Of a DNA stretch of 64,000 nt, positions 1 through 64,000 are shown piece by piece. The translations under genes were made by a program, and so were the position numbers. Each line of letters opens with the position of its first letter. Positions within the stretch are counted from its first letter, which is position 1. Under the pieces are notes generated by a model. That model saw only the letters and a program-made list of their open reading frames with translations, was not told where the DNA came from and made no database searches. The DNA lies in the IMG/VR virus record IMGVR_UViG_3300018891_000001, positions 124,001 through 188,000 of that record. One strand, given 5' to 3'.

Positions 1-639
1 GTGCATCAAAATGAATACTATGCGTCTTCTCCTACAACACTCAATGGAGGTTATCCCAGTCAATCCAACGTAGCATCACAGCAAAATTGGTATGAGCAAA
101 CTATGAAGCAATTTGACCCGCAAGGGTATCAGCAAATAAGGCAAGAAGAACAAAAAATGCAAGAAGCAATGCAATTTGCCGACCAAAACTTTCAAAATTC
201 TCAAATAGATTTTCCGTTTGAAAATACACCAAATACAGAAACACCTAAGTCATCACAAGAATTTCAAGCTATCCCACAGGGAAATATAGAGGCACAACCA
301 CAACCAGAAGCACAGCAACAAAACTTTCAAGCGATTCAATACGGTGTACCTGTAGATTCGAAAGAGCAAATTCAAGAACCATCCAAAGAATCTGCTTCGT
401 CTGCTAGAAATGAAAACCCATTAGAACATGTAGTACCTAATAATCCGTGGGATACACCTGAAAATCGGGAGCAAATCGAAATCTTTCGTCAGCATAAAGA
501 ACGATTAGGCATTAAACAAGATAGTCAATTGCTACCGTATGTGCGAGATTATTTTAAAGATGAAAAAGCAACAATTGCAAGCATTACTCCTGAAACATTG
601 AAAGGATTTAACACATATTTAGAAAACATTCATGTATAA
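1..639 (+). CDS. Hypothetical Gln/Pro-rich protein, probably truncated at the window start
   Basis: ORF runs from position 1; low-complexity Q/P/E/N region followed by a compact C-terminal helical segment. Confidence 0.55.
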   Translation: MHQNEYYASSPTTLNGGYPSQSNVASQQNWYEQTMKQFDPQGYQQIRQEEQKMQEAMQFADQNFQNSQIDFPFENTPNTETPKSSQEFQAIPQGNIEAQPQPEAQQQNFQAIQYGVPVDSKEQIQEPSKESASSARNENPLEHVVPNNPWDTPENREQIEIFRQHKERLGIKQDSQLLPYVRDYFKDEKATIASITPETLKGFNTYLENIHV

Positions 640-651
640 GGGTGAGGAAAC

Positions 652-1335
652 ATGGGAAGTGTGGAAGAATTAGCCCACTACTTTGTTTACGAAATTACAA
701 AAGCCAGAATCGGAATTGAAGGCCGATTGCAAAGTGCCTATCATGCCATTACGAAATTATTGGAAAAAGGATGGACACTACAAGAAATTAAAGAAGAGCT
801 TGATCAATTTGCACGAGATTATCCGCAAATTATCCTTAATGTCTATCACGTAGAAGAAATCATGGCGAAGAAAGAACCACCCAACAATTTACTTCAAGCA
901 GATATCTTTTATTATCACAATATATTAAGGGAAGTATCGCCTCCTGTAAAAATTGCAAAGGATCCAAAAACCGGTCAATTAATTCGCCAATCGCATCCGT
1001 TCTTTCTTGAAATGAAGAGACGGTTTACTATGAAGGATTTGCTGAATTATTGGTATGAGCAAATGGATATTGCACCAAGCGAGCATCTAATTCGTCAAGA
1101 TGAAGGAAAATTCAAGTATATGCTTTCCAATTATACACTTGATGAAATTTTATTTGCCATCGATGTTGCTAAAACCATCCGGAAAGAACAGCAATTACGA
1201 CCGCTTCGTAATGCTTTCGATCTTGAAAAATATATAGAAGACGCACGTGAGTTTATTCGTGCCAAAGAAAATATTCATCGGCTGCAGGGGATCAATCGTG
1301 AATTCAAACGACATGACACAAACTGCTACCACTAA
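652..1335 (+). CDS. Hypothetical protein, possibly replication-associated
   Basis: RBS ggtgagg; overlaps the primase start; no recognised family motif. Confidence 0.6.
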   Translation: MGSVEELAHYFVYEITKARIGIEGRLQSAYHAITKLLEKGWTLQEIKEELDQFARDYPQIILNVYHVEEIMAKKEPPNNLLQADIFYYHNILREVSPPVKIAKDPKTGQLIRQSHPFFLEMKRRFTMKDLLNYWYEQMDIAPSEHLIRQDEGKFKYMLSNYTLDEILFAIDVAKTIRKEQQLRPLRNAFDLEKYIEDAREFIRAKENIHRLQGINREFKRHDTNCYH

Positions 1336-2392
1336 TGCTGTGTGGGTAGAATGTGGAGCTGACTTAATCGGTCAGAAAATCCCCTTTACTCGAAAGCATT
1401 ATATGTTTCCGGAATATACGTGGCAATTTCGACAGGCTTACAACAATCAAGGGGTTTATCAAACAGCCATGCAATACATTAACCCTATATGGTATCAAGA
1501 TCATAAAGGAAAATGGCTGATTAATGCTGCCGAGAGTTTAAAGTGGGGCGACTTTTACTTAGACTTTGATACAGTTATTGAAAGTGAAACAGACTATCAG
1601 AAATTAAAAGAAGATGTTCGTATTGCTTTACGATACATTACAGTCATTATGAGTATTGACATTAATCAAGTTCGTTTCTTTTATTCGGGGGGCAAGGGAA
1701 TCCACCTTACCATTCCAGCAATCACTTTAGGACTAGAACCTCATGTGGCTTTAAATCAAATCTATAAAATGATTGCCGAAGATATCAAAACATACTGCAA
1801 ACACAACACATTGGATACTAAAGTATACGATGATAAACGAATGTTTCGGATGGTCAACTCATGGCATATAAAAGGAAAAGCATATAAAATTCCGATTACT
1901 TACGAGGAATTTATTCGTTTGTCATATGCAGAAATTCATCAACTAGCCCAACAACCAAGAACTATTACGGTTGCTGATCCCATTCCCTCAAACCGGGCTC
2001 GCCTTGTTATTAAACAACATATTGAAGAATGGACACAGAAAATTAATCGTCGTCAGGAGTTTAGTGGCAGGTTACGAAAACTCGAAACCGAACCCCCATG
2101 TATTCAAGCAATGTGGCAAAAAGTATTCCGAGAAACCATTGACGAGCGAAACAATAGTGGAACAGCATTGGCTAGTTTTTATCTGCAGCAGGGAATCGAA
2201 CTTGAAGAAACATTGGCTCGTTTACATAAATGGAATGAAGAACGTTGTTCACCGCCTTTAAAACCGAGGGAAATTGAAATTATTGTTCATTCTGTTTATA
2301 ACGGTCAATACAAGTACGGATGTGAAACCTTTAAGCGAGTCAGTGGGGTGTGTGAAAAAGAACAATGTCCATTGTTTAAAAAAGGATCATAA
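1313..2392 (+). CDS. Archaeo-eukaryotic-type primase (AEP) with C-terminal PriCT-like domain
   Basis: DFYLDFD, YSGGKGIHL and RMFRMVNS catalytic motifs; C-terminal RNNSGTALASFY...WNEERCSPPL..EI..IV.SVY; likely start ATG 1313 (ORF track starts at 1247). Confidence 0.8.
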   Translation: MTQTATTNAVWVECGADLIGQKIPFTRKHYMFPEYTWQFRQAYNNQGVYQTAMQYINPIWYQDHKGKWLINAAESLKWGDFYLDFDTVIESETDYQKLKEDVRIALRYITVIMSIDINQVRFFYSGGKGIHLTIPAITLGLEPHVALNQIYKMIAEDIKTYCKHNTLDTKVYDDKRMFRMVNSWHIKGKAYKIPITYEEFIRLSYAEIHQLAQQPRTITVADPIPSNRARLVIKQHIEEWTQKINRRQEFSGRLRKLETEPPCIQAMWQKVFRETIDERNNSGTALASFYLQQGIELEETLARLHKWNEERCSPPLKPREIEIIVHSVYNGQYKYGCETFKRVSGVCEKEQCPLFKKGS

Positions 2393-2418
2393 ATGAATGT
2401 AAGGGGAGTTATGATCTG

Positions 2419-2473
2419 CTCCCTTATGCAAAGTTTATTAGTCTTTGTGATTAATAAGTTTTGCATAGGGGAG
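2419..2473 (+). other. Long intergenic hairpin between primase and helicase
   Basis: ctcccttatgcaaa (2419-2432) pairs with tttgcataggggag (2460-2473); inner ttattagtc/gattaataa stem. Confidence 0.6.
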
Positions 2474-2492
2474 AGAATAGAAAGGAGATAAA

Positions 2493-3587
2493 TTGCCCAT
2501 GTCGGAGATCAACTTTCAAGCTATTTTTCATCAAATGGAACAACAAATCCAAAAGGATGAATCCATTTTTACAACAGATTCTATTAATCCATATCATGTA
2601 AAGTTGCTTGATCCACAGCGTTTATATAATCGTCCTTTAAATCCTATTGAAGCAAAAATGATTCAAAACGTGGCAAGCATTGACCAATATTCTTGGAATC
2701 GTGATGCCCGAGGTGGTTTGACAACGGGGTTTCCACTCTTTGATGAAGCATTAGATGGTGGAGTTCAGCCAGGATTGTTTCTGTTTGCTTCTCAACCCAA
2801 TGTAGGTAAATCAGCCTTATTATTGCAACTTGCCCAACAGATTTCCGATTTAAATGAAAATGTGCATGTTGCCTACCATTCTCTTGATGATAGTGCAAAT
2901 GAACTCGCTCCACGCTATATTGCTTGCAAGCAACAAATTACGATTTCTCAAGCTAAAAATCCTGCTAAATATGCTGATCAGCCAGAGATTTTAGAAAAGC
3001 GAAATCAGGGAATTAAGCATTTATACCGAAATGCTCACAGGTTTTCTTTATGGGATTCCAATGATGGAACCAGTGTGGAAGTCATTGAAAACCGTATCAA
3101 AGAAATGAAAATGCATTTCCCGGAAGACACAAAACTAGTCATTATGATTGATAGTATCTACGACCTTACTGTAGATTCCAAACAACTTCAAGAGAAAGCC
3201 TTATATGAGCATGTCGCAAAAGTCGTTAAAAATTGGTGTGTAGCCTATGATGTCCCTGTTCTTTGTACGGCCCATTTGCGCAAATTAAATGGAGGCCGTC
3301 GCCCAATGACAGACGACTTAAAAGAAAATAACCGACTGGAATATGAAGCTAACTTTATTGCTCTTCTTTACAATGAAGTCGGGATTAAAGAAGAAGGGGC
3401 ACAAATCTATTGGATTAGCGAGGAGAAAGAACAAAAAATGCCTGTTATCGAGATGAAGGTAGGTAAAAATAAATTTGGCAGCTTCAAGGGGACTCGTTTC
3501 TACGAATTTATTCCGGATATGTCTTATCTAATGGAAGCACCTATTGAAGATTGCCGCAGATATGCTTCATTGATTTATCAAAGCTAA
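2493..3587 (+). CDS. dnaB: DnaB-like replicative helicase
   Basis: LTTGFPLFDEALDGG, Walker A ASQPNVGKS, VIMIDSI, DDLKENNRLEYEANFIALL, KVGKNKFG. Confidence 0.85.
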   Translation: MPMSEINFQAIFHQMEQQIQKDESIFTTDSINPYHVKLLDPQRLYNRPLNPIEAKMIQNVASIDQYSWNRDARGGLTTGFPLFDEALDGGVQPGLFLFASQPNVGKSALLLQLAQQISDLNENVHVAYHSLDDSANELAPRYIACKQQITISQAKNPAKYADQPEILEKRNQGIKHLYRNAHRFSLWDSNDGTSVEVIENRIKEMKMHFPEDTKLVIMIDSIYDLTVDSKQLQEKALYEHVAKVVKNWCVAYDVPVLCTAHLRKLNGGRRPMTDDLKENNRLEYEANFIALLYNEVGIKEEGAQIYWISEEKEQKMPVIEMKVGKNKFGSFKGTRFYEFIPDMSYLMEAPIEDCRRYASLIYQS

Positions 3588-3608
3588 TTCAAGGGGGAGA
3601 GTATAAAG

Positions 3609-3902
3609 ATGGAGAAAAGCATGCTAAAAACAATTAAACATGTGAAAGGCAGAGTAGAAGCTATTTTGCGTGAGTATCCCGAAACTCGAAATTGTGACAA
3701 ATTGCTTTGTATCACTTATTGGAAGTTAATTGATGAAGTGAAAGATTTAGATGGAATTCAATTCGCTACATGTCCAGAAGCCATTCGACGAGCCCGACAA
3801 TGGCTTAATGAAAGAGGACAGTATTTGGCGACAGATCCAGAAGTGCTGAAAAAAAGACGATACAATGCCAGAGAAATGAGGATTGGAGTTGCAAAGATAT
3901 AA
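3609..3902 (+). CDS. Hypothetical phage protein
   Basis: RBS ggggag; ILREYPETRNCDKLL...EAIRRARQ. Confidence 0.7.
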   Translation: MEKSMLKTIKHVKGRVEAILREYPETRNCDKLLCITYWKLIDEVKDLDGIQFATCPEAIRRARQWLNERGQYLATDPEVLKKRRYNAREMRIGVAKI

Positions 3903-3907
3903 AAGGA

Positions 3908-4414
3908 GTGATTCAGATGTCCTCGCAAATGCATCAACACTTACGCAAATATGTAGAAGATGGAGTTCAGCAAAAAATACGGCTTCACAATTTGATTGAA
4001 GATTACAAATCGCAAGAACACAAAACTAAAGAACGTATTATTGATGAAAAAACATTAGAAGCAAAACTCAAACAAACCGGAGTCAGTCAGGAAAAAATTA
4101 ACCTGGTCATTGAACGATGCAAGCGTGACGAATCCATCTTAGAAAAGGTAAAGAAATTTATTGATGATACACAAAAAGATATGGATGGACTGACTCTACG
4201 CTTAAATGCTCATCTGGAAGAGCTTGCAGAAATTGAAATCCAGTCAGGTGGCTTTATTGCCCACGCCATTGGAGTCGATAGTGGTGCTCAGTTGGATAAA
4301 GAAAAAATGATTGTAAAAATGAAACCACAAAGCCGGATTGAAATTCCAATTGCCGCTCGACTCAACAAATGGAAAGACAATTCCCAGTTAACTATTAAGA
4401 AAATCAAAAAATAA
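3908..4414 (+). CDS. Hypothetical coiled-coil protein
   Basis: RBS aaggag; operonic spacing. Confidence 0.65.
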   Translation: MIQMSSQMHQHLRKYVEDGVQQKIRLHNLIEDYKSQEHKTKERIIDEKTLEAKLKQTGVSQEKINLVIERCKRDESILEKVKKFIDDTQKDMDGLTLRLNAHLEELAEIEIQSGGFIAHAIGVDSGAQLDKEKMIVKMKPQSRIEIPIAARLNKWKDNSQLTIKKIKK

Positions 4415-4429
4415 GGCAGGTGTGTATGT

Positions 4430-5434
4430 TTGTTATTCTCCTATTATTTTGATACCAAAAAGACTCACTTGTTAAATTGTCATTTTAAAATCCTGCAATT
4501 TATTGAAAAAGCAAATGGAATTATTGAAATTATGTTTTCCGCAGAAATTGCTGAGTGGCAGAATGGTGCCGTTAAAAAGAAAGAAACAAAGGTGGCCACA
4601 TTCACCTTCCCACCTGCACAACAAGGACAAACCAAACACGATATTGATTTTATCCGGCTTCGCTACGGAGATCAGAAGAAATGGATTTTTACAGTAATCA
4701 ATAATAAAAACAGTAATCAAAAAGTAGAAGTCGGATTGATTTCTGATACAGCCAATAAAAATCCATTAGGACTGGATGTGTATCATGATGATGAAGGGTT
4801 TGAAATGGAGTTAAAAGCTAATACACTATCCATTTTAGAACCAACTTATCAACCTCCAATCCTAACACAGACACTAGTAAATACAAAATTTGAACAAGCT
4901 GGGTATCCAGAGCGATTTGGATCTTATACTGCTATATATGATTCTACTTATCAAAATTACCGACTCAGTGATTTTATCCAGTATTTTTCAGAACCTATTC
5001 CACCGGAAGCGGCATTTAAAATCCAAATGGATATCGCACCAACAGAAGTGCAAACCGTTTCAGGCATTGAAATATTCCGTGTTATCGTTCCCCAGTTAGG
5101 CCGGGTCAGCCTATTAAAAAATGGATTTGAATTTCAAATTCATAACGGATTAACCTCCGATATTGTTCGAGCTCTATTGAATAAAGAGGTTGCGCCTATG
5201 GATTTTTGGAATCACGGAATGACTAGTAAAGCAAAATTATCCATTGAGGGGGACGGAAAAGGTAAGTTGTTTATCCGTTATTATGACACCACATTGGAGG
5301 CTACCTATGATCCTACTTGCTCATTCGTGGAATTAGAATTCCGTGGTGTACAAGCAAAAGACGGGGATGCTAATGATCCTAACAATTGGGTATTCTCCCG
5401 GGTTGACAATATTAGTGTTATTTATCAAAAATAA
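4430..5434 (+). CDS. Hypothetical protein (beta-rich)
   Basis: 334-aa ORF with RBS; no recognised motif. Confidence 0.7.
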   Translation: MLFSYYFDTKKTHLLNCHFKILQFIEKANGIIEIMFSAEIAEWQNGAVKKKETKVATFTFPPAQQGQTKHDIDFIRLRYGDQKKWIFTVINNKNSNQKVEVGLISDTANKNPLGLDVYHDDEGFEMELKANTLSILEPTYQPPILTQTLVNTKFEQAGYPERFGSYTAIYDSTYQNYRLSDFIQYFSEPIPPEAAFKIQMDIAPTEVQTVSGIEIFRVIVPQLGRVSLLKNGFEFQIHNGLTSDIVRALLNKEVAPMDFWNHGMTSKAKLSIEGDGKGKLFIRYYDTTLEATYDPTCSFVELEFRGVQAKDGDANDPNNWVFSRVDNISVIYQK

Positions 5435-5437
5435 TAG

Positions 5438-5464
5438 TATAATAAGCATATTGAAATGTATTAC
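5438..5464 (+). promoter_or_regulatory. -10 box TATAAT plus operator-like GAAATGTATTAC
   Basis: TATAAT 5438-5443; motif variant 5453-5464. Confidence 0.6.
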
Positions 5465-5483
5465 AAGATTAGGAGGAATTGAG

Positions 5484-5882
5484 ATGTTAATAGGGCCAAG
5501 TATTACACTCGAAAAACTAGAAGAACATATGAAAAATCGTGTATATGAAATTAAAATGGATCTACCTAAGCTAGAAAAGGAATTTCGACGTTTAGGTGAA
5601 GAATTTAAAATGATTCCACGTACTATCATCAATGAAGAAGGAGAAGAAATTACCAACCCTGATTTTATTGCTATTCCCAAACGCATGAGAGAGATTGAGG
5701 AAGCTATTCAAGAATTACAAGATCAGCAAGAATTTATGGAAGCCAAGCTGATGGAGTTAGAAGATATTGAGGAACGCTCTAAAGGACGAGGTAATGTTAT
5801 CAAATCTAGAGATAAAATTATACTAAGTCTTAATGACTGCATTAAGCTAGGAATTACCTTGAATGAAGAAACCAAAGCATAA
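5484..5882 (+). CDS. Hypothetical coiled-coil protein
   Basis: RBS aggagg before ATG 5484. Confidence 0.7.
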   Translation: MLIGPSITLEKLEEHMKNRVYEIKMDLPKLEKEFRRLGEEFKMIPRTIINEEGEEITNPDFIAIPKRMREIEEAIQELQDQQEFMEAKLMELEDIEERSKGRGNVIKSRDKIILSLNDCIKLGITLNEETKA

Positions 5883-5902
5883 GTCATAAGGGGAAGATAA
5901 AA

Positions 5903-6262
5903 ATGATCACGGTAGAAAAGCAGCGTATGCTAAAAAAATATGAAGAACGCTTGCAACTTCGTGAAGAATATGAACGAGAGAGAATAAAAGAAGTTCATAT
6001 CAAAGCCAAAAAGAGTGACCGATACGGCAAAGAAGATATGTTGAATCTTCCTCGTCATCGGATGTATGGTAAATGTTTGGATTTTGAAGAATGTCCAATC
6101 GATTATAAGTGCCGAAATTACAATTCCACTTATATGAAATGTGTGAACTGTGAATTAGTCAAAACCGGTGACATCTGTCAGAAAAAACACATTCATAATC
6201 CAGAAACCTTCAATATGATGATTAGTCGTGAAAGGATTGACCTAGATGACAAAAATTCGTAA
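5903..6262 (+). CDS. Hypothetical Cys-rich protein
   Basis: CLDFEECPIDYKC...CVNC...C pattern. Confidence 0.65.
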   Translation: MITVEKQRMLKKYEERLQLREEYERERIKEVHIKAKKSDRYGKEDMLNLPRHRMYGKCLDFEECPIDYKCRNYNSTYMKCVNCELVKTGDICQKKHIHNPETFNMMISRERIDLDDKNS

Positions 6263-6378
6263 ATGGCTTGCATTATGAATCAGACCAATTGTTTGAAAAA
6301 GACATTTATCTTGATTTGATAGTGAATAAAGATGGGAATATTGTGGTTGCTACATTATCGGAAAAGGAATGAGTTGGT

Positions 6379-6627
6379 ATGGCAAGAAAAAATCAATCAG
6401 CTTGGTCAGGAATGAATTTTCAACAAATCATGATGCAGCAATCCTATCAAGCCGCTTCATCACCTGCATATTGCCGATATTGTGGACATGACATTAAACA
6501 GCCTACACAAAACAGCACACAAACTGATACAGGTCGTTGGTATGATAGCTGGGAACTGCAAAACAATGCTCATTATAAGTGTTATGATCGACATCGATAT
6601 CAAATGATGCAAACATACAGGAGGTAA
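6379..6627 (+). CDS. Hypothetical protein with CxxC
   Basis: CRYCG; operonic position. Confidence 0.6.
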   Translation: MARKNQSAWSGMNFQQIMMQQSYQAASSPAYCRYCGHDIKQPTQNSTQTDTGRWYDSWELQNNAHYKCYDRHRYQMMQTYRR

Positions 6628-6632
6628 CAATA

Positions 6633-7172
6633 ATGACAACAGTAAACATTGAAGCAAAAGCAATTTCCTATTTTAATCGTGAACTTTCCTTAATTAAAGA
6701 TGCTAGTATTCATGCACTCTTTCATAATGCACTAGCGGTAGCTCCACAGTCTTTTCATGATGATGAGGAGTTATTAGAATATGTGAAAACCGCCTTTCAT
6801 ATTCTAAGAGGCATGTTGGAACAGCGAAACGTAACGGGACTAATACGAGATGCACTATTAGGAACAACATTAATCTGCGATATTATGTATAACGAATTTA
6901 ATGATGATATGAGACATTTACATACTGTAGCAGTACGAAAATACCTAGAAAAACATCAAGTGCACAAAGATGTGCAACAAGGATTATGGGAAAATATTAT
7001 GCGTGCAGTTGAAGCGCATAATGGCGACAAAGGAGCTTCTCCGATTCTAGAAGCCAAACCAGGAACAGCAGAATATGAAGTAGCTCAAGCTTTTGCGGTT
7101 GCTCGATTAGGATTTGTAAAATTAGACTGGGAGGAAGTTTATCGTGACATCGAAAGCAAAACAACGAATTAA
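6633..7172 (+). CDS. HD-domain-like protein, degenerate
   Basis: Layout resembles phage HD proteins (D.L...L..D, AVEAHNG) but has ICD where LHD is expected. Confidence 0.5.
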   Translation: MTTVNIEAKAISYFNRELSLIKDASIHALFHNALAVAPQSFHDDEELLEYVKTAFHILRGMLEQRNVTGLIRDALLGTTLICDIMYNEFNDDMRHLHTVAVRKYLEKHQVHKDVQQGLWENIMRAVEAHNGDKGASPILEAKPGTAEYEVAQAFAVARLGFVKLDWEEVYRDIESKTTN

Positions 7173-7386
7173 AACCACGGTTTTCTGGAGTGGAATCGCT
7201 TCTTCAATTATTCTATTTTCCCAATCAGTAACTACATTACTAGGATATGATATTCCAGAAGAAACCATTGCAACCATTATGGCTGCTGTGAATAGCTTGC
7301 TTTCTGTTTTAACCCTTAGCGGTGTATTGGTAAATCCAGAAGAAGTCGATTCGTTTCAGGCATTTAAAGTAAAAATAAAAAAATAA
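7144..7386 (+). CDS. Holin, phi LC3-like
   Basis: RIKTTVFW...two TM segments...VNSLLSVLTLSGVLVNP. Confidence 0.75.
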   Translation: MTSKAKQRIKTTVFWSGIASSIILFSQSVTTLLGYDIPEETIATIMAAVNSLLSVLTLSGVLVNPEEVDSFQAFKVKIKK

Positions 7387-7403
7387 AATAGGGGGAACTA
7401 CTC

Positions 7404-7676
7404 ATGGACTTTAGCCAAGCTTTGCAATTATTAAAAGAGGGCAAAAAATTAAGACGTAAAGGATGGAATGGAAAAGGAATGTGGATCGTTCTTATGCCAG
7501 CTCTTTATCTAGAACCGGGCATGGTGAATGGTCGAACACGAAAACATATTGGAGAAAATACACCACTTGATTCTCAGCCGTATTTCGCTATGTGGACCGC
7601 TCAAGGGAAATGGCAACCAGGATGGTTGGCTTCTCAAGCAGATTTACTCGCTGAAGATTGGGAAGTTGTAGAATAA
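7404..7676 (+). CDS. DUF2829 / Tad2-like protein
   Basis: MDFSQALQLLKEGKKLRRKGWNGKGMWI...W.ASQADLLAEDWEVV. Confidence 0.85.
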   Translation: MDFSQALQLLKEGKKLRRKGWNGKGMWIVLMPALYLEPGMVNGRTRKHIGENTPLDSQPYFAMWTAQGKWQPGWLASQADLLAEDWEVVE

Positions 7677-7683
7677 AAGATAG

Positions 7684-7729
7684 AAAAATATCCCTCACTG
7701 CAACAACATATAGTGAGGGATATTTTTTT
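7684..7729 (+). terminator. Rho-independent terminator, likely bidirectional
   Basis: aaaaatatccctcact / agtgagggatattttttt. Confidence 0.85.
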
Positions 7730-7741
7730 ACATACTATATC

Positions 7742-7800
7742 TTGTATTTAAGAATACAACATTATATAATAAGACTTGCACGCATGGAGTAATGCATTAC
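7742..7800 (+). promoter_or_regulatory. sigmaA-type promoter with palindromic operator-like site
   Basis: TTGTAT-17-TATAAT (7742-7770); GTAATGCATTAC 7789-7800. Confidence 0.7.
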
Positions 7801-7843
7801 AAAAAATAAAGAAAATTACTAAAAAGTTAGGAGAGAAGAAGCA

Positions 7844-10381
7844 ATGTTTACAAAAAGTTATATTGACAAGCTAAACAAGGATATTGAAAAATATACGACC
7901 AAATATCCAGAACGAAAAATCTTTCCAATCACTGAAAACATGACTCGCACATTTGAAGGCGTATCTCAAACTGTCATGCTTGACCGGTATTCTCATAATG
8001 ATATGCTTCATGAAACATTGGAATCCGGAGATTTTGTTGTATTAACAATCAAAGATGATCCAAAATGGCCAACCCAAGGATTTGGATGGGTGCAATCCAT
8101 TGATTGGAAACACCGAAAAGCCCTTGTTAAAGTGGATGAGCAATTTGCAGGAGCGTTAGAAGGAGAAGAAGCAGATACTCTTTTGGTAGAACGAAATTTA
8201 GATGTGGTCCAAAAACCATTAGAAATTTTCTATGAGCAAATTGCTAAACGAAACGCATGGGCACTTTCCCAAGTAGAGAAAACTGAAGAGAAAAGACAGG
8301 AATGGTTTGAAAAGTTCTATCACGAATTAAAAGAACTTCATTTTGTGCCTGCAGGACGTGTGTTGCATGGAGCAGGATCGGGAACAGACGTTACATATTT
8401 CAACTGCTATGTAATGCCATTTGTCAAAGACTCCCGTGAAGGCATTTCTGAGCATCGTGGTAAGGTCATGGAAATTATGTCTAGAGGCGGCGGAGTTGGA
8501 ACAAACGGCTCTACCTTGCGTCCTCGAAATGAAGTGGCCCGTGGAGTCAATGGAAAATCATCGGGTTCAGTGTCATGGTTAAATGATATCTCAAATCTAA
8601 CTAACTTAGTTGAACAAGGTGGAAGCCGCCGTGGTGCACAAATGATTATGCTTGCTGATTGGCATCCGGATATTGTAGAATTTATCATTTCAAAAATGCA
8701 AAATCCAAAGATTTTGAAATTCATCATCGAGAATACCCATGATGAACATATCAAAGAAGTCGCAAAAGCCAAGTTAAAATTTGTACCATTGACCGAAAGA
8801 GAAAAAAGAGCTTATGAAGCTTTAGTTAGATCTCATGTCACAGAAGATATAGATCCTATTGTAGAAGAAGCAAAGTCTATTCTAGCCGATGGTGGTACAT
8901 GGTCTGTTCATAACCCAGAATTTTTAACAGGTGCCAATATATCTGTCTGCTTAACTCATGAGTTCATGAAAGCTGTAGAGAACGATGGAGAATATAAACT
9001 TCGTTTCCCTGATGTCGCTAATTATACAGAAGAAGAAATGAAAGATTATAACGAAAAATGGCATGAAATAGGCGATGTACGTGAATGGGAAAAGATGGGG
9101 TATGATGTCCGTATACATCGTAAGATTCGTGCAAGAGAATTATGGAAACTGATTAATATTTGTGCAACGTATTCAGCGGAGCCAGGCATTTTCTTCATTG
9201 ATAATGCCAATGATATGACAAACGCCAAAGCATACGGACAAAAAGTTGTAGCAACCAATCCATGCGGAGAACAGCCATTAGCCCCGTACTCTGTTTGTAA
9301 TCTTGCAGCTATTAACTTAGCAAAAATGGCAAGTTTTGAAACTGGTACAGTAGATTTTGAAAAATTAAAACGTACAGTAGAAATAGGTGTACGTATGCAA
9401 GATAATGTCATTGATGCAACTCCTTATTTCTTACCGGAAAACACAAAACAAGCTAAAGGAGAACGACGGGTCGGATTAGGGGTCATGGGATTGCATGATT
9501 TGCTGATTAAATGTGGCTTGGAATACGGAAGTAAAGAGGGAAATCAATTAATAGATAAAGTATTTGAAACAATTGCCTGCACCGCTTATCGAACCAGTAT
9601 TGAATTAGCAAAGGAAAAAGGAAGCTTCCCATTCCTTACTACAGAAGACAAGTTAGATGAAATTGATTTACGAATGAAATTTGTCAATACCGGTTACATG
9701 AAAAACATGCCAGAAGATATTCGAAAAAGTATTTTAAAACACGGTATCCGAAATAGTCACTTGCTGACGGTAGCTCCAACTGGAAGTACAGGCACCATGG
9801 TAGGAGGAAGCACAGGCCTAGAACCATATTTTAGTTTCGTTTATTATCGTTCCGGCCGATTAGGTAAATTCATTGAAGTCAAAGCACCGATCGTTCAAGA
9901 ATATTTAGAATTTAAAGGGTTGCCACTTGATACACCACTAAGTGAATTGCCATCATACTTTAAAGGGGCAATGGACCTTACACCGGAACAACACGCTGAT
10001 GTTCAATGCATCATTCAACGTTGGGTTGATTCCAGTCTTTCTAAAACCGTTAACGCTCCAAAAGGATATACGATTCAACAAGTACAAGAAGTATATGAAC
10101 GACTGTGGAAAGGCGGAGCAAAAGGGGGTACCGTTTATGTCGATGGAAGTCGAGATGCACAGGTATTATCGTTGACCCCAGAAGAAAACGATGTAGAGGA
10201 ATTGGATATTCAAGACACAAAAGAAGAACTTGCAAATGAATATCTCCAAACTCAAGAAACCATCGTTTACGGTAGTGAAGTTGGAAACATCTGCCCTATT
10301 TGTAAGGCAGGAGAAGTCAAAGACTTTGGAGGTTGCAATAGCTGCTCTAATTGCGGAGCTCAGTTAAAATGCGGCTTATAA
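7844..10381 (+). CDS. nrdJ: Class II (B12-dependent) ribonucleotide reductase
   Basis: FVPAGR, NCYV, GGSRRGA, TNPCGEQPL, TVAPTGS, C-terminal Cys ribbon; no small-subunit gene nearby. Confidence 0.92.
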   Translation: MFTKSYIDKLNKDIEKYTTKYPERKIFPITENMTRTFEGVSQTVMLDRYSHNDMLHETLESGDFVVLTIKDDPKWPTQGFGWVQSIDWKHRKALVKVDEQFAGALEGEEADTLLVERNLDVVQKPLEIFYEQIAKRNAWALSQVEKTEEKRQEWFEKFYHELKELHFVPAGRVLHGAGSGTDVTYFNCYVMPFVKDSREGISEHRGKVMEIMSRGGGVGTNGSTLRPRNEVARGVNGKSSGSVSWLNDISNLTNLVEQGGSRRGAQMIMLADWHPDIVEFIISKMQNPKILKFIIENTHDEHIKEVAKAKLKFVPLTEREKRAYEALVRSHVTEDIDPIVEEAKSILADGGTWSVHNPEFLTGANISVCLTHEFMKAVENDGEYKLRFPDVANYTEEEMKDYNEKWHEIGDVREWEKMGYDVRIHRKIRARELWKLINICATYSAEPGIFFIDNANDMTNAKAYGQKVVATNPCGEQPLAPYSVCNLAAINLAKMASFETGTVDFEKLKRTVEIGVRMQDNVIDATPYFLPENTKQAKGERRVGLGVMGLHDLLIKCGLEYGSKEGNQLIDKVFETIACTAYRTSIELAKEKGSFPFLTTEDKLDEIDLRMKFVNTGYMKNMPEDIRKSILKHGIRNSHLLTVAPTGSTGTMVGGSTGLEPYFSFVYYRSGRLGKFIEVKAPIVQEYLEFKGLPLDTPLSELPSYFKGAMDLTPEQHADVQCIIQRWVDSSLSKTVNAPKGYTIQQVQEVYERLWKGGAKGGTVYVDGSRDAQVLSLTPEENDVEELDIQDTKEELANEYLQTQETIVYGSEVGNICPICKAGEVKDFGGCNSCSNCGAQLKCGL

Positions 10382-10393
10382 GGAGGAACATAA

Positions 10394-10681
10394 ATGATCT
10401 TCCGAGCACCACCTGGACACTGGTTATTAAGCAAACAAGAACTCCAAAAAATGATGGATTGCATTGCACAGGGAGAAGTACAAAAAGTTACAGAATACCT
10501 TCGATTTTGCTTAGAGGAAATTCAATTTTACGATGACATTCGTCGGCAAATCGAACAAAAGAAAATGCTCAAAGAAGATGGCGAACACTTTAAAGCGTTG
10601 TCCCTAGAAAATAAAATTCGTCAAAAAGTGCGGCAACAAACTGAACGAAGCCAACTAATACAATCTCAATTTCTATCTTGA
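10394..10681 (+). CDS. Hypothetical protein
   Basis: RBS aggagg. Confidence 0.7.
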   Translation: MIFRAPPGHWLLSKQELQKMMDCIAQGEVQKVTEYLRFCLEEIQFYDDIRRQIEQKKMLKEDGEHFKALSLENKIRQKVRQQTERSQLIQSQFLS

Positions 10682-10699
10682 TCTTTTGTAACATATTAC

Positions 10700-10729
10700 A
10701 AAAAAGTGGGCGACAAACCCACTTTTTTT
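10700..10729 (+). terminator. Rho-independent terminator
   Basis: aaaaaagtggg-cgacaaa-cccacttttttt. Confidence 0.85.
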
Positions 10730-10785
10730 ATATATAATAAAGATATTCGAAGAAAAATCAAGAAAAACAAAGAAAGGAGAACATT

Positions 10786-10863
10786 ATGGAATTAGTGCGT
10801 TCCTATCTTCAGAATTATGGAATCGTGGACTACATTATTATTTTCAAATTCACATTCAAATAA
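10786..10863 (+). CDS. Short ORF starting MELVRSYL (25 aa; possibly frameshifted)
   Basis: Strong RBS aaaggag; an overlapping frame continues to about 10950. Confidence 0.45.
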   Translation: MELVRSYLQNYGIVDYIIIFKFTFK

Positions 10864-10936
10864 GCGAATCTGGAAAACTACTCATTAAACCTTGTTGTAT
10901 CAACTCATATCATCCTCCAAAGGAGAGTGTTATCGT

Positions 10937-11188
10937 ATGGAATTAGTTCAACAATTATTGACAAAAAAGCAAGAAACAAAAAACAAAATTCAGCGATTAA
11001 AAGAAGAAGGGCTTTTGGTTCCTAAATCCATTACCATGAATGGAATTTATTCATCAGATAACTTAACATATGTTGGCCCCCTTGTAACTGGATCATTCTC
11101 AAGTCAATTAATAATTAATGATCAAGTGATTGGCAACGTCACTGTTACAGGAATGTCCCGGGAGGCGGAATACCAAACATGGAGATGA
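10937..11188 (+). CDS. Hypothetical protein (MELVQQLL...)
   Basis: RBS aggag; ATG 10937. Confidence 0.6.
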   Translation: MELVQQLLTKKQETKNKIQRLKEEGLLVPKSITMNGIYSSDNLTYVGPLVTGSFSSQLIINDQVIGNVTVTGMSREAEYQTWR

Positions 11189-11589
11189 TCAATAAATATA
11201 TCGAGCTTCACCGACCAGAAACATGGTATGAAAAAATGCTAAAGAACTTTTTCCGTTATCAATGGCAAACTCCTTCATACAAAAGAATTCTTTTACAGAA
11301 AATATATGAAGAAACAAAAGAACTAAAAGCAGAACTAGATGATTTCTATAATCGAACTAGATCTATGCCTAGAAGATCTGGGAAATCTTATTACTATAAT
11401 TCCATTTTATATGAGATTGCACAGAAAGAATTTGTGTGGCGCACAATCAAGTTACGATGGAACAATTTACGTAATGATCTTTTCATGGAGGAGAATGAAG
11501 ATGGAACTATGCCTTCAATATTTACTAATCCAATCTTCTCACAAACGACAAAAAGAATACGAGACCATCAAACAATTGGACCATATTAA
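11179..11589 (+). CDS. Hypothetical protein (MEMINKYI...)
   Basis: RBS ggagg. Confidence 0.65.
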   Translation: MEMINKYIELHRPETWYEKMLKNFFRYQWQTPSYKRILLQKIYEETKELKAELDDFYNRTRSMPRRSGKSYYYNSILYEIAQKEFVWRTIKLRWNNLRNDLFMEENEDGTMPSIFTNPIFSQTTKRIRDHQTIGPY

Positions 11590-11654
11590 AAAACATATTA
11601 CAAAGAAAGCGGAACGAGATTGGGATTTATTATTTAGGAGGTTGACAAGATCTG

Positions 11655-12389
11655 ATGGAACTGACCGTGAATGATTTATATGATTTTAAATCCTGTCCCT
11701 TACGTTTTAAATTGACTCGCATCGATAAAGTCTGCAAAGAAATCACCACCAATGATGGCATTCGAGAAGCATTGCAATCCGTGATAAATTATTATTATTT
11801 TCATCTGCAGCAAGGAAAACAGCTTTCAATTACAGATTTAAAAGAAAAGTTTAGCAGCATTTGGTATGGGAAACTTAATATCTATGACATTTACACAAAT
11901 AGTAAAACCGAACAACGAAAAAAGGAATTAGAAGCCATTGGTATGCTACATACGTTTTATCGTCAACAGCAATATGCACCTGATTATGTGATTGCTTCCA
12001 ATGTGGATTTCCGAGTTCCCTTTGGAAATGATTTTTATGTAAGAGGTAATCTTCCTGTCATTCGAGATACTCCAAGAGGCATTGAATTAGCGGTTTTTAA
12101 AATGGGAAAGCACAAATACAATGAGTTTTGGCAAAAAACCGATATGGGGCTTACTTTGATGGCCATGGCCTATCAATCCATGTTTAAGCAAGAACTCGAC
12201 AGTATCGCAGTCCATGTCTTGCGAGATGGTAGTACACTTTATGTGCAACGCAAAAAACAAGATTACAAGAGATTAATCAAAACCATCAATATGGTCAAAG
12301 AATCCATCGAAAAAGGGTGGTTGTATCCACGAGAAACTTATGCTTGTGATAAATGTCCTGCACAACATTTATGTATGGAATGGAGATGA
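11655..12389 (+). CDS. PD-(D/E)XK/RecB-like nuclease-fold protein, catalytic residues apparently missing
   Basis: YDFKSCPLRFKL and C-terminal CDKCPAQHLC; GNLPVI and ELAVFK where GxxD and DxK are expected. Confidence 0.6.
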   Translation: MELTVNDLYDFKSCPLRFKLTRIDKVCKEITTNDGIREALQSVINYYYFHLQQGKQLSITDLKEKFSSIWYGKLNIYDIYTNSKTEQRKKELEAIGMLHTFYRQQQYAPDYVIASNVDFRVPFGNDFYVRGNLPVIRDTPRGIELAVFKMGKHKYNEFWQKTDMGLTLMAMAYQSMFKQELDSIAVHVLRDGSTLYVQRKKQDYKRLIKTINMVKESIEKGWLYPRETYACDKCPAQHLCMEWR

Positions 12390-12395
12390 TATCAC

Positions 12396-12827
12396 ATGAG
12401 AAAATCTTGGAATCAATATTTCATGGAAATAGCAGAAATGGCTGCAACAAGAGCTACCTGTGACCGACTACATGTAGGGTGTGTTCTTGTTAAAAATCAT
12501 CGAATCATTGCAACAGGCTATAATGGAAGTATTAGTGGGCATGATCACTGTGAGGATATAGGTCACTTAATGCACGAAAACGGGTGTAAAAGAACCATTC
12601 ATGCCGAAATGAATGCTCTTTTACAGTGTGCTAAGCATGGAATTGCAACAGAAGGGGCTACGGCTTATGTCACTCATTATCCATGTCCAGATTGCATGAA
12701 ATCACTAAATCAAGCAGGAATTCAAACCATTTATTATAAGCATTACTATCCTCATCGCTACGAAAATAACTTTCATGAAGGAATGGAGGTGATTTCATAT
12801 GATGCTATTTCGGAAACTAATTTGTAA
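12396..12827 (+). CDS. dCMP deaminase (ComEB-like)
   Basis: HVGCVLV, ATGYNG, IHAEMNAL, PCPDC. Confidence 0.9.
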   Translation: MRKSWNQYFMEIAEMAATRATCDRLHVGCVLVKNHRIIATGYNGSISGHDHCEDIGHLMHENGCKRTIHAEMNALLQCAKHGIATEGATAYVTHYPCPDCMKSLNQAGIQTIYYKHYYPHRYENNFHEGMEVISYDAISETNL

Positions 12828-12960
12828 ATTCAAAGGACTTCATCATCCTGAATTTACAGGAAGCTATCATGTATTTGACTATGACTTCAAATATCCAAGG
12901 AAAATTCATGTTCATCGCTGTCCAAACTGTGGAGATTACAAAAAAATTATGGTGGATTAA
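12799..12960 (+). CDS. Small DUF1660-like protein (53 aa, not in ORF track)
   Basis: RBS ggaggtg; MMLFRKLICKFKGLHH...HRCPNCG. Confidence 0.6.
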   Translation: MMLFRKLICKFKGLHHPEFTGSYHVFDYDFKYPRKIHVHRCPNCGDYKKIMVD

Positions 12961-13048
12961 GTATGGAGATCGTATGTGAATAAACTGTATATCGTATGTT
13001 TGGAAAGAGATGATAAATGCATTATAAAAAGATTGTGGTGTGATATAA

Positions 13049-13624
13049 ATGGAATTGATTAAAGCATATCTTAATCTTCAATTTCAAAATGGGCGAATCA
13101 ACACATATGAATATATCAAAGACCACATTGGAAAGACACAATCCTTGTTACCGTCACATAATCAATTTGACCTTCGCCATTCAATTGATCCTTTTTTACC
13201 TGAAGGGTTTGAATGGATGCATGAATTGCAAGGCGGATTGATCATCCCTATTGAACAACCAAAAACAATGGAAAAATTACAACAAGAATCTGATATTCTA
13301 GAAAAAATGGCACATATGATAAAATGTGTATGGATGTTTATGGCCATTTTACTGATTATAACCAATCTTCTTGTATGGTTTTCAGGCACGAAATCACCAA
13401 TTGGGTTGATTATGTGGATCCCTTTTACTGCTGCTTATTATATCTACAGGTATTTTGAAAACAAGAAAGCAAAGATACAACAAACACTGGAAGTAAAAGA
13501 AATACAACGAATACTAGAAAAAGCGACAGCAGAAATCCTGGGAGAAACGACAGTAGAAATCCGAAGAACTGCACCAAGAGGTGTTAGACCTAGTTTGCAT
13601 TCTCCATCAAGAAGACATGAATAA
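13049..13624 (+). CDS. Hypothetical membrane protein (MELIKAYL...)
   Basis: Two predicted TM segments. Confidence 0.7.
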   Translation: MELIKAYLNLQFQNGRINTYEYIKDHIGKTQSLLPSHNQFDLRHSIDPFLPEGFEWMHELQGGLIIPIEQPKTMEKLQQESDILEKMAHMIKCVWMFMAILLIITNLLVWFSGTKSPIGLIMWIPFTAAYYIYRYFENKKAKIQQTLEVKEIQRILEKATAEILGETTVEIRRTAPRGVRPSLHSPSRRHE

Positions 13625-13699
13625 CCTTATGAAGAATAAAATATTGTAATGTGTTACAATGAATTTAAAGGATACAGGGGAATCTAAAGGAGGATTCCC

Positions 13700-14599
13700 A
13701 TGGAATTTAAGTTAGCAAACTTTCAAGTTAAAGAAGTCATCCCCGCTTCTGCCTATCGTGATGATTATGTTGATTGGGGATTAAAAGCAGTTGGTGCAGA
13801 AATTGCTTGGCAAAAATCCAAAGGAAGAGGCATTAAAGTAGCGGTTTTAGATACAGGCATTGACCGTGACCATCGTGATTTAATTCAAAATGTGAGAGAA
13901 ACGATTGATTTTACAGGATCTCCATACGGAGCTGAAGATGTACAGGGTCATGGTACCCATTGTGCAGGTATTATCGCCGGTGTAGATAATCAGATAGGCA
14001 TGATCGGGGTAGCACCGGAAGTGGAAATTTATTCAGCTAAAGTATTGGGAGATAACGGTTCCGGTAGTTTTGAATCTATTATCAAAGGAATTCGATGGGC
14101 AATGACACATAATGTAGATGTCATTTCCATGAGCTTGGGAACTGCGACTCGACCACCACAAATATTGCATGATACGATTAAGCAAGCTGTTGCACAAGGC
14201 ATTATCCTAGTTGCCGCTACAGGGAATGAAAATAGTGCAGTATGTTATCCAGCAGCCTATGATGAAGTCATTGCCGTTTCTGCTGTAGACCAAAAACTAG
14301 AACGTGCTAAATTCTCTAACTTTGGTATTCAAAATGCGATTTCTGCACCAGGAGTGGATATTGTATCGACTTACAAAAATGGAACCTATGCCCGATTATC
14401 TGGCACTTCAATGGCCACTCCACTTGTAGCCGGTGCATGTGCCCTGATTATTGATCGATACAAGCAGCTTCATAACGGACTAAAGCCAAGCGTAGAGTAT
14501 GTGCATCAAACACTACTCACCATGGTCAAAGACTTAGGGGAAATAGGAAAAGATGAGCTATACGGAGCAGGAATGCTAAATTTGGCACTTCTTCCGTAA
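13700..14599 (+). CDS. Subtilisin-family (S8) serine protease, no signal peptide
   Basis: VAVLDTGID, HGTHCAG, AATGN, SGTSMATP. Confidence 0.93.
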   Translation: MEFKLANFQVKEVIPASAYRDDYVDWGLKAVGAEIAWQKSKGRGIKVAVLDTGIDRDHRDLIQNVRETIDFTGSPYGAEDVQGHGTHCAGIIAGVDNQIGMIGVAPEVEIYSAKVLGDNGSGSFESIIKGIRWAMTHNVDVISMSLGTATRPPQILHDTIKQAVAQGIILVAATGNENSAVCYPAAYDEVIAVSAVDQKLERAKFSNFGIQNAISAPGVDIVSTYKNGTYARLSGTSMATPLVAGACALIIDRYKQLHNGLKPSVEYVHQTLLTMVKDLGEIGKDELYGAGMLNLALLP

Positions 14600-14604
14600 A
14601 AATG

Positions 14605-14635
14605 AAGGTAGGGTGTAAAAAACCCTATCTTTTTT
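14605..14635 (+). terminator. Rho-independent terminator
   Basis: aaggtagggt...accctatcttttt. Confidence 0.75.
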
Positions 14636-14794
14636 CTTTATCTATGTTATAATGTAGAATATGAAAGACATTACAAGGAAAAATGAGAGAGGTGGAGAAA
14701 ATGCAAGGAAAAATGGTGGATATCATTGAAGATATCGGAAAAGGAATTAAACAAGAGCAATTAGCACCAAAGACTGTAAAGGAGGAAAATCATA

Positions 14795-15271
14795 ATGATC
14801 GAACAGCTGCAGCAGAAAAGCCGAAGAATCGGAGCTAAGAAGAATTTTATGCGAGAAAGTCAAGCGGCCGAAATGGAGCAAAATAATAAAATTGTTATTA
14901 TACAAACCAAAAGCGATAAAGGTATTCAAAATGTGGACTTGATATTAGAGCCCGATAAATTCGATGAATTATCCAGTAAATGTCGATTAACATTCGAAGA
15001 ATACTGTGATGTTATCAACGAATTAATTGATGAGGAGGAACAAGAATGGCATGAGCTTCGTATGAAGGATCAAGTCAACATGACTCGTGATGCCATCATT
15101 CAGGCCACTATTCTCAAGTATGCCAAAGAGGAATACAATATTGACAAGAGCCAGTACGCTGGTATTGACATTAACTATACAAAGCGATACGATACGGAGG
15201 GTCGCTTCTTAGGAGAAGCAGTCATTGTAACCCTGACGGCCATCCCAATGATGGGAGTCAAAATTAAATAA
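14795..15271 (+). CDS. Hypothetical protein
   Basis: RBS aaggagg. Confidence 0.7.
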   Translation: MIEQLQQKSRRIGAKKNFMRESQAAEMEQNNKIVIIQTKSDKGIQNVDLILEPDKFDELSSKCRLTFEEYCDVINELIDEEEQEWHELRMKDQVNMTRDAIIQATILKYAKEEYNIDKSQYAGIDINYTKRYDTEGRFLGEAVIVTLTAIPMMGVKIK

Positions 15272-15287
15272 GAAGGGTGAATCATCC

Positions 15288-15854
15288 ATGAGAAAATCTT
15301 TGATTTTACCTATGATGATGTTTGGCAAATTCCAAAGCCGACGTGCTAAGCGAGATGAAAACGGAAAAGCAATTATTAAAGGATATTACAAAAATGGAAA
15401 ACCAAAATACGAAACGGAAAAATGTTGGGTCATTCATAATGAAAGCAAAGGAGACAAAGGGGTTTATCCAAGCGTCAATCATATTTACACTCGAATTGCT
15501 AAAGGAAGACAAAAGCTAACTGCAGCAGCAGAACGTTTGAAAGAAAGATGGGAAATAGAAGCACGTATGTGGGCAGAAGAAGTCGGCTGGCAACTTACTC
15601 AACAACAAAAAGTCGTAATAGAATTAACGGCTTATTTTCCGCCAGATAATATCAACCGGGACACAAACAATGTATTCAAACTCATGATGGATGCCTTTAA
15701 TGGTATTATTTACGATGATGATGAATATGCATTGCCTCGAGTCATGGATTTTCATAAAGTAAAAGAAGGGGAAAAACCTTACTTTCAATTAGATATTTAC
15801 TTAAAAAGCGAAGAACCGGACATTATGATGCAGCGAGTTATGGAGAAAGAATAA
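15288..15854 (+). CDS. rusA: RusA-family Holliday junction resolvase
   Basis: PSVNHIY; RDTNNVFKLMMDAFNGIIYDDDE. Confidence 0.8.
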   Translation: MRKSLILPMMMFGKFQSRRAKRDENGKAIIKGYYKNGKPKYETEKCWVIHNESKGDKGVYPSVNHIYTRIAKGRQKLTAAAERLKERWEIEARMWAEEVGWQLTQQQKVVIELTAYFPPDNINRDTNNVFKLMMDAFNGIIYDDDEYALPRVMDFHKVKEGEKPYFQLDIYLKSEEPDIMMQRVMEKE

Positions 15855-15856
15855 CA

Positions 15857-16627
15857 ATGAGTTACATTCATGCGCACGATCGTTACGTCATAGAATTTCA
15901 AAAAACAGGAGACTCTAGTAAACTCATTCTTCAATACAAAAATTTTCTTAATAAATATGCCACTTTGTTGTATCATGATTTGATTGATTTTCGAAACCAT
16001 GATATCCGTTGTTTCTTAGCTTGCTATATTTCCGATAAAGAAATCAATCAAAATCTTCGTAGAGGGAAATATCATTCTTCCGAGGCAATGGCTTCTGCGT
16101 ATCGTGCATTACAATACTTGCGTTCAAAATTACGAAACCATACTTATCAAGAAATAGAGCACGAATTATTAATTCCATTTCTTCGATGTGCTCAAATTTA
16201 TGAACCTAAAGGAAAAGGGTTTCAAAGCTATTTGTATAAAACTTACCGCTACGCCCTAAAACGACACTTGGATCGTATTCCAGTTGATATGTTGGATTAT
16301 CATCGATGGGTGTATCAAAATTTGTGGGTGGAAGAAGAGGAAAAAGAAGAAGAACTTCCTAGCGAACTTATCATCGAAATGGATCAATTTTTTGAATTAA
16401 GTGATCCTCGTTGGATTCATGGCAAAAGGGCAGGGGAACCCTTTAACCATCTGAAACCTCATGAACGTTACATACTAGTAAAATACTATTATGAAGGGTA
16501 CACCGATAAAGAAATTGCAAGAATGCTCCCCTACCACCCAAAATCTATTCATCGAATTCGTATGCGACTAATAAAATATTTTAAGCAGTTGTATGAGAAA
16601 GGGGAACTCAAATGTCTCAGGCTCTAA
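15857..16627 (+). CDS. Divergent sigma70-family RNA polymerase sigma factor
   Basis: Region-2-like LILQYKNFL and FQSYLYKTYRY; region 4 LKPHERYILVKYYYEGYTDKEIARML. Confidence 0.75.
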   Translation: MSYIHAHDRYVIEFQKTGDSSKLILQYKNFLNKYATLLYHDLIDFRNHDIRCFLACYISDKEINQNLRRGKYHSSEAMASAYRALQYLRSKLRNHTYQEIEHELLIPFLRCAQIYEPKGKGFQSYLYKTYRYALKRHLDRIPVDMLDYHRWVYQNLWVEEEEKEEELPSELIIEMDQFFELSDPRWIHGKRAGEPFNHLKPHERYILVKYYYEGYTDKEIARMLPYHPKSIHRIRMRLIKYFKQLYEKGELKCLRL

Positions 16628-16848
16628 CAGGATTAGATGAACCAATTGTTGCTATTGCATGTCAAGACCGAGAGGGTGCATTCCACTTTTATTACTGTGA
16701 TACACCTATCCAACTGAAGCATATCGATTTCCAGGATGATTTAATGCGAATCAACAATTTATGTATTGCATTTCACTGGTTTAATTCGATTGTAATTTGC
16801 ACAAGAGAAACGTTAGAGGAACTCAAGCGAAAGCTTGCAAATGCTTGA
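16612..16848 (+). CDS. Hypothetical protein
   Basis: Overlapping start, operonic. Confidence 0.55.
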   Translation: MSQALTGLDEPIVAIACQDREGAFHFYYCDTPIQLKHIDFQDDLMRINNLCIAFHWFNSIVICTRETLEELKRKLANA

Positions 16849-16866
16849 GATTTCTCACATATTCTC

Positions 16867-16914
16867 TTGTTTTCTTTCATATTCTGTAATATAATGATAT
16901 TGTAATGCATTACA
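16867..16914 (+). promoter_or_regulatory. sigmaA-type promoter with perfect palindrome TGTAATGCATTACA
   Basis: TTGTTT-17-TATAAT (16867-16895); palindrome 16901-16914. Confidence 0.7.
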
Positions 16915-16934
16915 TTATAAGGGATTGAGCGAAT

Positions 16935-17849
16935 GTGGGAGTATTAACAAATTTAGTGAATCATCACTATCGTGAACAATACAAAAAACAAACTCGTCCG
17001 ATGCGAAAATTGCATCCTTCGACCATTGGCATGTGTCAGCGAAAAATTGTTTTTGATATGCTGATGGTTCCTAAAAACATGCCAGAAGATCGGGCATTGC
17101 GTATTTTTGAAAACGGACACAGTATGCATCACCGCTATGAGACTTTATTTTCAGATATGGGAATTTTAGTGCAAAGAGAAATGAAGTTGGAATTTGAAGA
17201 TATTAGCGGTCATACAGATGCTTGGATTCGCATTTACAGTATTGAAAATCCAGTAGGAACAAACTATTTAATTGAATTAAAAAGTGCTTCCTCTAAAAGT
17301 TTTGAATGGATGGTAAAAAACAATACTCCTAAAAAAGAACATCGGGATCAGTTGATGTTCTATCTACATCTTGTTCAAAAGATGGGGCTACCCATCCAAA
17401 AAGGTATTATCTTTGTGGAAAACAAAGACACACAAGAAGTATGGGAGTATGAGTTGGAGTATGATCCAGCCTATGCAAAAACTTTAGAAGAGAAAGCCAA
17501 TTGGTGTATCGCATTGGCCAAAGAAAGAAAACTTCCACCTATCCCACCAAAACACACACCAAGTTATTATAAATGCGCTACCTGCGAGTACAATTTCTAC
17601 TGTCATGCAGGAACCCTCAATAAAGATGGGTATGAGCGTTATCCAATCCCATTCAAATTTGGCAGTAAGGCATACGCAGATGTATTTAGTATTATTGCAG
17701 CAATGCAACATGAACAACCGATCCCCAATGTCATTATCGGAGATACCAATGGGGCACTTGCTACAGAAGTGGAAATGTATAATAATATGCCACCAACTGC
17801 TCAACCAAATGAATTAATCAATCAGTATATTCAAAATCATACTCAATAA
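16935..17849 (+). CDS. Cas4-like PD-(D/E)XK exonuclease (no CRISPR context)
   Basis: PSTIGMCQRK, ISGHTDA, IELKS, QLMFY, CATCEYNFYC. Confidence 0.8.
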   Translation: MGVLTNLVNHHYREQYKKQTRPMRKLHPSTIGMCQRKIVFDMLMVPKNMPEDRALRIFENGHSMHHRYETLFSDMGILVQREMKLEFEDISGHTDAWIRIYSIENPVGTNYLIELKSASSKSFEWMVKNNTPKKEHRDQLMFYLHLVQKMGLPIQKGIIFVENKDTQEVWEYELEYDPAYAKTLEEKANWCIALAKERKLPPIPPKHTPSYYKCATCEYNFYCHAGTLNKDGYERYPIPFKFGSKAYADVFSIIAAMQHEQPIPNVIIGDTNGALATEVEMYNNMPPTAQPNELINQYIQNHTQ

Positions 17850-17852
17850 AGG

Positions 17853-18179
17853 ATGGGATTTTATATGTACAATACTCAATTTGTGGATATCGGATTTTCT
17901 AATTATGTGGAAGTAAGCAAAATTTTGACAGTGAATCGTCCGGATTCTTCTCCAATCAAAAGAGTTATTCAACACGCAAAAGAAACAGGAAACTTTCTTG
18001 ATTTAACACAAGGAAAAAAGACAAGAAGTATTATTACACAAAAAGGGGAAAATGGCATTGTCGTCACTGCTTCCGCCGTACAAACAACTACCATTATTGA
18101 TCGTATTCGTCGCTCGCAGCAAGCTAAAGAAGTAGTCGAAAAAGTATCCGACGAAATCGTAGAAACTACAGTCGAATAA
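17853..18179 (+). CDS. remA: RemA/DUF370-family protein
   Basis: FVDIGFSNYV...RPDSSPIKRVIQHAKETG.FLDLTQGKKTRSII. Confidence 0.85.
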   Translation: MGFYMYNTQFVDIGFSNYVEVSKILTVNRPDSSPIKRVIQHAKETGNFLDLTQGKKTRSIITQKGENGIVVTASAVQTTTIIDRIRRSQQAKEVVEKVSDEIVETTVE

Positions 18180-18199
18180 CATAAAGAGGAGGACATACC

Positions 18200-19690
18200 A
18201 TGTGCCAAGGCATACACGTTCATGTACATAGTGAAGAAAGTTTGCTTGACGGATTATCAACTGTCAAACAGCTTGTTGCTAAAGCCAAAGCACTTGGACA
18301 TATTGCTTTAGGGCTTACCGATCATGGTGTGTGTGGAGCTATACCGGATTTTATTTCTGAGTGTCAGAAACAGGGTATTAAACCTATTCCGGGATGCGAG
18401 GTATACATGACCAAAAATCGTTTAATCAAAGGAAAAGAACTAGAAGAAATGCGTATCAAACTTTGCACCAAATACAAAATTACAGATCATAAAGGCAAGC
18501 CTAAGATGAAATTACTCCAAGATTTTCTTCGAAAAGTAGAAAAGAATTATGCTTGCTTTGAAGAAGAGGCTCGCATCCTATTAAAAGACTATCTCATGTC
18601 AAGTGACCCTGAACCCAAGGAGGAGTCACTTGATTTATTTTCCATCTATGAAATAGATTTTAATGAACCTCTAGAAGCGAAAAAAGCTCCCGATACTGTT
18701 GAAGAAAAAATAGAAGCTTTTAAAAAAGAAGTGTTTCACTACCTTGACTATGGTAATTTTCACATGGTGTTACTTGCCATGAATAATCAAGGACTGGAGG
18801 ATTTATATGAGATTGTTTCTGATGCTCATATTAATGGCTTCTATTCTGATCCTCGTACCGACCTTGATTTTATTCGAGAAAGAGGTCTGGGCAGGAATCT
18901 TATTGCTACTTCAGCCTGTCTTGGGAGTTATTTTAGTCAGCTCTGTTTGGCAGGAAGAATTGAAGAAGCGAAACAACATATTTTAGAATGCAAAGAAACC
19001 TTTGCACATTTTTATTTAGAAAAACAGGCTACCTCTATCCCCGAACAACTTTATATTAACCAAATCATTGATCAATTAGCCGTTGAAACCAATACACCGA
19101 AAATTCTCACCACAGACGTACACTATGCCAATAAAGAAGACAATCACATTCATGATATCCTTGTTACATCTTCTATTGGTAAGTGTATCTCTGATGAAAA
19201 CCGTATGAAATACGCCCATGAATTCTGGATGAAAAATGACGAAGAAATGATGGAAAAATGTTACGATCCAGAAGCATGGGGGAATACACTAAAAATTGCT
19301 GAAATGGTCAATGTTTCCTTACCGAAGGAGCCATTATTTCCAAAATTCTTGATTGAAGGAAATGAAACGGCTGATGAACTATTGAGAAAGAAAGCATGGA
19401 ACGGTTTATTCGAAATGGCATTAACCGAAGATATTGATATTCAAGAATACTCTCGAAGACTCCAATATGAACTGGATGTTATTTGTACAGAAGGATTTTC
19501 AGATTATTTCTTGATTACCGAAGATAAAATGAGAGCCACAAATGAAGCCGGCTTTTTAACAGGTCCGGGGCGTGGTTCGGGTGCAGGCTCACTCGTATGT
19601 CGATGCCTCAAAATTACTGCACTGGATCCGATTAAAGAAAACCTACTATTTGAGCGTTTCCTAAATCCAGAACGTGCTGGATATCCTGAT
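18200..19690 (+). CDS. dnaE: DNA polymerase III alpha, exon 1 (PHP domain and start of polymerase domain)
   Basis: HVHSEESLLDG, TDHG, SACLGS, GPGRGSGAGSLV, FERFLNPERAGYPD; the join 18200-19690 + 21004-21683 + 23092-24451 is 3531 nt and in frame. Confidence 0.9.
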
Positions 19691-21003
19691 TGGCTAACAA
19701 AATTTGTAGCGTAATGCATTTCATTTTCCTATCAATAATGATACAATAGATATAGATTATTGATAGGAGGAAGCAATAATGGGGAAACTTTATACGTATG
19801 ATATTATCTGTGAAACATGTGGAGAAACTGTAACTGTTACACGTTCAAGAAAAAATTCGAGATATTGCTCTAAATCGTGTGCATCCAAAGCGCCTCGAAA
19901 ATACAAAAACATCAACGAACAAGAAATTATTGATATGTATCAAAACGGATTATCCTTACAAAAGATTGAACAACAAACAAGCATCAAGATAGAGAAAATA
20001 AGAAAGATCATTCATCAAATAGGAATTATGAGAAGCAATAAAGAAAACTCTCGCAAATATCATATTAATCATGATTATTTTGAAACGATTGATACTGAAC
20101 ACAAAGCATATTGGCTTGGATTTATATATGCTGATGGATATATTGCAAAAAGAAAGGGTAATCAAAAATGCATCGGTATTGCATTATCAAGAAAAGATGA
20201 AGATCATATAAAAAATTTCTTGTTCGACGTTGATTCTAATTATGTAATTAGACAGTATACAGGAACAACTCCAGATGGAAAAGATTTTGAATATTCAAGA
20301 GTGATTATTACATCTGATAAAATGTTCGATGATTTATTGAATAAAGGAGTTGTCGAACACAAAACATTGGTTCTTCAATTTCCTTCATTCGAAATTGTCC
20401 CAAAAACTTTAATGCATCATTTTATCAGAGGATACTTTGATGGTGATGGATCATTCTCAAAATGCATAGAAGGATATACTCTTCCATATAAAGTGAGAAT
20501 CTGTGGAACAAAAGAGTTTCTTCAAGGCATTGAGAATTTTATTGGAATCAAAGGGAATTACAGTAAACGTCATAAAGATGATAAGAATAATTGGACATTA
20601 GAATACTCCAATAAAGAAGATATCCTTCAATTTGCTAATACCATTTACGAATATTGCACAATCTGCTTAAACAGAAAATATCAACGCTACAAAGAAATGT
20701 TGGATCAGTCGTCCTAATAAGAAACTATTAGGATTATCACTCGGTGAATTGCTGGAAACTCCTTAGAGCCTTATACACCACAACGTAGTTGGAAACGACA
20801 AGCGTGATGGTTTGAAAAGTATAAGGATTGGACAATCAGCAGCCAAGCTCCTAAGTCACAAGATATGGAGAAGGTTCAACGACCATCCCGTGGGAGGGAG
20901 TAGGGCAAATGCCCGAAGTGCCGAGCACCCAAACCGTTAAGGTCGGTGGGTGAAGATATGGTCTATTCCCTATACAAATATGTCGAAAGACAGGGTATCA
21001 AAG
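19691..21003 (+). mobile_element. Group I intron 1 in dnaE, HEG in P1 loop
   Basis: Core motifs gaattgctggaaac, aatcagcagccaag, gttcaacgacca, aagatatggtcta; ends in G; removal restores PD|LDIDY; the U.G register at the 5' site is not clean, so the boundary may be off by 1. Confidence 0.85.
19779..20717 (+). CDS. Intron-encoded LAGLIDADG homing endonuclease with N-terminal Zn finger and HTH
   Basis: YWLGFIYADG and FIRGYFDGDG; CETCG...YCSKSC. Confidence 0.9.
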   Translation: MGKLYTYDIICETCGETVTVTRSRKNSRYCSKSCASKAPRKYKNINEQEIIDMYQNGLSLQKIEQQTSIKIEKIRKIIHQIGIMRSNKENSRKYHINHDYFETIDTEHKAYWLGFIYADGYIAKRKGNQKCIGIALSRKDEDHIKNFLFDVDSNYVIRQYTGTTPDGKDFEYSRVIITSDKMFDDLLNKGVVEHKTLVLQFPSFEIVPKTLMHHFIRGYFDGDGSFSKCIEGYTLPYKVRICGTKEFLQGIENFIGIKGNYSKRHKDDKNNWTLEYSNKEDILQFANTIYEYCTICLNRKYQRYKEMLDQSS

Positions 21004-21683
21004 CTCGATATTGATTACTCATATGATGGAGCACGATGGGTACAAATGTACTTAAAAGAAAAATACGGGCATGATAAAGTTGCACAAATTGGAACCAAAG
21101 GAACGTTAGCAGCAAGAGCCGTCATCCGTCGTGTCGGAAAAACATTAGGATTAGAAAACGCCACAGTGGATGCTTTTGCAAAATCGATTCCTTCCCGTCC
21201 TGGTATTACATTAAATGAGGCTTATGCTGAAGAACCAATGGTACAGCAATATGCACAAACTTATCCGCAGTGGTGGGAAGCGGCAAAAGCATTAGAAGGT
21301 CATATTAGTCAAGTCGGAGTTCATGCCGGAGGAATTGTCTTATCTCCTGTTCCTCTCACCAAAGTCACTCCACTTCGCTTGGATAGTGAAGGACTTGAAA
21401 CAACCCAATATGATATGAAGTGGATTGAAAAATTCCTCGTCAAATTTGATATTTTAAAACTCGATACGCTGGACTTGATTAAAAAGACGATGGAGTTTGC
21501 AGGTATTTGGGGAACGATGGATCCGTATCGAGATATTGATGTTAATGATCCAAACATCTATAAAAATGTGTATAATCAACTCAATTTATCTGGTATCTTC
21601 CAGTGTGAATCCGATCTGTTTCGAAAAATTATTAATGATATGAAACCCAACTCTTTTGCTGATATTTCGGTTATTGTTGCCCT
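21004..21683 (+). CDS. dnaE: DNA polymerase III alpha, exon 2
   Basis: LDIDYS, VAQIGT, GVHAGGIVLS, LVKFDILKL, GIFQCES. Confidence 0.9.
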
Positions 21684-23091
21684 TAACTAATCCGGTCAAT
21701 CGGGGGCAACATTAAAAAAGCGGGTTATATGCTGGAACACCCTAAAGCCTACGGTACGCATAGCGTAACAATCCGTATGGATGTAACAATGGGCAACCAG
21801 CAGGGAAGGGTAGCTCGAAACCCACCCTCAGAGACTGGGAGAATATCTCCGCTTATGGAAGGTAACGACCATAAGCAACCCCGCTAGGATTGCTGTGAAG
21901 CAAACCGAATGATACAGTCCGACCTCTAGTGAAAGCTAGAGAGCTAGGCAGAAATGACCTAGCCATTATGACAAACAGGTTGACAACATATGAATTAATT
22001 CAAGGCGCTTATAAGGAGTCCAATATGGAATAGCAAGGTATTTGTAACCATGTTGCAGCAACAATTCCTTTTTAATCTGATCACGTTGTTGAATTTTTAA
22101 CAAGTCATCTTCACCGTTAGGATGATATTTCTCATACAAGTGGTAATGTTGCTCACCATGGTATTCAACACAAAGCTTATATTCTTCATAAAAAGCATCC
22201 ACATAAAGATGTTTACCAGTTGCAGAATTAATCAAGAAATCAAAAGTCTTTTCAGTAACCATTGGTGTATCTAAAATAGATGAAATCATTTTAAAGTAAT
22301 ATTGAGCAGTTCGATTTTCCTTTGTATAGTTTGCAGGAACACCGGCAAGCTCACACGCTTTGACAAATCCGAATCGGCGTTTATAAGTTTCACTAGAAAA
22401 CTTCGATTCAGCATCCACTAATGATTGAGATACAAAACCAAAATCGTTGTAAAGATTTCTTAATTCTTGCAGCAATTCCTCATCTGGTATGTTTTGTGGA
22501 TTTGCAATTGAACAACCTGCTTTTTCAAAAGCATTGTTCCATGATTTGAATAAACGATAAATAACATTTTGCGAATATTTACCTTGCTTTAAATAAAGCT
22601 CCTTAGTAATGCGACCATTAGTTTGAAAGACTGATTGAATATCAGCAATTACTTCATCTTCTGTGTAAATCGTTTTTTTACAAGCACTTGCAGGATTTTG
22701 TTGATCACTAATTGGAACACCGGCTTCACTATAAGCTAAATACACAGAAGCAAATTCTCTTTTAAAAGTATCGTATTTCCATTTTCCATAAGTATTAATA
22801 ATAGCTTGAGTGACCTTGCCATGTTCCTTATATAATCGTTGAATTTCAGTAATCAATGATTCACGAGTAGGTTTAATATCTTCTCCTGTAAGAGCTTTAG
22901 TAAAATGAGAAATGCCACCAAACTTTTTAAGTTGATAATACGTGTAACGAGAATGATTCATATAAATCTGTTTGGTGACTTTCCCGTATTCTTTGTAAAG
23001 TCTTTCAAAATCATTTAATAATTGCTCATATGTTACGTCCATATATAATTCCTCCTTAAAAGAACCTGTTTGTTATATTGTAACATAAAAG
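21684..23091 (+). mobile_element. Group I intron 2 in dnaE, with antisense HEG
   Basis: P1 gttgccct/ggggcaac with U.G; P10 atcg/cggt; tatatgctggaac, aaccagcagg, ctcagagact, aatgatacagtcc; terminal G 23091; removal restores AL|GRPGP. Confidence 0.9.
21966..23042 (-). CDS. Putative homing endonuclease: helical repeats plus Vsr/DUF559-like PD-(D/E)XK domain, antisense to its intron
   Basis: Repeated E....I..L....GK.T....Y units; LYVDAFYEEYKLCVEYHGEQHY...RDQIKKE; RBS aaggagg. Confidence 0.75.
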   Translation of the reverse strand: MDVTYEQLLNDFERLYKEYGKVTKQIYMNHSRYTYYQLKKFGGISHFTKALTGEDIKPTRESLITEIQRLYKEHGKVTQAIINTYGKWKYDTFKREFASVYLAYSEAGVPISDQQNPASACKKTIYTEDEVIADIQSVFQTNGRITKELYLKQGKYSQNVIYRLFKSWNNAFEKAGCSIANPQNIPDEELLQELRNLYNDFGFVSQSLVDAESKFSSETYKRRFGFVKACELAGVPANYTKENRTAQYYFKMISSILDTPMVTEKTFDFLINSATGKHLYVDAFYEEYKLCVEYHGEQHYHLYEKYHPNGEDDLLKIQQRDQIKKELLLQHGYKYLAIPYWTPYKRLELIHMLSTCLS

Positions 23092-24451
23092 CGGTAGACC
23101 AGGACCTTTAGATCTAATTCCTACATATGTTGCTCGCAAATGGGGAAGAGAAAAAGTCACTTATCCATTTCTAGAGTTAGCACCAGTACTTGAAGAAACA
23201 TATGGAGTTTGGGTATATCAGGAGCAGCTTATGAGAGCTTCACAGATTTTAGGTGGACTGACACTAGGACAAGCTGACATGATTCGTAAGGGAGTTGCTA
23301 AGAAAAAATTTGATTTAATGAACCGATGGATTGATCTCATGATTTACGGCAGCGAGGAGTATAAACGTCGTCATGCTCAATTAGTCAATCAATATCCGTT
23401 AGATGCGGAAGGAAAATCCACCGTACCACTTAACGAAGAAGGAAAACCTGCCTTATGGGTCGATTATGAGTACGAGCAAGTTCCTGATGTAGAAGGGGCC
23501 ATTGCTCGTGGATTTGATGAACCAACCTTGCTCAAAATTAAAGCCGACTGGATTAAGTTCGGTAATTACTGTTTCAATAAAGCCCACTCAGCGGCATATG
23601 CCTTTTTATCATGCATTACCGCATGGTTAAAATGCTACTATCCTGTTGAATTTATGGCTGCTTTATTAACCATGGCAGAAGGAAAGAAAGATAAAAACGG
23701 AAATCCAAAAACCATTCACTACATGAAAGAATGTGAAGAAATGGGAATCCGTATTTTGTCTCCTGATATTAATCAATCCATGTCTGGCTGGACTCCAATT
23801 TCCTATAATGAGATCCAATACGATAATCAGAATCGACCATGTATCGGTGAAATTCGCTATGGTCTAGCAAGTATTGGCGGTGTAAGTGAAGAATCTGTTG
23901 TAGAAATTATTTTGCGTCGTTCGTATTCTTCCTTAGAAGATTTTATTGCCAAAGTCAACAGCACAAAAGTGAATAAAACCAAAGTAATAGCCTTAATTAA
24001 AGCGGGTTGTTTTGATTCCTTCACTCCTAATCGTAATCTTCTTCTTCGTAACTATTATCGATCCCGTGGTGAAGAGTATGAGCATATCCCAACAACTACA
24101 AACAAAGCTACTATTCTTTCTTACGAGCGAGAAGTTTTCGGGACAGCCATTAGTATTCGTTCTCGATGGGAAAAAATCGAAGAAGGAGCTCAAACTCAAC
24201 TCACCGGTCATATTAATGAAATCGAATCCTGGAGAGCGAAAACAGGAAAAACCCATTTTACATTGGTGGTTGAAACACAGGAAGAACCAATCTTCGTTAC
24301 GGTATGGGGTTATTTAATGGAAAAATATAAAAATGAACTTCAAATTGGAAACAAAGTCACCATTAAAGGGGAAAAATCGAAAAACAAGCTGATTGCAAAA
24401 ACCGTCCAACAACACGCCAATATGTATGAAGTAGATTTGCCTTCAGCATAG
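23092..24451 (+). CDS. dnaE: DNA polymerase III alpha, exon 3
   Basis: GRPGP, YGVWVYQEQLM, YCFNKAHSAAY, YYPVEFMAALL, OB fold at the C-terminus. Confidence 0.9.
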
Positions 24452-24577
24452 GGAATGGATGCCGTCACTAAAAGAGGACGGTATCTGCACCTGTCTCCTT
24501 TACCTAAGCTCGTCTATTACTACTATATGTACCTCCCAAGACAAGTAGTACAAAAAAGAAAAAAACAGGAGGTCAAA

Positions 24578-24910
24578 ATGGAGCTCGTTCAACAATACTT
24601 ACGGATGCACTGGGCCTATTATTTTTGGATAGCCGACCAAGAACATACCATTTGGTATATTGTTCATCAAGGGATTACATTAGAACCTTGTCCTATTTAT
24701 CTTAATACTTATAATGCTTCGATTCGAATGTTGAAGGAGCATTATGAAGAAATCACAGAACAAGCATATGGATGGCAAAATCGATACCCTAAAATTGTTC
24801 GTATGAATCAATTAAAAGAAGTGGAGGCCTTTGAAATGATTTGGAAAGGTGTCTCTTATGAAGATGATATCGTTATTATTCACTGTAAGGCGAAATGGAT
24901 GACGGAGTGA
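24578..24910 (+). CDS. Hypothetical protein (MELVQQYL...)
   Basis: RBS aggaggt before ATG 24578. Confidence 0.7.
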   Translation: MELVQQYLRMHWAYYFWIADQEHTIWYIVHQGITLEPCPIYLNTYNASIRMLKEHYEEITEQAYGWQNRYPKIVRMNQLKEVEAFEMIWKGVSYEDDIVIIHCKAKWMTE

Positions 24911-24919
24911 AAAAGTTAT

Positions 24920-25033
24920 ATGGATTTAGTAAAAATGTATTTAGAACAAACCGATAAAGAACAAAAATATAACCCATTAGGAAACCAACAAGGAATACTA
25001 TCTTTTCAGGATACGCACGTTTTATTCCATTGA
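24920..25033 (+). CDS. Short ORF (MDLVKMYL..., 37 aa; possibly frameshifted)
   Basis: RBS ggagtg; not in ORF track. Confidence 0.45.
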   Translation: MDLVKMYLEQTDKEQKYNPLGNQQGILSFQDTHVLFH

Positions 25034-25117
25034 AATTCAGATGCACCATATACCAATGAGGAAAGAAGCATAGTAAACGTCATTTTTCGTTTAAAAGATG
25101 GATTTTTCATCTAACCA

Positions 25118-25141
25118 TGTTATAATATGTAATGCATTACA
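25118..25141 (+). promoter_or_regulatory. Extended -10 promoter with operator-like palindrome
   Basis: TG-T-TATAAT 25118-25126; TGTAATGCATTACA 25128-25141. Confidence 0.7.
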
Positions 25142-25163
25142 AGAAACAGAAAGAGGGAATATT

Positions 25164-25679
25164 ATGGAGCTGACAATAGAATATCTAAAATATTATATCA
25201 AAGTGAATCAAGCCTTAAAAAATCAAAATCAATTATTTGTAAAGCTAATGAATACAGATGATCCTATTTTTATTCCATCAAAAAAATATCCAAGCGATGC
25301 CGGATATGATTGTCGGGCTCGAATTGAAGAATCCATTACTTTGCAACCGGGAGAACGAGTTCGTATTCCACTTGGATTTGCTATAAATATTCCATTACAC
25401 TATACAGGCGATTTACGTCCACGAAGCGGATTAACCTGGAATCACGGTATTATGGTAGGATATGGTACAATTGATCCGGGTTATACAGGAGAAGTGATGG
25501 CTACGATTTTTAATTTCAGCCAAGAACCTTTTACCATTCAACCAAAAGACCGTATTGCTCAATTAGTTATTTTGCCAACAATCCATAGCAATGATGAATT
25601 CATTACATTACAACCAGTCAATGAATTAGTAGAACTAGACCGTGGAGACAAAGGACACGGAAGCACAGGAATCCAATAA
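25164..25679 (+). CDS. dut: Trimeric dUTPase
   Basis: DAGYD, RPRSG, GTIDPGYTGE, RIAQL, RGDKGHGSTG. Confidence 0.92.
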   Translation: MELTIEYLKYYIKVNQALKNQNQLFVKLMNTDDPIFIPSKKYPSDAGYDCRARIEESITLQPGERVRIPLGFAINIPLHYTGDLRPRSGLTWNHGIMVGYGTIDPGYTGEVMATIFNFSQEPFTIQPKDRIAQLVILPTIHSNDEFITLQPVNELVELDRGDKGHGSTGIQ

Positions 25680-25797
25680 GAAAGAAGTGAGCATCATGAG
25701 TTTTGCGGATTGGATCATAACTATTCTATGGTCTATATGTTTCATAAGAATCTGTATATACATTCAAAATCAAAAAACACCAAAGGAGTGAAAGAAT

Positions 25798-26877
25798 ATG
25801 GGTTTTCAAATGAAATACCAAATTCAAAAACAATATCTTACTGCACCAAGTAAACGTCGCCCGGGAGTAGCAGTACCAGAAGTTCGATTTATTGTTGCGC
25901 ACGACACCGGAAATCCGGGATCAACAGCAAAAGGAAATATTGGCTATTATGAACGCACTCACAACAGCATAAGTGCATCCGCTCATATCTTTGTTGATGA
26001 CAAAGAAATTATCGAATGTATTCCTTTCCTTACGGGGAAACCGGAGAAGGCATGGCATGTGCTCTATAATGTAACAACCGATAATCAAATGTATGGAGAA
26101 GATGCCAATGATGTAGCACTAGGTGTAGAGCTTTGTTGGGGTCCTGGCATTAACTCTGAGGAAGCTTATAAACGTTACATCTGGGTATTAGCCTATGCTT
26201 GTTATAAGTTTCAATTAGATCCAACAAAAGCCATTGTTGGTCATGACGTACTGGATCCGGGTAGAAAGATTGACCCATCTAATGCACTAAAATATATGGG
26301 CAAAACGTATCAGCAATTCCTAAAAGATGTAGTAAATGAGTATAACCGTTGTGTTGAGAAAACAGTCATCCAACCAGCTAAACCCCTTCAGGAAGATACG
26401 TATACCATTCAACCCGGGGATACATTCTGGAATATTGCTCAACGCATGAAAGATATTACAGTACAAGATTTAATTCGATGGAATCCAACTATTGATCCGT
26501 CTAATTTACAAGTAGGACAAGTCATTTCCCTAAAGCCACCAAAAGAAAAAACGACGAAATCTACAACAAAAACGGATTCAAAAACCAATTCCAAGAAAAC
26601 AGAAACTAAGAAAAATGAAACAAAAAAGAAAATCACACTCCCAAATAAAACCTTAAAACGAGGAGATCGTGGTAACGATGTACTAGCTGTCCAAAAAGCA
26701 TTAGCTTCTCTTTCTTTCTATCCAGATAAAAATGCACCGAACTACGGGTGTGACGGCATATATGGTCCAAAAACAGAAAATGCTGTTTCCCGATTCCAAT
26801 CTGTATACGTTGGAGATGTAGACGGCATTTACGGACCAAAAACAAAAGCAGCTTTAGAGAAGTTGCTCAATAAATAA
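25798..26877 (+). CDS. Endolysin: Amidase_2 + LysM + PG-binding domain
   Basis: IVAHDTGN, SAHIFVD, IVGH...KIDP; YTIQPGDTFWNIA; DGIYGPKT twice. Confidence 0.9.
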   Translation: MGFQMKYQIQKQYLTAPSKRRPGVAVPEVRFIVAHDTGNPGSTAKGNIGYYERTHNSISASAHIFVDDKEIIECIPFLTGKPEKAWHVLYNVTTDNQMYGEDANDVALGVELCWGPGINSEEAYKRYIWVLAYACYKFQLDPTKAIVGHDVLDPGRKIDPSNALKYMGKTYQQFLKDVVNEYNRCVEKTVIQPAKPLQEDTYTIQPGDTFWNIAQRMKDITVQDLIRWNPTIDPSNLQVGQVISLKPPKEKTTKSTTKTDSKTNSKKTETKKNETKKKITLPNKTLKRGDRGNDVLAVQKALASLSFYPDKNAPNYGCDGIYGPKTENAVSRFQSVYVGDVDGIYGPKTKAALEKLLNK

Positions 26878-27017
26878 TACATTAGAAGGAGAAGTGAATC
26901 ATGGCACTTACTACCCAGGACATTTATATTTCTATCCCCCAAAAACCAAAAGGGGGACGAAAAGGAAAATAGATATGGAGGGGAAACCACCCAAATTTCA
27001 TATAAGGTGGATATGAG

Positions 27018-28280
27018 ATGAAAAAAGTCAGAGGAAAAATTAATTGGGAAGCCTATCCTGAAGCTGTTCAGGAAATTTTGCAACTTCGAGAAAAAGGGGA
27101 GAGCTATCCCATTATTGCTAAAATCATCAACAAGAAATTTCAACTCAATGCAAACCATCATATCATTAAACGAGTCTATAACAAGTACATGTTGCAATCC
27201 TTAAAATCTAAGACTCACTCCGCTTCAGAAAGGATTGCCCATGAAAAAGATGAATGGAATGTTTCATACAAAGAAAGTGTAGAAATCAGCGGTGATGGAA
27301 CGCATAGAAGTGATAAATTATTACGCATGTCAGCAGAACAATCAAAAGATGTGAATTACTTATTAGAAGCACATGGATATGATAAAGAAGAATGGGAGCT
27401 TGTATCTGCTCGAAATAATATTTGGAACACATACAGTAAACAAGATGGCATTATGGTGTTATATGCAAGTAAAATCACCGTAAAACCAAAGAATACAAAA
27501 TTCTCGATGGAAAAACTACTTGATTCAATTAAAGAAGTGCCATCTGTATGGATTCCAACCGAACCAGTAGTTTTAGAAGAAAAACGACTTCTAGAGATTC
27601 CTTTCTTTGATGCTCACTTTGGTATTTCTGATTACGAATATTACCGTCAAACACAATATGATACACTGCATATTATCCGATCTCGAAAATGGGAAGAAAT
27701 CTTATTCGTTATTGGACAAGATATGCTGCATAATGATAATTTCCGAGGTCAAACAGCAAACGGAACTCTCATACAAGAAGTCGATATGATTCAGGCATGG
27801 GAAGACTGTAAAAAATTTTATTATCCTCTTATTGAAGAAGCTATCCGACAGGCTCATTCTGTCAAACTTATTTTCTCTAAAGGAAATCATGATGAATCTA
27901 TGGGGTGGGCCTTTGTTCAGTTATTAAAAGAACGATACCCACAAGTAAGTGTAGACGATAGCTTTATAGAGCGAAAAGCCCATGTATTTGGAAAAGTGTT
28001 TATTGGAATCACTCACGGAGATAAAGCACGAAAAAACTTGCATAATTTGTTTCCTGTTGAGTTTCCGGACTTATGGAGTCAAGCTAAAACACGAGAGATT
28101 CATACCGGACACATCCATAAAGAAGATGGCCAAGATATATTCGGCATGATGGTTCGCACTTTATCTACTCGAAATAAAACGGATAAATGGCACAAAGATA
28201 ACGGATTTGTCGGTGCTCATAAACGGTTTATGTTATTTGAATACAATGAGGAAGAATTAAAAAGCATTCACTACGTCTAA
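27018..28280 (+). CDS. Calcineurin-like metallophosphoesterase with N-terminal HTH-like region
   Basis: DAHFG, GQDMLH, GNHD, THGD, GHIH motifs. Confidence 0.8.
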   Translation: MKKVRGKINWEAYPEAVQEILQLREKGESYPIIAKIINKKFQLNANHHIIKRVYNKYMLQSLKSKTHSASERIAHEKDEWNVSYKESVEISGDGTHRSDKLLRMSAEQSKDVNYLLEAHGYDKEEWELVSARNNIWNTYSKQDGIMVLYASKITVKPKNTKFSMEKLLDSIKEVPSVWIPTEPVVLEEKRLLEIPFFDAHFGISDYEYYRQTQYDTLHIIRSRKWEEILFVIGQDMLHNDNFRGQTANGTLIQEVDMIQAWEDCKKFYYPLIEEAIRQAHSVKLIFSKGNHDESMGWAFVQLLKERYPQVSVDDSFIERKAHVFGKVFIGITHGDKARKNLHNLFPVEFPDLWSQAKTREIHTGHIHKEDGQDIFGMMVRTLSTRNKTDKWHKDNGFVGAHKRFMLFEYNEEELKSIHYV

Positions 28281-28292
28281 GGAGGAAGCTAT

Positions 28293-28412
28293 ATGCAATG
28301 CCCTGACTGCTATGAATACTTTACTAAATGTCCATGCTGTGATACGTGGTTTTGTCCAAAATGTGAAATGACAGAAGAAGAATTAGAAGAGAGGGAATTA
28401 GATGAAATTTGA
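28293..28412 (+). CDS. Small Cys-rich protein (39 aa, not in ORF track)
   Basis: RBS ggagg; MQCPDC...CPCC...CPKC with acidic tail. Confidence 0.6.
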   Translation: MQCPDCYEYFTKCPCCDTWFCPKCEMTEEELEERELDEI

Positions 28413-28635
28413 AATCAACATAGGTTGGTCATGGGTTCTTCACAAGGTTCGCCTGGCTTTCCTTGTGGGCATCTTTTATATCCTCTATGTCTATGTCGCA
28501 CCGGTATGGGCGTTTATGTGGATTGCTTACTTTATTCTCAATGACTTATGGGAAATTGTACTAGACCTTGAAACATTAAGAGAGGAGAAAACACAAATAT
28601 GGAAAAATATCTCGCACAGACGCAAGGACTTTTAG
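28402..28635 (+). CDS. Hypothetical membrane protein
   Basis: Hydrophobic segments; RBS gaggg. Confidence 0.6.
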   Translation: MKFEINIGWSWVLHKVRLAFLVGIFYILYVYVAPVWAFMWIAYFILNDLWEIVLDLETLREEKTQIWKNISHRRKDF

Positions 28636-28838
28636 GACTCTTTGAAGCAACCATGAGTGAAAGCGAACATAAACGAGCCAAAGAAGTAGCTGAAGAAATT
28701 TGGGATGCAATGCGCCCAGTTATTGAGAAGCATAAATTAAACTTGCATGAAACCATGACAGCTGTCCTTACTTGTCATTTAGCCATCATGCAAATAGCGT
28801 GGGAACAAATCAATGAATACAAAAAGGAGATGGAATAA
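28599..28838 (+). CDS. Hypothetical protein
   Basis: RBS gaggag. Confidence 0.65.
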   Translation: MEKYLAQTQGLLGLFEATMSESEHKRAKEVAEEIWDAMRPVIEKHKLNLHETMTAVLTCHLAIMQIAWEQINEYKKEME

Positions 28839-28843
28839 TCAAA

Positions 28844-29434
28844 ATGACATCAACTTTACTAACCCATTTGAATAAAATCTTTTGTTTAATGGGACCATCT
28901 GGAGCCGGAAAAGATACTATTGTTCACAGTCTTCCTCTTCCAAGAGTCATCTCTTACCGCACTCGCCCCATTCGAAAAGGCGAAATCGATGGTGTGCATG
29001 GACATTTTATTGATCGTGAAACATTCTTATCCATGGATGAACAACATTTATGGATTGCAAAAACAAAGTATGCCGATCATTTTTATGGCATTACTCAAGG
29101 GGAATTATTAGAGCTAGAAGAAAAGCCAATGATGTATGTCGTTGATTGGGAAGGGGTTGTAACCCTAAAAGAATCCTTTTCCAAAATGGAAGGATATGAT
29201 CCTTCTCAAATTGTAAGCATCTTTATTCATACTCCAAGAGAAGAATTAGAGGCTCGCATGTATAAACAAGGAAGAGGCAAGCAAGAGATTCGTGCCCGAC
29301 TAGATCGAGCAGATCGAGATTATGCTGTCAGCAAAAAATGTGATTATGTGGTAGAAAATCTGAATGGAGAACTACATAAAACCCTATATGAAATTATGAA
29401 AATCATTTTAAAAGAAAGCTTTAAAACCACATAA
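28844..29434 (+). CDS. gmk: Guanylate kinase-like protein
   Basis: GPSGAGKD, SYRTRPIRKGEIDGVHGHF, HFYG. Confidence 0.85.
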   Translation: MTSTLLTHLNKIFCLMGPSGAGKDTIVHSLPLPRVISYRTRPIRKGEIDGVHGHFIDRETFLSMDEQHLWIAKTKYADHFYGITQGELLELEEKPMMYVVDWEGVVTLKESFSKMEGYDPSQIVSIFIHTPREELEARMYKQGRGKQEIRARLDRADRDYAVSKKCDYVVENLNGELHKTLYEIMKIILKESFKTT

Positions 29435-29447
29435 AGAGGAGTTTCTG

Positions 29448-29657
29448 ATGAAAATAATGAAGCATTTTAAACAGCATCGTAAACATTACCTTATAATGGA
29501 ATTGACCTTTTTTCTCTTCATGATTATTCTAGAGTGGTATCGGCAACAAGAGTACACACTGGTCGCATGGATATGTAGCGTCATTGGAATATTATGCTTA
29601 CTGGATTTGGCCTTACTATATTGGTTATATCCTTGCAAAGAAAATAAGGATAATTAA
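29448..29657 (+). CDS. Hypothetical membrane protein
   Basis: Two TM segments; RBS gaggag. Confidence 0.6.
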   Translation: MKIMKHFKQHRKHYLIMELTFFLFMIILEWYRQQEYTLVAWICSVIGILCLLDLALLYWLYPCKENKDN

Positions 29658-29695
29658 GAAACCCCCCACCTTAATTGGTAGGGGGTTTCTTTTTT
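29656..29695 (+). terminator. Rho-independent terminator
   Basis: aagaaacccccc...gggggtttctttttt. Confidence 0.8.
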
Positions 29696-29717
29696 AGTTT
29701 TAGGGTTGTCATTACTG

Positions 29718-29876
29718 TCACAATATATTATATTTATCTAATTTTTCCAATATGTCAATAACATCTTCTTTTTTTATCCCTATTTCTTCTAATTCTTCAA
29801 ATAAAAGTGGGTCACAAGTCTCCAGTTTTTGTTTCCACTCAGGTTCTGGCGTAAACAGCCATGATGAGAAACCCAT
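29718..29876 (-). CDS. Small hypothetical protein
   Basis: RBS ggaggtg before ATG 29876. Confidence 0.55.
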   Translation of the reverse strand: MGFSSWLFTPEPEWKQKLETCDPLLFEELEEIGIKKEDVIDILEKLDKYNIL

Positions 29877-29977
29877 AAAAGTTTCACCTCCATTGTCATA
29901 AGACGGGCTACACCTCTCTATATATATAATACACAACTGTAATGCATTTCATACGACAAAAACGGAGGAATACAAAA

Positions 29978-30127
29978 ATGGAAGGCATCGTTCTCTTGGT
30001 AGGTCAGATTGGTGTTGTTTTAGCTGGTTTTATAGGCACAGCTTCCGCCATCAGCTGGTATCACAACGTAGGAGGGAAGAAAAATGACAGATCTAGTAGT
30101 CCGTTGTCAAGCAAGAACGTACGATAA
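29978..30127 (+). CDS. Small single-TM protein
   Basis: RBS ggagg; first gene after TATAAT (29925-29930) and operator-like site 29939-29950. Confidence 0.6.
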   Translation: MEGIVLLVGQIGVVLAGFIGTASAISWYHNVGGKKNDRSSSPLSSKNVR

Positions 30128-30635
30128 TCGACTGATTCAAGTTGTTGTATCAGAATCAAAGAAATCTGCAACCATCGATAAGGATGATTATTATACACCT
30201 TTTATTCAAGCAGCGGCAAAGGAGGTGAAACAGTACCCCCTCATTACGCAAAGAAAAATATTTCAACTATTGACAGCCGCACAAATCGGACTCAGTTCTC
30301 TCGTTGTTACCACCGAAGCCCACGCCGAGGAGAGAATCCAATTTCCGATTCTCGAGAAGGCATACGAATTAGATATTCTTCCAAGCGAGATTGTGAATCT
30401 TCTTATTCAGATGATTATCGGGTGCGGGATTCTCGCAGTCGCTTTCGCCATGCTATGCTTCATGATCGCAGGAACGTATGCCATGATCGGACAAGTGGAC
30501 AAAGCACGAACATGGTCTGTCAACATCATCAAAGGACTCGGGCAAGTATTAGTGGGTCCAGCCATTATTCTACTGTTAACAACTTTAGCCGGACTCATAT
30601 TCCGCAATGTTCCCGGCTTAGACATCTTCTTTTAA
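30084..30635 (+). CDS. Membrane protein with VirB2/TrbC pilin-like C-terminal hairpin
   Basis: AxA signal-like TTEAHA followed by two TM helices linked by GQVDKARTW. Confidence 0.55.
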   Translation: MTDLVVRCQARTYDNRLIQVVVSESKKSATIDKDDYYTPFIQAAAKEVKQYPLITQRKIFQLLTAAQIGLSSLVVTTEAHAEERIQFPILEKAYELDILPSEIVNLLIQMIIGCGILAVAFAMLCFMIAGTYAMIGQVDKARTWSVNIIKGLGQVLVGPAIILLLTTLAGLIFRNVPGLDIFF

Positions 30636-30637
30636 GA

Positions 30638-31672
30638 GTGGGAGTACCGTTTTCTGTCTTATCTCTAAATGCCGTTCCACAAACTGCATCGGCACATACA
30701 TGGTTCAATCCTATTCATTTTATTCCGGGAGCTGAAGAAACACTAAACAAATGGGACATCATCGCCAACCATGTTGTGAATGTCATTGAATGGTTCAAAC
30801 ATTTCCGTGAAAATATCTTACAAGTTTCAGTGGATTTCATGACATGGAGTTTTGAAGCAATTACAAACGTGGTCTTGTTTACACCTGTTATCTTTTTTAA
30901 ATCAGAGTGGTTTTCCAATAACATTCTTATGTTTACTGGACTGTCAGTGGCAATGTCATCTGTTCTTACCATGTTTGAGGGCATAAAACGAATCCTAAAC
31001 AAAAATCACACCAAAATGGATCGCATCTCATGGCGATTTCCACTTGTAATTTTAGGAGCCGGACTTGCACCTTTAGGATTTCAAACCATCTTTTCGATCT
31101 TAAATGAATTGACAGAAATGATTATCAGCATCACCAGAGCCCAAATGAATGAGGGTTTAAAATCAATGGAATTTAGTGAAGCTGCCTTTTATGAGTTTCT
31201 TGCTTTTATTGGTTTTGATATTGCTTTAATTGGTATGATGATTCCTATTTTTCTGCAAAACTTTCGACGGTGGTTTGATATTTTAGCATTAGGGGCTATA
31301 ACTCCAATTGCACTATCTTGTTGGATGTTTAAATCTTATGAGCATTATTTTCGCATATGGTGGGAGCATTTAAAAAAATGTTCACTTGTTCAATTAGTGT
31401 ATGCGGTTTTTCTTTTACTTATTGGAGGGTTAATGTTTGGAGCTAAGCCGCCCGATGATGAAGGAGAACTTTTGATTAAAATGGGAATTGTCATAGGAGG
31501 ATTATGGCGCATGAGCCAACCACCTGCCATTTTACGCCGCTACTTGGATACAGGAACGGACATTAAAGGAATGTGGAAAGGAGCTGGAGATGCTATCACA
31601 CCACATCCACTTCTACGAAAAGGATTCCAATTATTTAAAAAATCATCTACTTCAAGAGGAGGCACAAAATAG
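30638..31672 (+). CDS. Polytopic membrane protein, VirB6/TrbL-like
   Basis: 5-6 TM segments; ALGAITPIALSCW...YFRIWW...SLVQLVYAVFL; start uncertain (GTG 30638; reading frame open from 30422). Confidence 0.55.
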   Translation: MGVPFSVLSLNAVPQTASAHTWFNPIHFIPGAEETLNKWDIIANHVVNVIEWFKHFRENILQVSVDFMTWSFEAITNVVLFTPVIFFKSEWFSNNILMFTGLSVAMSSVLTMFEGIKRILNKNHTKMDRISWRFPLVILGAGLAPLGFQTIFSILNELTEMIISITRAQMNEGLKSMEFSEAAFYEFLAFIGFDIALIGMMIPIFLQNFRRWFDILALGAITPIALSCWMFKSYEHYFRIWWEHLKKCSLVQLVYAVFLLLIGGLMFGAKPPDDEGELLIKMGIVIGGLWRMSQPPAILRRYLDTGTDIKGMWKGAGDAITPHPLLRKGFQLFKKSSTSRGGTK

Positions 31673-31673
31673 A

Positions 31674-31790
31674 ATGGAAGTATTATTAGTGGCTGGAACC
31701 ATTATGATTATGACCAACACTATGGTGCTGTTAATGTTAGCACCTACTATTTTAAAAGAGGTGAAGCATGGTGCCACTCGGAAATTTTAA
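31674..31790 (+). CDS. Small hydrophobic peptide
   Basis: RBS ggagg; MEVLLVAGTIMIMTNTMVLLML. Confidence 0.5.
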   Translation: MEVLLVAGTIMIMTNTMVLLMLAPTILKEVKHGATRKF

Positions 31791-34074
31791 ACGACTCTTT
31801 CAACCTAGTTTAATTCAAAACGAAAAAGACGTATCTTATCATTTGCCTTCTTTATCACGAGCAGAAGCAAAAGCCCTTCTCTCCGCTCCCTTAGCGGGGG
31901 GAGGGGTCTTTGGCCTAGAAGCCCACCAAACAAAAGACCATGAAAGTCTTATTTTTTTTGCTCCGCCTTACTATAAAGTGGAATGGAACCTCGCAGACCG
32001 AGACGCTGTTTTTGAAAATCTTGAAACCTATAAAAAACAAATCACCATCATGCAACTATATACGAGTAAATCCTCATTGTTTCCTCTCTCCATTGAATAT
32101 ACTCAGTCTTTTTGGGAACAGGTTCGGCAATTTGCAGCTGATGATATCGGAATTATTTATCAAATTGTACTTGCATACCGACAAGACCGATGGAAAGAAC
32201 GAATCAAGGAGCAATATCAACTGTATCTAAGTGGAATCCAATCTCCCGCTGATCAAAAATGGGTACGCAGTATTCAAAATCGAATTAATCACTCCTTAGA
32301 TCATCTCTTGCAATGGGAGTTCAAATATGCCCCTATTCCTGAAGTGGAACAGAAACTAAAAGAAAATGGATTTCGATATAGTATTCGGCTCATTCTTTAT
32401 GGCGGTAATCGAGCGAGGCGAAGAAAACTAATACATGAAATACAACAAATTTTACGAACCATGGAGTATATCAATGAATGGAAAGTGAATACCTTTTTTG
32501 CGTTTGACGATATTATTCAGAATATCCAAAAACGCAAGCTCGATAATGTAGGAAAGCAACAAGTCTTATGTGTATCCGAATTGCTGCCATTTCTGATGTC
32601 CGAACATGTAGTGTACATTGAAAAACCGGCCATAAAAAAGGTAACAAAAACAAAGGTAAAAAATCCATTCGATCTCCTGCCGATAGGCAAGAAAATTCAA
32701 CAAGTCGATGGGAGTCAAATAGCTCAAAAATTTGTTTACGCTCTCCAAGAGTTAAAGGTAATTAAAGAAGAAATTGTTGCTAAACGAGTTCAATGTGGGC
32801 CAATCATGATGAAAATCACCTTTGATTTACCGAAGGGGATGCGTCTTTCGGATATAACAAAGAAAAATATGATTGAGGATATTCAGACTCATATGGGAGT
32901 CAAACATCTACAGATCTTACAAGGGGAGGATACGGGAGAATTCGATATTATGTTGCCACAAGAAAAAAGGCAAAAAATCTTTTTACGAGATTATGTGGAT
33001 ACCTCTGAATTTATGGAGTTTGCCGGACAACATCCACTTCCATTCTTTGTAGGGGTGGACGAAATAGGACGCTCCATTTTTCGTTGTCTAAGTGAAATTC
33101 GTCATATTCTTGTAGCAGGAACAACCGGATCCGGCAAAAGCGTGTGGATGAATCAACTTATTCTTACCTTGTTATTAATTCGCAAACCCGATGAACTTCA
33201 ATTTTATATGATTGATCTAAAACAAGTGGAACTCACCTGCTTTCAAGATTTCCCTCATGTGCGAGAAGTCATCACAGATGCGAACAAAGCTATTCACCTA
33301 CTTAGGAAAATCCAAAAAGAGATGGACAGACGTTATCAATTATTTAGTGAAACAGGAGTAAAAAACATTGCCTTGTATAATAGAAAACATCCTCATCAAA
33401 AGCTCCCTTATATTGTGTGCATTATTGATGAATATGCGGAATTAGCATTACGAACGGATAGTATACATGAACTCGTTCAAAGTATGGCACAACTCGCAAG
33501 GGCTGCTGGCATCCACTTGATTATTGCAACCCAAGATCCACGAGTTGAAGTAATCCCAGGAATTATTAAGTCCAACATGCCGGGGAAAATCGGTTTCCGT
33601 TGCTCTAATGGAAACAGTTATCTAACATTTTTAAATACGAAACCACCTTTTAACCTATTAGGAAACGGGGATGGGGTCATGAGCTTTGAGGGGCAAATAG
33701 AGGAGCATATTCGCTTTCAGGGATGTCTGATTATCGATGATCCCAAAAACGAAGGGCTTGAAAGTCAGTTGATTGCACAAATCGCAAGTCATATGGACGA
33801 CTATGAAGGAGTAGATTTACCAGAATTAGAGGAAACAGAAGAAGTGCATATAGAAGAAACAGAGACAGAAATAGACCGACTTAAACGCATTATTGCTCAA
33901 ACAGGGGAAACAAGGGTATCACAACTAAGGGAAATGATGAAAATTAACATCAATCGATTGAATGATTTGATGAGGGAACTCGCAGAAGAAGGGTGGCTGC
34001 AAAAGCCAGAATCCAAACAGCAAGGATACCAATTAATTGCACCAGAAGAGGAATTGGAAAAGTGGAGACAATAA
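31768..34074 (+). CDS. FtsK/SpoIIIE-family DNA translocase
   Basis: HILVAGTTGSGKS, IDLKQVEL, IIDEYAE, ARAAGIHLIIATQ, LLGNGDG; C-terminal winged helix. Confidence 0.9.
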   Translation: MVPLGNFKRLFQPSLIQNEKDVSYHLPSLSRAEAKALLSAPLAGGGVFGLEAHQTKDHESLIFFAPPYYKVEWNLADRDAVFENLETYKKQITIMQLYTSKSSLFPLSIEYTQSFWEQVRQFAADDIGIIYQIVLAYRQDRWKERIKEQYQLYLSGIQSPADQKWVRSIQNRINHSLDHLLQWEFKYAPIPEVEQKLKENGFRYSIRLILYGGNRARRRKLIHEIQQILRTMEYINEWKVNTFFAFDDIIQNIQKRKLDNVGKQQVLCVSELLPFLMSEHVVYIEKPAIKKVTKTKVKNPFDLLPIGKKIQQVDGSQIAQKFVYALQELKVIKEEIVAKRVQCGPIMMKITFDLPKGMRLSDITKKNMIEDIQTHMGVKHLQILQGEDTGEFDIMLPQEKRQKIFLRDYVDTSEFMEFAGQHPLPFFVGVDEIGRSIFRCLSEIRHILVAGTTGSGKSVWMNQLILTLLLIRKPDELQFYMIDLKQVELTCFQDFPHVREVITDANKAIHLLRKIQKEMDRRYQLFSETGVKNIALYNRKHPHQKLPYIVCIIDEYAELALRTDSIHELVQSMAQLARAAGIHLIIATQDPRVEVIPGIIKSNMPGKIGFRCSNGNSYLTFLNTKPPFNLLGNGDGVMSFEGQIEEHIRFQGCLIIDDPKNEGLESQLIAQIASHMDDYEGVDLPELEETEEVHIEETETEIDRLKRIIAQTGETRVSQLREMMKININRLNDLMRELAEEGWLQKPESKQQGYQLIAPEEELEKWRQ

Positions 34075-34288
34075 TCTCCACTTTTTTGTGGTATTTTACA
34101 GAATAGCAAAACTATGATACTATGAAAAGAGAGAGAAAAAACAAAATTCTACAAAAATAGACAGGAAAAAACCCTTTACTTAGGGGGTAAAGGGTTCGAA
34201 AGGTAATATGCGCATATACAATATTCAACTATCTTTATTATAATGCGTATTCCTTTCCCTGTCAAAAAGGAAAGGAGATTTTTTTCGA

Positions 34289-34840
34289 ATGGAACACGAA
34301 AAACTGAATATCTTTGATCCGAATGTCATTTACTACGTGCAACTGCCAACAGGAAAGACTCGGAGATTGAGTGAAGAAGAACTAGAAAAAATAACACTCA
34401 ATTCCCCCAACAACATTCCTGAGTTAAACGGTAAAAAGACATGGATCAGTAACTACGTTGCTACGTTCTGGATGCCGTTTATGAAGCCAGGGCCATTTGC
34501 GGTTTACGTTCAATTGCAGAAAATGGCATATGGGGATAAAGATCATGCATTTCCATCTGTTCCGTATTTAGCCATGATTCTGGGTATTAGTGAACGAACT
34601 GTACAAAATTACATTGATCATTTGGTGGATCTGGGATTCGTAATTGTATTAGAACGGTTTGAAGCACAAAGCAACCGGCAGCTAAGTAATTTATATTTGC
34701 TATCAACAACGACTCCGTTTCTTCCTAGGGAGAAGTATGAGAAGTTGCCGAAGAAGTTACAAAGAGAACATGACCGATTTATGGATTACATAAAGTTTAA
34801 AAAGATTTTACACGAAGAACGAATTCCTGACTATGAGTGA
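34289..34840 (+). CDS. Replication initiator-like winged-HTH protein
   Basis: FAVYVQLQKMAY...AFPSVPYLAMILGISERTVQNYIDHLVDLGFV; directly upstream of the iteron array. Confidence 0.7.
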   Translation: MEHEKLNIFDPNVIYYVQLPTGKTRRLSEEELEKITLNSPNNIPELNGKKTWISNYVATFWMPFMKPGPFAVYVQLQKMAYGDKDHAFPSVPYLAMILGISERTVQNYIDHLVDLGFVIVLERFEAQSNRQLSNLYLLSTTTPFLPREKYEKLPKKLQREHDRFMDYIKFKKILHEERIPDYE

Positions 34841-34841
34841 T

Positions 34842-34868
34842 TAGCCCGCATTAGCGGGCTATTTTTTT
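34842..34868 (+). terminator. Rho-independent terminator
   Basis: tagcccgc-atta-gcgggcta-ttttttt. Confidence 0.85.
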
Positions 34869-34878
34869 ATGCTATTTT

Positions 34879-35121
34879 CTATCCACAAAAATCTGTGGAT
34901 ATGTGTATAAAAGGGGATGAAAATTTTACAGGGGGGAAACCGGGTGAAAAAATTGCAGGGGGATATCTAGGGGGTGAAAATTTTACAGGGGGATATTTAG
35001 GGGGTGAAAAATTTGCAGGGGGATTTATACACAAGAGGGGAGGGTGAAAATTTTACGGGGGTGTAATTTTTTCAGGGAAAGGATGAAAAATCTGCGGGGA
35101 ACGACTGAAAAATCTGCATCC
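34879..35121. repeat. Putative replication origin: about 8 iterons plus DnaA boxes
   Basis: 20-bp units GG[GA]TGAAAAWWTT[AG]CAGGGG at 34915, 34942, 34972, 35002, 35042, degenerate at 35059, 35081, 35103; DnaA boxes 34879, 34894 (1 mismatch each), 34902, 35025 (perfect). Confidence 0.8.
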
Positions 35122-35327
35122 GAATAAATACTAAGAAGAAGAAAGTCAATTTGAAGAAGTTTTTTAATGAATATCCCTTGTCTACCTTTTCTCTGATAAA
35201 AGACATTGCAGTTAGAACTATGTTCTAAATGCACAGTCGAAATGAGAGTGCAAGGGAAATTCATAAGAAGAAGAAATGGAGACAAAAAAAGCAAATGCGA
35301 CAATGCATCTGCTTCGTGATTGGATAC

Positions 35328-35552
35328 TTATTTTTTTAACATGAATCGTGGAATGGCATAGAAAAGAGCTGAAAGGGCTAAACCGACCAAAAAACTACCT
35401 AATGTAGCATTCGGATCAAAAAATGAACCAATGGCTGAGCACAAAAACATAGTGCCCAGAATATTTGGAATCAAACCTTTCCACCCATGCATCATATGTA
35501 ACTTCCAAAAAGCTATGACTAAGATAAAGAATAAAATTGTGCTGAGACTCAT
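35328..35552 (-). CDS. Small membrane protein
   Basis: Three hydrophobic segments; RBS gaggag. Confidence 0.65.
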   Translation of the reverse strand: MSLSTILFFILVIAFWKLHMMHGWKGLIPNILGTMFLCSAIGSFFDPNATLGSFLVGLALSALFYAIPRFMLKK

Positions 35553-35709
35553 CTTATTCCTCCTACTAAATCAAGTAAAAAGAAGACCTATGCCTTAAAA
35601 GCAAAGGTCTCAAAGTTTGGTGAATACAAAGTTATAAAATAACTAGGTTGGAAGATAATAAAAGAGACAGCATCATTATATCCAATCCTAAGCGATTCGT
35701 CTAGAAAAA

Positions 35710-37002
35710 TTAGAACAGCGAAAATTCCATTTGCCCTTCAATTACTTTACGACTTTTGAATTCTGCCATTTTGAGTTCCACCTCATACACTGCTGTTTCG
35801 CATACATGATGAGACGAAATACGATAAGAGGCTAATCGCTGCTGTCGTTCTTCTAAAAATTTTTGATTGCTTTCTACAAGCTGACGAATGATTTCAGCTT
35901 CAGAGCGACTTAATTTCGCATTAAACGGTGGATTGGTTGTAATACATTCAAACTTGATCTCTCTAGCATGGGCTTTTATAATTTGAATTTTTCGATCATC
36001 CGAAAGAGAATTCCACGGTTGATGCAAATCCTCCTCATATTGAAAAATCTCACGTTTTCGCAAATCTACTGGATGAACAAAAATATCTATTTGTTTACTT
36101 TCTTCTTCGAAAATCCGGATAGGTGCTCGGTATTCTCCCAATAGTGAATTTCCCCAATAAATACGAGTATCCGTATTAAACTCAAAATATCGGTGAATGG
36201 TTTTTGTTTCTGGGTTAATATGCAATCCCATAATCGGTTTTGGCACATATAAAAGAGAAGGCAAAAATAAAAAGGCTTGAATACAAGCCACTTTTACCAT
36301 CGTTAAACTTAAATCAGCACCTACTAAATTTAAGCAATTGGATGGCAGCACCATAGCAGCACCACCAATACAAGGTTCAAACTGACTATCCGTAGGAGAA
36401 GAATTTAGCATCATATTGATAGCTTCTGTTACTTGAATAGGAGTTGGAAAATAATCCAAATGTCCCTTTTGGCCATGTTCAGCCACAAAAGTAGACAATA
36501 CATCCGTGGGCTCTAAAAATAATAAATCCAAACTGAATTCCCGATACAACTCTTCCCAAAGAGAATCTGGAATCGAAGGACGTTTGCAATAGCTAATGCC
36601 TAATGCATAACCAATCCATTCAATAAAATCCGTAATCCGATATCCCCGATGATATACTCGATCCATGCATTTGGTTAACATTTTATAAGCAGGAGTATTC
36701 ATGATGGGCGAAGACCGAACCGGATTTTTCGGCATATCTCCATCTTGGTAAGATCCTTTGGCCAAGATAGAAAGCCACGCATACCAACGACCATACAGCA
36801 TGGTTTCAATCATCAAGCCCATTCCACGCATCCAGCCAAACCGGTACGAATCTTTCACATCTTGGGGTGGTTCTGTCCAAAGAGGAGAGTATTGAAGTTC
36901 TAATAATTTTCGTTGAATCTCCAGCCATTGTTCTGGGGAAAGGGAAGCACAGAACTCTTGGCCACGACGTTCCGATTCCAATCGACCATATGATTTTTTC
37001 AT
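35710..37002 (-). CDS. Orphan N6-adenine DNA methyltransferase-like protein
   Basis: DYFPTP, FEPCIGGAAM, GADLS, ITTNPPF. Confidence 0.7.
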   Translation of the reverse strand: MKKSYGRLESERRGQEFCASLSPEQWLEIQRKLLELQYSPLWTEPPQDVKDSYRFGWMRGMGLMIETMLYGRWYAWLSILAKGSYQDGDMPKNPVRSSPIMNTPAYKMLTKCMDRVYHRGYRITDFIEWIGYALGISYCKRPSIPDSLWEELYREFSLDLLFLEPTDVLSTFVAEHGQKGHLDYFPTPIQVTEAINMMLNSSPTDSQFEPCIGGAAMVLPSNCLNLVGADLSLTMVKVACIQAFLFLPSLLYVPKPIMGLHINPETKTIHRYFEFNTDTRIYWGNSLLGEYRAPIRIFEEESKQIDIFVHPVDLRKREIFQYEEDLHQPWNSLSDDRKIQIIKAHAREIKFECITTNPPFNAKLSRSEAEIIRQLVESNQKFLEERQQRLASYRISSHHVCETAVYEVELKMAEFKSRKVIEGQMEFSLF

Positions 37003-37004
37003 GA

Positions 37005-37256
37005 TTACACCTCAGATAGATGTTTGGTAATACAAATCTCTAAATCTGTTTCATTCATATCAGGGGAGGAGAGCCACGATTTTCGAACCCATTTATAGCT
37101 TTCCAATTCTTCCTTACGATAAACAGCTTTCCAATACTGACCATGAACACTATCTAGAAATATCGAACCGTGATGATCTAAATAAAAGACAAGGTGAGCT
37201 TTTCGTTTTGCCACAGTAAATCCTCCTGTATGCCGGATTTCATTGTTAGTTAACAT
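37005..37256 (-). CDS. Hypothetical protein
   Basis: Operonic ORF. Confidence 0.5.
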   Translation of the reverse strand: MLTNNEIRHTGGFTVAKRKAHLVFYLDHHGSIFLDSVHGQYWKAVYRKEELESYKWVRKSWLSSPDMNETDLEICITKHLSEV

Positions 37257-37354
37257 AAGATAAATTATCGGAAGTTAATGATTAAAAAGATTTATTGTCT
37301 CATTTTATTAAGTATTCTTGTGTTTTTGAGACAGAAAAGAAAAAGTGAAAGCCA

Positions 37355-37558
37355 TTAATTAGCTTTCACCAATTCATACTCATCTTTATTTAATACTATG
37401 TCACCGCCAAATGATTCTTCATAAACCGTAACCGATTGATCTTCTTTATCATAGTATTTTACTTCATAGATCTTTCCGATTAAATGTTCAATCGACAATT
37501 GTGCGACAGCAATACGTTGTGTGTCAGGTTTACTTGCGATGACTCTAACCTTCATCAT
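37355..37558 (-). CDS. Hypothetical protein
   Basis: RBS ggag; overlaps the doc stop. Confidence 0.6.
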   Translation of the reverse strand: MMKVRVIASKPDTQRIAVAQLSIEHLIGKIYEVKYYDKEDQSVTVYEESFGGDIVLNKDEYELVKAN

Positions 37559-38145
37559 TTTACTCCTTTATCCTTTTTGTATCCTTTTTGCATATCGTCC
37601 AATAATTTTTGGAGTTCTTTTCGTTCTTCCATTTCTTTTTCTGTTAAAATTTCCTGAATCTCTAATTCATTTAACAAGTCTATGTATTCTTTATACAATG
37701 GTATCAAGGTTTCCTTGCTTGGTTCCATTCCTTCTATATATTGAGATTCAGGAACGCTGTTTCTTTCTAACCAATCAGCCAATTTTTCCAGACTCCACTT
37801 TTTATTTGCAACCAATTTTGAAACAAAGTATAATTCCCAATCTGATATTACGACCACATATCCGTTAAATTCCAAAAAAGTGGCTGCAGTAATATATGCT
37901 GTACGTTTGTTTCCATCCACAAAGTACTGACTTGTGGCTAGAGTATGCATATATACTGCAGCTTTGGTAAATAAACCTGGATATGGTTCATACGTATGCC
38001 CACCAAAATCATAAGTTTGAAACGGTTTATATGCCAGACTATCAATAAGACCTGGTTCATACTCACCAGGCAACCCACCAAACTCTTGTAGAGCCATGTC
38101 ATGAAACATTCGAATATGTTTGGGCTCTAAAGATTCAATGTTCAA
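37555..38145 (-). CDS. doc: Doc/Fic-family toxin (His-to-Gln motif variant)
   Basis: EFGGLPG, LFTKAAVY, SQYFVDGNKRTA. Confidence 0.85.
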   Translation of the reverse strand: MNIESLEPKHIRMFHDMALQEFGGLPGEYEPGLIDSLAYKPFQTYDFGGHTYEPYPGLFTKAAVYMHTLATSQYFVDGNKRTAYITAATFLEFNGYVVVISDWELYFVSKLVANKKWSLEKLADWLERNSVPESQYIEGMEPSKETLIPLYKEYIDLLNELEIQEILTEKEMEERKELQKLLDDMQKGYKKDKGVK

Positions 38146-38285
38146 TTTTTACTCAACCTCTTTAACCCTTTGTAATTTCTGCGGATGACTTTGGCGGCAA
38201 TTTTTTGGAGTTTCGCATCCTTTTCATTGGATTTGCTAGTTCCTTTTTTCATTTCATCCTCCAATATTAAAACTTGTTGGAACAT
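38142..38285 (-). CDS. Putative antitoxin partner of Doc
   Basis: 47 aa, overlaps doc start by 4 nt; C-terminal KVIRRNYKGLKRLSKN resembles antitoxins found before doc genes. Confidence 0.6.
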   Translation of the reverse strand: MFQQVLILEDEMKKGTSKSNEKDAKLQKIAAKVIRRNYKGLKRLSKN

Positions 38286-38363
38286 ATATATTCCCCCTTT
38301 ATCCGCATTATTACTTATCATATTATATATTTTTTCTAAATTATACAAGCCTTTTCCTGCTTG

Positions 38364-38642
38364 TTAGGTGATATCACCAATGCCACCAAAGTAGCCCTTA
38401 TTATTGGCTTCCTCATCATTGTATTCAATCATAATTCGTTCGATTGTCTTTTCTGTTACTCCTTTAGCTCGAAGATCATCAAAGGATATACCTATTAAAT
38501 TGTAATGCTCTAGAATACCATCTGGGCCAACAAGCTCATAGTCTCCATCTAAAAGCTTATTGATGGCTTCATCGACCGAATCAGCCTCTACTTCTGCTGA
38601 ATCATATGAAATATAATATTTAGTGATGTAATATTTCCCCAT
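38364..38642 (-). CDS. Hypothetical acidic protein
   Basis: RBS aaggagg. Confidence 0.65.
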   Translation of the reverse strand: MGKYYITKYYISYDSAEVEADSVDEAINKLLDGDYELVGPDGILEHYNLIGISFDDLRAKGVTEKTIERIMIEYNDEEANNKGYFGGIGDIT

Positions 38643-38655
38643 AGTTAATCCTCCT

Positions 38656-38925
38656 TTATGGTTTTAAGTAATTAGCAATATATTGACAGGCTTCCTGAAA
38701 TTCTTTTTCTGTTTCAAATGCAGCAAATGCATGAATCTCGCCGCTTTCATGATAATACACACAATATGGCTTATCTTTAGGATTCAGCTCTAAAACAATA
38801 TTGCCATATAAATGATAAGCTGATTTCGTTGTTGTACATTCTGTAAGCCACAAGTCCTCTTTCGGACAACCATATTTCAAAAGCGTTTCCACTTTTCTTT
38901 CTTCAAACTCATGAATGGCAAGCAT
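38656..38925 (-). CDS. Hypothetical protein
   Basis: RBS aaggag. Confidence 0.6.
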   Translation of the reverse strand: MLAIHEFEERKVETLLKYGCPKEDLWLTECTTTKSAYHLYGNIVLELNPKDKPYCVYYHESGEIHAFAAFETEKEFQEACQYIANYLKP

Positions 38926-39955
38926 CCAAATTCACTCCTTTATGTTCGCTTGTTGTTTTTCTATACTTGTGTTCTAAATCCATCATCCAAGTATCTAGCC
39001 ATTGTTGAAATTCACCTTGATAAACTTGTTGAAGTTGTTCATATTCTTTCTGATACACCTCTTTTAAAGGTCTTCTTGTGTAATGGAAATAAGGAACACT
39101 TTTCATAGACTTATTGCCGGAACGCTGTGCTTTCCGGAGTTCTTCATCAAAATAGCAAGCTTTTAAAAACGACAAGGGTTCTTGTTCTATGATTTCTGTC
39201 CAACTCATTCCTTCTATATCACAATTAAACGGGCACAAGTAACATCGAGAACGTTTAGATGGCATGTTATGTGCCAATAAAAAATCAATACTTTCTTGTG
39301 TAGAAACATGTTGCTCCACTAATGGATAGGATAGATACATATATTTATATTGTGGAGATCGGTACGTACTAATCCGATGAATTTCATCATAACTAAATCC
39401 AATATCGATAATAAAAGCAATATGAGATGGCATTCTTTGATGAGGAGATAATCCGTGTTTTTCCATCACCAATCGTCTTGCTGTTTGTTTTACAGGAATG
39501 ATTTTAAAATCCACCGTACATTGTCTTGGCATTATGCCGGCTTTTTGTTCATGACCATATTCATCAATTCGATTAAAATACAAAGGCATTTGGAAACGCT
39601 GATAGTCGGTATGAATATACCGCATCAGCATTTCCTCTAATCCTTTTTCCATACTTTGATGGTGAGTAATAATAAAAGGAGTCGTGTTTTGATATTGAGT
39701 TTGTCGGCGTTTCCACCATTCAATTTGATCATGAATAAATTGAGGTTCTGCTCCAGTATCTGAGAAAATAATAAAATCATAGTGACGTTTTCCTTGCAAA
39801 TGTTCTTCTAATAGATGAGCGGATTGTGTGCCGCCTCCAAAAGAAAGAACATAATAAATATGCTCAATGCCTTTTTGATGTAACTCTTGTTCGATTTCTT
39901 GCTTTGTTTTAAAAACGCCATCTTTGTATTTCTTGTGTGTTCGAAAATCCTTCAC
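38909..39955 (-). CDS. PAPS-reductase/PP-loop (adenine nucleotide alpha hydrolase) family protein
   Basis: YVLSFGGGTQS, IIFSDTGAE, RQCTVDFKI, SRCYLCPF. Confidence 0.75.
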   Translation of the reverse strand: MKDFRTHKKYKDGVFKTKQEIEQELHQKGIEHIYYVLSFGGGTQSAHLLEEHLQGKRHYDFIIFSDTGAEPQFIHDQIEWWKRRQTQYQNTTPFIITHHQSMEKGLEEMLMRYIHTDYQRFQMPLYFNRIDEYGHEQKAGIMPRQCTVDFKIIPVKQTARRLVMEKHGLSPHQRMPSHIAFIIDIGFSYDEIHRISTYRSPQYKYMYLSYPLVEQHVSTQESIDFLLAHNMPSKRSRCYLCPFNCDIEGMSWTEIIEQEPLSFLKACYFDEELRKAQRSGNKSMKSVPYFHYTRRPLKEVYQKEYEQLQQVYQGEFQQWLDTWMMDLEHKYRKTTSEHKGVNLDACHS

Positions 39956-40257
39956 GCTTCTTCTCCTTTAGTATGGTGTTCTTGAGAATGATGCTCTTGT
40001 TTTAGAGCGTGAATCAATCCGGCCACAATCAATAAAGTCGCTACAACAGCAAATAATGTAGCCAATGTAAAATACGCCGCTGCATAGTTTGCATTGATAA
40101 TGTAGTTATAGGCATCGCCACCTACATACGCATTCACAGGGTCAGCGAAAGTATCTTCTGGGTTTTCATAATTATGAATCTTATCAAATCCAAAGAAGAT
40201 AAAAATCACGGAAACAACATACAACAATGCACTTGATACTTTAAAACGAATATCCAT
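39952..40257 (-). CDS. Membrane protein
   Basis: Two TM segments; NAYVGGDAYNYIINA. Confidence 0.7.
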   Translation of the reverse strand: MDIRFKVSSALLYVVSVIFIFFGFDKIHNYENPEDTFADPVNAYVGGDAYNYIINANYAAAYFTLATLFAVVATLLIVAGLIHALKQEHHSQEHHTKGEEA

Positions 40258-40275
40258 ATCAAAATCCCCTCTCCA

Positions 40276-40554
40276 TTAAGAATAAATAAAAGTTAATTGT
40301 CTTTCTTCAATTGAAGGTTCATACCCTTCTTGCTTCAAAACATCATATGCTTTTTCTACACGTTCAGTTACTACCGAGCGGCAATAGCCTCGCTGCAATA
40401 ATTCATAAAACAGTTCTTTGACGGATTGACCAAACTGATACTTATTGGACCATTGTTCCACTCGGTTAATACATGAATCCCATAATTGTGTATCTCCATT
40501 TAAAAAAGAAGGAGTTTGAAATTCCCAGCAAACCAGCGTCTTCACTATAATCAC
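40276..40554 (-). CDS. Hypothetical protein
   Basis: RBS gaggtg. Confidence 0.6.
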   Translation of the reverse strand: MIIVKTLVCWEFQTPSFLNGDTQLWDSCINRVEQWSNKYQFGQSVKELFYELLQRGYCRSVVTERVEKAYDVLKQEGYEPSIEERQLTFIYS

Positions 40555-40575
40555 CTCATTTATCTCACTTTTTGA

Positions 40576-40908
40576 TTAGAAATCAAACAAAGTCCCTTGA
40601 TAGTTTTCCATAATTATATTATGTTCACTAGTTTCTGCCTCTGCAGCGGATTCTTTAGGCTGAGAAATTTCTTTTAAATTGATTCGAAAGATACAATGAT
40701 CGTCTTTGAATTTTTTGTGTATACAATCTTCCGGCTGAATTTCTACTTGAATCGGATACATATGATGCACATAAAGCAACGGGTAATCAATATAAGTAAC
40801 CGTGGCATATCCGGTATAGTAATCGGAAGAAACATACACCACATCTCCCGTTTGGGGTATATTATAAGAATTCAATACTAACCGCTCCTTTAGAATTTGC
40901 AAACTCAA
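40576..40908 (-). CDS. Hypothetical protein
   Basis: Operonic ORF. Confidence 0.6.
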   Translation of the reverse strand: MSLQILKERLVLNSYNIPQTGDVVYVSSDYYTGYATVTYIDYPLLYVHHMYPIQVEIQPEDCIHKKFKDDHCIFRINLKEISQPKESAAEAETSEHNIIMENYQGTLFDF

Positions 40909-41116
40909 AAACAGACATCACGTTTTTAATATCGTCTGTTTCATCGGTAACAAATGCTAGGATCCGATGCAATTTCGGATCTTCTGCAAAAACCGGCTCA
41001 ACAAATACAAAATAAAACGAATGTTGCACATATACCGATAAATTATATTGTGTCGTATCTATATCCCGAAATAACGATACACTTCGAAACAAGTCATAGC
41101 TTTGTATAAGCTCCAT
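40862..41116 (-). CDS. Hypothetical protein (MELIQSYD...)
   Basis: RBS aggtgag. Confidence 0.6.
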   Translation of the reverse strand: MELIQSYDLFRSVSLFRDIDTTQYNLSVYVQHSFYFVFVEPVFAEDPKLHRILAFVTDETDDIKNVMSVFEFANSKGAVSIEFL

Positions 41117-41124
41117 AGACTCAC

Positions 41125-41280
41125 CTATTCTTCAATCTCCGCATAATCTTCAATGCTTCGATCATACCAAGTATGTTCAGAAGGATCCATCTCTTGTAAT
41201 TTGGCTTTTGCTTCTTCAAGATTAGAAGCTTCAATGACTTGTTCTGATACAGCTGTCAAAGAAAAAACATAAAGCGGCAT
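41125..41280 (-). CDS. Small hypothetical protein (51 aa, not in ORF track)
   Basis: RBS aaggaggg; V.A.NLEEAK motif. Confidence 0.55.
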   Translation of the reverse strand: MPLYVFSLTAVSEQVIEASNLEEAKAKLQEMDPSEHTWYDRSIEDYAEIEE

Positions 41281-41337
41281 GAATCTCCCTCCTTTATCGT
41301 CTTTTCACAAAATTCATGCATGATCTTGTGTGTATGA

Positions 41338-41484
41338 TTAATTCACTTCCCGCCATACAGGGGAATATCCATCATCCGCTAATGCTTGCATTTTCGTGTT
41401 TCTCTCTGCTTCGGTTTCTGCATAATCCACTTGTTCTTCTCCCATTTCGTTTAACCAAATGATTTTGTATTGGTATTCAGCCAT
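41338..41484 (-). CDS. Small hypothetical protein (48 aa, not in ORF track)
   Basis: RBS aggaggg. Confidence 0.55.
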   Translation of the reverse strand: MAEYQYKIIWLNEMGEEQVDYAETEAERNTKMQALADDGYSPVWREVN

Positions 41485-41534
41485 TGTTTGCCCTCCTAAC
41501 CATAGATAAATTTTTTATTTTTTATGAAAATCGT

Positions 41535-41936
41535 TTATAAAAAATCAGATTGACGCAAGCCATGATACCCCAATGGATTTCGTTCATAAGAGCGTCTGTC
41601 TTTGGCATGTTCGATAATTTCTTGAAACAAGTTTCGCCATTGTGAGGAAAACCAATTGACTCGATCATACAATAAGCTAAACAATGCTTCATGTACATCG
41701 GTTCGTGTTCCATATTCTTGTGCTAAAATATCATAGTATTCAACTTCTTCTTGCGTCATATAGACTGCATATAACGTGTCTACCACTTTTCTCATCGTAT
41801 CCATATCATCAATAGGATTCCATGGCTCTCCATGTTCATCAATATAACGGTCCAATTGATTGGATGCTTCTTCGTAGAACAATTCCTCAAACTGAGTTTG
41901 ATATGTGTTTGCCAATTGTTCTAATAGTGAAGTCAT
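41535..41936 (-). CDS. Hypothetical protein
   Basis: RBS ggagg before ATG 41936. Confidence 0.6.
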   Translation of the reverse strand: MTSLLEQLANTYQTQFEELFYEEASNQLDRYIDEHGEPWNPIDDMDTMRKVVDTLYAVYMTQEEVEYYDILAQEYGTRTDVHEALFSLLYDRVNWFSSQWRNLFQEIIEHAKDRRSYERNPLGYHGLRQSDFL

Positions 41937-42178
41937 GCTGTTGCATCCTCCAACCATTTTGAATAAATAACAGCGTCACCTTTCCAATATTGATACCCTC
42001 GACCAAAAGAGCGTTCTTGGATTACATCCAGATCATCTGGATATTCATAAGTTTTAAAATTTTTCTTTTCATGTTGCATATAGTAAGCAATTAAAGCCTG
42101 TTTCGGTTCTAATGTATATCGGGCCAATTCGTGAAATTCTCCATCTTCATCAAGCATCATAACCACAGAGACTGCCAT
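41933..42178 (-). CDS. Hypothetical protein
   Basis: RBS aaggagg. Confidence 0.65.
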   Translation of the reverse strand: MAVSVVMMLDEDGEFHELARYTLEPKQALIAYYMQHEKKNFKTYEYPDDLDVIQERSFGRGYQYWKGDAVIYSKWLEDATA

Positions 42179-42199
42179 TCTTTTTCCTCCTTATACTCG

Positions 42200-42229
42200 G
42201 TATAATTTTGTTTTACTTAGGGAAAAGTA
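42200..42229 (+). promoter_or_regulatory. Forespore sigmaF-like promoter
   Basis: GTATA-15-GGGAAAAGTA, matching GYATA-N15-GGnnAnAnTA. Confidence 0.65.
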
Positions 42230-42263
42230 AAACCAATCCTTATATATAAAGGTGGTGAAAGAA

Positions 42264-42449
42264 ATGTCACGCAATACAAATCAAATTCTCGTACCTACAG
42301 CTCAACAAGCATTAGAGCAAATGAAGTATGAAATTGCTCAAGAGTTTGGTGTTCAACTTGGAGCAGATGTCACTTCTCGCATCAATGGTTCTGTCGGCGG
42401 CGAAATCACTAAGCGTTTGGTGGCTTTAGCGCAAAGTCAATTGCGCTAA
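42264..42449 (+). CDS. ssp: Alpha/beta-type small acid-soluble spore protein
   Basis: [49 protein letters not shown]. Confidence 0.95.
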
Positions 42450-42455
42450 CATAGC

Positions 42456-42477
42456 AAAAGCCACTTAGGTGGCTTTT
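42456..42477 (+). terminator. Hairpin or terminator after ssp
   Basis: aaaagccac-ttag-gtggctttt. Confidence 0.7.
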
Positions 42478-42479
42478 GG

Positions 42480-42842
42480 ATGGTGATTCCATTCAACAAG
42501 AAAGCACATCTTACTATTGGAATTAGTATCGGAATATTGCTTGCATTGGTGTTCGAACATATTTTTCTTCATGATGTGTTTTACATCATCATAGGGTCTT
42601 TACTCCCTGATATTGATCATCCACGTTCAACATTTGGAAAATACAATCCATTTGTTCGTTTTATGAAACATCGTGGAAAATCACATACCATTGTAGGTAG
42701 CCTTCTCCTGTCTTTGCCTATGGTTATTATAGGGGTAGACCCTTTTGTTTTTACCTTTTTAGGATGTTTGATTCACATTTTGTCTGATAAATGCTACTCA
42801 TTTCTACCAGGAAAGCGCAAGTTTTCTATTCGATTTTGGTAG
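42480..42842 (+). CDS. YdjM-like membrane metal-dependent hydrolase
   Basis: GSLLPDIDHP, HRGKSHT, HILSD. Confidence 0.85.
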   Translation: MVIPFNKKAHLTIGISIGILLALVFEHIFLHDVFYIIIGSLLPDIDHPRSTFGKYNPFVRFMKHRGKSHTIVGSLLLSLPMVIIGVDPFVFTFLGCLIHILSDKCYSFLPGKRKFSIRFW

Positions 42843-42845
42843 AAG

Positions 42846-43010
42846 TTACTTATAGCAAATTTCCCGTAAATCTTTTAAAGCTTCAACCAATCCCGGCAGT
42901 TTCTTAGCGTTACTGTCATCAGGATGTTTCGTTAAGTAATTGATTTTAGCTTGCAAAAGAGCGTGCAATTCTTCAATTTGCGAACGCTCTTTGCTTGTGT
43001 TTATTTCCAT
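42846..43010 (-). CDS. Small hypothetical protein (54 aa, not in ORF track)
   Basis: Open frame directly following the 43013 stop. Confidence 0.5.
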   Translation of the reverse strand: MEINTSKERSQIEELHALLQAKINYLTKHPDDSNAKKLPGLVEALKDLREICYK

Positions 43011-43012
43011 TT

Positions 43013-43252
43013 TCAAACACTTTTCTTGATAATATCTTCGCTAAGAAACTTTAAGACTACAGGATTCTTCTGTTTTTTCAGCCATCGAATATAAGCGACA
43101 TTATCTGCTCCATAAGTCCCGCTTCGCTGACTAAATGGCACCTCTTGTTCAAATTGCTTCCACAAACGAAGATGTTCTTCCGGATATGCTGCTGCAAAAG
43201 TATTAGTAATAAAAATGGAACTTGCAATTGTATCAAGACTCATATTACGCAC
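43013..43252 (-). CDS. Hypothetical protein
   Basis: Overlapping operonic start. Confidence 0.6.
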   Translation of the reverse strand: MRNMSLDTIASSIFITNTFAAAYPEEHLRLWKQFEQEVPFSQRSGTYGADNVAYIRWLKKQKNPVVLKFLSEDIIKKSV

Positions 43253-43698
43253 TCCTCAAATAAATTCATTTGGTTTTGATCAGAAATTCCCCAATAGTTC
43301 ATAACAATCCCATCTTTTACGGCATATTCTTTCTCATCAACTACATATATACCGTCTGGAAATAAGACAAATTCGTCATCCATATTTCTAAATTGAATCA
43401 AATCTCCAATTGCGGCACCCTTTAACATAGAGAGGCCTATCTGCCCATCTTCAGTTTGCATAAGCTGACCTAATGGTGTTAATTTTCGAAACGAAGTGAC
43501 AACTGTTTTCTCCACAACGATTTCCAATTGAAACTGCATACGACAAGAAGGACATGCATACAGTTCTTCATCCGATAACTCATGGTCATATGATTCCCAT
43601 AACCGTTCTGCTAGTCGATCTTCTAATCCTACATAAAACGAATCTCCACAAGAGCAAAAAATATGACCATTAGAATATTGAATGCTCACAATCTTCAT
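43240..43698 (-). CDS. Hypothetical Zn-ribbon protein
   Basis: CSCG...CPSC; RBS aaggag. Confidence 0.65.
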   Translation of the reverse strand: MKIVSIQYSNGHIFCSCGDSFYVGLEDRLAERLWESYDHELSDEELYACPSCRMQFQLEIVVEKTVVTSFRKLTPLGQLMQTEDGQIGLSMLKGAAIGDLIQFRNMDDEFVLFPDGIYVVDEKEYAVKDGIVMNYWGISDQNQMNLFEECVI

Positions 43699-43738
43699 CT
43701 CCTTTTTTAAAGGGTGTGTAATGCATTACACACTTGGT

Positions 43739-45067
43739 TTATTCGACTTCTTGAAAATCGGATTCAAACGGATTAAACTCAAATTCTGGAATGCCTTGGA
43801 AATCTTCAATTTCCACTGGCGCATTATAATTAATTTGAACGCTTCGTACTGGAACATAAAGCTGCACACAATCTGGGTTTCCATTATTTAGTAAGCCTTT
43901 AAATGGTTGAATACCTGACGGTTTATTTGGCGCAGACGGCAAAAACTCAAAACGAATATAATCGTCATTGTTGTAGCGAGAAAGAGCTTCTTGTAAATAA
44001 CGAACATTGACCGCTACAATCACATCAGCCCCTTTTCCTTCCGTAGTAGAAATATCTTGCTGGAATGAACCAACTTCTTGTTCACGAGTATTGACTCGCA
44101 TTTGATTAAGTTCTGGTTTGATACGAATAATAATCGGCTCATCCGTATTATAAACCGTAGAGTTATTGAGCAATTCCTTAAATGAACCAGCATGAATTAC
44201 TACTGAACTTGCAGATTGTGATGAGTCAAAAATCAAACGATCTGTATCTGGATAATTTCCTTCTAATAATCGAGCATATAATGTAACATCTTCAAACTCA
44301 TAAACCACTTGAGTTGGATAAAAGTGAAGAATGACTTCTACTTCAGTTGCATCTAAGTGTTTTTTCACTTCTTGTAATACCGCTGCTGGCACAGTCATTT
44401 CCACATTTGTATGTTCTTCATCCAATTCGTAAACGTACTGACTTAATCGATGAGAGTCAGTGGCAACACATTTAATAACACTGCCAGAAATCTTATGAAA
44501 GACTCCTGTTAAAATCGGGCGTGTTTCTTTAGTGGATACCGCATAAACCGTATGATCATAAATACGACTTAATACATCTGGATGAATAGAAACAGAAGTA
44601 ATCTTTTCACCTAAATCCGGTGTACGTGGAAATTCATGTCCATCTAATCCGTGTAAATCAAAAGTTGGGCGACCCGATTTGATAACAGCCACTTTATCAT
44701 GAATACGTATCTCAGTATTTTTGTGATTCAGTTTCTTGACAATTTGAATAAATTTATCGCCCGGAAAACAAATGGAACCCGGCTTTCCTTCTGTAATTTT
44801 AAAATTCGTTCCTTCTTTATTTTGAGTTGCTACAGCTTCTGTTAAGTAATCGTTATTAATGCCACGGAAAATCAAACGATCTTCTTGAATTTCCATGTAA
44901 ATGAATTTATAAATTTCCTGTACGGCCTTTTTCGCTACAGAACGTTCTACTTTGCTTACCAGTTTCTTGAGCAAATCTGTTTGAATTGCTAATGCCACAT
45001 GAGTTTTTAATTCCTCTTCAATTTCTTGATCAATTTTTTCTACATCAATACCTTGTAATTCTAACAT
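43739..45067 (-). CDS. dnaN: DNA polymerase III beta sliding clamp with N-terminal extension
   Basis: AVSTKETRPILTGV, VATDSHRLS, RLLEGNYPD, VNVRYLQEAL. Confidence 0.9.
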   Translation of the reverse strand: MLELQGIDVEKIDQEIEEELKTHVALAIQTDLLKKLVSKVERSVAKKAVQEIYKFIYMEIQEDRLIFRGINNDYLTEAVATQNKEGTNFKITEGKPGSICFPGDKFIQIVKKLNHKNTEIRIHDKVAVIKSGRPTFDLHGLDGHEFPRTPDLGEKITSVSIHPDVLSRIYDHTVYAVSTKETRPILTGVFHKISGSVIKCVATDSHRLSQYVYELDEEHTNVEMTVPAAVLQEVKKHLDATEVEVILHFYPTQVVYEFEDVTLYARLLEGNYPDTDRLIFDSSQSASSVVIHAGSFKELLNNSTVYNTDEPIIIRIKPELNQMRVNTREQEVGSFQQDISTTEGKGADVIVAVNVRYLQEALSRYNNDDYIRFEFLPSAPNKPSGIQPFKGLLNNGNPDCVQLYVPVRSVQINYNAPVEIEDFQGIPEFEFNPFESDFQEVE

Positions 45068-45173
45068 TCTAGTATCCTCCCTTTATATGTTTCTTTTTTT
45101 CACCCAATAACCCGGAGGGTTTGTAATACATTACAATAATAACAGAATAAACATGATCTTACAACATCTGATG

Positions 45174-45455
45174 CTATTTGCAAGAGATTTCTTGCTGTTT
45201 TCTCTTGCGTTCTTCTAACCACTCTTTTGCGCTTTGTAATCCTCGGAAATGACATCCTCTTTTTGTCCATTCGTATATATACTCATGGGAAGTAATGTCA
45301 TAAAGGAGAATCAAATTGTAACTGCAGTATAATGCTAAAATGTCATGTCCTTCACAATTCGTAGTAATAATCCCCTTCCATTTTTTACTCGGAAGGGGAA
45401 GTTTACCTTCAAAAGCTCGAGTTAAACATTCATAAATTTGCTTCATAATAGCCAT
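45174..45455 (-). CDS. Hypothetical phage protein
   Basis: ORF with RBS. Confidence 0.6.
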   Translation of the reverse strand: MAIMKQIYECLTRAFEGKLPLPSKKWKGIITTNCEGHDILALYCSYNLILLYDITSHEYIYEWTKRGCHFRGLQSAKEWLEERKRKQQEISCK

Positions 45456-45501
45456 CTCACACCCTTCATGATTTTCATATTTACGGTTTTAATGTATATT
45501 C

Positions 45502-45810
45502 CTATTCCCATGAATCTAAATCATCATCATCGTGTTGGATGGAGTGTGGCTTAGTTTGTTGTATGTAGAGATATAAATCGAATAATTCTTCTGCTTCTGG
45601 TTCAGGTTTCTCCAACAACTGTTTTTTATGCTTTAAAAATTCCCGCAAAGGAACAAAAGGATACACTTTTAAATCTGTGTCTACATCACCTTCGGTTCCT
45701 TCTGGGGTGGAATATGTGTAACAACCTGTTTCAAATAAAAGATAGTAAATACCATTGGGGAGTTCTTCGATTTGATCAAGATCATCACAAAGAACTACTT
45801 CCCGAAACAC
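45502..45810 (-). CDS. Hypothetical acidic protein
   Basis: GTG start with RBS gagg. Confidence 0.55.
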   Translation of the reverse strand: MFREVVLCDDLDQIEELPNGIYYLLFETGCYTYSTPEGTEGDVDTDLKVYPFVPLREFLKHKKQLLEKPEPEAEELFDLYLYIQQTKPHSIQHDDDDLDSWE

Positions 45811-45824
45811 TTCCTCAGCATAAT

Positions 45825-46394
45825 TTATATCCCTCCCGTAAGCTCTTGAATCCGGCTAGTTGCATAATAATAAAGAGAACGAGCTTCATCAATATCTTTA
45901 GCCAACCACAATTTTTCTTCCATTTCTTCTTTTAGCTGTTTTAGTTCATTTTTTATCTCATCAATATTTAAAATTCGGGATTTAATGTATTCATCAGCCG
46001 GTGAACCTTCAGATATTCTCTGATATTGAAAAATTCGGGATTTAATGTATTCATCAGCCGGTGAACCTTCAGATATTCTCTGATATTGAAAAGTATCTTC
46101 ACAGCCTCTAAAGAGTTTAGAAATAGCGATTTTATGAGGTTCTTTTTGATTTTCAAGATGTCTGATTTGTTTTTCTAATTCCCTGATTTGTTGGTCAATA
46201 TCTTTAATGGCATTAAAATGAGGCTGCAAATTATTTTGAACAATAAACTCTTGTTTGAGCTCTTCCTTTCGCTGTGCTAATACATCTCGTCGGTCATAGA
46301 GAATATCATTGATTTTACCCTCAATCATATCAATCAGTTTCTCAATACGTTTTGCATCTAATCCTCGGTCATGACGAATAATTTGTGTAGTCAT
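45825..46394 (-). CDS. Hypothetical coiled-coil protein with a 20-aa internal duplication
   Basis: FQYQRISEGSPADEYIKSRI twice. Confidence 0.7.
   Translation of the reverse strand: MTTQIIRHDRGLDAKRIEKLIDMIEGKINDILYDRRDVLAQRKEELKQEFIVQNNLQPHFNAIKDIDQQIRELEKQIRHLENQKEPHKIAISKLFRGCEDTFQYQRISEGSPADEYIKSRIFQYQRISEGSPADEYIKSRILNIDEIKNELKQLKEEMEEKLWLAKDIDEARSLYYYATSRIQELTGGI
45970..46092. repeat. Perfect 60-bp tandem duplication
   Basis: 45970-46029 is identical to 46030-46089. Confidence 0.95.
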
Positions 46395-46396
46395 GA

Positions 46397-46642
46397 TTAT
46401 CCCTCCCAATGTCCATGACGTTTTAATATTTCAATGACTTCATTGATATAAGGCTCATCCATGTTAATTACAATATAGCTATTCAGTTTTTTTCCTTCTT
46501 CTATGCGACCTTTGTTGATTTCCTCGCATAAATCACGTAAATACATCTTCTGTGTTTCCCAACCGTATTTCTCTACATCTTCTGTTTTTAATACAATGTA
46601 TTTTGGGTGTTGTTTGATTTCTTGAATGGTTGAATCAATCAT
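46397..46642 (-). CDS. Hypothetical phage protein
   Basis: KYIVLKTEDV...YIVINMDEPY...V.EILK. Confidence 0.65.
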   Translation of the reverse strand: MIDSTIQEIKQHPKYIVLKTEDVEKYGWETQKMYLRDLCEEINKGRIEEGKKLNSYIVINMDEPYINEVIEILKRHGHWEG

Positions 46643-46660
46643 ACTTTCCTTCCTTTCGAA

Positions 46661-47260
46661 TCACCAGTTGATGGTACAGCTGCTATCACTCTCAAAATAT
46701 GGCTGAATAACTTCTTCCACTCGATAAAATACATCATTGTAATAAAAAACATTGCGATTTTGGAAATCACGTAGCTCTGGATACCCTTCGATTTTTTCCA
46801 CTTTTAAAATGATGAGGTGTTCATCAATATTTTCTAGATTTTCATAGTCCCAATCACTTGAAATTTCGTCTAACTCTTGTTCCAATTCATGTTTGTCTGC
46901 ATAAAACTCTATCTCATCACTATAATTATTGATGACAATATAGTGCATCGCTTCCTCTCGATCCATCTCAGCGTAAAAGGCATCTCGACAGGAACGGCAT
47001 TCATAATAATTCCCTGTTTGAAAAGAACCATAATCATGTTTTTCATGATAACATAATTCCTCGGTAGAACCGCATTTTCTGCATTTTTGTTCAATTTCAA
47101 AAGCTTCTAACGGCAGTGAATTAATGTAACGATGTGAGTCCAGGTAGGCATATTTATCACTGGCTCCGCAATACAGACATTCTGTTCCTTCAAAGTTTTC
47201 TGGTAATACACGACCGCAACGGTATTTTGAACAGTATTTCATCATAATCCTCCTTACCAT
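46661..47260 (-). CDS. Hypothetical multi-Cys protein
   Basis: Several CxxC pairs. Confidence 0.65.
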   Translation of the reverse strand: MVRRIMMKYCSKYRCGRVLPENFEGTECLYCGASDKYAYLDSHRYINSLPLEAFEIEQKCRKCGSTEELCYHEKHDYGSFQTGNYYECRSCRDAFYAEMDREEAMHYIVINNYSDEIEFYADKHELEQELDEISSDWDYENLENIDEHLIILKVEKIEGYPELRDFQNRNVFYYNDVFYRVEEVIQPYFESDSSCTINW

Positions 47261-47311
47261 TTATTCCATTTCTGTTTCCTATTGCCTACTTCAAATAGAA
47301 GGAGCGACCTC

Positions 47312-49753
47312 TTATAAAGCAAAGAGGTCTAGCTCCTGTTGCCCCTCAATAACTTGCTTCCGCTTTGGTACACCCTTATTGTATTCTCTAACGTTTTCTA
47401 CTTTCTTGATGACAGAATCAAACATGGATAAATAATCGTCAATGGCTTTACGAGTCCGACGAACATCTTCTTTTGTTGCACGACCGACCTTTGCTTCTTC
47501 TTCTACAAAGCGAATCAATCCTTGAGCAATCTTACGTACTGTATCAATACCGCCTTCAATTGGATTCATGATATAACCTTCATAATCCTGAAACTCCACA
47601 GCTTGCATTTCCTCAAAGGACTGATTTTTGCGGGCAAAGATATCATGTACCGTTTCAATATCTTCAAAGACATTATCATTAAGGAGCTGTTTGGCTAATG
47701 CATTCATGCCGTCAGAACTATCTGCCATGGCACGCAATCCTTCTTCAGAGAATTTTCCTTGCATAGCCATAGCTGCATCAATTTTGCGAGCAATATGTTT
47801 GAGAGCTTTCTCTTGAATCGTATCACGATACACATAGGTGTATACTTTTACATCTTTCGTTTGTTTGAGTCGCCATGAACGACGAGAGGCCTGCATGTAA
47901 TCATATGTGGAATAATCCAATTGGAAAAAGTGGATATTTGGAAAAGCAAGTAAATCTAATCCAACTTTCACCAATCGTGGATTGGTAATAAGAATGTCCC
48001 AATCGTGTTTCTCCATCATTCCATGAAGCCATTGTTCCCGTTGTTGAGAATTCTTTGGCATTCGAATCCCGTCATAGCTTCCACCATTTCGAAGAATTCC
48101 TACATTATAACCTCGACGTTTGAATTCTTCATACAAGTAAATATCCACTTGATTCCATGCTTCTTTTCCGGTGTATTTGACATAAATCAGATTCTTGCGA
48201 CCATGCTGATAAATTTCATCATCAATAATGCGGATCAATTGTTCTACTTTTCTTGGCACAAAATTTACTGGATCAAAAGTACGAGGAACTCCAAGAATAT
48301 GACGATGTCCATCTTTATCATATGTGACAATTTCTTCTACATTAAATGGTGTATCCGCATACTGATACATGGCATTGATAAAGGTAGAAATACTATTCAT
48401 GCCACCTAACCCTTCTGTTGAACGCATGGTTACGGCGACATCATGTGCAATTTGTCGATAAGCATCATGGTGTTCAGAACTCATATCTACCACTACCGGG
48501 ATTTCTCGATATGGCGGTAATGCATATCCCATGTCATTTAGTTCTAAGAAGGCACAATTATTCATCAGATGCATCGGGAATAAATGTGGTGAAATACCTG
48601 GTTTTTGTGAAGTCGTACGACGAATGCGACCATCTCGTGCACGAGTACTTCGCTCATTAATTCCATATCGACGATTAAAGAGTGATTCATCTTGATACGT
48701 AATGCCTTCCCGAAGAAGTCCTTTTGGATTTAAGCGAGCTAGTAAATAAAAAATATCTCGAGCCATTCCACCCATTAATGTCCCCGTTAGCAAAATTTGT
48801 TTTTCAGTATGGTTCACTAATTGGCCAAATGCAGTACCTGTTGTAGAATCTCCACTTTTGTACTCATGAACTTCATCAGCAATTAGGTATTTAAAGAATC
48901 CTCTTGGTAATTTCTTATTGATATACCAAGCTGGAGATACTTTTCGATATCCAGAATCCAGTGGAAGTTTTTCTGGCTGCCATAATACATATCCGCATTC
49001 TTGTTCCTCATCTGCCGGCACCCAACGATTACTATTGTAATCCAACTTCCATTCCTTAATTTCCTCTTTTGGTAAAAGAGAAGTTGGAACTTTGTTTCGG
49101 CAGCGATAATTTTCTTTGGTCATATTCTTTACCCAGTTCTTTGATGACTTGTTGTAAGTTTCAAAGAAATGTTCTTCTGCATATTCACCGCCACGTTCGA
49201 ATAATGGATTCCCACACTTTGGACAATAAAAACTGGTTTCGCCTACCGAATAAAACACATCAGGTCTTCCGCTCTCATAATTCCAGACTTCGTTTCGAAT
49301 CATGCGAACACGATACTCAGGATGAACAACTTGATGCATGCCATCTCCTCGTCGAACATGTCGAATTTGTTCAGGTTCTACGTCCTCTACAGAACGGAAT
49401 GTAATATCAGATTTATGAACACGCCAATCTTTGATAGGCTCCATCGGATAAGTAAACTTGGACAACTCAGAGCTCATGATGTAATATTCCCATTTCTCCG
49501 GTTTCTTGTATTTTATTTTTCCTTTTGCATCCATGTATTGGTTTTGTTCCTGGATTCGTTTTACGTCTAACCAATGTTGAATAATATGTGTTTCTACATT
49601 CGGTATTCGTTCTTTAATTTCCCGTGCCCATTTTTCTACCATAATGGAAGGACACAGGACAATAACCCGCTGTGGTTGAGGATTGGTTTCTACGTTTTGC
49701 AGCATTGCTTCTGTGATGTATGGAACTACTTCACCCATTGTGGTTTTACCTGT
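47312..49753 (-). CDS. SF2 (SNF2/DEAD-like) helicase, exon 2
   Basis: TGKT, IVLCP, LIADEVHEYK, LLTGT, GLDL, QASRRSWR. Confidence 0.85.
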   Translation of the reverse strand, partial: TGKTTMGEVVPYITEAMLQNVETNPQPQRVIVLCPSIMVEKWAREIKERIPNVETHIIQHWLDVKRIQEQNQYMDAKGKIKYKKPEKWEYYIMSSELSKFTYPMEPIKDWRVHKSDITFRSVEDVEPEQIRHVRRGDGMHQVVHPEYRVRMIRNEVWNYESGRPDVFYSVGETSFYCPKCGNPLFERGGEYAEEHFFETYNKSSKNWVKNMTKENYRCRNKVPTSLLPKEEIKEWKLDYNSNRWVPADEEQECGYVLWQPEKLPLDSGYRKVSPAWYINKKLPRGFFKYLIADEVHEYKSGDSTTGTAFGQLVNHTEKQILLTGTLMGGMARDIFYLLARLNPKGLLREGITYQDESLFNRRYGINERSTRARDGRIRRTTSQKPGISPHLFPMHLMNNCAFLELNDMGYALPPYREIPVVVDMSSEHHDAYRQIAHDVAVTMRSTEGLGGMNSISTFINAMYQYADTPFNVEEIVTYDKDGHRHILGVPRTFDPVNFVPRKVEQLIRIIDDEIYQHGRKNLIYVKYTGKEAWNQVDIYLYEEFKRRGYNVGILRNGGSYDGIRMPKNSQQREQWLHGMMEKHDWDILITNPRLVKVGLDLLAFPNIHFFQLDYSTYDYMQASRRSWRLKQTKDVKVYTYVYRDTIQEKALKHIARKIDAAMAMQGKFSEEGLRAMADSSDGMNALAKQLLNDNVFEDIETVHDIFARKNQSFEEMQAVEFQDYEGYIMNPIEGGIDTVRKIAQGLIRFVEEEAKVGRATKEDVRRTRKAIDDYLSMFDSVIKKVENVREYNKGVPKRKQVIEGQQELDLFAL

Positions 49754-50849
49754 CGATACCTTCTAGGTCGGGAATTTAACCCAACCACTCCCCTTTCGGA
49801 GAGGACGAGACTATATCATCACTCAGGCTCGGAGACAGCCTTCATCGTGTCGGGCGCTCGTGTCGGGTTTATTGGTCGGCATCCTCACCCGTTAGTCGTT
49901 GAACCTTCCTAGCTACTCAAGTGCCATTCGCTAGGCTTGGCTGCTGATTGCCATATCCTTTCGGACTTAGGTTTCCAGCAATTCACCCGATTTTACATGG
50001 GCTACAGGATAATGTTTTCGTTCCAGATAAATCGTTGCATTGTTGTAGAGGAAATTTACAAATTTCGCATACAATCCATTTCCACCGAATCGATAACCAA
50101 ATGCTCTTCCATTCTCTTTGTATTTTTCTCTTAGTGGCAATCCGTGTTCATGTAGAACTTTGGAATAAGCATCTAGGAATTCTTTTGTACCAATCACTTC
50201 TATATTCACTTGAGGTCTGGAATTATCTCTCGGATCATAGAAGTAATGAATGCTTCCATCTCCATCGAAATATCCTCTCATAAAATGATGCAATAAATGA
50301 TGTGGCACTTGCTCTTCTGTTGGGAATTGCAAGGTCAATGATTTGGCAGGCGTACAGCCTTTATCAATTAAATCCTGTACAATTTCCATCGATACGAGTT
50401 GTAATCGATAGCATAGATGACCATTCACGTTTCTTGGTTTGATGTCCATTTCAGGAGAGATAAAATCTCGAAATCGCTCAAGATGATTAACATCTTTTTC
50501 AGATAAGCTTAGTTCCAATGTTCCCCGTGGTTCATAAACTGAGCCATCGGCATATAAGAAGCCTAACCAATATGCTTTTTCCTCGGTATCGATTACTTTA
50601 AACGCATCGGTGTTGTGATTGTATTTACTTCTTCCTGTTGTCATCCCTCTGGATTTTATCTGTATCCCATCTGCTTTTAACATTTGGGATAATTTCTTGC
50701 GGTCAAAACCTGTGAGCTCTGAAATCTTTCTCAACGATTTACCTTCCAAAAACATTTGCTTTGCCATTTCATACATGTTATCACTCCCATAGGTATATTT
50801 CCTATACCCATAATAACATGCTATGAAATGCATTACGACCTGTTTGTTA
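49754..50849 (-). mobile_element. Group I intron 3, splitting the SF2 helicase Walker A, HEG in P1 loop
   Basis: P1 atgggt/gcccat with U.G; P10 cctgt/acagg; gaattgctggaaac, aatcagcagccaag, gttcaacgacta, gatatagtct; removal restores GEMG|TGKT. Confidence 0.92.
49967..50776 (-). CDS. Intron-encoded LAGLIDADG homing endonuclease
   Basis: YWLGFLYADG, FMRGYFDGDG; start ATG 50776 with RBS gggagtg. Confidence 0.9.
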   Translation of the reverse strand: MYEMAKQMFLEGKSLRKISELTGFDRKKLSQMLKADGIQIKSRGMTTGRSKYNHNTDAFKVIDTEEKAYWLGFLYADGSVYEPRGTLELSLSEKDVNHLERFRDFISPEMDIKPRNVNGHLCYRLQLVSMEIVQDLIDKGCTPAKSLTLQFPTEEQVPHHLLHHFMRGYFDGDGSIHYFYDPRDNSRPQVNIEVIGTKEFLDAYSKVLHEHGLPLREKYKENGRAFGYRFGGNGLYAKFVNFLYNNATIYLERKHYPVAHVKSGELLET

Positions 50850-51824
50850 ACCCATTTCTCCAACGATAAAACAAAAATCATCTTCCACCAATGTTTTAGA
50901 AACACCCATAACAGTATTGGCTTGCGGTGGATATAGACCTGTAATTCCTTGCTGATTGGCACATAAATTCACATCACGAAAAGCGGGATGATGTCGTTCT
51001 TTCTCCGGATCAAAACGAACAGCAATATTCTCTTGGATACGTTTTCCTAGCTCTGGTGCAAAGTGAGTTAAATAATCATCAATCGTCTGACAATGAGGTA
51101 ATATGGATTGACTTTCATCTCGGCCATCTTCTTCAATTGCAAAGTTTAACTCATATCCTTGAACTCCTTCTGAGATAATGTTTTCTAGCTGTTCTTCTGT
51201 AATCATAAGAAGTCCTGCTTCTAGAGAATAATTGGAACCAAAACACTTCACGGTAAGAGGTGTATAATAACCTTCCTCTTCTAGTCGTTCGACAATATAA
51301 TCAGTCCATTCCTCTAGCATTGGTGTATTATATCGGTCATTCAGAACATGAAACACTTGTTTTTTGTAATTACCATCCCATGCCAAAATGAGTTCAGCTA
51401 AATGGCTTGGAATAGATTCTGGATCTAGACCTTGATTGATTCGTTCTCTTTGTTCTGCTAACCATTGATTACGTGCTTTTAAATCTGGTTTTGCATTTTT
51501 GGCCACCATCAAAATATGAGTTAAATCATCAACTTTTAATACCTCTTCATCATACGGCTTTTTAGACGTAGGAATAGCAAAAACACTATGACGAATAAAT
51601 CCTGTTTCGTATCGATTTCCTTCAGCACGATAAATTTGTCCCGTTTTTCCATCTTGCATAAGCCATGCGGCTTGCTTTACTTTGGAATCCACACCAATCA
51701 AATTGGCTAAATAGATGACATTATCGCTATCTGTCACAAGTAGATCACAATAGGCTATGCCGCTTGAAGAATGACGGTTATACATTTCTAATGTATATAT
51801 TTCCGGCATATAAAGGCGTGGCAT
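50850..51824 (-). CDS. SF2 helicase, exon 1
   Basis: RBS gaggtg; ends LYPPQANTV...CFIVGEMG. Confidence 0.85.
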
Positions 51825-52035
51825 TTCTTTCACCTCTTTGTTTGTATTTTTTAGGCTTCCCATATTTTGATTTCATTTCTTATCCATCGTTTTTCAATAT
51901 TTCGTTGATGTTTATTACGGCGACGCTTATCTTTCCCTTTTACTCGTGGTGTTGGGTATTGCCCATCTTTTGTCCAATCCCAGTTACCATATGTTTTATT
52001 GGTTTCAATTTTAATTTGACGGTACATGTAATCAC

Positions 52036-53421
52036 CTACATGATTTTTCGGAATTGTCCTTTGGCATCTAAGATTTTTACGCCAATATTGTAAAATTCTC
52101 GTTCTACAACTTTGGTTAAGCCATCATCATCGGTTTCTGTAAATTCACGAACATCTTTAATGGCACTTCCTTTTACAAGATGCTGATCGGGTCCAGTGCC
52201 AATATATCCATTCAAAAATCCGGATGTGAGTAATAACATGATATGTCCTTTATGAAGTGGAGATGGTGTCACAGGATTATAGTTATTAAAAACTTGAGAA
52301 TTCTTCTCTTGATATACTTGCAATAACTTGGATTTTTGAAGGGATAATAAAGCTTCGCTTCCCGTAACCGGACCTACTCGGAATGATTGAATTTCATCTG
52401 GATGACAAGCCGGAACCTCATAAATAGGCTCCAATTGTGGTTCAATTACTCCATACATAGCATCCACTTTAGCTCGGAAGACTTGCTTTTCATATTGTTC
52501 ATGTCCTTCAGGAACTGTAATTTCACGAATCTTTCCAAAAGACTTATAAGGTCGTTCTTTGGTTCGAGCAATGGCCTTTCCTAATTCATAATGTTCTCGA
52601 GTCGCTTTCTTTCGTTTTTTGGCTAAGATAATGCATTTTCGATATTCAAGATATTCATCATCATCCAAACGGAGGATTCTAATATCTTCGTACTGATTCA
52701 CCAATTTAAAAGCAATCGTATCGTCAATAAATTCTTTTGGAGTAATCATGATTAAAATACCACCTGGGCGCAGGTATGTAGTTGCTCGTTGCAGCAGAAA
52801 CGCATCCCATCGCATGCTAGACATTTTCTTTTGTTGCTCTTTCATGGCCATGCGCCATGCTTTCACACGTTTTTCTAATTCGGCACGAATTTTTCTTTCA
52901 ATCCGCTCTTGACGCTGCTCTTCTGTTTCTTGGTCTTTCCGTTCGGTGTTATCTTCATTTAGTGCGCCAAAATCAATTTGCTTAGAAATTTGAGCTTGCA
53001 GTCGCTTCTTTTCTTCTTCTTGACGCAAGACTTGTTCTCGAATTTCTTTTTCAAAATTTGGCATATTATATGGATCAATCTGCTCAAACACTTCATGAAT
53101 CAATCGATCATCAACATAAGGATGAACCACCATAAGAGAGAAAACATCATTGGTGATCTTAGCTTCAGAGCGATAATCGGATTGGGAAACACGATAATAG
53201 GAATAAGTGTTTCTCATAGAATCACAATCCGCTGGTAATTCATCTACTCCATATAAAAAACGTTGGTCATGTTTTGAAGTTAACTGATGAAGAAAAGACC
53301 CATTGAAAGCTCTCCAGTCCATAGCAGTAATAGGTTGACCTTCCGGAAATTTTAAATACATTTGCAGCAATTTGGTTGTATATTGACTAAGCGGATGATT
53401 AATTTTCCATGGTTGTGACAT
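52036..53421 (-). CDS. SAM-dependent DNA methyltransferase-like protein (DUF6094-like), degenerate
   Basis: LYGVDE, LMVVHPY in place of NPPY, YLRPGGILIMITP. Confidence 0.6.
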   Translation of the reverse strand: MSQPWKINHPLSQYTTKLLQMYLKFPEGQPITAMDWRAFNGSFLHQLTSKHDQRFLYGVDELPADCDSMRNTYSYYRVSQSDYRSEAKITNDVFSLMVVHPYVDDRLIHEVFEQIDPYNMPNFEKEIREQVLRQEEEKKRLQAQISKQIDFGALNEDNTERKDQETEEQRQERIERKIRAELEKRVKAWRMAMKEQQKKMSSMRWDAFLLQRATTYLRPGGILIMITPKEFIDDTIAFKLVNQYEDIRILRLDDDEYLEYRKCIILAKKRKKATREHYELGKAIARTKERPYKSFGKIREITVPEGHEQYEKQVFRAKVDAMYGVIEPQLEPIYEVPACHPDEIQSFRVGPVTGSEALLSLQKSKLLQVYQEKNSQVFNNYNPVTPSPLHKGHIMLLLTSGFLNGYIGTGPDQHLVKGSAIKDVREFTETDDDGLTKVVEREFYNIGVKILDAKGQFRKIM

Positions 53422-53436
53422 ATTCTCATCTCCTTT

Positions 53437-53865
53437 TTAATGATGATAATCAACACATGTATACAAGTCTTCATAAACTTGATCAATGACTTCCATTGGT
53501 ACACCTGCATTCAGTAAACCTGTCACATTTTTTAAAGTCGGACCATGATATGTTTTTACATCTTTCCAAGAATCTGTACCATCAAGGGTTTCGATGGCTT
53601 CGCATTCAGTCACTATAAATGGACAGGGCGAACTTAATGTATATACCATAGATTCATCTGCATTTACTCCCTTGTATTCAAATCGAATCAAAGCTCGATA
53701 CCATTGACCCTCTACTTGAATACGTTTGTTTAGCATATAGAATTTCTGATTAGAACGACTATCCGTGTACCATCCTTTTCGTTTTAAGAAATGAAAGGTT
53801 CGATTGCTAATATTATTGGTTTCAATGGAAATACGATTACAGAGGTAAAGACGAATTAATTCCAT
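53437..53865 (-). CDS. Hypothetical protein (MELIRLYL...)
   Basis: RBS aaggagag; operator-like palindrome at 53881-53896. Confidence 0.7.
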   Translation of the reverse strand: MELIRLYLCNRISIETNNISNRTFHFLKRKGWYTDSRSNQKFYMLNKRIQVEGQWYRALIRFEYKGVNADESMVYTLSSPCPFIVTECEAIETLDGTDSWKDVKTYHGPTLKNVTGLLNAGVPMEVIDQVYEDLYTCVDYHH

Positions 53866-53880
53866 GATCTTCTCTCCTTA

Positions 53881-53907
53881 TTGTAATGCATTACAAATTA
53901 TATCATA
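53881..53907 (-). promoter_or_regulatory. -10 box with perfect palindrome TTGTAATGCATTACAA
   Basis: TATGAT on minus strand (53902-53907); palindrome 53881-53896. Confidence 0.7.
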
Positions 53908-53943
53908 AAAGTTAGGGAAAAGCAAAAAAGTTGAGGAAAATCC

Positions 53944-54486
53944 TCAACTTTTCATTCCCTTGATTCGCATTTGAATATCTTCTCGCAATGCTTGCTGTGA
54001 CTCATATCCAATCGGGTTAATGCCCAAGTCATAGTATATAACATCTAACACGATTTCAATTAACTGAGACTTGGTAATGGCACAGCCTCCATTAAACTGA
54101 TTGTTCGAGGAAAAGGTTCGCAACCACTCGAAGAGTTCCTTGTTGTAGCAATTAAAATTGGTCGCAACAGGTTTCACTCCATATGATGTCACGGACACAT
54201 CATCACGAGCGATTTGAAGGACTCCTGTTGGCAAGGAAGAATCCTTTTGAACTGCTACCATTGTATGTCGCACTTCTTTAACGGATTTTGCAACAGGTGT
54301 TTTTGGTTTTTCTGCCGTCATAACAGGTTCCACTGGTACATCTTCTACTATCATTTCCTCTTTTCTTGGCTCCTCTTCGATTTCTGGAATCGAAAATTTG
54401 ACTTTCGCACTTGGTTGCACAAATGGTGCTGAAGATGGACCTGAATTAGCATGAACTTGCTTCATCAACGCTTTAATTTTGTTCAT
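53944..54486 (-). CDS. Hypothetical protein
   Basis: RBS ggggg; C-terminal ITKSQLIEIVLD. Confidence 0.65.
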   Translation of the reverse strand: MNKIKALMKQVHANSGPSSAPFVQPSAKVKFSIPEIEEEPRKEEMIVEDVPVEPVMTAEKPKTPVAKSVKEVRHTMVAVQKDSSLPTGVLQIARDDVSVTSYGVKPVATNFNCYNKELFEWLRTFSSNNQFNGGCAITKSQLIEIVLDVIYYDLGINPIGYESQQALREDIQMRIKGMKS

Positions 54487-54578
54487 AATGGTACCCCCTG
54501 CACATATTTCCATAGGTTTAGTATATCGCAGGAAATAATGAGGGGGCAATTATTTATTATTTATTTTTTATGTTTTTA

Positions 54579-55346
54579 TTAACGTGGTGCAGGAGCACCA
54601 GGAACAGGAATGTTCACGGAACCATTTTGTTGCACTTGTTGTTGATACGCACTTTGGCCTCCTACAGCTTGTAATGCATTTAGAAGCTTTTCTAATTCAT
54701 CTACAGAAAGCTCATGAAGATGATTGAAATGTTTTACCGTTTGTGAAATCACTTGTGATAAATATTGCGGATTATGGCCTTGAGCCATGAGTTGCCCATA
54801 CATAGCGTTAATTTGATTTTCAAGACGAACTCGGTCTTGTTGTACTTGTTGCATATGTTGCACCTTCTTCATTTCTTCCTGAGAAGCCGATCCGGAATGA
54901 TATCCCATGTTGTCTAATGCACGACCTACTGCCGATTCTTCTGCATTCTCGACCCAAGCATTTTTATCGGCTCCTTTACCGCCGGCCATCGATAACGAAT
55001 AACCTGCTCCATCGGCTTTGGCTAAGACCGCTAAAGAAGCCAACGCAAGACCTGCATTTTGTGGAGTCACTGTATTAGCAATATTCGCAATCTTTTCATG
55101 AATACTTGAGTCTAATTCATCAAATGTCTTTTTGTCTTTCCAAATCAATGCTCCCATTACAATATAATTGGCAGCATAGTTCAAATCAGACATAGGAAAC
55201 GGTAAAATATGTGCATTTGGATGATCATTACGAAGACGCACTTTTCGAGATTTCACTGTTTCGTAGTTGTTTAAATCAAAGTTATTATAGTTTCCGTTAT
55301 TGTAATTCCCTTTATTGTAAGACATAACTAATCGTTCCTTTCCCAT
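54579..55346 (-). CDS. Sak/Rad52-like single-strand annealing protein
   Basis: YETVKSR...HPN and WVENAEESAVGRALDNMG. Confidence 0.6.
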   Translation of the reverse strand: MGKERLVMSYNKGNYNNGNYNNFDLNNYETVKSRKVRLRNDHPNAHILPFPMSDLNYAANYIVMGALIWKDKKTFDELDSSIHEKIANIANTVTPQNAGLALASLAVLAKADGAGYSLSMAGGKGADKNAWVENAEESAVGRALDNMGYHSGSASQEEMKKVQHMQQVQQDRVRLENQINAMYGQLMAQGHNPQYLSQVISQTVKHFNHLHELSVDELEKLLNALQAVGGQSAYQQQVQQNGSVNIPVPGAPAPR

Positions 55347-55363
55347 TATATTGAGATTATTTT

Positions 55364-55558
55364 TTAAGTCAAAATCAATTTGTCACCTGAAATCCCTTTT
55401 TGGTGGCAAGATGGACAACAAAACCAATACTCATCCAATTTCTTGATTTCATGAGCTTCTTCAATCGTAATAGAGCTATTACCATACTGGTAAGAAGTTT
55501 CCTTATTCCAGTTTTCAGAATCCGAAGTGTGTAAACATCGTGGACATTGAATGAGCAT
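55364..55558 (-). CDS. Small Zn-finger protein
   Basis: CPRC...CPSC. Confidence 0.65.
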   Translation of the reverse strand: MLIQCPRCLHTSDSENWNKETSYQYGNSSITIEEAHEIKKLDEYWFCCPSCHQKGISGDKLILT

Positions 55559-55571
55559 TCTTGATCACCTC

Positions 55572-55736
55572 TTATATATCTTGGGTATATCGTTCATGAA
55601 TGTTAATAGAGATTCCATGGCGTTCTTCTAATTCGTTCAGAATTTCTTCTAAACGATCAATGGCTTCTTGTTCTTGGATTTTAGATGAATCAAACTCCAT
55701 ATACGCATGAAGATGTAGTACCGCTTCTTTAGACAT
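55572..55736 (-). CDS. Small hypothetical protein (54 aa, not in ORF track)
   Basis: RBS aaggggg; overlaps the dnaG stop. Confidence 0.55.
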   Translation of the reverse strand: MSKEAVLHLHAYMEFDSSKIQEQEAIDRLEEILNELEERHGISINIHERYTQDI

Positions 55737-57102
55737 GAGTATCCCCCTTTTGTTTGTAATAGGCTACTTTATCTCTTAGAGATTCGTAAGACATTACAAA
55801 AAGCTCTGCATATTGTCTTGTTAAGATATCCAGTTGAATCGGATCTTGTTCTTCAGCCAATAATTTAACGACTCTTTCTATGCGATCTCCTTGAATTTCT
55901 CCAATACGGGCATAATGATATAGGATTTCATCTTGCTGTTCTCGGTAAACTTTTTCTACTCGCCATTGAGTTAATGTGCGAGTTCTCTTTTGAATGCATT
56001 TGGAAAGAGCATCGTCTAATAAGCCATATGTGCGACAAAGTGTGTCTGGATCATGTCCATCAGGAAGCGGGCATACTTGAACAGATAATCCATGTTTCAT
56101 TAAAATTAGGGCATCTTTTTCCATAGCCCGTAATCCAGCATCATCTCCATCTCTCATAAGTAATACATGCATAGCTCCAGCTCGTTTTAAAAGTTGCACA
56201 TGCTGTTCACTTAAATTGATTCCCATGGTAGAAACGGCATTACGAATACCATGTCGATGAAGCTGAATAACATCGGTAAAGCCTTCAACAAGAGTAGCTC
56301 TTTTCCATTGAGAAATGTAGCTTTTGGCTTGGTAGATACCATACAAATAATAATTTCGATCGAACTCGGGATAGGGATGATTTCGAAGATATTCTTTATT
56401 GACGTATTTTTCTGTTAATGGCCATCGATGATCATACTTAGGAGTGATTCGTTTTCCTTCTGCTTTTTGTTTTTCATTTAACTCCGCTAAGGCAGTAGCA
56501 CCAAACGGCACACGTCCCGTAAATGAAATAATATCTCCATAATAGTCATGAATCGGAAACGTGATTTTCCCTTTGGTATTTAAAAATTCTTGGTCTTCTC
56601 CATCACCGAAACCTAATCCCCAAATGTGAATGTCTAAATCTTCAATGCCACGGTTTCGAAGATACTTATAGGCATCCGGGTGTTGAAGCAAATTCTGTTG
56701 AAATCGTTGTTGAGCACGAAGACATTTTTCTACCCACCATTGATGTTGATTTAAACGATATTGCTGCTGTGGGTCAAGAGCGGGAAGGGGTACATTGAGA
56801 TATTTGGCCAACCATTCGATAGCTTGACCTAAATTGCAGTTAAAATACCCTTTAATAAAGCCGTACACATCCGAAGATGTAGCACGGCTATGGGTTGCAC
56901 TTCCCGCACCACACCCATTACATGACCACGTATTGGTTTCAGGTTTAATCATCAAACTAGGCCGATCATCATCATGAAATGGACAATGAGCGACATAGTT
57001 AATGCCAGATGATTTTACCCCACCAATAATGGTATTGATGACTTCATGTACAGGTGCAATCGATTTAAGATACTCCTTAAAGTCATCTGGGTACTTTGGC
57101 AC
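55729..57102 (-). CDS. dnaG: DnaG-type DNA primase
   Basis: CPFHDDDRPS...CNGC zinc finger; TFPIHD.YG.IISFTGR; LVEGFTDV; MRDGDDAG; DPD. Confidence 0.92.
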   Translation of the reverse strand: MPKYPDDFKEYLKSIAPVHEVINTIIGGVKSSGINYVAHCPFHDDDRPSLMIKPETNTWSCNGCGAGSATHSRATSSDVYGFIKGYFNCNLGQAIEWLAKYLNVPLPALDPQQQYRLNQHQWWVEKCLRAQQRFQQNLLQHPDAYKYLRNRGIEDLDIHIWGLGFGDGEDQEFLNTKGKITFPIHDYYGDIISFTGRVPFGATALAELNEKQKAEGKRITPKYDHRWPLTEKYVNKEYLRNHPYPEFDRNYYLYGIYQAKSYISQWKRATLVEGFTDVIQLHRHGIRNAVSTMGINLSEQHVQLLKRAGAMHVLLMRDGDDAGLRAMEKDALILMKHGLSVQVCPLPDGHDPDTLCRTYGLLDDALSKCIQKRTRTLTQWRVEKVYREQQDEILYHYARIGEIQGDRIERVVKLLAEEQDPIQLDILTRQYAELFVMSYESLRDKVAYYKQKGDTHV

Positions 57103-57184
57103 GGTGTTCTCCTCCTTATATTCAGTTTTCCCCAAATGCCCCGGAGGGGCCATCAAAGCATTCGTGTAATAAAAATCTTTGTGC

Positions 57185-58171
57185 TTACTTTTCTAAATGC
57201 AATACATATTTCACTAAGTCGCTAATCTCTTTTGAAACCTTTTCACGAAATTCTGTTCGACCCAATGCTAATGCATGGTTAGGACGATTAATATAATCAT
57301 CAATGGTATCAATAATCAATTGATGCATAAACCGAATTCGATTCGGATCCAACTCATATTGTTTGACGGTTTGATTTAGTTGCATACGAGTTTCATCCAA
57401 TTCTTGCTCCAAACGCTGAACCTTTTGTTGCATGCGATTTCGATCATCAATTAAATGTTGAATTAATTCTTTATTCTGTACAGTGGATAATTGTTCAGAT
57501 AAATCTTTAAGATATACAACTGTTTGATGAATGGTTTCATTCATAACAGATAAAATTTCTCGATCTTCATGTCGCAGCAATTCTTGAGCATCATGAACTT
57601 GGTTAGCCTGTTGCAAGAAACGTTCAATTTTTTCATCTAATGTTAGTTCTTTAACTTGAATTGGTTCTTCAATTTTGTTTTTTGTTAATGAAAATCCTGC
57701 ATCTATAGAATGAATCTCTTTAGAAGAAATATCTTCGTTCTTATTCTCCTCTCTTGTTTCTATTTCTTCTGCCACCGTCTGATTTCCTTTTTCCTCTTTT
57801 TTGTCTTTCTTGATATGTTTTTCCAAAAACTCACGAAATCTTTCTGCACTTTCTGGTGTAAATGTATCATGAAGTTCAATTTTTGGTTTTTCTTTCTTTT
57901 CTTTTATGTTTTCTGTTATATGTTCGTGCGCCTGATGTGGAAGACGATAAATTTTCCGTTTATATCTTCCTCGCTTTGGAGACAGTGAAAGATATCCTTC
58001 TTCGACTAATTTATTAAGATGATAATCCATTGTTGGTGCTTGTACGCCAAATTGATCTGCTAAATCTGAAGAAGAAATCTCTACTTCTCTTTCTGGGCTT
58101 TGTTCAATCATTTTGACAATTTCTCTATAAATTTGTTCTCGATTTACCTTTCGAAATGGCATGGCCACCAT
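57185..58171 (-). CDS. Winged-HTH DNA-binding protein with coiled-coil C-terminus
   Basis: ISSSDLADQFGVQAPTMDYHLNKLVEEGYL. Confidence 0.7.
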   Translation of the reverse strand: MVAMPFRKVNREQIYREIVKMIEQSPEREVEISSSDLADQFGVQAPTMDYHLNKLVEEGYLSLSPKRGRYKRKIYRLPHQAHEHITENIKEKKEKPKIELHDTFTPESAERFREFLEKHIKKDKKEEKGNQTVAEEIETREENKNEDISSKEIHSIDAGFSLTKNKIEEPIQVKELTLDEKIERFLQQANQVHDAQELLRHEDREILSVMNETIHQTVVYLKDLSEQLSTVQNKELIQHLIDDRNRMQQKVQRLEQELDETRMQLNQTVKQYELDPNRIRFMHQLIIDTIDDYINRPNHALALGRTEFREKVSKEISDLVKYVLHLEK

Positions 58172-58269
58172 GTAATATGCATCTCCTTTTTTCATTAGCT
58201 TCTCACATCTATAATACCATAATATCCAAGAAAAAAATAAAAAATGCAAGAAACTTAATGAATTTTTAT

Positions 58270-59466
58270 TTAAGAAAAAGAAATTACGGTAGATTCTACC
58301 ACTTCAGAAGGCAATTCGTCTAAAAATCGAGAAGGTTTATAGATACGAGATTTTCCGTCTTGTTGTGATCTTTGTTCTGCCCATGTGATCAATAATTCTT
58401 TTTCTGCACGGGTAATACCAACATAAGCCAAACGACGTTCTTCTTCGATATCTTTTTCACTTTGACTTCTCCAAGAAGGAAATATGCCTTCATTCCAACC
58501 GATGAGAAATACTACTGGGAATTCTAATCCTTTTGAAGCATGCATCGTCATCAAACGAACAGAGTCTGTTTTCTTATTGTTTTCAGAATCTGTCACTAAT
58601 GAAATGTCTTGTAAGAAATCTTCTAAGGTTTTATCTGGATTTTCTGTTTCATATTTATCGACAAGAATAAGAAACTCTTTTAGATTGTCAATTTTCTCAT
58701 CTGCTTTCTTGTCGTTTTCATAATACGCCCAAAGACCTGATTGTTCTAATACATAACGAACATAAGTGGACATTAGTAAGCCGCTTTCTAATTTCTTTTC
58801 AAAGTGATCGAGCAAATCGATAAATGCTGTAATTTTGCTAAGTGAACGTTTATTGATACTTGGAATGTCACTAGCATTTTTTAAAGCTCGATACACACTG
58901 ACTTTATGAATATGTGCGTATTCTTCAATTTTATCTTGAGAGGTCTTACCAATTCCACGAGATGGCTTATTCAGAATACGCAAAATAGCTGTATCATCTT
59001 TTCGATTAAAAATCGATCTTAGATACGCAATGGCATCTTTAATCTCTTCCCGATCATAAAAACCGTGACCACCAATGACTTGATATGGAATAAATTGATT
59101 ACGGAAGAAGTCTTCAATGACTCGAGACTGGGCATTTCCACGATATAAAATGGCAAAATCCTCATATTTGTATCCATCTTGAAGAACCTTCTTTTTAATC
59201 ATGGCTGCAATATAAGCGGCTTCTTGATATTCATTTCCACAACCAATGACTTTAATGGTTTCTCCTGGCTCTCTTGGTGTTCGTAATGTCTTTTCTTTTT
59301 GGTGTTTATTGTATTTTACTATTTCATTTCCTGCATGAACAATATTGCGAACAGAACGATAATTTTGTTCTAGTTTCACAACAGTAGCTTGTGGAAAATA
59401 CCGCTCAAAATTCAGAATAATATTAATATCAGAACCACGGAAACCATAAATGGCTTGATAATCGTC
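58270..59466 (-). CDS. pcrA: PcrA/UvrD helicase, exon 2
   Basis: DDYQAIYGFRG, LEQNYRS, ILYRGNAQSR, LMTMHASKGLEF, EERRLAYVGITRA. Confidence 0.92.
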   Translation of the reverse strand, partial: DDYQAIYGFRGSDINIILNFERYFPQATVVKLEQNYRSVRNIVHAGNEIVKYNKHQKEKTLRTPREPGETIKVIGCGNEYQEAAYIAAMIKKKVLQDGYKYEDFAILYRGNAQSRVIEDFFRNQFIPYQVIGGHGFYDREEIKDAIAYLRSIFNRKDDTAILRILNKPSRGIGKTSQDKIEEYAHIHKVSVYRALKNASDIPSINKRSLSKITAFIDLLDHFEKKLESGLLMSTYVRYVLEQSGLWAYYENDKKADEKIDNLKEFLILVDKYETENPDKTLEDFLQDISLVTDSENNKKTDSVRLMTMHASKGLEFPVVFLIGWNEGIFPSWRSQSEKDIEEERRLAYVGITRAEKELLITWAEQRSQQDGKSRIYKPSRFLDELPSEVVESTVISFS

Positions 59467-59949
59467 CGTAAATCTTGGAATTTCATCGCATATACACTTT
59501 GACCATAATTACCAACTACATTGTAATAACCATAACAGGCTATTACAGGAAGGAAGTTGATAAATATGGGTTGGTTATCCACCAAACAAGAAGCAATGAA
59601 ACGCCATTACATTGCGGTATGGCGGTAAACAACAGGTAAAGCGCATCTTTGAATACATATACAAGGATGTAACCATTTACCTTCAAAGGAAATACGAGAA
59701 ATTCTCTCTGCTATTCTCATAGCAGACGAGACCATATCTTCACTCTCTTTCAAGAGGTCCGGCGCTTCGGTTGTAGGAGTTTCACCTGCACCCTACTCCC
59801 TTTCGGGATGGTCGTTACACCTTCCTCATATGAGGCTTGGCACGGGATTGTCTCTCGTTACCGAGTCACTTCCCCCGTTAGCAACGTGTCCTTCTCACGT
59901 CACACCCTGCAAGTACAGGTTCACCGGATTTAACGTGAGCTAACAATTA
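59467..59949 (-). mobile_element. Group I intron 4 in pcrA, no intact HEG
   Basis: P1 cgtgggt/gctcacg with U.G; P10 attgtt/gacgat; aacgggggaa/aatcccgtgccaag, gtaacgacca, aagatatggtct; removal restores VVG|DDYQ. Confidence 0.92.
59603..59722 (+). pseudogene. C-terminal remnant of a LAGLIDADG HEG, antisense to intron 4
   Basis: AITLRYGGKQQVKRIFEYIYKDVTIYLQRKYEKF resembles the C-termini of both intact LAGLIDADG proteins; in-frame TGA at 59597. Confidence 0.65.
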
Positions 59950-60732
59950 ACCCACGACAAACAAATTGTATTGCGGCGCAGCAAGTAATAATAATAATTG
60001 AAATTGTGCATAGTTGGCATCTTGATACTCATCACTCATGACATATTGAAATTTTCCTTGCCAATAATCACGAGCTTCCGGATAATCACGAAGCAAAATC
60101 ACTGTATTCATAATGAGATCGCCAAAATCCATTGCGTTCATTTGCTTCATTTGGAATTGATAATGCATATACACTTGTGCCATGACTTGCTCATCAGCTG
60201 TTTCAGCTACGTGGTATGTACAGTATTCTGGATCCCATAGATTGTTTTTGGCATTATCTATATAGCTGAGTGCATACCCAGGCTTGTATTTGTCTTGAAT
60301 CCCCATTTGCTTATAAATACGCTCAATGACTTGCAAAACATCGCCTGTATCATAAATAACAAACTTGCATCGTTTGTTTTTTTCATCTTGCTCATATCCT
60401 AATAAATGACCGTGTTTGCGTAAAATGCGTACACATAAGCTATGAAATGTACCCATCCAAATGTGCTTCATCGGTTCTTCGCCCACTACTTTTTCTAAAC
60501 GTTCTTTCATTTCCCGAGCAGCTTTATTGGTAAATGTAGCACAAAAGATATTTTTTGCTTGAATTCCTTGCGATAGCATATTAGCAATTCGAACTGTTAA
60601 GGTTTTTGTTTTACCGGACCCGGCTCCCGCTAAAACAAGAACCTGACCATTAATCGTCGTAGCCGCTTCTCGTTGTTCTGGATTAAGTTCATTAAGCATA
60701 TTTGATACTTCCCATAAATTTAATGTAGACAT
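59950..60732 (-). CDS. pcrA: PcrA/UvrD helicase, exon 1
   Basis: LNPEQ, VLAGAGSGKT, TFTNKAAREM, GTFHS, SDEYQDAN.AQ, LFVVG. Confidence 0.92.
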
Positions 60733-60752
60733 ATCCGATTTCTCCTCCCTTT

Positions 60753-60986
60753 TTATTGATCTTCTGGTGCTTCTCCATAAGGAATTTCAAGATCTTCAGT
60801 AATTTCTGTAATATTTTCTGGATAAGGGTAATCAGGAGTTTCATACACAGCACTACGAATATTTTCAATGGCTGCTTTAGATACTACATCAAAGGCCTCA
60901 TCACTATCAGGCTCTACTCCTTCTGGAAGATCAACCACTACTCGGACCATGGTTTCAAGTGTAACCAACACCGCTTTTTTAGGCAT
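60753..60986 (-). CDS. Hypothetical acidic protein
   Basis: RBS aggggg. Confidence 0.6.
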   Translation of the reverse strand: MPKKAVLVTLETMVRVVVDLPEGVEPDSDEAFDVVSKAAIENIRSAVYETPDYPYPENITEITEDLEIPYGEAPEDQ

Positions 60987-61350
60987 TTGGAGTCCCCCCT
61001 TTAGATTGAATTCCATAATACACAATATCTCTATTGCTCAACTGAACTATCTGCGCTTGATCAATAACCAATAAGATTTGATGAATTTCTTGTATTTCTT
61101 CTTCCAAATGACGCTTTTTCAAATGATGAAAATCATAATCAGTGAAAAGGCCTTCCCCCGGATGTTGAGGTTTTGATTTAAACAATCTCAATAACCAATT
61201 AGTGTTTTGATACTGTTTTAATCGGTCTTCATAACGATTTATAATATTTTGGATTTGATTTTCATGATATTCCAATTCTTCTTGTAGCTGACGCATTTTC
61301 TTCAATGCAAAAGGATAGAAATCCTTAGCAGGAATATCCACTTTCATCAT
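60979..61350 (-). CDS. Hypothetical protein
   Basis: RBS aaggaggg. Confidence 0.65.
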   Translation of the reverse strand: MMKVDIPAKDFYPFALKKMRQLQEELEYHENQIQNIINRYEDRLKQYQNTNWLLRLFKSKPQHPGEGLFTDYDFHHLKKRHLEEEIQEIHQILLVIDQAQIVQLSNRDIVYYGIQSKGGTPNA

Positions 61351-61371
61351 AATCCCTCCTTTTTTGTGCAT

Positions 61372-61404
61372 AAAAAAGCAGACATGAGAAACATGTCTGC
61401 TTTT
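61372..61404. terminator. Bidirectional rho-independent terminator
   Basis: aaaaaagcagacatg-agaaa-catgtctgctttt. Confidence 0.85.
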
Positions 61405-61416
61405 ATCAGAGTGATC

Positions 61417-61620
61417 CTATGAATTTACTATTTCATTCATAGCATCTTCAAAACGCTTTTTAAAGCTCTTGATTTCTTGTTCACGAGCTTTCAGGTTTTC
61501 TGTTAAATTGACATGTCGAGCAGCATTGTTCCACTCTCGAACCATAGAAGCAGATTCATATTTCTTTAGAAGCTCATTAAATACTTTTTGCATTTTTGTT
61601 ATATTAGCCATTTTTATCAC
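61417..61620 (-). CDS. Hypothetical protein
   Basis: RBS ggaggtg. Confidence 0.6.
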   Translation of the reverse strand: MIKMANITKMQKVFNELLKKYESASMVREWNNAARHVNLTENLKAREQEIKSFKKRFEDAMNEIVNS

Positions 61621-61650
61621 CTCCCTTCAAGGAGGTGGTTTATTATCCGA

Positions 61651-63252
61651 TTACGATAAACGACGTTTCGCCTGACTAATTAATAATGGATGTACTTGGG
61701 ATAATTGACGATACAACTCTTCAAACGTTTCCCGAATATCCCATTGTGCTTCTTCGGATGTGCGAAGATTGATCAAATGATAAGCTTCCCATAAATCAAA
61801 ACTAGCAAATATATGACGACGATGTGCATTTAACACCACATATTCGGCTTCATTAGAAAAACCTGCTTCCACTAGTAAATTATACAATTCTTTAGATTGT
61901 TCAGCAATGTCTTTCAAGAGATTCTCTAATCCAGCTTCTTTAATTCTTGGTGGAATGGTAATTCCGAAATGTGGTGTTGGATTGGAAAAGACAAAATCTG
62001 TTTTCCGATTATGTCTTAATAACTGATGCCAGTTAGCTTCAGATACAAAAAATTCGACCTGATATTGGACATGTTTAAATTCTTCTGGTGCCATATCAAA
62101 GTGCTGCATTTCAAACAACAAATCTTTGATGATTTGTTCTTGTTTTTCTTTTCCTAAACACTTGGCTTTGTAATAAGCTGCCTTATACGGCAAATCTTCA
62201 TGTTTCATCAACAATAAAGCAATAATATGCGCAATGATTTCACTTTCCATTTTGACACTGCTTAAAACCGCTGATTTAGATGAAGCGGTTATTGTGTTTC
62301 TTTCTGTAAAATGAGTTTCCATTCGTTTTTTGGAATTTCGCTGATATTGCGAAGGTGTAGCGTATTTCAATAATACTGGTAACACCTTTGAAATCTCAGT
62401 TCGAATATCTTCAGCTAGTTTTTGAGATTCCTTGTGTTTTGAATTACCTAATACTGCGAGTGCATCTCGCCATGCTCGACCATTGGCCGTCATACCAAGT
62501 TGAGTATACATTGAAAGCGGCAAAACATAACGAGCATCTTCAAAAGCCAATTTTTCTAATACTGAATCCTTTTCTTCTGGATATGTTTTCTTGAGATACT
62601 CAAATACTCCCTTAATTAACTGCTCAAATGCATCAAACGCTTTATGAAAAAATTCTTCTACTGTTATACGAATATTTTCACTTTCTTTATCAATAGGATT
62701 ATGCCATTGACCACGTTCAGGTTTTTGGTAACGCTGACTATATTCCGTAATAGATAAGAAAGAATTGGCGAGCTCTAGTTCTGCAGAAGCCAATCGAGAA
62801 ATGCTTTCAATCCCCACATGAGCCACAGCATGTTCAGCAACAGAAGAATGACCATAGCCCACAGTCCACTTTTCGTGAAACTTTCTTGCCTTTTCATCGA
62901 GTTCTTTGAAGGATTCAATGCGTCCTCTAATGTCGTGGTCCTTGAGGGCGATTTGAAGATGTTGTTTAAACGACTTGGGAGAACGTGATACCCAGGCAAA
63001 TAGGGTTGCAATGAACTCTTCTGGCAATCCGACAATTGCATAAACAGGTCCATCCACGTTAGTGACATAGGGAGAAATATCAACTTCTTTTATTTGGTGT
63101 TCGTTCGGGGAAACCCCTTCACCACTTTGGCCAGTTTCGGATTCTTTTTCAGACCCTTCAAGGCGGTCTTGCTTCCGATTCCTATTCTTTTTGGAGTTTG
63201 TTTGATTTTCTTCATGGAAATCATCCTTTATTTCTTTTATTAGCTTAGACAT
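61651..63252 (-). CDS. thyX: FAD-dependent thymidylate synthase, long two-domain form
   Basis: GHSSVAEH, EYSQRY, EDARYVLP, NGRAWRD, QLLRH, INLRTSEEAQWDIR. Confidence 0.88.
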   Translation of the reverse strand: MSKLIKEIKDDFHEENQTNSKKNRNRKQDRLEGSEKESETGQSGEGVSPNEHQIKEVDISPYVTNVDGPVYAIVGLPEEFIATLFAWVSRSPKSFKQHLQIALKDHDIRGRIESFKELDEKARKFHEKWTVGYGHSSVAEHAVAHVGIESISRLASAELELANSFLSITEYSQRYQKPERGQWHNPIDKESENIRITVEEFFHKAFDAFEQLIKGVFEYLKKTYPEEKDSVLEKLAFEDARYVLPLSMYTQLGMTANGRAWRDALAVLGNSKHKESQKLAEDIRTEISKVLPVLLKYATPSQYQRNSKKRMETHFTERNTITASSKSAVLSSVKMESEIIAHIIALLLMKHEDLPYKAAYYKAKCLGKEKQEQIIKDLLFEMQHFDMAPEEFKHVQYQVEFFVSEANWHQLLRHNRKTDFVFSNPTPHFGITIPPRIKEAGLENLLKDIAEQSKELYNLLVEAGFSNEAEYVVLNAHRRHIFASFDLWEAYHLINLRTSEEAQWDIRETFEELYRQLSQVHPLLISQAKRRLS

Positions 63253-63282
63253 ATTGCTTCCTCCTTGTTCTTAGAATGGCAA

Positions 63283-63412
63283 CGCCATCACCTGAAACCG
63301 AGAAAAGGTGGTCGAGGTGTGTCTACCCTCCTTTTTATAGATTTGTTGTATTACGCATATCAAACCTCGGTTTCACATGATGACGGGCGAGCGACTCCCT
63401 CCTGCACTCGCC
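63283..63412 (-). ncRNA. Putative structured RNA in the thyX leader
   Basis: Four helices; three G.U pairs on minus become C-A mismatches on plus. Confidence 0.5.
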
Positions 63413-63446
63413 AGTGTTTTATGATATGAAAGCGATGAAAACAAAA

Positions 63447-63995
63447 TTACTGTACGGAAATTGCTTTCCCGTATACAAATTCTTCTACCGGAAGTTGCTC
63501 ACCAGCTACAAACCAGTTTTTAAAACGATCTGGCTGAATACCTTGTGTTCCTGGTGTAGCTTTCTTTACAAGCATGGTAGTTTGACATTCATGGCAATCT
63601 ACCATTTTTACTCCTTCTGGAATGTAATGGTTTCCTGTATTATTGCATTTAGGACAACGATAACGGCATCTGTAATGATTAATGCCATTTTTCACTTTAA
63701 TGCCCGTGTTATAATAAGAAGGAATCTCTTGTTCTTTTTTCTCTATCTCCTCCAATGCTTCTTCCATTGAAGAAGGTTCCTTCGTAATAACAACATTGTT
63801 GGTTACATGAGTTACAGTTGGCGTTTTTTCTTCTGATATGGCATGTTCAATTTTCATTTCTTTCGGTGTTACTGAAATTGAAAAGAAATGAAATAGGCCA
63901 TCAATCATTCTGTCAATCTGTGGAGAGGTGGCTTGTTCTACTTCTAATAATGCTTGTTGATGCTTATTTTGAACTTGTAATAATACTTTAGGCAT
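63447..63995 (-). CDS. Hypothetical protein with C-terminal Zn ribbon
   Basis: YRCPKC...CHEC. Confidence 0.65.
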   Translation of the reverse strand: MPKVLLQVQNKHQQALLEVEQATSPQIDRMIDGLFHFFSISVTPKEMKIEHAISEEKTPTVTHVTNNVVITKEPSSMEEALEEIEKKEQEIPSYYNTGIKVKNGINHYRCRYRCPKCNNTGNHYIPEGVKMVDCHECQTTMLVKKATPGTQGIQPDRFKNWFVAGEQLPVEEFVYGKAISVQ

Positions 63996-64000
63996 ATCTT

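What the first reader, a model, noticed from the sequence alone, without database searches (positions are those of the whole stretch)
5453..53896. Genome-wide palindromic operator GTAATGCATTAC marking a putative regulon
Seen: exact GTAATGCATTAC at 7789, 16902, 25129, 43718 (extended to a 20-bp palindrome) and 53883. One-mismatch copies at 19711, 29939, 45123 and 50825; two-mismatch copies at 5453, 10688 and 13646; a weaker candidate at 14663. All lie outside called CDSs, and many sit within about 20 bp downstream of a sigmaA -10 box (7765, 16890, 25121, 29925, 5438, and 53902 on minus). They precede nrdJ, the Cas4-like/remA/dnaE operon, dut, the FtsK module, dnaN, the MTase-helicase operon and two intron HEGs. 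Established: a site over the +1 region usually means repression. The arms resemble CcpA cre (TGWAA-N4-TTNCA) but lack the central CG that CcpA requires. Inference: an element-specific master repressor regulon.
Basis: partly seen in the sequence, partly recalled or inferred. Interest (0 to 1): 0.7.

Follow-up and report, generated by a model that had tools for sequence, protein, structure and literature searches.

The report
Phage-wide palindromic operator at promoters
A 16-base palindrome (core GTAATGCATTAC) sits on the core promoter of about 27 operons of a 216-kb Bacillales phage, is conserved at the same promoters in related ~200-kb phages and is absent from a relative's host chromosome, so it is most likely the operator of a phage-encoded dimeric regulator that controls nearly the whole conserved gene set.

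Summary
GTAATGCATTAC occurs 5 times exactly in the window (0 expected) and 11 times in the 215,870-bp phage. With near-copies there are about 27-30 sites, almost all intergenic.

The full site is a 16-bp palindrome, TTGTAATGCATTACAA. It is the most over-represented 10-mer in this phage and in three relatives whose proteins are only about 50% identical. Orthologous promoters keep a site in 33 of 55 comparisons, against a 14% background. In Oceanobacillus profundus, which carries a relative as a 195-kb contig, 13 of 15 near-perfect 14-mers lie on that contig. Host CcpA/cre is therefore rejected.

Sites either start 1-9 nt after a TATAAT box or overlap the -35/spacer. The spacing varies, and deviations from the palindrome are never compensated. 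That fits a dimeric protein occluding promoters, not a hairpin or a fixed promoter element.

The best binder candidate lies outside the window: a 171-aa winged-helix plus coiled-coil protein with weak sites at its own promoter in six of the seven genomes or contigs checked. This assignment, and repression rather than activation, are inferred.

The regulon covers structural as well as replication genes. The phage also encodes a YonO-like RNA polymerase and a sigma factor, so a positive promoter role remains a rival. It is a new member of a known kind, the dispersed operator regulon.

The parts
5453..5464 (.). Operator-like site GAAATGTATTAC (2 mismatches). TATAAT at 5438-5443 ends 9 nt upstream. 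A 132-aa gene starts 19 nt downstream.
   Evidence: PWM 16.3
7789..7800 (.). Exact site. TATAAT at 7765-7770 ends 18 nt upstream. Precedes the ribonucleotide reductase large subunit gene (7844-10381).
10688..10699 (.). Weak site GTAACATATTAC (3 mismatches, flanks TT/AA), followed directly by a terminator-like hairpin. Function doubtful.
   Evidence: PWM 9.7
13646..13657 (.). Site GTAATGTGTTAC (2 mismatches). TAAAAT ends 3 nt upstream. Precedes a subtilase-like protease gene (13700-14599). The identical variant sits upstream of the G003 orthologue.
14663..14674 (.). Weak site GAAAGACATTAC (3 mismatches). TGTTATAAT ends 9 nt upstream. Heads the operon 14795-16848, which contains RusA and the sigma-factor gene. 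The orthologous positions in G001 and G003 carry strong sites.
16902..16913 (.). Exact site. TATAAT at 16890-16895 ends 6 nt upstream, so the predicted +1 is at the first G. Heads the Cas4-like exonuclease / RemA-like / DnaE operon.
19711..19722 (.). Site GTAATGCATTTC at the end of dnaE exon 1. TACAAT lies 19 nt downstream. Precedes an intron homing-endonuclease gene (19779-20717).
25129..25140 (.). Exact site. The extended -10 TGTTATAAT (TATAAT at 25121-25126) ends 2 nt upstream. Precedes the dUTPase gene (25164-25679).
29939..29950 (.). Site GTAATGCATTTC. TATAAT at 29925-29930 ends 8 nt upstream. Heads the operon 30084-34074, which ends with FtsK/SpoIIIE-like.
43718..43729 (.). Exact site inside a 20-bp palindrome, between dnaN and a 149-aa gene on the minus strand. 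No clear -10 adjacent.
45123..45134 (.). Site GTAATACATTAC. On the minus strand TATTAT ends 1 nt upstream. Precedes dnaN (43739-45067, minus).
50825..50836 (.). Site GAAATGCATTAC. On the minus strand TATTAT lies 9 nt downstream, so the site covers the -35/spacer. Precedes the homing-endonuclease gene (49967-50776, minus) of the group I intron in the SNF2 helicase gene.
53883..53894 (.). Exact site. On the minus strand TGATATAAT (53897-53902) ends 2 nt upstream. Heads the operon 53865-47312. The same promoter geometry is kept in G001 and G002.
15857..16627 (+). Sigma-70-family factor gene (256 aa), inside a motif-headed operon. Part of the phage's own transcription apparatus.
57185..58171 (-). 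328-aa winged-helix protein between the primase and UvrD helicase genes. Conserved in relatives, but no site at its own promoter. A secondary binder candidate.
34289..34840 (+). No orthologue in G001-G003, which keep the motif, so it is unlikely to be the binder.

Best explanation
The motif is the operator of a phage-encoded, homodimeric, sequence-specific DNA-binding protein.

The full site is the 16-bp palindrome TTGTAATGCATTACAA. It lies on the core of sigma-A-type promoters that head about 27 transcription units, covering replication, nucleotide-metabolism, lysis-adjacent and virion genes. There are two arrangements. In the first, the site begins 1-9 nt after a near-consensus -10 box, often TGnTATAAT, and so covers the start site. 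In the second, its left half (TTGTAA) stands where the -35 hexamer would be, 17-18 nt before a TATAAT.

A bound dimer would keep RNA polymerase off these otherwise strong promoters, which is repression. One factor would thereby hold nearly the whole conserved gene set silent, presumably during a carried, non-integrated state of the phage.

The most likely binder is the 171-aa winged-helix plus coiled-coil protein at genome 203729-204244 (minus strand, outside the window). It appears to regulate itself through weaker sites.

Shown: existence of the motif, its symmetry, its confinement to the element, its promoter position and its conservation. Inferred: protein binding, the sign of regulation, the identity of the binder and the carried state.
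For: Enrichment and position:
- There are 11 exact genomic copies and none of the reversed control.
- 19 of 23 copies with 0-1 mismatch are intergenic, against 10% intergenic DNA.
- AATGCATTAC is the top 10-mer in G000-G003, with no motif hypothesis fed in.

Conservation:
- Relatives with portal identity of 50-72% carry 5-10 exact copies each.
- A site is kept upstream of orthologues in 33 of 55 comparisons, against a 14% background (P about 3e-15).
- The unusual portal-promoter geometry is also kept.

Confinement to the element:
- In O. profundus DSM 18246, 5 of 5 exact 12-mers and 13 of 15 14-mers with up to 1 mismatch lie on the 195-kb phage contig, which is 4% of the genome.
- In A. shizuokensis, 2 of 2 exact copies lie on the phage contig.

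Promoter coupling:
- A -10 box with at most 1 mismatch ends 1-10 nt upstream of 39 of 79 sites, against 11.8% of matched control positions.
- TG at -15/-14 is present in about half of these promoters.
- The gap ranges from 1 to 9 nt, yet is kept per promoter among orthologues.

Symmetry:
- The consensus is symmetric. That matrix was built on both strands, but in gene orientation the position 2/11 variants fall equally on either half (4 and 4 in G000).
- None of 81 deviations in the core is compensated, and the flanks do not covary.
- An RNA hairpin would be worth only -1.5 to -2.5 kcal/mol.

Binder candidate:
- Pfam finds a winged helix. The model has pLDDT 87, with a winged helix followed by a 60-residue helix.
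- The recognition helix SEATVHR is invariant in 25 homologues of 40-71% identity.
- Weak or degenerate sites lie at its own promoter in G000-G003, Bacillus sp. ILBB4 and A. shizuokensis.

Carried state:
- Relatives are whole ~195-225-kb contigs in isolate assemblies.
- No integrase or resolvase was found. A partition protein is present.
Against: - There is no transcript or binding evidence. No RNA run was listed, and the complex tool does not fold protein-DNA jobs.
- About half of the sites have no near-consensus -10 box just upstream. A few, such as 43718, have none nearby at all.
- The regulon includes virion genes. In a purely lytic phage these would more naturally be switched on than off.
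- The phage encodes a YonO-like RNA polymerase and a sigma factor. No other repeated intergenic motif that could serve as their promoter was found.
- 0305phi8-36 has a distant homologue of the candidate binder with an almost identical helix (SNATVHR). It has no GTAA-N4-TTAC sites.
- One relative (L182) shows no clear site before its homologue.
- No lysogeny module was identified.
Confidence: 0.55

Rival explanations
1. The palindrome is a positive promoter element. Either it is the recognition or initiator sequence of the phage's own transcription machinery (the YonO-like single-subunit RNA polymerase or the phage sigma factor), or it is the site of a factor that recruits that machinery. On this reading it marks the middle and late genes.
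For: - The phage encodes a YonO/QDE-1-like polymerase (Pfam RdRP, 34.8 bits against a cut-off of 23.8) and a sigma-70-family factor.
- The motif is missing from the blocks of small non-conserved genes, including the polymerase gene's own block. It heads the conserved replication and virion operons.
- It is the only repeated intergenic motif apart from ribosome-binding sites.
- For the relative 0305phi8-36, a phage-specific repeated motif in the same position was proposed as the promoter of the orthologous polymerase (PMC2147016).
- The YonO promoter is still undefined (PMC5467207).
Against: - A perfect two-fold symmetric site gives no direction, and a monomeric polymerase has no need for symmetry.
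- The distance to the adjacent -10 box varies over 9 bp, so the two cannot form one rigid promoter.
- Ribosome-binding sites begin 3-8 nt after many sites. The start must therefore lie in or before the motif, which leaves no room for an activator and a multi-subunit polymerase together.
- The adjacent -10 boxes are near-consensus, with TG extensions, and should not need activation.
- The 0305phi8-36 motif is different in kind: an oriented hairpin with covarying arms.
Confidence: 0.2
2. The sites are bound by a host regulator, such as CcpA (cre-like), Rex-like or another global factor, which couples phage expression to host physiology.
For: The outer arms TGWAA/TTWCA and their spacing match the cre consensus (sequence; own knowledge of cre). 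The motif is conserved across phages of different host genera.
Against: - The centre is GC, not the CG of cre.
- In a host that carries a relative, only 2 of 15 near-perfect sites lie in 4.6 Mb of chromosome, and none of the exact 12-mers does.
- The hosts range from Oceanobacillus (phage GC 35%) to Alicyclobacillus, yet the motif does not change.
Confidence: 0.04
3. The palindrome acts as a nucleic-acid structure: a 5' RNA hairpin for stability or processing, or a DNA cruciform.
For: It would lie at the 5' end of the transcripts. The site at 43718 extends to a 20-bp palindrome (-9.8 kcal/mol). The 0305phi8-36 counterpart really is a hairpin with covarying arms.
Against: - None of 81 deviations is compensated. 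Thirty sites break pair 2/11.
- The typical hairpin is worth only -1.5 to -2.5 kcal/mol.
- The sites that stand at the -35/spacer would not be transcribed from their own promoter.
Confidence: 0.04
4. The sites serve a DNA function unrelated to transcription: partition or condensation sites, restriction-modification targets, or replication or packaging signals.
For: A 16-bp palindrome in dispersed copies resembles parS or KorB operators (own knowledge). A partition protein is encoded.
Against: - No ParB N-terminal domain was found.
- The sites are tied to -10 boxes and gene starts rather than scattered.
- The ATGCAT core is not depleted elsewhere in the genome: 116 copies, of which only 20 lie in sites.
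Confidence: 0.04

Closest known systems
Phage P1 C1 repressor and its dispersed operators (own knowledge)
   Same: One element-encoded repressor acts at many operators scattered over a large, non-integrated prophage genome. The operators overlap the promoters of many separate operons, including replication functions, and the repressor gene is autoregulated.
   Different: P1 operators are asymmetric 17-mers bound by a monomer, and the late virion genes are controlled indirectly through Lpa. Here the site is a perfect palindrome and sits directly on virion-gene promoters. A plasmid-prophage state is only inferred.
SPbeta MrpR and the SPBRE repeated element (PMC10516654)
   Same: A repeated element was noticed in silico in intergenic promoter regions of a large Bacillus phage and later shown by ChAP-seq to be the master repressor's site. 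SPbeta also encodes a YonO polymerase.
   Different: SPBRE is a 15-bp motif at about 10 promoters, bound by a recombinase-fold protein. No recombinase fold or integrase was found here. The candidate binder is a winged-helix protein, there are about three times as many sites, and they include structural operons.
Mycobacteriophage L5 gp71 stoperators (PMC9283540)
   Same: Dozens of repressor sites lie in short intergenic spaces all over the genome and silence lytic operons, structural ones included.
   Different: Stoperators are asymmetric, are bound by a monomer, and work in one orientation by blocking elongation. Here the site is symmetric and tied to -10 boxes.
Streptomyces phage phiC31 conserved inverted repeats, and RK2 KorA operators (own knowledge)
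   Same: Palindromic operators of 12-17 bp are present in many copies on one mobile element. They overlap -10 or -35 regions and are bound by a dimeric element-encoded repressor.
   Different: The sequences, protein families, hosts and element types all differ. The phiC31 repeats lie mainly at early promoters.
The 21-bp promoter-candidate motif of phage 0305phi8-36 (PMC2147016)
   Same: It occurs in a distant relative (portal about 41% identical). It is a phage-specific repeat just upstream of the ribosome-binding sites of non-early genes, and it is absent from the host.
   Different: That motif is an oriented hairpin with variable, covarying arms, a conserved loop CGTTCGCACG and a following TGTA. 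It has no adjacent TATAAT. The sequence is unrelated, and 0305phi8-36 has no GTAATGCATTAC copy with up to 1 mismatch.
CcpA cre site (own knowledge)
   Same: The arms TGWAA and TTWCA are separated by 4 bp, and the site lies at or after +1.
   Different: The centre is TGCA rather than NCGN, and the site is not found in the host chromosome.

Membership tests
Dispersed operator regulon of a mobile-element repressor (P1 C1, phiC31 CIR, SPBRE, KorA type) | Many copies of one site, confined to the element | tested here: met
   About 27-30 sites in G000. In O. profundus, 13 of 15 near-perfect sites lie on the phage contig.
Dispersed operator regulon of a mobile-element repressor (P1 C1, phiC31 CIR, SPBRE, KorA type) | Sites overlap core promoter elements (-35, -10 or +1) | tested here: met
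   A -10 box ends 1-10 nt upstream of 39 of 79 sites, against 11.8% of controls. In a second class the site is 9-10 nt upstream of TATAAT. The promoters are predicted from sequence only.
Dispersed operator regulon of a mobile-element repressor (P1 C1, phiC31 CIR, SPBRE, KorA type) | An element-encoded cognate repressor, usually autoregulated | tested here: inconclusive
   The candidate winged-helix plus coiled-coil protein has sites at its own promoter in six genomes or contigs. Binding is untested, and the 0305phi8-36 homologue argues for caution.
Dispersed operator regulon of a mobile-element repressor (P1 C1, phiC31 CIR, SPBRE, KorA type) | A quiescent (prophage or plasmid) state in which the regulon is silenced | tested here: inconclusive
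   Relatives are whole contigs in isolate assemblies and a partition protein is encoded. However, no integrase, resolvase or ParB was found, and the window's own phage comes from a metagenome.
Dispersed operator regulon of a mobile-element repressor (P1 C1, phiC31 CIR, SPBRE, KorA type) | Occupancy lowers transcription | not testable with these tools
   No RNA run was listed.
CcpA cre / LacI-family operator | Central CpG in TGWAANCGNTNWCA | tested here: not met
   The centre is TGCA in 93-96% of the seed sites.
CcpA cre / LacI-family operator | Sites present at host catabolic operons | tested here: not met
   No exact 12-mer and only 2 near-perfect 14-mers in 4.6 Mb of host DNA.
Promoter of a phage single-subunit RNA polymerase (T7, N4 or putative YonO type) | The phage encodes such a polymerase, and its gene lies outside the motif-bearing classes | tested here: met
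   The Pfam RdRP hit is above the cut-off. There is no site upstream of that gene.
Promoter of a phage single-subunit RNA polymerase (T7, N4 or putative YonO type) | An oriented, asymmetric consensus that fixes the start site and the direction | tested here: not met
   The consensus is two-fold symmetric and cannot be oriented.
Mycobacteriophage stoperators | Asymmetric site in one orientation relative to transcription | tested here: not met
   The site is a palindrome.
0305phi8-36 21-bp motif | Hairpin with covarying arms and a conserved oriented loop | tested here: not met
   No covariation is seen here, against clear covariation in 8 of 8 copies there.

The most novel reading that the evidence does not exclude
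The palindrome, together with its neighbouring TATAAT, is the element through which the phage's own transcription apparatus is brought to the middle and late genes. That apparatus is the YonO-like two-barrel RNA polymerase or the phage sigma factor, possibly helped by the winged-helix dimer. If so, this would be the first defined promoter class for a YonO-type polymerase, a question left open for SPbeta.
Probability: 0.15. Interest if true: 0.8.

Novelty: new member of a known kind. Interest (0 to 1): 0.45.

Why it matters
The clade is unstudied. Its members are ~190-230-kb phages related distantly to 0305phi8-36, and they turn up as whole extra contigs in assemblies labelled Oceanobacillus, Alicyclobacillus and Bacillus sp.; homologues of the candidate regulator also lie on ~210-225-kb contigs from Priestia and Paenibacillus, and homologues of the phage sigma factor on ~190-210-kb contigs labelled B. 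subtilis, B. velezensis and B. cereus group.

A single 16-bp site on about 27 promoters gives a direct handle on how such a large genome is switched as a block. It also predicts the regulator, and strains that can be ordered (DSM 18246, NBRC 103103) allow the tests. If the site instead turns out to be a positive element, it would define how a YonO-type polymerase or a phage sigma factor finds its genes.

In practical terms, the operator and regulator pair would be an orthogonal switch for Bacillus.

Tried and rejected
- Megablast of 10 kb against GenBank phages found no match.
- Single-protein scans for relatives in viral and genome contigs found nothing. The DNA pattern scan and an alignment-based scan did work.
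- The generic two-hexamer promoter scan showed no enrichment over shuffles and did not pick up the motif promoters.
- No RNA sequencing run was listed. Only four DNA runs from a biocrust metagenome hold the phage.
- Complex prediction with the winged-helix dimer plus the operator DNA was not folded. It counts neither for nor against binding.
- Foldseek of the winged-helix model returned only generic winged-helix regulators at E > 1e-3.
- The exact-sequence look-up of the Priestia homologue found no record.

Rejected explanations:
- Host CcpA or Rex.
- Hairpin or cruciform.
- Restriction-site effect.
- ParB/parS-like system.
- vB_BceM_WH1 sharing the motif. Six of its eight one-mismatch hits lie in the 40 kb whose annotation I read, and all six are inside CDSs.
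- A second repeated promoter motif. None was found.

The literature search for the 12-mer found only an unrelated NFIL3 paper.

Full report
**What the window is.** The window is bases 124001-188000 of a 215,870-bp virus record. The record's two ends share 61 identical bases, which most likely reflects a circular assembly. GC content is 37%. The DNA is held by four biocrust metagenome runs, and no RNA run was listed.

The portal protein is 33-41% identical to those of Bacillus phage 0305phi8-36, vB_BceM_WH1, Edson, KLEB27-3 and Moorella phage MTATph1. This is therefore a distant member of the 0305phi8-36-like large myoviruses.

I called 253 genes with a crude caller of my own. Genes at 77-19975 and 159710-215769 run on the minus strand, and those in between run mostly on the plus strand.

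**The observation.** The copies at 10688 and 14663 have three mismatches. No exact copy appears in 100 shuffles.

The whole genome holds 11 exact and 12 one-mismatch copies. Nineteen of these 23 are fully intergenic, although only 10% of the genome is intergenic (P about 7e-16). An unbiased count shows that AATGCATTAC is the commonest non-trivial 10-mer of the genome, with 29 copies, 23 of them intergenic.

Aligned sites extend the consensus to TTGTAATGCATTACAA. Position 2/11 tolerates T or A, and the four central bases vary a little.

**Relatives.** A pattern scan of viral contigs found several ~190-230-kb records with multiple hits. Five of them hold 5, 10, 8, 8 and 5 exact copies and none of the reversed control. 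Their portals are 50-72% identical to ours.

One record is the complete contig NODE_7 (194,705 bp) of Oceanobacillus profundus DSM 18246. Another relative is a 198-kb contig of Alicyclobacillus shizuokensis NBRC 103103. Homologues of two phage proteins lie on 190-225-kb contigs from B. subtilis, B. velezensis, the B. cereus group, Priestia megaterium, Bacillus sp. ILBB4 and Paenibacillus.

I fetched three relatives whole (G001-G003, GC 34-46%). In each of them the same 10-mer is the top word.

Upstream of orthologues of G000's site-bearing genes, a site is present in 33 of 55 comparisons, against about 14% for genes in general (P about 3e-15). All three relatives keep a site before the orthologues of eight genes: five that head virion or virion-region operons, the gene heading the SNF2-helicase operon (window 53437-53865), the radical-SAM ribonucleotide-reductase activase-like gene, and the winged-helix gene discussed below. 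The portal promoter keeps one in two of three.

The named distant relatives 0305phi8-36, KLEB27-3 and MTATph1 lack the motif. WH1 has no exact copy and eight one-mismatch matches; the six that lie in the 40 kb whose annotation I read are all inside coding sequences.

**Host or phage factor?** In the 4.8-Mb O. profundus assembly, all five exact 12-mers lie on the phage contig. So do 13 of the 15 14-mers with at most one mismatch, which is roughly 150 times the chromosomal density. Both exact copies in A. shizuokensis lie on the phage contig.

The centre of the site is GC, where cre needs CG. A host regulon (CcpA, Rex-like and the like) is rejected.

**Position relative to promoters.** In gene orientation, -10-like hexamers pile up at 15 to 7 nt before the first G of the core. 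Of 79 good intergenic sites in the four genomes, 39 have a TATAAT with at most one mismatch ending 1-10 nt upstream. The figure is 11.8 +/- 1.9% for control positions at matched distances from start codons.

About half of these promoters carry TG at -15/-14. The -35 region shows only a weak TT(G).

The gap between the box and the site ranges from 1 to 9 nt, in two loose groups (1-3 and 6-9). It is nevertheless kept per promoter among orthologues. One example is TGnTATAAT, then 2 nt, then the site, before the gene at window 53437-53865 and its G001 and G002 orthologues.

In a second arrangement, TATAAT lies 9-10 nt after the core. The left end TTGTAA then stands at the -35 position with a 17-18-nt spacer. 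This holds for the portal promoter in G000 and G003, for window site 50825 and for genome site 4058.

Ribosome-binding sites often begin 3-8 nt after the site, and start codons follow at 13-60 nt. Transcripts must therefore start in or before the site.

**Structure or sequence?** Thirty sites break pair 2/11, 25 break pair 5/8 and 14 break pair 6/7. In total, none of 81 deviations in the core is compensated, and the flanks show no real covariation. An RNA hairpin of the 16-mer is worth only -1.5 kcal/mol.

The element is therefore read as sequence, in two symmetric halves. That is the signature of a dimeric DNA-binding protein. ATGCAT is not depleted outside the sites, so restriction avoidance is not involved.

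**Which genes.** In the window, the sites head these genes and operons:
- the ribonucleotide reductase gene;
- a subtilase-like protease gene;
- the operon with RusA and a sigma factor;
- the Cas4-like exonuclease / RemA-like / DnaE operon, in which DnaE is split into three exons by two group I introns;
- the dUTPase gene;
- the operon ending in FtsK/SpoIIIE;
- dnaN and the gene after it;
- the SNF2-helicase operon;
- two intron homing-endonuclease genes.

Outside the window, sites head the portal, tail and virion-protein operons and the radical-SAM ribonucleotide-reductase activase-like gene. The blocks of small, non-conserved genes carry almost none (1-19975, 159710-166178 and 205-216 kb).

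The regulon is thus the conserved core of the phage, not only replication functions.

**The phage's own transcription proteins.**
- The 1159-aa gene at genome 14188-17667 matches Pfam RdRP above the cut-off. It is a YonO/QDE-1-like polymerase, like orf99 of 0305phi8-36.
- The 256-aa gene at window 15857-16627 is a sigma-70-family factor. It has a region 4 hit just under the cut-off. A profile of the four orthologues hits SigH, SigF, FliA and WhiG chains in the PDB. NCBI names homologues of 52-58% identity as sigma factors.
- No integrase, resolvase or ParB domain was found. A partition protein is present (phrog_691).

**Binder candidates.** The 171-aa gene at genome 203729-204244 (minus strand) is a winged helix followed by a 60-residue helix. 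It has two sites around its own promoter, at 204273 (2 nt after CATAAT) and 204336. Its homologues in G001-G003, Bacillus sp. ILBB4 and A. shizuokensis also have weak or degenerate sites upstream.

Its recognition helix SEATVHR is invariant in 25 homologues of 40-71% identity.

There are caveats. One relative (L182) shows no clear site. The distant 0305phi8-36 homologue gp230 has the helix SNATVHR, yet that phage has no such palindromes. Foldseek gives only generic winged-helix matches.

Other conserved DNA-binding proteins are a 93-aa MerR-like protein just upstream of this gene, the 328-aa winged-helix protein at window 57185-58171 (no site at its own promoter) and the RemA-like protein.

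**Weighing the mechanisms.** Repression is favoured for three reasons.
1. The sites sit on +1 or on the -35/spacer, with variable register. Steric occlusion tolerates that, whereas recruitment does not.
2. The associated -10 boxes are the best in the genome. TATAAT is exact in 9 of 22 motif-bearing upstream regions, against about 10 of 72 others, so the promoters should be active unaided.
3. Weaker sites at the candidate's own promoter are the usual pattern of autoregulation.

That relatives persist as whole contigs in cultured isolates, without an integrase but with a partition protein, gives such a global repressor a purpose. This last point is an inference.

The main rival is a positive promoter element for the YonO-like polymerase or the phage sigma factor. 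It draws on the gene-class distribution, on the lack of any other repeated motif and on the precedent proposed for 0305phi8-36 (PMC2147016). I located that motif: it is an oriented hairpin with covarying arms and the loop CGTTCGCACG, unrelated to ours. The YonO promoter remains undefined (PMC5467207).

The rival does not explain the perfect symmetry, the variable spacing to the -10 box, or the lack of room between the site and the ribosome-binding site.

**Comparison and novelty.** In function this resembles the dispersed operator networks of P1 C1, phiC31, L5 stoperators and RK2 KorA (own knowledge for P1, phiC31 and KorA; PMC9283540 for stoperators). It also resembles SPbeta MrpR/SPBRE (PMC10516654).

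It differs in four ways: the site is a perfect palindrome, it sits directly on virion-gene promoters, the candidate binder belongs to a different protein family, and the element is a ~200-kb phage. A full-text search for the 12-mer found no phage paper.

I file it as a new member of a known kind. There is a 0.15 chance that it is instead the first defined promoter class for a YonO-type or phage-sigma transcription system.

Noticed in passing
L005:14188-17667 (genome 14188-17667, minus strand): A 1159-aa protein matches Pfam RdRP (PF05183, 34.8 bits against a cut-off of 23.8). This is a YonO/QDE-1-like single-subunit RNA polymerase, conserved at 31-33% identity in three relatives. It lies in a block of small genes that carries no motif.
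   Followed up: partly
window 15857-16627 (+): A 256-aa sigma-70-family factor is encoded by the phage. A PDB profile search hits SigH, SigF and FliA, and NCBI names its homologues sigma factors. The Pfam region 2 scan of the genome missed it.
   Followed up: partly
window 20689-20985, 21674-21941 (+), 49787-50082 (-); L006:12259-12543: Four group I introns. Two split dnaE into three exons, one splits the SNF2 helicase gene, and one splits a conserved gene upstream of the portal gene. Two of their homing-endonuclease genes have their own motif site.
   Followed up: partly
window 58270-59379 and 59947-60732 (-): The UvrD-type helicase is encoded in two pieces (the N-terminal and C-terminal domains), separated by 567 nt. 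There is no Rfam hit in the gap, so this may be an undetected intron or a genuinely split gene.
   Followed up: no
L013:5584-5664 (genome 209584-209664): The variant site GTAATGCCTTGC is followed by a conserved hairpin (CCCCAAGTT...AACTTGGGG) and the sequence AGAAGTGATA. The whole arrangement recurs in G002, G003, Bacillus sp. ILBB4 and the GCA_007676345.1 contig. It may be a conserved leader or small RNA. Rfam gave no hit.
   Followed up: partly
whole genome (G000): The hexamer CTTAAG is completely absent from the 216-kb genome, whereas three relatives have 15-37 copies each. This suggests avoidance of an AflII-type restriction system in this phage's host.
   Followed up: no
L178/L179 (0305phi8-36, 144270-198199): The phage-specific 'promoter candidate' of 0305phi8-36 is a hairpin. 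Its 4-5-bp arms covary in 8 of 8 copies, its 10-nt loop is invariant and oriented, and a TGTA and the ribosome-binding site follow it.
   Followed up: partly
L009:2827-2838 (genome 74827-74838): One exact copy of the motif lies inside a 2301-aa structural gene, 279 nt before the next gene. It could be an internal promoter or operator, or a chance survivor.
   Followed up: no
L006:4345-5977 (genome 22345-23977): A 1.6-kb stretch without called genes holds one tRNA gene (L006:4737-4808), with a motif site at its left edge (22364). It precedes a gene for a partition protein (phrog_691).
   Followed up: partly
window 37555-38145 (-); L012:11616-14471 (-): A Doc-like toxin domain protein is encoded in the non-conserved block. 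Elsewhere there is a prokaryotic ubiquitin-like / E2 / ThiF(E1) gene cluster, conserved in G001, G002 and the ILBB4 contig.
   Followed up: no
window 10688-10730: The weak three-mismatch site at 10688 is followed at once by a terminator-like hairpin and a T-run. It is placed at an operon end rather than at a start.
   Followed up: no

What the first reader, a model, noticed from the sequence alone, without database searches (positions are those of the whole stretch)
10786..53865. Shared N-terminal peptide M[ED]L[VIT]xxYL on unrelated proteins
Seen: six ORFs with no other visible similarity begin this way: MELVRSYL (10786), MELIKAYL (13049), MELVQQYL (24578), MDLVKMYL (24920), MELTIEYL (dUTPase, 25164) and MELIRLYL (53865, minus). 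Near matches are MELVQQLL (10937), MEMINKYI (11179) and MELIQSYD (41116, minus). Codons vary synonymously (gaa/gag; tta/ttg/ctc/ctg; tat/tac; ctt/tta/cta/ctc), which points to selection on the peptide rather than copying of a DNA cassette. On the dUTPase it appears to be an added helix ahead of the enzyme core. Three of these genes directly follow an operator-bearing promoter. Inference: a portable tag, such as a capsid-targeting or ejection signal (analogous to the T4 internal-protein CTS), a degron or cleavage site (the element encodes a cytoplasmic subtilisin), or a docking helix for a common hub. I know no named system matching it.
Basis: partly seen in the sequence, partly recalled or inferred. 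Interest (0 to 1): 0.8.

Follow-up and report, generated by a model that had tools for sequence, protein, structure and literature searches.

The report
Shared N-terminal tag on phage-plasmid proteins
About ten otherwise unrelated genes of a ~216-kb Bacillus-type phage-plasmid begin with the same eight-residue peptide (Met-Glu-Leu-Val/Ile/Thr-x-x-Tyr-Leu); relatives keep it by selection on the protein, so it looks like a common address or docking tag whose receptor is still unknown.

Summary
All six strict and three near matches sit at the stated coordinates, at ribosome-binding-site-preceded starts. [ED]L[VIT]xxYL occurs 7 times in all six frames of the window, and 6 of those directly follow a start Met. 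In 2.8 Mb of unrelated phage and Bacillaceae DNA the Met-prefixed form occurs twice, never at a gene start (Poisson p about 1e-11).

Across 32 instances the third codon positions and the Leu codon families vary freely, so selection acts on the peptide. With the N-terminus masked, the carriers fall into at least 8 unrelated families.

The window is the replication and nucleotide-metabolism module of a ~216-kb element. Its relatives are 200-260-kb Bacillus, Priestia and Paenibacillus phage-plasmids. In those relatives the orthologues keep the motif better than the rest of the protein, and variable gene slots hold different small genes that all start with it.

The motif is absent from 47 structural-module N-termini of pSCDB14, from 100 kb of SPbeta and from 40 kb of pBtic235.

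Best reading: a short N-terminal docking helix that routes diverse non-structural proteins to one partner (confidence 0.4). A T4/P1-style capsid-targeting signal, a degron and an inherited 5' relic remain rivals. No named system matches.

The parts
10786..10863 (+). 25-aa ORF starting MELVRSYL. Probably a 5' remnant or mini-gene in the variable slot between the RNR gene and the PD-(D/E)XK nuclease gene.
   Evidence: Translation and AAAGGAG site. Scores 15.2 bits with the relatives-only matrix. Not called as a gene in public assemblies.
10937..11188 (+). 83-aa ORFan starting MELVQQLL. Near match: Leu replaces the Tyr at position 7.
   Evidence: Called as an 83-aa gene. 9.7 bits. No Pfam, PHROG or NCBIfam hit.
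11179..11589 (+). 136-aa ORFan starting MEMINKYI. Near match. The public call starts two codons later.
   Evidence: pSCDB14 has MEMTKLYNEVH at the equivalent slot.
11501..11674 (+). 57-aa alternative-frame ORF starting MELCLQYL behind GGAGGAG. It overlaps the end of the 136-aa ORF. Whether it is a gene is uncertain.
   Evidence: ELVSQYLLIQ occurs inside a 63-aa gene at the same slot of pSCDB14.
13049..13624 (+). 191-aa membrane protein (family E) starting MELIKAYL. It lies between the dCMP deaminase and S8 peptidase genes.
   Evidence: Hydrophobic segment at residues 86-115. Positional orthologues start MELVKVYLDL, MELIKVYLDL and (GTG start) ELVREYLAL. The C-terminal half is 29% identical to the pSCDB14 orthologue.
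24578..24910 (+). 110-aa ORFan (family C) starting MELVQQYL, downstream of the split PolIII-alpha gene.
   Evidence: AGGAGGT site. Called as 110 aa. The orthologues are 28-41% identical yet keep ELVxxYL, twice displaced inward by 4-5 residues.
24920..25033 (+). 37-aa ORF starting MDLVKMYL. It sits where relatives have a 142-158-aa gene (family D). Probably a truncated remnant.
   Evidence: Relatives there start MELIQEYLQL, MELVQKYIDI, MNLVEKYIDL and MNLIEEYLSI.
25164..25679 (+). dUTPase (171 aa) with an extra N-terminal helix (residues 2-21) that starts MELTIEYL.
   Evidence: PF00692 from residue 36. AF2 places a helix at residues 2-21 with pLDDT 80-92. Solved dUTPases align only from residues 22-37. 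Of the 29 sequences in alignment A1 (this protein plus 28 homologues at 58-75% identity), 22 have Glu2 and 27 Leu3, and Tyr7 and Tyr10 are invariant. The alternative start at 25098 lies upstream of the -10 box and operator.
40862..41116 (-). 84-aa ORFan starting MELIQSYD. Near match.
   Evidence: 10.8 bits.
53437..53865 (-). 142-aa protein (family A) starting MELIRLYL. It is the first gene behind a promoter with an exact operator, and is followed by a DUF6094 methyltransferase-like gene and a SNF2 helicase gene.
   Evidence: 24 cluster representatives at E<=1e-10, most of which start MEL[ILV]xAY[LIM]. Motif residues show 0.615 pairwise identity against 0.317 for the rest. AF2 pLDDT is 93.6 overall, with helix 2-9 at about 72 followed by coil.

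Best explanation
The peptide M-[E/D/N]-L-[V/I/T]-x-x-Y-[L/I/M] is a lineage-specific short linear motif. It forms a two-turn N-terminal helix: an acidic or N-cap residue at position 2, hydrophobic residues at 3, 4 and 8, and a nearly invariant Tyr at 7. A helix breaker or linker usually follows.

The motif has been attached to, and kept on, at least eight unrelated non-structural protein families of one clade of ~200-kb Bacillaceae phage-plasmids. I propose that it works as a docking peptide. The helix inserts its Leu/Val/Tyr/Leu face into a groove of one common partner, encoded by the element or the host. A dUTPase, a membrane protein and a set of fast-evolving small proteins would thereby be brought to the same place or machine during the element's replicative phase.

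Shown: the motif exists, is specific to N-terminal regions, is selected at the amino-acid level, is carried by unrelated families, is more conserved than the bodies of the small proteins, and is confined to non-structural genes of this clade.

Inferred: that it binds something, that the partner is shared, and what the partner is.
For: Specificity to gene starts and enrichment.

Peptide-level selection: in 32 instances the information sits at codon positions 1-2 and is low at most third positions (0.01-0.9 bits). Leu3 and Leu8 use both TTR and CTN codons.

Unrelated carriers: BLASTP with the N-terminus masked links only orthologues.

Conservation above background. In family A the motif residues show 0.615 identity against 0.317 for the rest, rank 10 of 134 windows. 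Families C, D and E are 27-41% identical or undetectable outside the motif, yet keep E-L-[VI]-x-x-Y-[LI]. In the dUTPase the motif residues are about as conserved as the enzyme core (0.61 against 0.645), with Tyr7 invariant.

Helix then linker: AF2 places helix 2-9 then coil in family A, at lower confidence than the body, and helix 2-21 in the dUTPase, which no solved dUTPase has.

The exact N-terminus is not required. Two family C orthologues carry the motif 4-5 residues in (MEGKELVTCYL, MKKKNELVNQYL). This fits a binding helix better than an N-end signal.

Charge and hydrophobicity: net charge 0 or -1 in 7 of the 9 window peptides tested (+1 in two), and only a modest hydrophobic moment. This argues against a membrane anchor and for protein-protein contact.

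Distribution: none among the 47 structural-module N-termini of pSCDB14.

Lineage restriction: none in SPbeta, none in 40 kb of pBtic235, none at gene starts in the two backgrounds.
Against: No partner has been identified, and no tool here can test binding.

Family A keeps the motif where no other nearby gene has it: L179, and L180 next to a type I restriction system. For that family the helix may therefore serve the protein's own fold or function rather than a shared hub.

The dUTPase helix is older than the motif. Distant homologues have an extension with Ala6, Tyr7 and Tyr10 but no Glu-Leu at positions 2-3.

The AF2 confidence for the dUTPase helix (80-92) suggests it may pack on the enzyme rather than being free.

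The hydrophobic moment is not significantly higher than in shuffled peptides.

Only about 84 kb of this element and one complete relative were fully surveyed.
Confidence: 0.4

Rival explanations
1. Capsid-targeting or ejection signal of the T4 CTS / P1 DarB type. The tag would bind the prohead scaffold so that diverse effector proteins are packaged and injected with the DNA. A head protease might remove it.
For: [quoted passage not shown]

The T4 N-termini were read here: IPII and IPIII start MKTYQEFIAE, IPI starts MKTFKEFTST, and Alt starts MELITELFDE. Alt shares M-E-L-I and the hydrophobic register 3, 4, 7, 8.

T4 alt.-1 is a 5' duplicate remnant, like the ORFs at 10786 and 24920 here.

P1 is also a phage-plasmid, and it packages DarB through its first 30 residues (PMC9024508).

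Family A is always followed by a methyltransferase-like gene (DUF6094) and a SNF2 helicase gene, a domain pair like that of DarB.

The relatives carry portal, major head and tail sheath genes.
Against: T4 Alt scores only 3.8 bits with the motif matrix and lacks the invariant Tyr, and the internal proteins score negative.

No conserved residue or cleavage motif follows the tag.

The carriers include a membrane protein and a dUTPase.

The genes sit in replication and nucleotide operons behind operator-controlled promoters, not in the late module.

None of the 47 structural-module proteins has the tag.

Family A keeps the motif on a contig with no phage gene in 13.6 kb.
Confidence: 0.2
2. Degron or cleavage site. 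The tag would mark early proteins for timed turnover, either by the element's cytoplasmic S8 (intracellular-subtilisin-like) protease or by a host AAA+ protease.
For: An S8 peptidase without a signal peptide is conserved in every relative. It lies directly downstream of tagged family E. Its best named match is the mycosin model, below that model's cut-off. Tyr-Leu would suit a subtilisin P1/P1' site (general knowledge of subtilisin specificity, not tested here).
Against: pBtic235 and many other plasmids have the S8 gene, yet the 40 kb around it in pBtic235 contains no tagged start.

A housekeeping dUTPase whose tag is about as conserved as its core is an odd degradation target.

The tag lacks the basic residue of the published ClpX N-terminal motifs (recalled from Flynn et al. 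2003, not re-read here).

The motif tolerates a displacement of 4-5 residues.
Confidence: 0.1
3. An inherited relic without a shared function. New small genes would arise by capturing the ribosome-binding site and first codons of a neighbour, through tandem 5' duplication or microhomology recombination in variable slots. The helix would be kept only because it is a good N-terminus for each protein separately.
For: Carriers are clustered: 4-5 lie within 10786-13049 and 3 within 24578-25164, with runs of 3-4 consecutive genes in relatives. There are 5' remnants at 10786 and 24920. The slots between the RNR and nuclease genes hold different genes in the window and in pSCDB14, all starting ME[LM]. 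In family A and the dUTPase the helix looks intrinsic to the family.
Against: Neutral inheritance cannot explain amino-acid identity persisting while codons are saturated. Nor can it explain motif conservation far above that of the protein bodies in families C, D and E. The longest shared nucleotide run is about 9 bases, which is too short for homologous recombination. A generally good N-terminus should also appear at Bacillaceae chromosomal and other phage gene starts, and it does not.
Confidence: 0.12
4. A translation-level signal. The first codons, or the nascent octapeptide, would tune initiation or early elongation, for example as a regulated arrest peptide. This would compensate for the rather weak Shine-Dalgarno sites of several carriers.
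For: Several carriers have weak sites (GGTG, GAGGG, GGAG). The motif is exactly at the start in most cases. AUG-GAR creates a GGA triplet, and relatives encode CsrA.
Against: Third positions and Leu codon families vary freely, so an RNA motif is excluded. The MNL variants lack the GGA triplet. Carriers with strong sites exist (24578 has AGGAGGT). A nascent-peptide effect would not explain why the motif is conserved when displaced 4-5 residues inward.
Confidence: 0.05

Closest known systems
T4 capsid targeting sequence (CTS) of internal proteins IPI, IPII, IPIII and Alt
   Same: A peptide of about 10 residues at the extreme N-terminus is the only thing shared by otherwise diverse, fast-evolving phage proteins, and 5' duplicate remnants exist (T4 alt.-1). 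The hydrophobic register is similar, and Alt starts M-E-L-I.
   Different: The sequence is not significantly similar: Alt scores 3.8 bits and the internal proteins score negative, and T4 has no invariant Tyr7. No cleavage motif is visible after the tag. The carriers here include a dUTPase and a membrane protein and lie in replication operons. The host and phage lineage are different. Packaging is untested.
P1 DarB N-terminal packaging signal (Dar anti-restriction system)
   Same: Both elements are phage-plasmids, and in P1 the first 30 residues direct cargo to the capsid (PMC9024508). Tagged family A is linked to a methyltransferase-like gene and a helicase gene, the domain pair of DarB.
   Different: Here the methyltransferase-like and helicase proteins themselves lack the tag. 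The P1 signal is not described as a motif shared by many families. No homology to the Dar proteins was tested.
Encapsulation peptides of bacterial microcompartments (N-terminal helices on Pdu/Eut enzymes)
   Same: A short N-terminal helix plus linker is appended to unrelated enzymes and acts as a docking signal (my knowledge, not re-read here).
   Different: No shell-protein gene is annotated in the complete relative pSCDB14. The helix here is shorter (8-10 residues) and carries an invariant Tyr.
N-terminal degrons and short linear docking motifs of bacterial hubs (ClpX N-motifs, beta-clamp-binding QL[SD]LF)
   Same: Portable short peptides are recognised by a hub protein. The element encodes its own beta-clamp at 43739-45067.
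   Different: The tag has no basic residue as in the ClpX N-motifs, and no conserved Gln-Leu-x-Leu-Phe pattern. Position 5 is Gln in only 11 of 32 instances.

Membership tests
T4-type capsid targeting sequence | A conserved peptide of about 10 residues at the N-terminus is the only similarity among diverse proteins | tested here: met
   At least 8 unrelated families share M-[EDN]-L-[VIT]-x-x-Y-[LIM].
T4-type capsid targeting sequence | Sequence similarity to the T4 CTS (MKTYQEFIAE for IPII and IPIII, MELITELFDE for Alt) | tested here: not met
   The T4 N-termini were read from NC_000866. With the motif matrix Alt scores 3.8 bits, IPIII -7.4 and IPI -12.6.
T4-type capsid targeting sequence | The tag is followed by a prohead-protease cleavage site and removed on maturation | tested here: inconclusive
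   No conserved residue follows position 10 across families. The head protease of these elements was not identified: two genes lie between portal and major head protein, of which the 407-aa one had no PHROG hit and the 444-aa one was not searched.
T4-type capsid targeting sequence | The carriers are present inside virions | not testable with these tools
   This needs virion proteomics. Only indirect arguments against it are available: a membrane protein and location in replication operons.
Bacterial microcompartment encapsulation peptide | Co-occurrence with shell-protein genes | tested here: not met
   No shell-protein product appears among the 216 annotated features of pSCDB14, nor in the Pfam lists for the window.
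Sec/Tat signal peptide | A basic n-region followed by a hydrophobic h-region of 10 or more residues | tested here: not met
   Net charge is 0 or -1 in 7 of 9 window peptides (+1 in two). Only four hydrophobic positions occur before polar or helix-breaking residues.
ClpX N-terminal recognition motifs | A basic residue within a hydrophobic N-terminal pattern (as recalled from Flynn et al. 2003) | tested here: not met
   Position 2 is Glu, Asp or Asn in all 32 instances, and there is no conserved basic position. The definition of the motif comes from memory.
Beta-clamp-binding motif | QL[SD]LF or QLxLxL consensus | tested here: not met
   Gln at position 5 occurs in 11 of 32 instances. Position 7 is Tyr, not Leu or Ser.
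Trimeric dUTPase (PF00692), for the gene at 25164 | dUTPase domain over the whole core | tested here: met
   PF00692 E 1.2e-28 over residues 36-169. The best PDB dUTPase hit has E 9e-26. The N-terminal helix 2-21 lies outside the domain.

The most novel reading that the evidence does not exclude
A clade of ~200-kb Bacillaceae phage-plasmids uses a private eight-residue N-terminal address code (M-E-L-phi-x-x-Y-L). The code is read by a single, still unidentified receptor and routes a changing repertoire of unrelated proteins to one destination: an enzyme, a membrane protein and many fast-evolving small effectors. That destination could be a replication or nucleotide-synthesis factory, or the capsid interior for co-injection. 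It would be a Gram-positive counterpart of the T4 CTS with a different sequence, and could be used as a portable tag.
Probability: 0.3. Interest if true: 0.85.

Novelty: new variant of a known kind. Interest (0 to 1): 0.7.

Why it matters
Short linear motifs shared by unrelated proteins are rare and informative in phages. The T4 capsid-targeting sequence revealed how effector proteins are delivered and became a protein-packaging tool.

Here the tag gives a handle on about ten ORFans per genome that have no other annotation. Finding the receptor would assign them all to one pathway at once. It would also explain why a dUTPase carries an extra helix, and it could yield a portable tag for Bacillus phage engineering.

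The work also defines a little-studied group of 200-260-kb phage-plasmids in Bacillus licheniformis, B. thuringiensis, Priestia and Paenibacillus. If instead the tag proves to be an inherited 5' relic, it documents how new phage genes are born by capturing the start of a neighbour.

Tried and rejected
Chance or host-like N-terminal bias: rejected.

Copied DNA cassette or promoter cassette: rejected. Only 3 of about 11 operator-bearing promoters precede tagged genes, and the operator-to-start distance and sequence differ. Codons are saturated at third positions.

Hidden common domain: rejected by BLASTP with the N-terminus masked. There were no Pfam, PHROG, NCBIfam or PADLOC hits for the small carriers.

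Wrong starts: rejected for 24578, 25164, 13049 and 53865, using public gene calls, ribosome-binding sites and homologue lengths.

MELTVNDL at 11655 (PD-(D/E)XK nuclease): not counted as an instance. It lacks Tyr7 and scores 5.3 bits.

Searches that gave nothing useful:
- A word-indexed search with the 191-aa protein found only itself.
- The genome-contig scan with the dUTPase alignment found nothing.
- Family A alignments were too divergent for locus scans.
- The fold search for family A gave no hit at E<=0.001; the best was YugN-like at TM 0.46.
- The ESM Atlas search on the N-terminal 22 residues was uninformative.
- The hydrophobic moment was not above that of shuffles.
- No RNA runs exist, and the DNA comes from biocrust metagenomes.
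- Literature searches found no description of this motif or of pSCDB14.

Full report
WHAT THE WINDOW IS

The 64-kb window (37% G+C) is the replication and nucleotide-metabolism part of a ~216-kb element assembled several times from biocrust metagenomes. The contigs are 215,870 to 215,936 bp.

It encodes DnaB, an 845-aa ribonucleotide reductase, dCMP deaminase and a cytoplasmic S8 peptidase. It also encodes RusA, a sigma-like protein, a split PolIII-alpha, dUTPase, an amidase and guanylate kinase. Further genes include an FtsK-like ATPase, Fic/Doc, a small acid-soluble spore protein, a beta-clamp, a SNF2 helicase, DnaG, UvrD and ThyX.

No cultured phage is close. The relatives are 200-260-kb records filed as plasmids of Bacillus licheniformis, B. 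paralicheniformis, B. halotolerans, B. thuringiensis and Paenibacillus. Similar contigs occur in Priestia megaterium and B. thuringiensis assemblies.

The complete relative pSCDB14 (205,480 bp) carries terminase, portal, major head and tail sheath genes together with ParM. The group is therefore a family of phage-plasmids. pBtic235, an inducible 235-kb jumbo prophage-plasmid (PMC9700832), is a more distant member: its S8 peptidase is 54% identical.

THE OBSERVATION

I added a tenth candidate at 11501.

The motif is specific to gene starts. [ED]L[VIT]xxYL occurs seven times in the six-frame translation. Six of these directly follow a Met that has a Shine-Dalgarno-like site upstream, and the seventh contains stop codons. 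The binomial p is 1.2e-9.

Two backgrounds were used. The first is 1.29 Mb of unrelated phage contigs that were fetched because they carry a dUTPase. The second is 1.55 Mb of Bacillaceae chromosome fetched through the spore-protein gene. Together they contain the Met-prefixed motif twice, in 16- and 26-aa ORFs without a ribosome-binding site. The Poisson p for six in the window is 1.1e-11.

To avoid circularity I trained a position matrix on ten family representatives from relatives only. It scores 6 of 343 candidate starts in the window at 8 bits or more. The corresponding counts are 2 of 9,013 for the phage background and 2 of 8,018 for the chromosomal background (Fisher p 1e-8).

The refutation criterion 'frequency matches background Bacillaceae N-termini' is therefore not met.

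PEPTIDE, NOT NUCLEIC ACID

In 32 instances from the window and relatives, the information content is 1.5-2 bits at the first two positions of codons 1, 2, 3 and 7. It is low at most third positions (0.01-0.9 bits). Leu3 uses TTA, TTG, CTG, CTT, CTC and CTA. Three instances use TTG or GTG as the start codon.

This is the signature of selection on amino acids. It rules out a copied cassette, an RNA operator and a recombination linker. The longest shared nucleotide run is about nine bases.

The palindromic operator TGTAATGCATTACA marks about eleven promoters. Only three of them precede tagged genes, so the tag is not part of the promoter cassette.

ARE THE STARTS RIGHT?

Public gene calls agree for 10937, 13049, 24578, 24920, 41116 and 53865.

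The dUTPase was called from 25098. That ATG lies upstream of the -10 box and operator. Homologues are 171-173 aa long, and most start M-E-L-T-Q-A-Y-L. 25164 is therefore the start.

The ORFs at 10786 (25 aa) and 24920 (37 aa) are probably remnants. Relatives have a 142-158-aa gene where 24920 sits.

UNRELATED CARRIERS, CONSERVED TAG

With the first 14 residues removed, BLASTP links only orthologues. At least eight families result:

- Family A: 142 aa, the gene at 53865.
- The dUTPase.
- Family C: about 113 aa, the gene at 24578.
- Family D: about 150 aa.
- Family E: a membrane protein, the gene at 13049, with a hydrophobic segment.
- Family F: 73-81 aa.
- Several singletons.

None has a Pfam, PHROG, NCBIfam or PADLOC match.

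Within families the tag is the best-kept part. Family A has 24 cluster representatives at E<=1e-10, most of which start MEL[ILV]xAY[LIM]. Its motif residues show 0.615 pairwise identity against 0.317 for the rest.

Family C orthologues are 28-41% identical and family D orthologues barely alignable. Family E orthologues are 29% identical in the C-terminal half only. All keep E-L-[VI]-x-x-Y-[LI].

In the dUTPase the tag residues are about as conserved as the catalytic core (0.61 against 0.645). Tyr7 and Tyr10 are invariant in 29 sequences.

Two family C orthologues carry the motif four to five residues in from the start. The helix, rather than the free N-terminus, therefore seems to matter.

Variable slots hold different small genes in different genomes, and most of these begin with the tag or a near match. 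One slot lies between the RNR and nuclease genes, and the other between PolIII-alpha and the dUTPase.

DISTRIBUTION

In pSCDB14, seven starts score above 10 bits and two or three more are near matches. All lie in the non-structural half. None of the 47 structural-module N-termini has the tag.

The 10 kb on either side of the window adds none. SPbeta has none in the 100 kb scanned. pBtic235 has none in the 40 kb around its S8 gene. A Paenibacillus plasmid has family A plus one near match in 58 genes.

Family A keeps the tag even where it is the only carrier. This includes a contig where it lies beside a type I restriction system.

STRUCTURE

AlphaFold2 on family A (pLDDT 93.6) gives a helix at residues 2-9, then coil to residue 18. 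The first ten residues are the least confident block apart from the two-residue C-terminal tail (about 72). The fold has no significant PDB match.

The dUTPase model has an extra helix at residues 2-21 (pLDDT 80-92). Solved dUTPases align only from residue 22 onward.

The peptides have net charge 0 or -1 in seven of the nine tested (+1 in two), and only a modest hydrophobic moment. This does not fit a membrane anchor.

MECHANISM

The combination points to a short linear docking motif read by one partner. The elements of that combination are a short helix plus linker, an invariant aromatic residue and portability across unrelated folds. Conservation is also stronger than in the protein bodies, and the motif is restricted to one lineage and to non-structural genes. 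I give this 0.4, because binding and the partner are inferred, not shown.

The capsid-targeting version (0.2) has the best precedent. T-even internal proteins share only their CTS (PMC3012670). I read IPII and IPIII as MKTYQEFIAE, IPI as MKTFKEFTST and Alt as MELITELFDE from the T4 record. P1, which is a phage-plasmid, packages DarB by its first 30 residues (PMC9024508). Family A is always followed by a DUF6094 methyltransferase-like gene and a SNF2 helicase gene, the DarB domain pair.

Several points count against it. The Alt resemblance is not statistically supported at 3.8 bits, and no cleavage motif follows the tag. A membrane protein and a dUTPase are odd cargo. The genes also sit in replication operons.

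A degron read by the S8 protease (0.1) is weakened by pBtic235. A relic of 5'-end capture (0.12) explains the clustering and the remnants, but not the purifying selection. A translational effect (0.05) is contradicted by the codon data.

NOVELTY

I found no description of this motif in the literature, and none of the protein-family libraries searched has a model for the carrier families. I file it as a new variant of a known kind, namely N-terminal address peptides shared by diverse phage proteins. It is not a member of the T4 CTS family, because sequence similarity was tested and not met.

LIMITS

Only about 84 kb of the ~216-kb element and one complete relative were surveyed. The small families have few sequences. 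No experiment or multimer modelling was possible.

Noticed in passing
window 5452, 7788, 10687, 13645, 16901, 19710, 25128, 29938, 43717, 45122, 53882: The perfect palindrome TGTAATGCATTACA has 4 exact copies and 23 matches with up to 3 mismatches, against 6.3 expected. It sits just downstream of TATAAT-like -10 boxes in front of about eleven operons. It is probably the operator of one repressor that controls the whole replication module.
   Followed up: partly
window 18200-24451: The PolIII-alpha gene is in pieces of 504, 246 and 406 aa, separated by a LAGLIDADG ORF (19779-20717) and an HNH ORF on the other strand (21966-23042). Relatives have one intact gene of 1170-1188 aa. Introns or inteins with homing endonucleases are likely.
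   Followed up: no
window 47312-51863 (-) and 58270-60732 (-): The SNF2 helicase is split around a LAGLIDADG-containing ORF; relatives have one gene of 1072-1139 aa. The UvrD helicase is split into 261 + 369 aa with a gap of about 570 bases; relatives have 650-662 aa. These are further candidate intron or intein insertions.
   Followed up: no
window 47312-53865 (-): A conserved three-gene module consists of tagged family A, a DUF6094 methyltransferase-like protein (461 aa) and a SNF2 helicase. It is found in all relatives examined. Family A alone lies beside a type I restriction system in L180. The domain content recalls the P1 anti-restriction protein DarB.
   Followed up: partly
window 13700-14599 (+): This is a cytoplasmic S8 peptidase with no signal peptide. 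Its best named match is the type VII secretion mycosin model (205 bits, below the cut-off of 279). It also matches the PADLOC 'subtilase' model (3.9e-30) and, weakly, the anti-phage IetS models. It is conserved in 93 large Bacillales plasmids.
   Followed up: partly
window 7404-7676, 37555-38145, 42264-42449: Accessory genes in the window include a Tad2-like protein (PF11195, an anti-Thoeris family), a Fic/Doc-family toxin-like protein (TIGR01550 2e-15) and an alpha/beta-type small acid-soluble spore protein.
   Followed up: no
window 7844-10381 versus pSCDB14 108624-112005: The window has a single 845-aa ribonucleotide reductase with a C-terminal Cys-rich tail. pSCDB14 and pBtic235 have class Ib NrdE/NrdF (plus NrdI in pBtic235) at the same place. 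The reductase type has therefore been replaced within the family.
   Followed up: no
window 11179-11674: Two ORFs overlap out of frame: a 136-aa ORF, and a 111-aa ORF whose internal start at 11501 has a strong ribosome-binding site and the tag. In pSCDB14 a second, internal copy of the motif (ELVSQYLLIQ) lies near the C-terminus of a 63-aa gene that itself starts MEMTKLYN. This is possibly a frameshifted or rearranged gene pair.
   Followed up: partly
L087/L088 (Priestia megaterium PRKV01000003.1, both contig ends): The same dUTPase region appears at both ends of a 225,526-bp contig. This is consistent with a circular or terminally redundant molecule assembled with an overlap.
   Followed up: no

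What the first reader, a model, noticed from the sequence alone, without database searches (positions are those of the whole stretch)
18200..24451. dnaE split by two group I introns at conserved motifs
Seen: removing 19691-21003 and 21684-23091 gives one in-frame 1176-aa DnaE with restored PD|LDIDY (catalytic Asp motif) and AL|GRPGP. Both introns have P/Q/R/S cores and end in G. Automated annotation would report three fragments. Established: phage group I introns favour conserved sites in DNA-metabolism genes. I am not aware of doubly interrupted family C polymerases being commonly reported.
Basis: partly seen in the sequence, partly recalled or inferred. Interest (0 to 1): 0.6.

Follow-up and report, generated by a model that had tools for sequence, protein, structure and literature searches.

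The report
Phage DnaE split by two introns
The only DNA polymerase gene of a 216-kb soil-crust phage is cut into three pieces by two self-splicing group I introns, and the second intron carries its homing-endonuclease gene backwards on the opposite strand, which is unusual for a phage intron.

Summary
Rfam finds group I cores in both gaps (86.3 and 51.5 bits). Pfam profile positions of the three exon translations abut exactly. Uninterrupted relatives read ...VIVALGRPGPLDLIP... across the second junction.

The ambiguous U.G register of intron 1 is resolved. U19690 pairs with G20708, an internal guide that lies inside the last codons of the intron's LAGLIDADG gene. Four homologous same-site introns use the same guide.

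Intron 2 has a 9-bp P1, an 8-of-9 P10, and a 15-bp stem that closes a 1.1-kb loop. That loop holds a 358-aa endonuclease gene on the minus strand. A second phage contig from another sample has the same antisense arrangement (dN/dS about 0.08). Related introns in two GenBank phages carry this endonuclease family in sense orientation, at a different DnaE site.

DnaE in this phage clade is an intron hot spot, with at least five insertion sites. Alicyclobacillus phage KKP_3916 already holds an unannotated DnaE with at least two introns.

Group I introns in phage replication genes are a known kind. The family C host gene and the antisense endonuclease are the new parts. No RNA data exist, so splicing is inferred.

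The parts
18200..19690 (+). dnaE exon 1 (497 codons: PHP domain and first part of the palm). Ends ...NPERAGYPD, with the first catalytic-motif Asp as its last codon.
   Evidence: Pfam PHP E 2.1e-37; DNA_pol3_alpha profile 2-103 of 260; sequence.
19691..21003 (+). Intron 1, group I, 1313 nt, phase 0, ends in G21003. The ORF sits in the P1 loop. P7.1/P7.2-like hairpins suggest subgroup IA.
   Evidence: RF00028 86.3 bits at 20689-20985. Same-site homologues in L002, L003, L005, L006, L007, L001 and L012. RNAalifold finds 36 of 63 pairs with compensatory changes.
19687..19698 (+). P1 5' strand of intron 1: last 4 exon bases (UGAU) plus the first 8 intron bases. Pairs with 20699-20711. The splice-site pair is U19690.G20708.
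   Evidence: Duplex -12.9 kcal/mol, also chosen in the mini-intron MFE fold. Same GUC(G/C) guide in 4 homologues, with -4 pairs U.G, U.G, G-C, C-G and one A/G mismatch.
19728..19767 (+). 12-bp hairpin that covers the first half of the Shine-Dalgarno sequence (AGGAGG, 19765-70) of the LAGLIDADG gene. Probably limits its translation.
   Evidence: MFE -18.2 kcal/mol, z -3.3 against shuffles. The regulatory role is inferred.
19779..20717 (+). Intron 1 homing endonuclease gene, 312 aa, double-motif LAGLIDADG, sense strand. Its last seven codons and stop codon (AUG UUG GAU CAG UCG UCC UAA) contain the internal guide sequence and the start of P2.
   Evidence: PF14528 E 3.4e-10. phrog_4645 endonuclease E 1.9e-60, full length. 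Sequence.
20699..20732 (+). Internal guide sequence / P1 3' strand (20699-20711), followed by the P2 hairpin (20713-20732).
   Evidence: P2 pairs covary in L007, L005, L003 and L002.
21004..21683 (+). dnaE exon 2 (226 codons plus 2 bases of a Leu codon). Starts LDIDY and ends ...ISVIVA-L.
   Evidence: Pfam DNA_pol3_alpha 104-259 of 260 and fingers 20-72 of 166.
21684..23091 (+). Intron 2, group I, 1408 nt, phase 2, ends in G23091. Built as core P1-P9.1 (21684-21963), then a P9.2-like long stem with a 1.1-kb loop, then a short 3' tail.
   Evidence: RF00028 51.5 bits at 21674-21941. Mini-intron fold. Core is 95.4% identical to L012 while exons are 66-77% identical.
21675..21711 (+). P1 of intron 2: exon UGUUGCCCU (21675-83) pairs with GGGGCAACA (21703-11), with U21683.G21703 at the splice site. 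GGUCAAUCG (21694-21702) pairs with the 3' exon CGGUAGACC (23092-23100) as P10, 8 of 9 pairs.
   Evidence: The outermost P1 pair is U-A here and C-G in L012.
21967..21981 (+). 5' arm of the 15-bp stem that closes the endonuclease-bearing loop. Pairs with 23063-23077.
   Evidence: Duplex -22.1 kcal/mol against shuffled mean -7.5. Stems in the same place with different sequences in L012, L003 and L004.
21966..23042 (-). Antisense homing-endonuclease gene, 358 aa: three homing-endonuclease-associated repeats plus a C-terminal nuclease-like domain. Strong Shine-Dalgarno (AAGGAGG) 8 nt before the ATG.
   Evidence: PF18780 E 4.2e-28, 3 repeats. PHROG homing / intron-encoded nuclease families. Full-length alignment to the sense-strand homologues of KKP_3916 and TR-TP1. 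80% identical antisense copy in L012 with dN 0.12, dS 1.43.
23063..23091 (+). 3' arm of the long stem (23063-77) and the 3' tail UUGUAACAUAAAAG, which ends in the terminal G. The tail motif GUAACA is shared by the related introns of L003, L004 and L012.
23077..23085 (-). Extended -10-like TGTTACAAT on the minus strand, 43 nt upstream of the antisense ATG. Candidate promoter of the antisense gene, not shown to work.
   Evidence: Pattern match, conserved in L012, which also has two TATAAT boxes. The general promoter scan lists nothing there.
23092..24451 (+). dnaE exon 3 (last base of the Leu codon plus 452 codons and the stop): rest of the fingers, HhH, weak OB fold.
   Evidence: Pfam fingers 75-161 of 166, HHH_6 E 3.2e-20. 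There is no start codon between 23093 and 23231 although the conserved DnaE sequence begins at 23093.

Best explanation
The single dnaE gene of this jumbo phage is interrupted by two mobile, self-splicing group I introns at two highly conserved motifs: the catalytic PD|xDxD motif of the palm and the AL|GRPGP motif of the fingers.

The gene is transcribed as one pre-mRNA. Each ribozyme folds, an external guanosine attacks after the U of the U.G pair in P1, and the freed exon end attacks after the terminal G. The ligated mRNA encodes a 1176-residue DnaE.

Intron 1 spreads through a sense-strand LAGLIDADG endonuclease housed in the P1 loop. A hairpin over its ribosome-binding site probably damps its translation.

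Intron 2 houses a self-contained endonuclease cassette, with its own ribosome-binding site and probably its own promoter, in the loop of a peripheral stem after P9.1. In this phage and in one relative the cassette points against dnaE. It must therefore be expressed from the opposite strand, independently of dnaE transcription.

Shown here: the ribozyme cores, the pairings, colinearity of the exons, conservation, and selection on the antisense ORF. Inferred: splicing itself, endonuclease activity and target, and the antisense promoter.
For: - Ribozyme cores: RF00028 above the gathering score in both gaps.
- Exon continuity: Pfam profile coordinates abut (103/104 and 72/75).
- Junction 2: uninterrupted relatives L001, L002, L007, L008 and L009 read ...VALxRPGP... 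across it. L007 matches the predicted spliced sequence over the junction (ISVIVALGRPGPLDLIP).
- Intron 1: canonical U.G P1 chosen by MFE, shared by 4 homologues with covariation. P2-P9 have 36 of 63 pairs with compensatory changes.
- Intron 2: 9-bp P1, 8-of-9 P10 and a 15-bp long-range stem at -22 kcal/mol against -7.5 for shuffles. Stems of different sequence occur at the same place in three related introns.
- Constraint on the RNA: the intron 2 core is 95% identical between two phages whose exons are 66-77% identical.
- No independent expression of pieces: exons 2 and 3 lack start codons at the points where conserved DnaE sequence begins.
- DnaE matters: no family A or B polymerase is found in the complete genome, so DnaE is the only recognisable phage polymerase.
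- Antisense ORF: full length against its homologues, dN/dS about 0.08 against the L012 copy, same orientation in both phages.
- Not an assembly error: the same sequence is assembled without differences in contigs of four runs, though all from one study that may be the source.
Against: - No RNA evidence. All runs that hold the phage are DNA contigs.
- Intron 1 has no convincing P10 with the 3' exon (my inspection of 20695-20707 against 21004-21012).
- Intron 2 scores only just above the Rfam gathering score.
- An antisense transcript across the intron could interfere with dnaE pre-mRNA.
- The generic promoter scan found no minus-strand promoter upstream of the antisense gene.
- The nuclease fold of the antisense protein could not be confirmed.
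Confidence: 0.88

Rival explanations
1. The introns are dead relics. dnaE is a pseudogene or is made as three separate polypeptides, and the phage uses the host polymerase.
For: No RNA data. Genes-in-pieces created by endonuclease insertion are known in phages (discussed in PMC2677866).
Against: Exons 2 and 3 have no start codon or ribosome-binding site where conserved sequence begins. The break at PD|LDID would split the catalytic motif between polypeptides. The exons stay colinear and conserved across many relatives that share the site A intron. The ribozyme cores are more conserved than the exons and show compensatory changes.
Confidence: 0.05
2. The minus-strand ORF in intron 2 is a decaying passenger left by a recent inversion between the 15-bp stem arms. 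It is not expressed, and the intron is effectively immobile.
For: Homologous introns in KKP_3916 and TR-TP1 carry the same endonuclease family in sense orientation in the same loop. The loop is flanked by inverted repeats that could mediate inversion. No promoter passed the generic scan.
Against: The antisense arrangement is shared by two phages whose synonymous sites are saturated (dS 1.43), yet dN/dS is about 0.08 and both ORFs are intact at 358 aa. A strong Shine-Dalgarno and -10-like boxes precede the ATG in both.
Confidence: 0.15
3. The interruptions are inteins, or the pieces are joined by protein trans-splicing as in cyanobacterial split DnaE.
For: DnaE is a classic intein host (PMC4853749; PMC2677866).
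Against: Both gaps hold in-frame stops directly after the exon ends. Pfam reports no intein or Hint-type family on any exon piece or on either intron ORF. Both gaps hold group I ribozyme cores.
Confidence: 0.01
4. The arrangement is an assembly chimera of a metagenome.
For: The record comes from a biocrust metagenome.
Against: Contigs of 65-76 kb in three runs cover the whole stretch with no differences. An independent sample (L012, ENA) has the same three-exon layout with the antisense gene.
Confidence: 0.01

Closest known systems
Group I introns in DNA polymerase genes of Bacillus phages SPO1, SP82 and Bastille (I-HmuI, I-BasI) and of T7-like phages (cited in PMC3984707, PMC2504315, PMC3428280)
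   Same: [quoted passage not shown]
   Different: Those polymerases are family A. They have one intron per gene, HNH nicking enzymes and a sense-strand ORF. Here the polymerase is family C (DnaE), there are two introns, the enzymes are LAGLIDADG and a repeat-plus-nuclease protein, and one is antisense.
Multiple introns in one phage gene: Staphylococcus phage Twort nrdE (two introns; Landthaler 2002, cited in PMC3984707)
   Same: More than one group I intron in a single DNA-metabolism gene of an intron-rich phage.
   Different: A different host gene. No antisense ORF is described in what I read.
Alicyclobacillus phage KKP_3916 (OQ846916) and Thomasclavelia phage TR-TP1 (PQ571309) dnaE
   Same: Phage DnaE genes interrupted by group I introns. 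KKP_3916 has an intron at the same PD|xDxD site. Both phages have a relative of intron 2: same core, same 3' tail, and the same endonuclease family in the same stem loop.
   Different: Their intron 2 relative sits at another site (DFLG|L, about 75 codons upstream) and carries the endonuclease in sense orientation. The pieces are annotated as hypothetical proteins or as separate 'DNA polymerase' CDS. The KKP_3916 paper does not contain the word intron.
recA intron of Bacillus thuringiensis phage 0305phi8-36 with I-Bth0305I, EDxHD / Vsr-like family (PMC3239194, PMC2677866)
   Same: A jumbo Firmicute phage. The intron endonuclease is built from N-terminal DNA-binding repeats plus a C-terminal restriction-endonuclease-like domain. 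The family is also found free-standing.
   Different: No significant sequence match to the solved I-Bth0305I domain. That ORF is sense and sits in another part of the intron (P5 in PMC3239194; the P1 loop in PMC2677866).
Nuclear rDNA group I introns with antisense homing endonuclease genes (L2066 introns, PMC9548176)
   Same: The homing endonuclease gene lies on the strand opposite to the ribozyme, inside a peripheral loop.
   Different: Those are eukaryotic nuclear rDNA introns with His-Cys box enzymes, Pol II-type expression and spliceosomal introns. Here the setting is a phage protein-coding gene with bacterial-type translation signals.

Membership tests
Group I intron (Rfam RF00028) | Conserved catalytic core (P3-P9 with the P, Q, R, S elements) recognised by the covariance model at or above the gathering score | tested here: met
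   Intron 1 scores 86.3 bits and intron 2 scores 51.5 bits; gathering score 50.
Group I intron (Rfam RF00028) | 5' splice site after a U that forms a U.G wobble with the internal guide in P1 | tested here: met
   Intron 1: U19690.G20708. Intron 2: U21683.G21703 in a 9-bp P1.
Group I intron (Rfam RF00028) | Intron ends in G (omega G) immediately before the 3' exon | tested here: met
   G21003 and G23091.
Group I intron (Rfam RF00028) | P10 pairing between the guide region and the 3' exon (common, not universal) | tested here: inconclusive
   Intron 2 has 8 of 9 pairs, -9.4 kcal/mol. I saw no convincing P10 for intron 1 by inspection.
Group I intron (Rfam RF00028) | Removal restores a continuous reading frame colinear with uninterrupted homologues | tested here: met
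   Pfam positions 103/104 and 72/75. Uninterrupted relatives across site B.
Group I intron (Rfam RF00028) | Guanosine-dependent self-splicing | not testable with these tools
   No RNA run holds the phage.
DnaE, family C DNA polymerase alpha subunit | PHP, pol III alpha palm, fingers, HhH and OB domains in order | tested here: met
   PF02811, PF07733, PF17657 and PF14579 above cut-off. The OB domain is weak (E 0.0077).
DnaE, family C DNA polymerase alpha subunit | Catalytic aspartates of the palm (PDxDxD motif plus a third Asp) | tested here: inconclusive
   PD|LDID is present across junction 1. The third Asp was not mapped.
LAGLIDADG homing endonuclease (intron 1 ORF) | LAGLIDADG-type domain, two motifs in one chain | tested here: met
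   PF14528 E 3.4e-10. Motifs LGFIYADGY and IRGYFDGDGS are in the translation. phrog_4645 matches at full length.
EDxHD / Vsr-like homing endonucleases (I-Bth0305I) | C-terminal domain homologous to the Vsr nuclease, with the composite E, D, H, D residues | tested here: inconclusive
   No match to PDB chains by phmmer or by a 3-sequence profile. The single-sequence fold was unusable, pLDDT 39.9. Atlas leads point to DUF559 / DUF2726-type nucleases. D282, E286/E293, H299 and D321 are invariant in the 3-sequence alignment, but the mapping onto Vsr is by eye.
EDxHD / Vsr-like homing endonucleases (I-Bth0305I) | N-terminal DNA-binding repeats | tested here: met
   Three PF18780 homing-endonuclease-associated repeats, E 4.2e-28. 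These are not the NUMOD 2 motifs that PMC3239194 describes for I-Bth0305I.

The most novel reading that the evidence does not exclude
Intron 2 is a phage group I intron whose homing endonuclease is a captured free-standing-type cassette. It has been kept for a long time in antisense orientation inside a peripheral stem loop. It is transcribed from its own minus-strand promoter, which overlaps the intron's conserved 3' tail, and it still acts as the intron's mobility enzyme.

The same intron-plus-endonuclease family occupies at least two, probably three, different sites of dnaE in different phages. The ribozyme and its endonuclease would therefore have moved together to new sites within one gene, with the cassette working in either orientation.
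Probability: 0.4. Interest if true: 0.65.

Novelty: new variant of a known kind. Interest (0 to 1): 0.5.

Why it matters
- **Annotation.** Gene callers report this polymerase as fragments. The 236-aa piece P0001 is on record from this genome. In GenBank, phage KKP_3916 lists the pieces as hypothetical proteins and TR-TP1 lists two 'DNA polymerase' CDS. A phage's sole replicative polymerase can therefore be missed or miscounted.
- **Natural series for homing biology.** The DnaE clade offers a comparative series at one site: an intron with an intact endonuclease, one with a decayed endonuclease, and one with none. Related introns sit at several other sites. This is useful for studying the homing cycle and ectopic intron movement.
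- **The antisense endonuclease.** It is under purifying selection, which raises a concrete question: how is an intron-borne homing gene expressed and timed when it is uncoupled from its host gene's transcript, and does convergent transcription affect splicing?
- **New enzymes.** Two new homing enzymes with long, conserved polymerase target sites are candidates for characterisation.

Tried and rejected
- **Alternative P1 for intron 1** (exon 19680-90 with 20727-38, giving a U-A pair at the splice site). Rejected. It is less stable (-11.0 against -12.9), and it uses the 3' strand of P2, which covaries as a hairpin in homologues.
- **Rfam's own P1 assignment for intron 1** (20693-20715). Poorly paired and ignored.
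- **Near-identical phage search and viral-contig scan.** No close relative found.
- **RNA evidence.** Only DNA contigs from one biocrust study. No joints at the intron borders and no intron-less allele.
- **Structure of the antisense protein.** Single-sequence AlphaFold2 gave pLDDT 39.9. It was unusable, so no fold search was run.
- **PDB sequence searches.** Negative with the protein and with a 3-sequence profile.
- **Psychrobacillus homologue P0013.** 46% identical, but free-standing with no intron nearby.
- **Listeria phage LPJP1 hit to the intron 1 core.** It lies in a structural-gene region, not in dnaE.
- **Literature.** I found no report of a group I intron in a phage dnaE, or of an antisense endonuclease in a phage intron, in the held library. 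The 2014 review of bacterial group I introns contains none of the words antisense, opposite, orientation, dnaE or polymerase III. This is absence in a limited library, not proof.
- **Joined protein.** Exons were searched one by one by reference, and continuity was judged from profile coordinates and from natural uninterrupted homologues.
Full report
**Source.** The window is bases 124001-188000 of a 215,870-bp IMG/VR virus record with direct terminal repeats, rated complete. The same sequence is assembled in four runs of one biocrust metagenome study, which may be its source. It has no close relative among GenBank phages or in the viral contig collection.

**The observation.** On the + strand there are three open pieces: 18200-19690, 21004-21683 and 23092-24451.
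- Their translations match Pfam domains in DnaE order. Piece 1 carries PHP and pol III alpha palm positions 2-103 of 260. Piece 2 carries palm 104-259 and fingers 20-72 of 166. Piece 3 carries fingers 75-161, HhH and a weak OB fold.
- The profile coordinates abut exactly. At the second junction the two missing positions are filled by the split Leu codon (CT at 21682-83 plus C at 23092) and the first Gly of piece 3.
- Both gaps start with in-frame stops.
Exons were searched separately by reference, and this step is left out.

**The gaps are group I introns.** Rfam RF00028 matches 20689-20985 (86.3 bits, E 1.4e-20) and 21674-21941 (51.5 bits, E 3.7e-10), both above the gathering score of 50. Both 5' exons end in U, and both introns end in G, at 21003 and 23091.

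**Intron 1 (19691-21003).**
The longest complement to the exon end (20727-38) would indeed put a U-A pair at the splice site.
- A second pairing gives a canonical U19690.G20708. It joins exon UGAU plus intron UGGCUAAC (19687-98) to GUUGG-A-UCAGUCG (20699-20711). It is more stable (-12.9 against -11.0 kcal/mol) and is the one chosen in the minimum-energy fold of a mini-intron.
- The rival site is the 3' strand of P2 (20713-32), which keeps pairing through compensatory changes in homologues.
- Homologous introns sit at exactly the same dnaE site in seven other sequences: metagenomic contigs L001, L002, L005, L006, L007 and L012, and Alicyclobacillus phage KKP_3916 (L003).
- Five of the introns, counting this one, have their 5' exon on the contig. 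All five form the U.G pair with the same GUC(G/C) guide. The -4 pair reads U.G, U.G, G-C and C-G, with one mismatch.
- Across five of the introns, 36 of 63 predicted pairs show changes on both sides that keep the pair.
- The 312-aa LAGLIDADG gene (19779-20717) therefore sits in the P1 loop, and its last codons are the guide sequence.
- L012 has the same intron without any ORF (337 nt, with a neat P1 hairpin). L002 has a 537-nt version with only the tail of the ORF. These are the stages expected of a homing-endonuclease cycle.
- A 12-bp hairpin (19728-67, z -3.3) covers half of the ORF's Shine-Dalgarno sequence.
- I saw no convincing P10 for this intron.

**Intron 2 (21684-23091).**
- P1 is 9 bp (UGUUGCCCU with GGGGCAACA, U21683.G21703). 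The adjacent GGUCAAUCG pairs with the first nine bases of exon 3 at 8 of 9 positions, forming P10.
- After P9 (21924-41) and P9.1 (21943-63), a 15-bp stem joins 21967-81 to 23063-77. Its energy is -22.1 kcal/mol against -7.5 for shuffles. The stem is followed by the tail UUGUAACAUAAAAG.
- The 1.1-kb loop holds a 358-aa ORF on the minus strand (21966-23042), preceded by AAGGAGG. The + strand of the loop has no ORF above 50 aa.
- The protein has three homing-endonuclease-associated repeats (PF18780, E 4e-28). Its C-terminal domain matches PHROG homing and intron-encoded nuclease families.
- Site B is uninterrupted in L001, L002, L003, L007, L008 and L009. L007 reads ISVIVALGRPGPLDLIP, which matches the predicted spliced product over that stretch.

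**Relatives of intron 2.**
- KKP_3916 and Thomasclavelia phage TR-TP1 carry related introns: similar core, same GUAACA tail, and the same endonuclease family in a stem loop at the same place, with stems of different sequence.
- Those introns sit about 75 codons upstream, inside the DFLG|L motif, and their endonuclease is in sense orientation.
- Contig L012, from a different sample, has the window's arrangement: site B with the endonuclease antisense.
- Between the window and L012 the endonuclease is 80% identical in protein, with dN 0.12 and dS 1.43, a ratio of about 0.08. The antisense gene has therefore been kept by selection for a long time.
- The ribozyme core is 95.4% identical between the two, while exons are 66-77% and the endonuclease DNA is 78%. 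This argues for constraint on the RNA.
- The outermost P1 pair changes from U-A to C-G.
- A 46% identical homologue in a Psychrobacillus genome is free-standing, with no intron nearby.
- Upstream of each endonuclease ATG there are -10-like boxes: TGTTACAAT in the window and L012, two further TATAAT in L012, and TGGTATAAT in KKP_3916. I read the cassette as self-sufficient and so usable in either orientation. This is inference, and the generic promoter scan listed nothing there.
- The flip could have come from inversion between the stem arms or from an independent insertion. I cannot tell which.

**Wider picture.**
- In this DnaE clade I counted insertions at five or more sites:
  - A: PD|xDxD.
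  - B: AL|GRPGP.
  - C: about exon 3 codon 157-161, in L001, L007, L008 and L009.
  - D: DFLG|L.
  - E: exon 3 codon 41/42, in L012.
  - Probably one more in L005 and L006.
- The phage itself has seven RF00028 matches, four of them above the gathering score. They split the terminase large subunit, a large virion-type protein, an SNF2-related helicase and a UvrD helicase, as well as dnaE.
- No family A or B polymerase is detectable, so the split DnaE is the only recognisable polymerase.

**Comparison with what is known.**
[quoted passage not shown] So are several introns in one gene (Twort nrdE, cited there).
- In the library available I found no report of a group I intron in a phage dnaE, or of an antisense endonuclease in a phage or bacterial group I intron.
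- Antisense endonuclease genes are described for nuclear rDNA introns (PMC9548176).
- The KKP_3916 paper does not mention introns.
- The endonuclease resembles the I-Bth0305I (EDxHD) family in architecture, but membership could not be shown.

**Limits.** Splicing, endonuclease activity and the antisense promoter are all inferred, and no RNA data exist.

**Verdict.** The observation and the interpretation are both right. The main finding is a new host gene for a well-known kind of element. The antisense endonuclease under selection, and the multi-site intron family in DnaE, are the parts worth following up.

Noticed in passing
window 47312-51863 (-): A third group I intron (RF00028 97.5 bits at 49787-50082, minus strand) with a sense LAGLIDADG ORF (49967-50962) splits an SNF2-related helicase gene into 50847-51863 and 47312-49738.
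   Followed up: partly
window 58270-60732 (-): A UvrD-type helicase is split at about 59380-59946 by an ORF-less insertion with a sub-threshold RF00028 match (37 bits at 59708-59959). Pfam UvrD-helicase ends at 246/271 in the upstream piece, and UvrD_C starts at 2/350 in the downstream piece.
   Followed up: partly
G000:C1:27500-33500 (L010) and 62500-69500 (L011), outside the window: Further group I introns with LAGLIDADG ORFs interrupt the terminase large subunit and a large protein with no Pfam match, probably a virion protein. The genome has seven RF00028 matches, four of them above the gathering score.
   Followed up: partly
L012 (ENA ERZ27254879 k141_81455), reverse strand 3403-3707: The related phage has a further 305-nt ORF-less insertion at exon 3 codon 41/42. 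It ends in GGUAACAAAAUUG like the intron 2 family. Rfam did not detect it at E 0.01.
   Followed up: partly
L003 = Alicyclobacillus phage KKP_3916 OQ846916, 56427-64458: This published phage has a DnaE gene in at least four pieces, with two RF00028 cores (70.6 and 41.7 bits) and two intron ORFs. All are annotated as hypothetical proteins. A possible third gap lies at locus 5185-5600.
   Followed up: partly
window 21909-21964: The P9/P9.1 segment of intron 2 recurs at about 90% identity in other contigs of the same biocrust runs (18 kb and 46 kb, at other depths). It also recurs in Bacillus phage vB_BceM_WH1, under a gene annotated as a recombinase. This points to a widely shared intron module.
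   Followed up: no
run X3, contig of 213,061 bases: A second jumbo-phage-sized contig in the same sample shares only short pieces of the exon 1 end (19655-19693) and of the LAGLIDADG ORF (20427-20455). It is probably a related phage that also has an intron at site A.
   Followed up: no
window 16935-18179 and 24455-26877: Gene neighbours of dnaE. Upstream are a 304-aa ORF with no family assigned (16935-17849) and a small ORF (17853-18179) in the position where L002 has a RemA-like gene. Downstream are an ORF that looks by eye like a dUTPase (25098-25679) and one that looks like an amidase-type endolysin with LysM-like and peptidoglycan-binding-like repeats (25798-26877), which would suggest a Gram-positive host. 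None of these four window ORFs was scanned against a family library; L001 has an Amidase_2 gene downstream of its dnaE.
   Followed up: no
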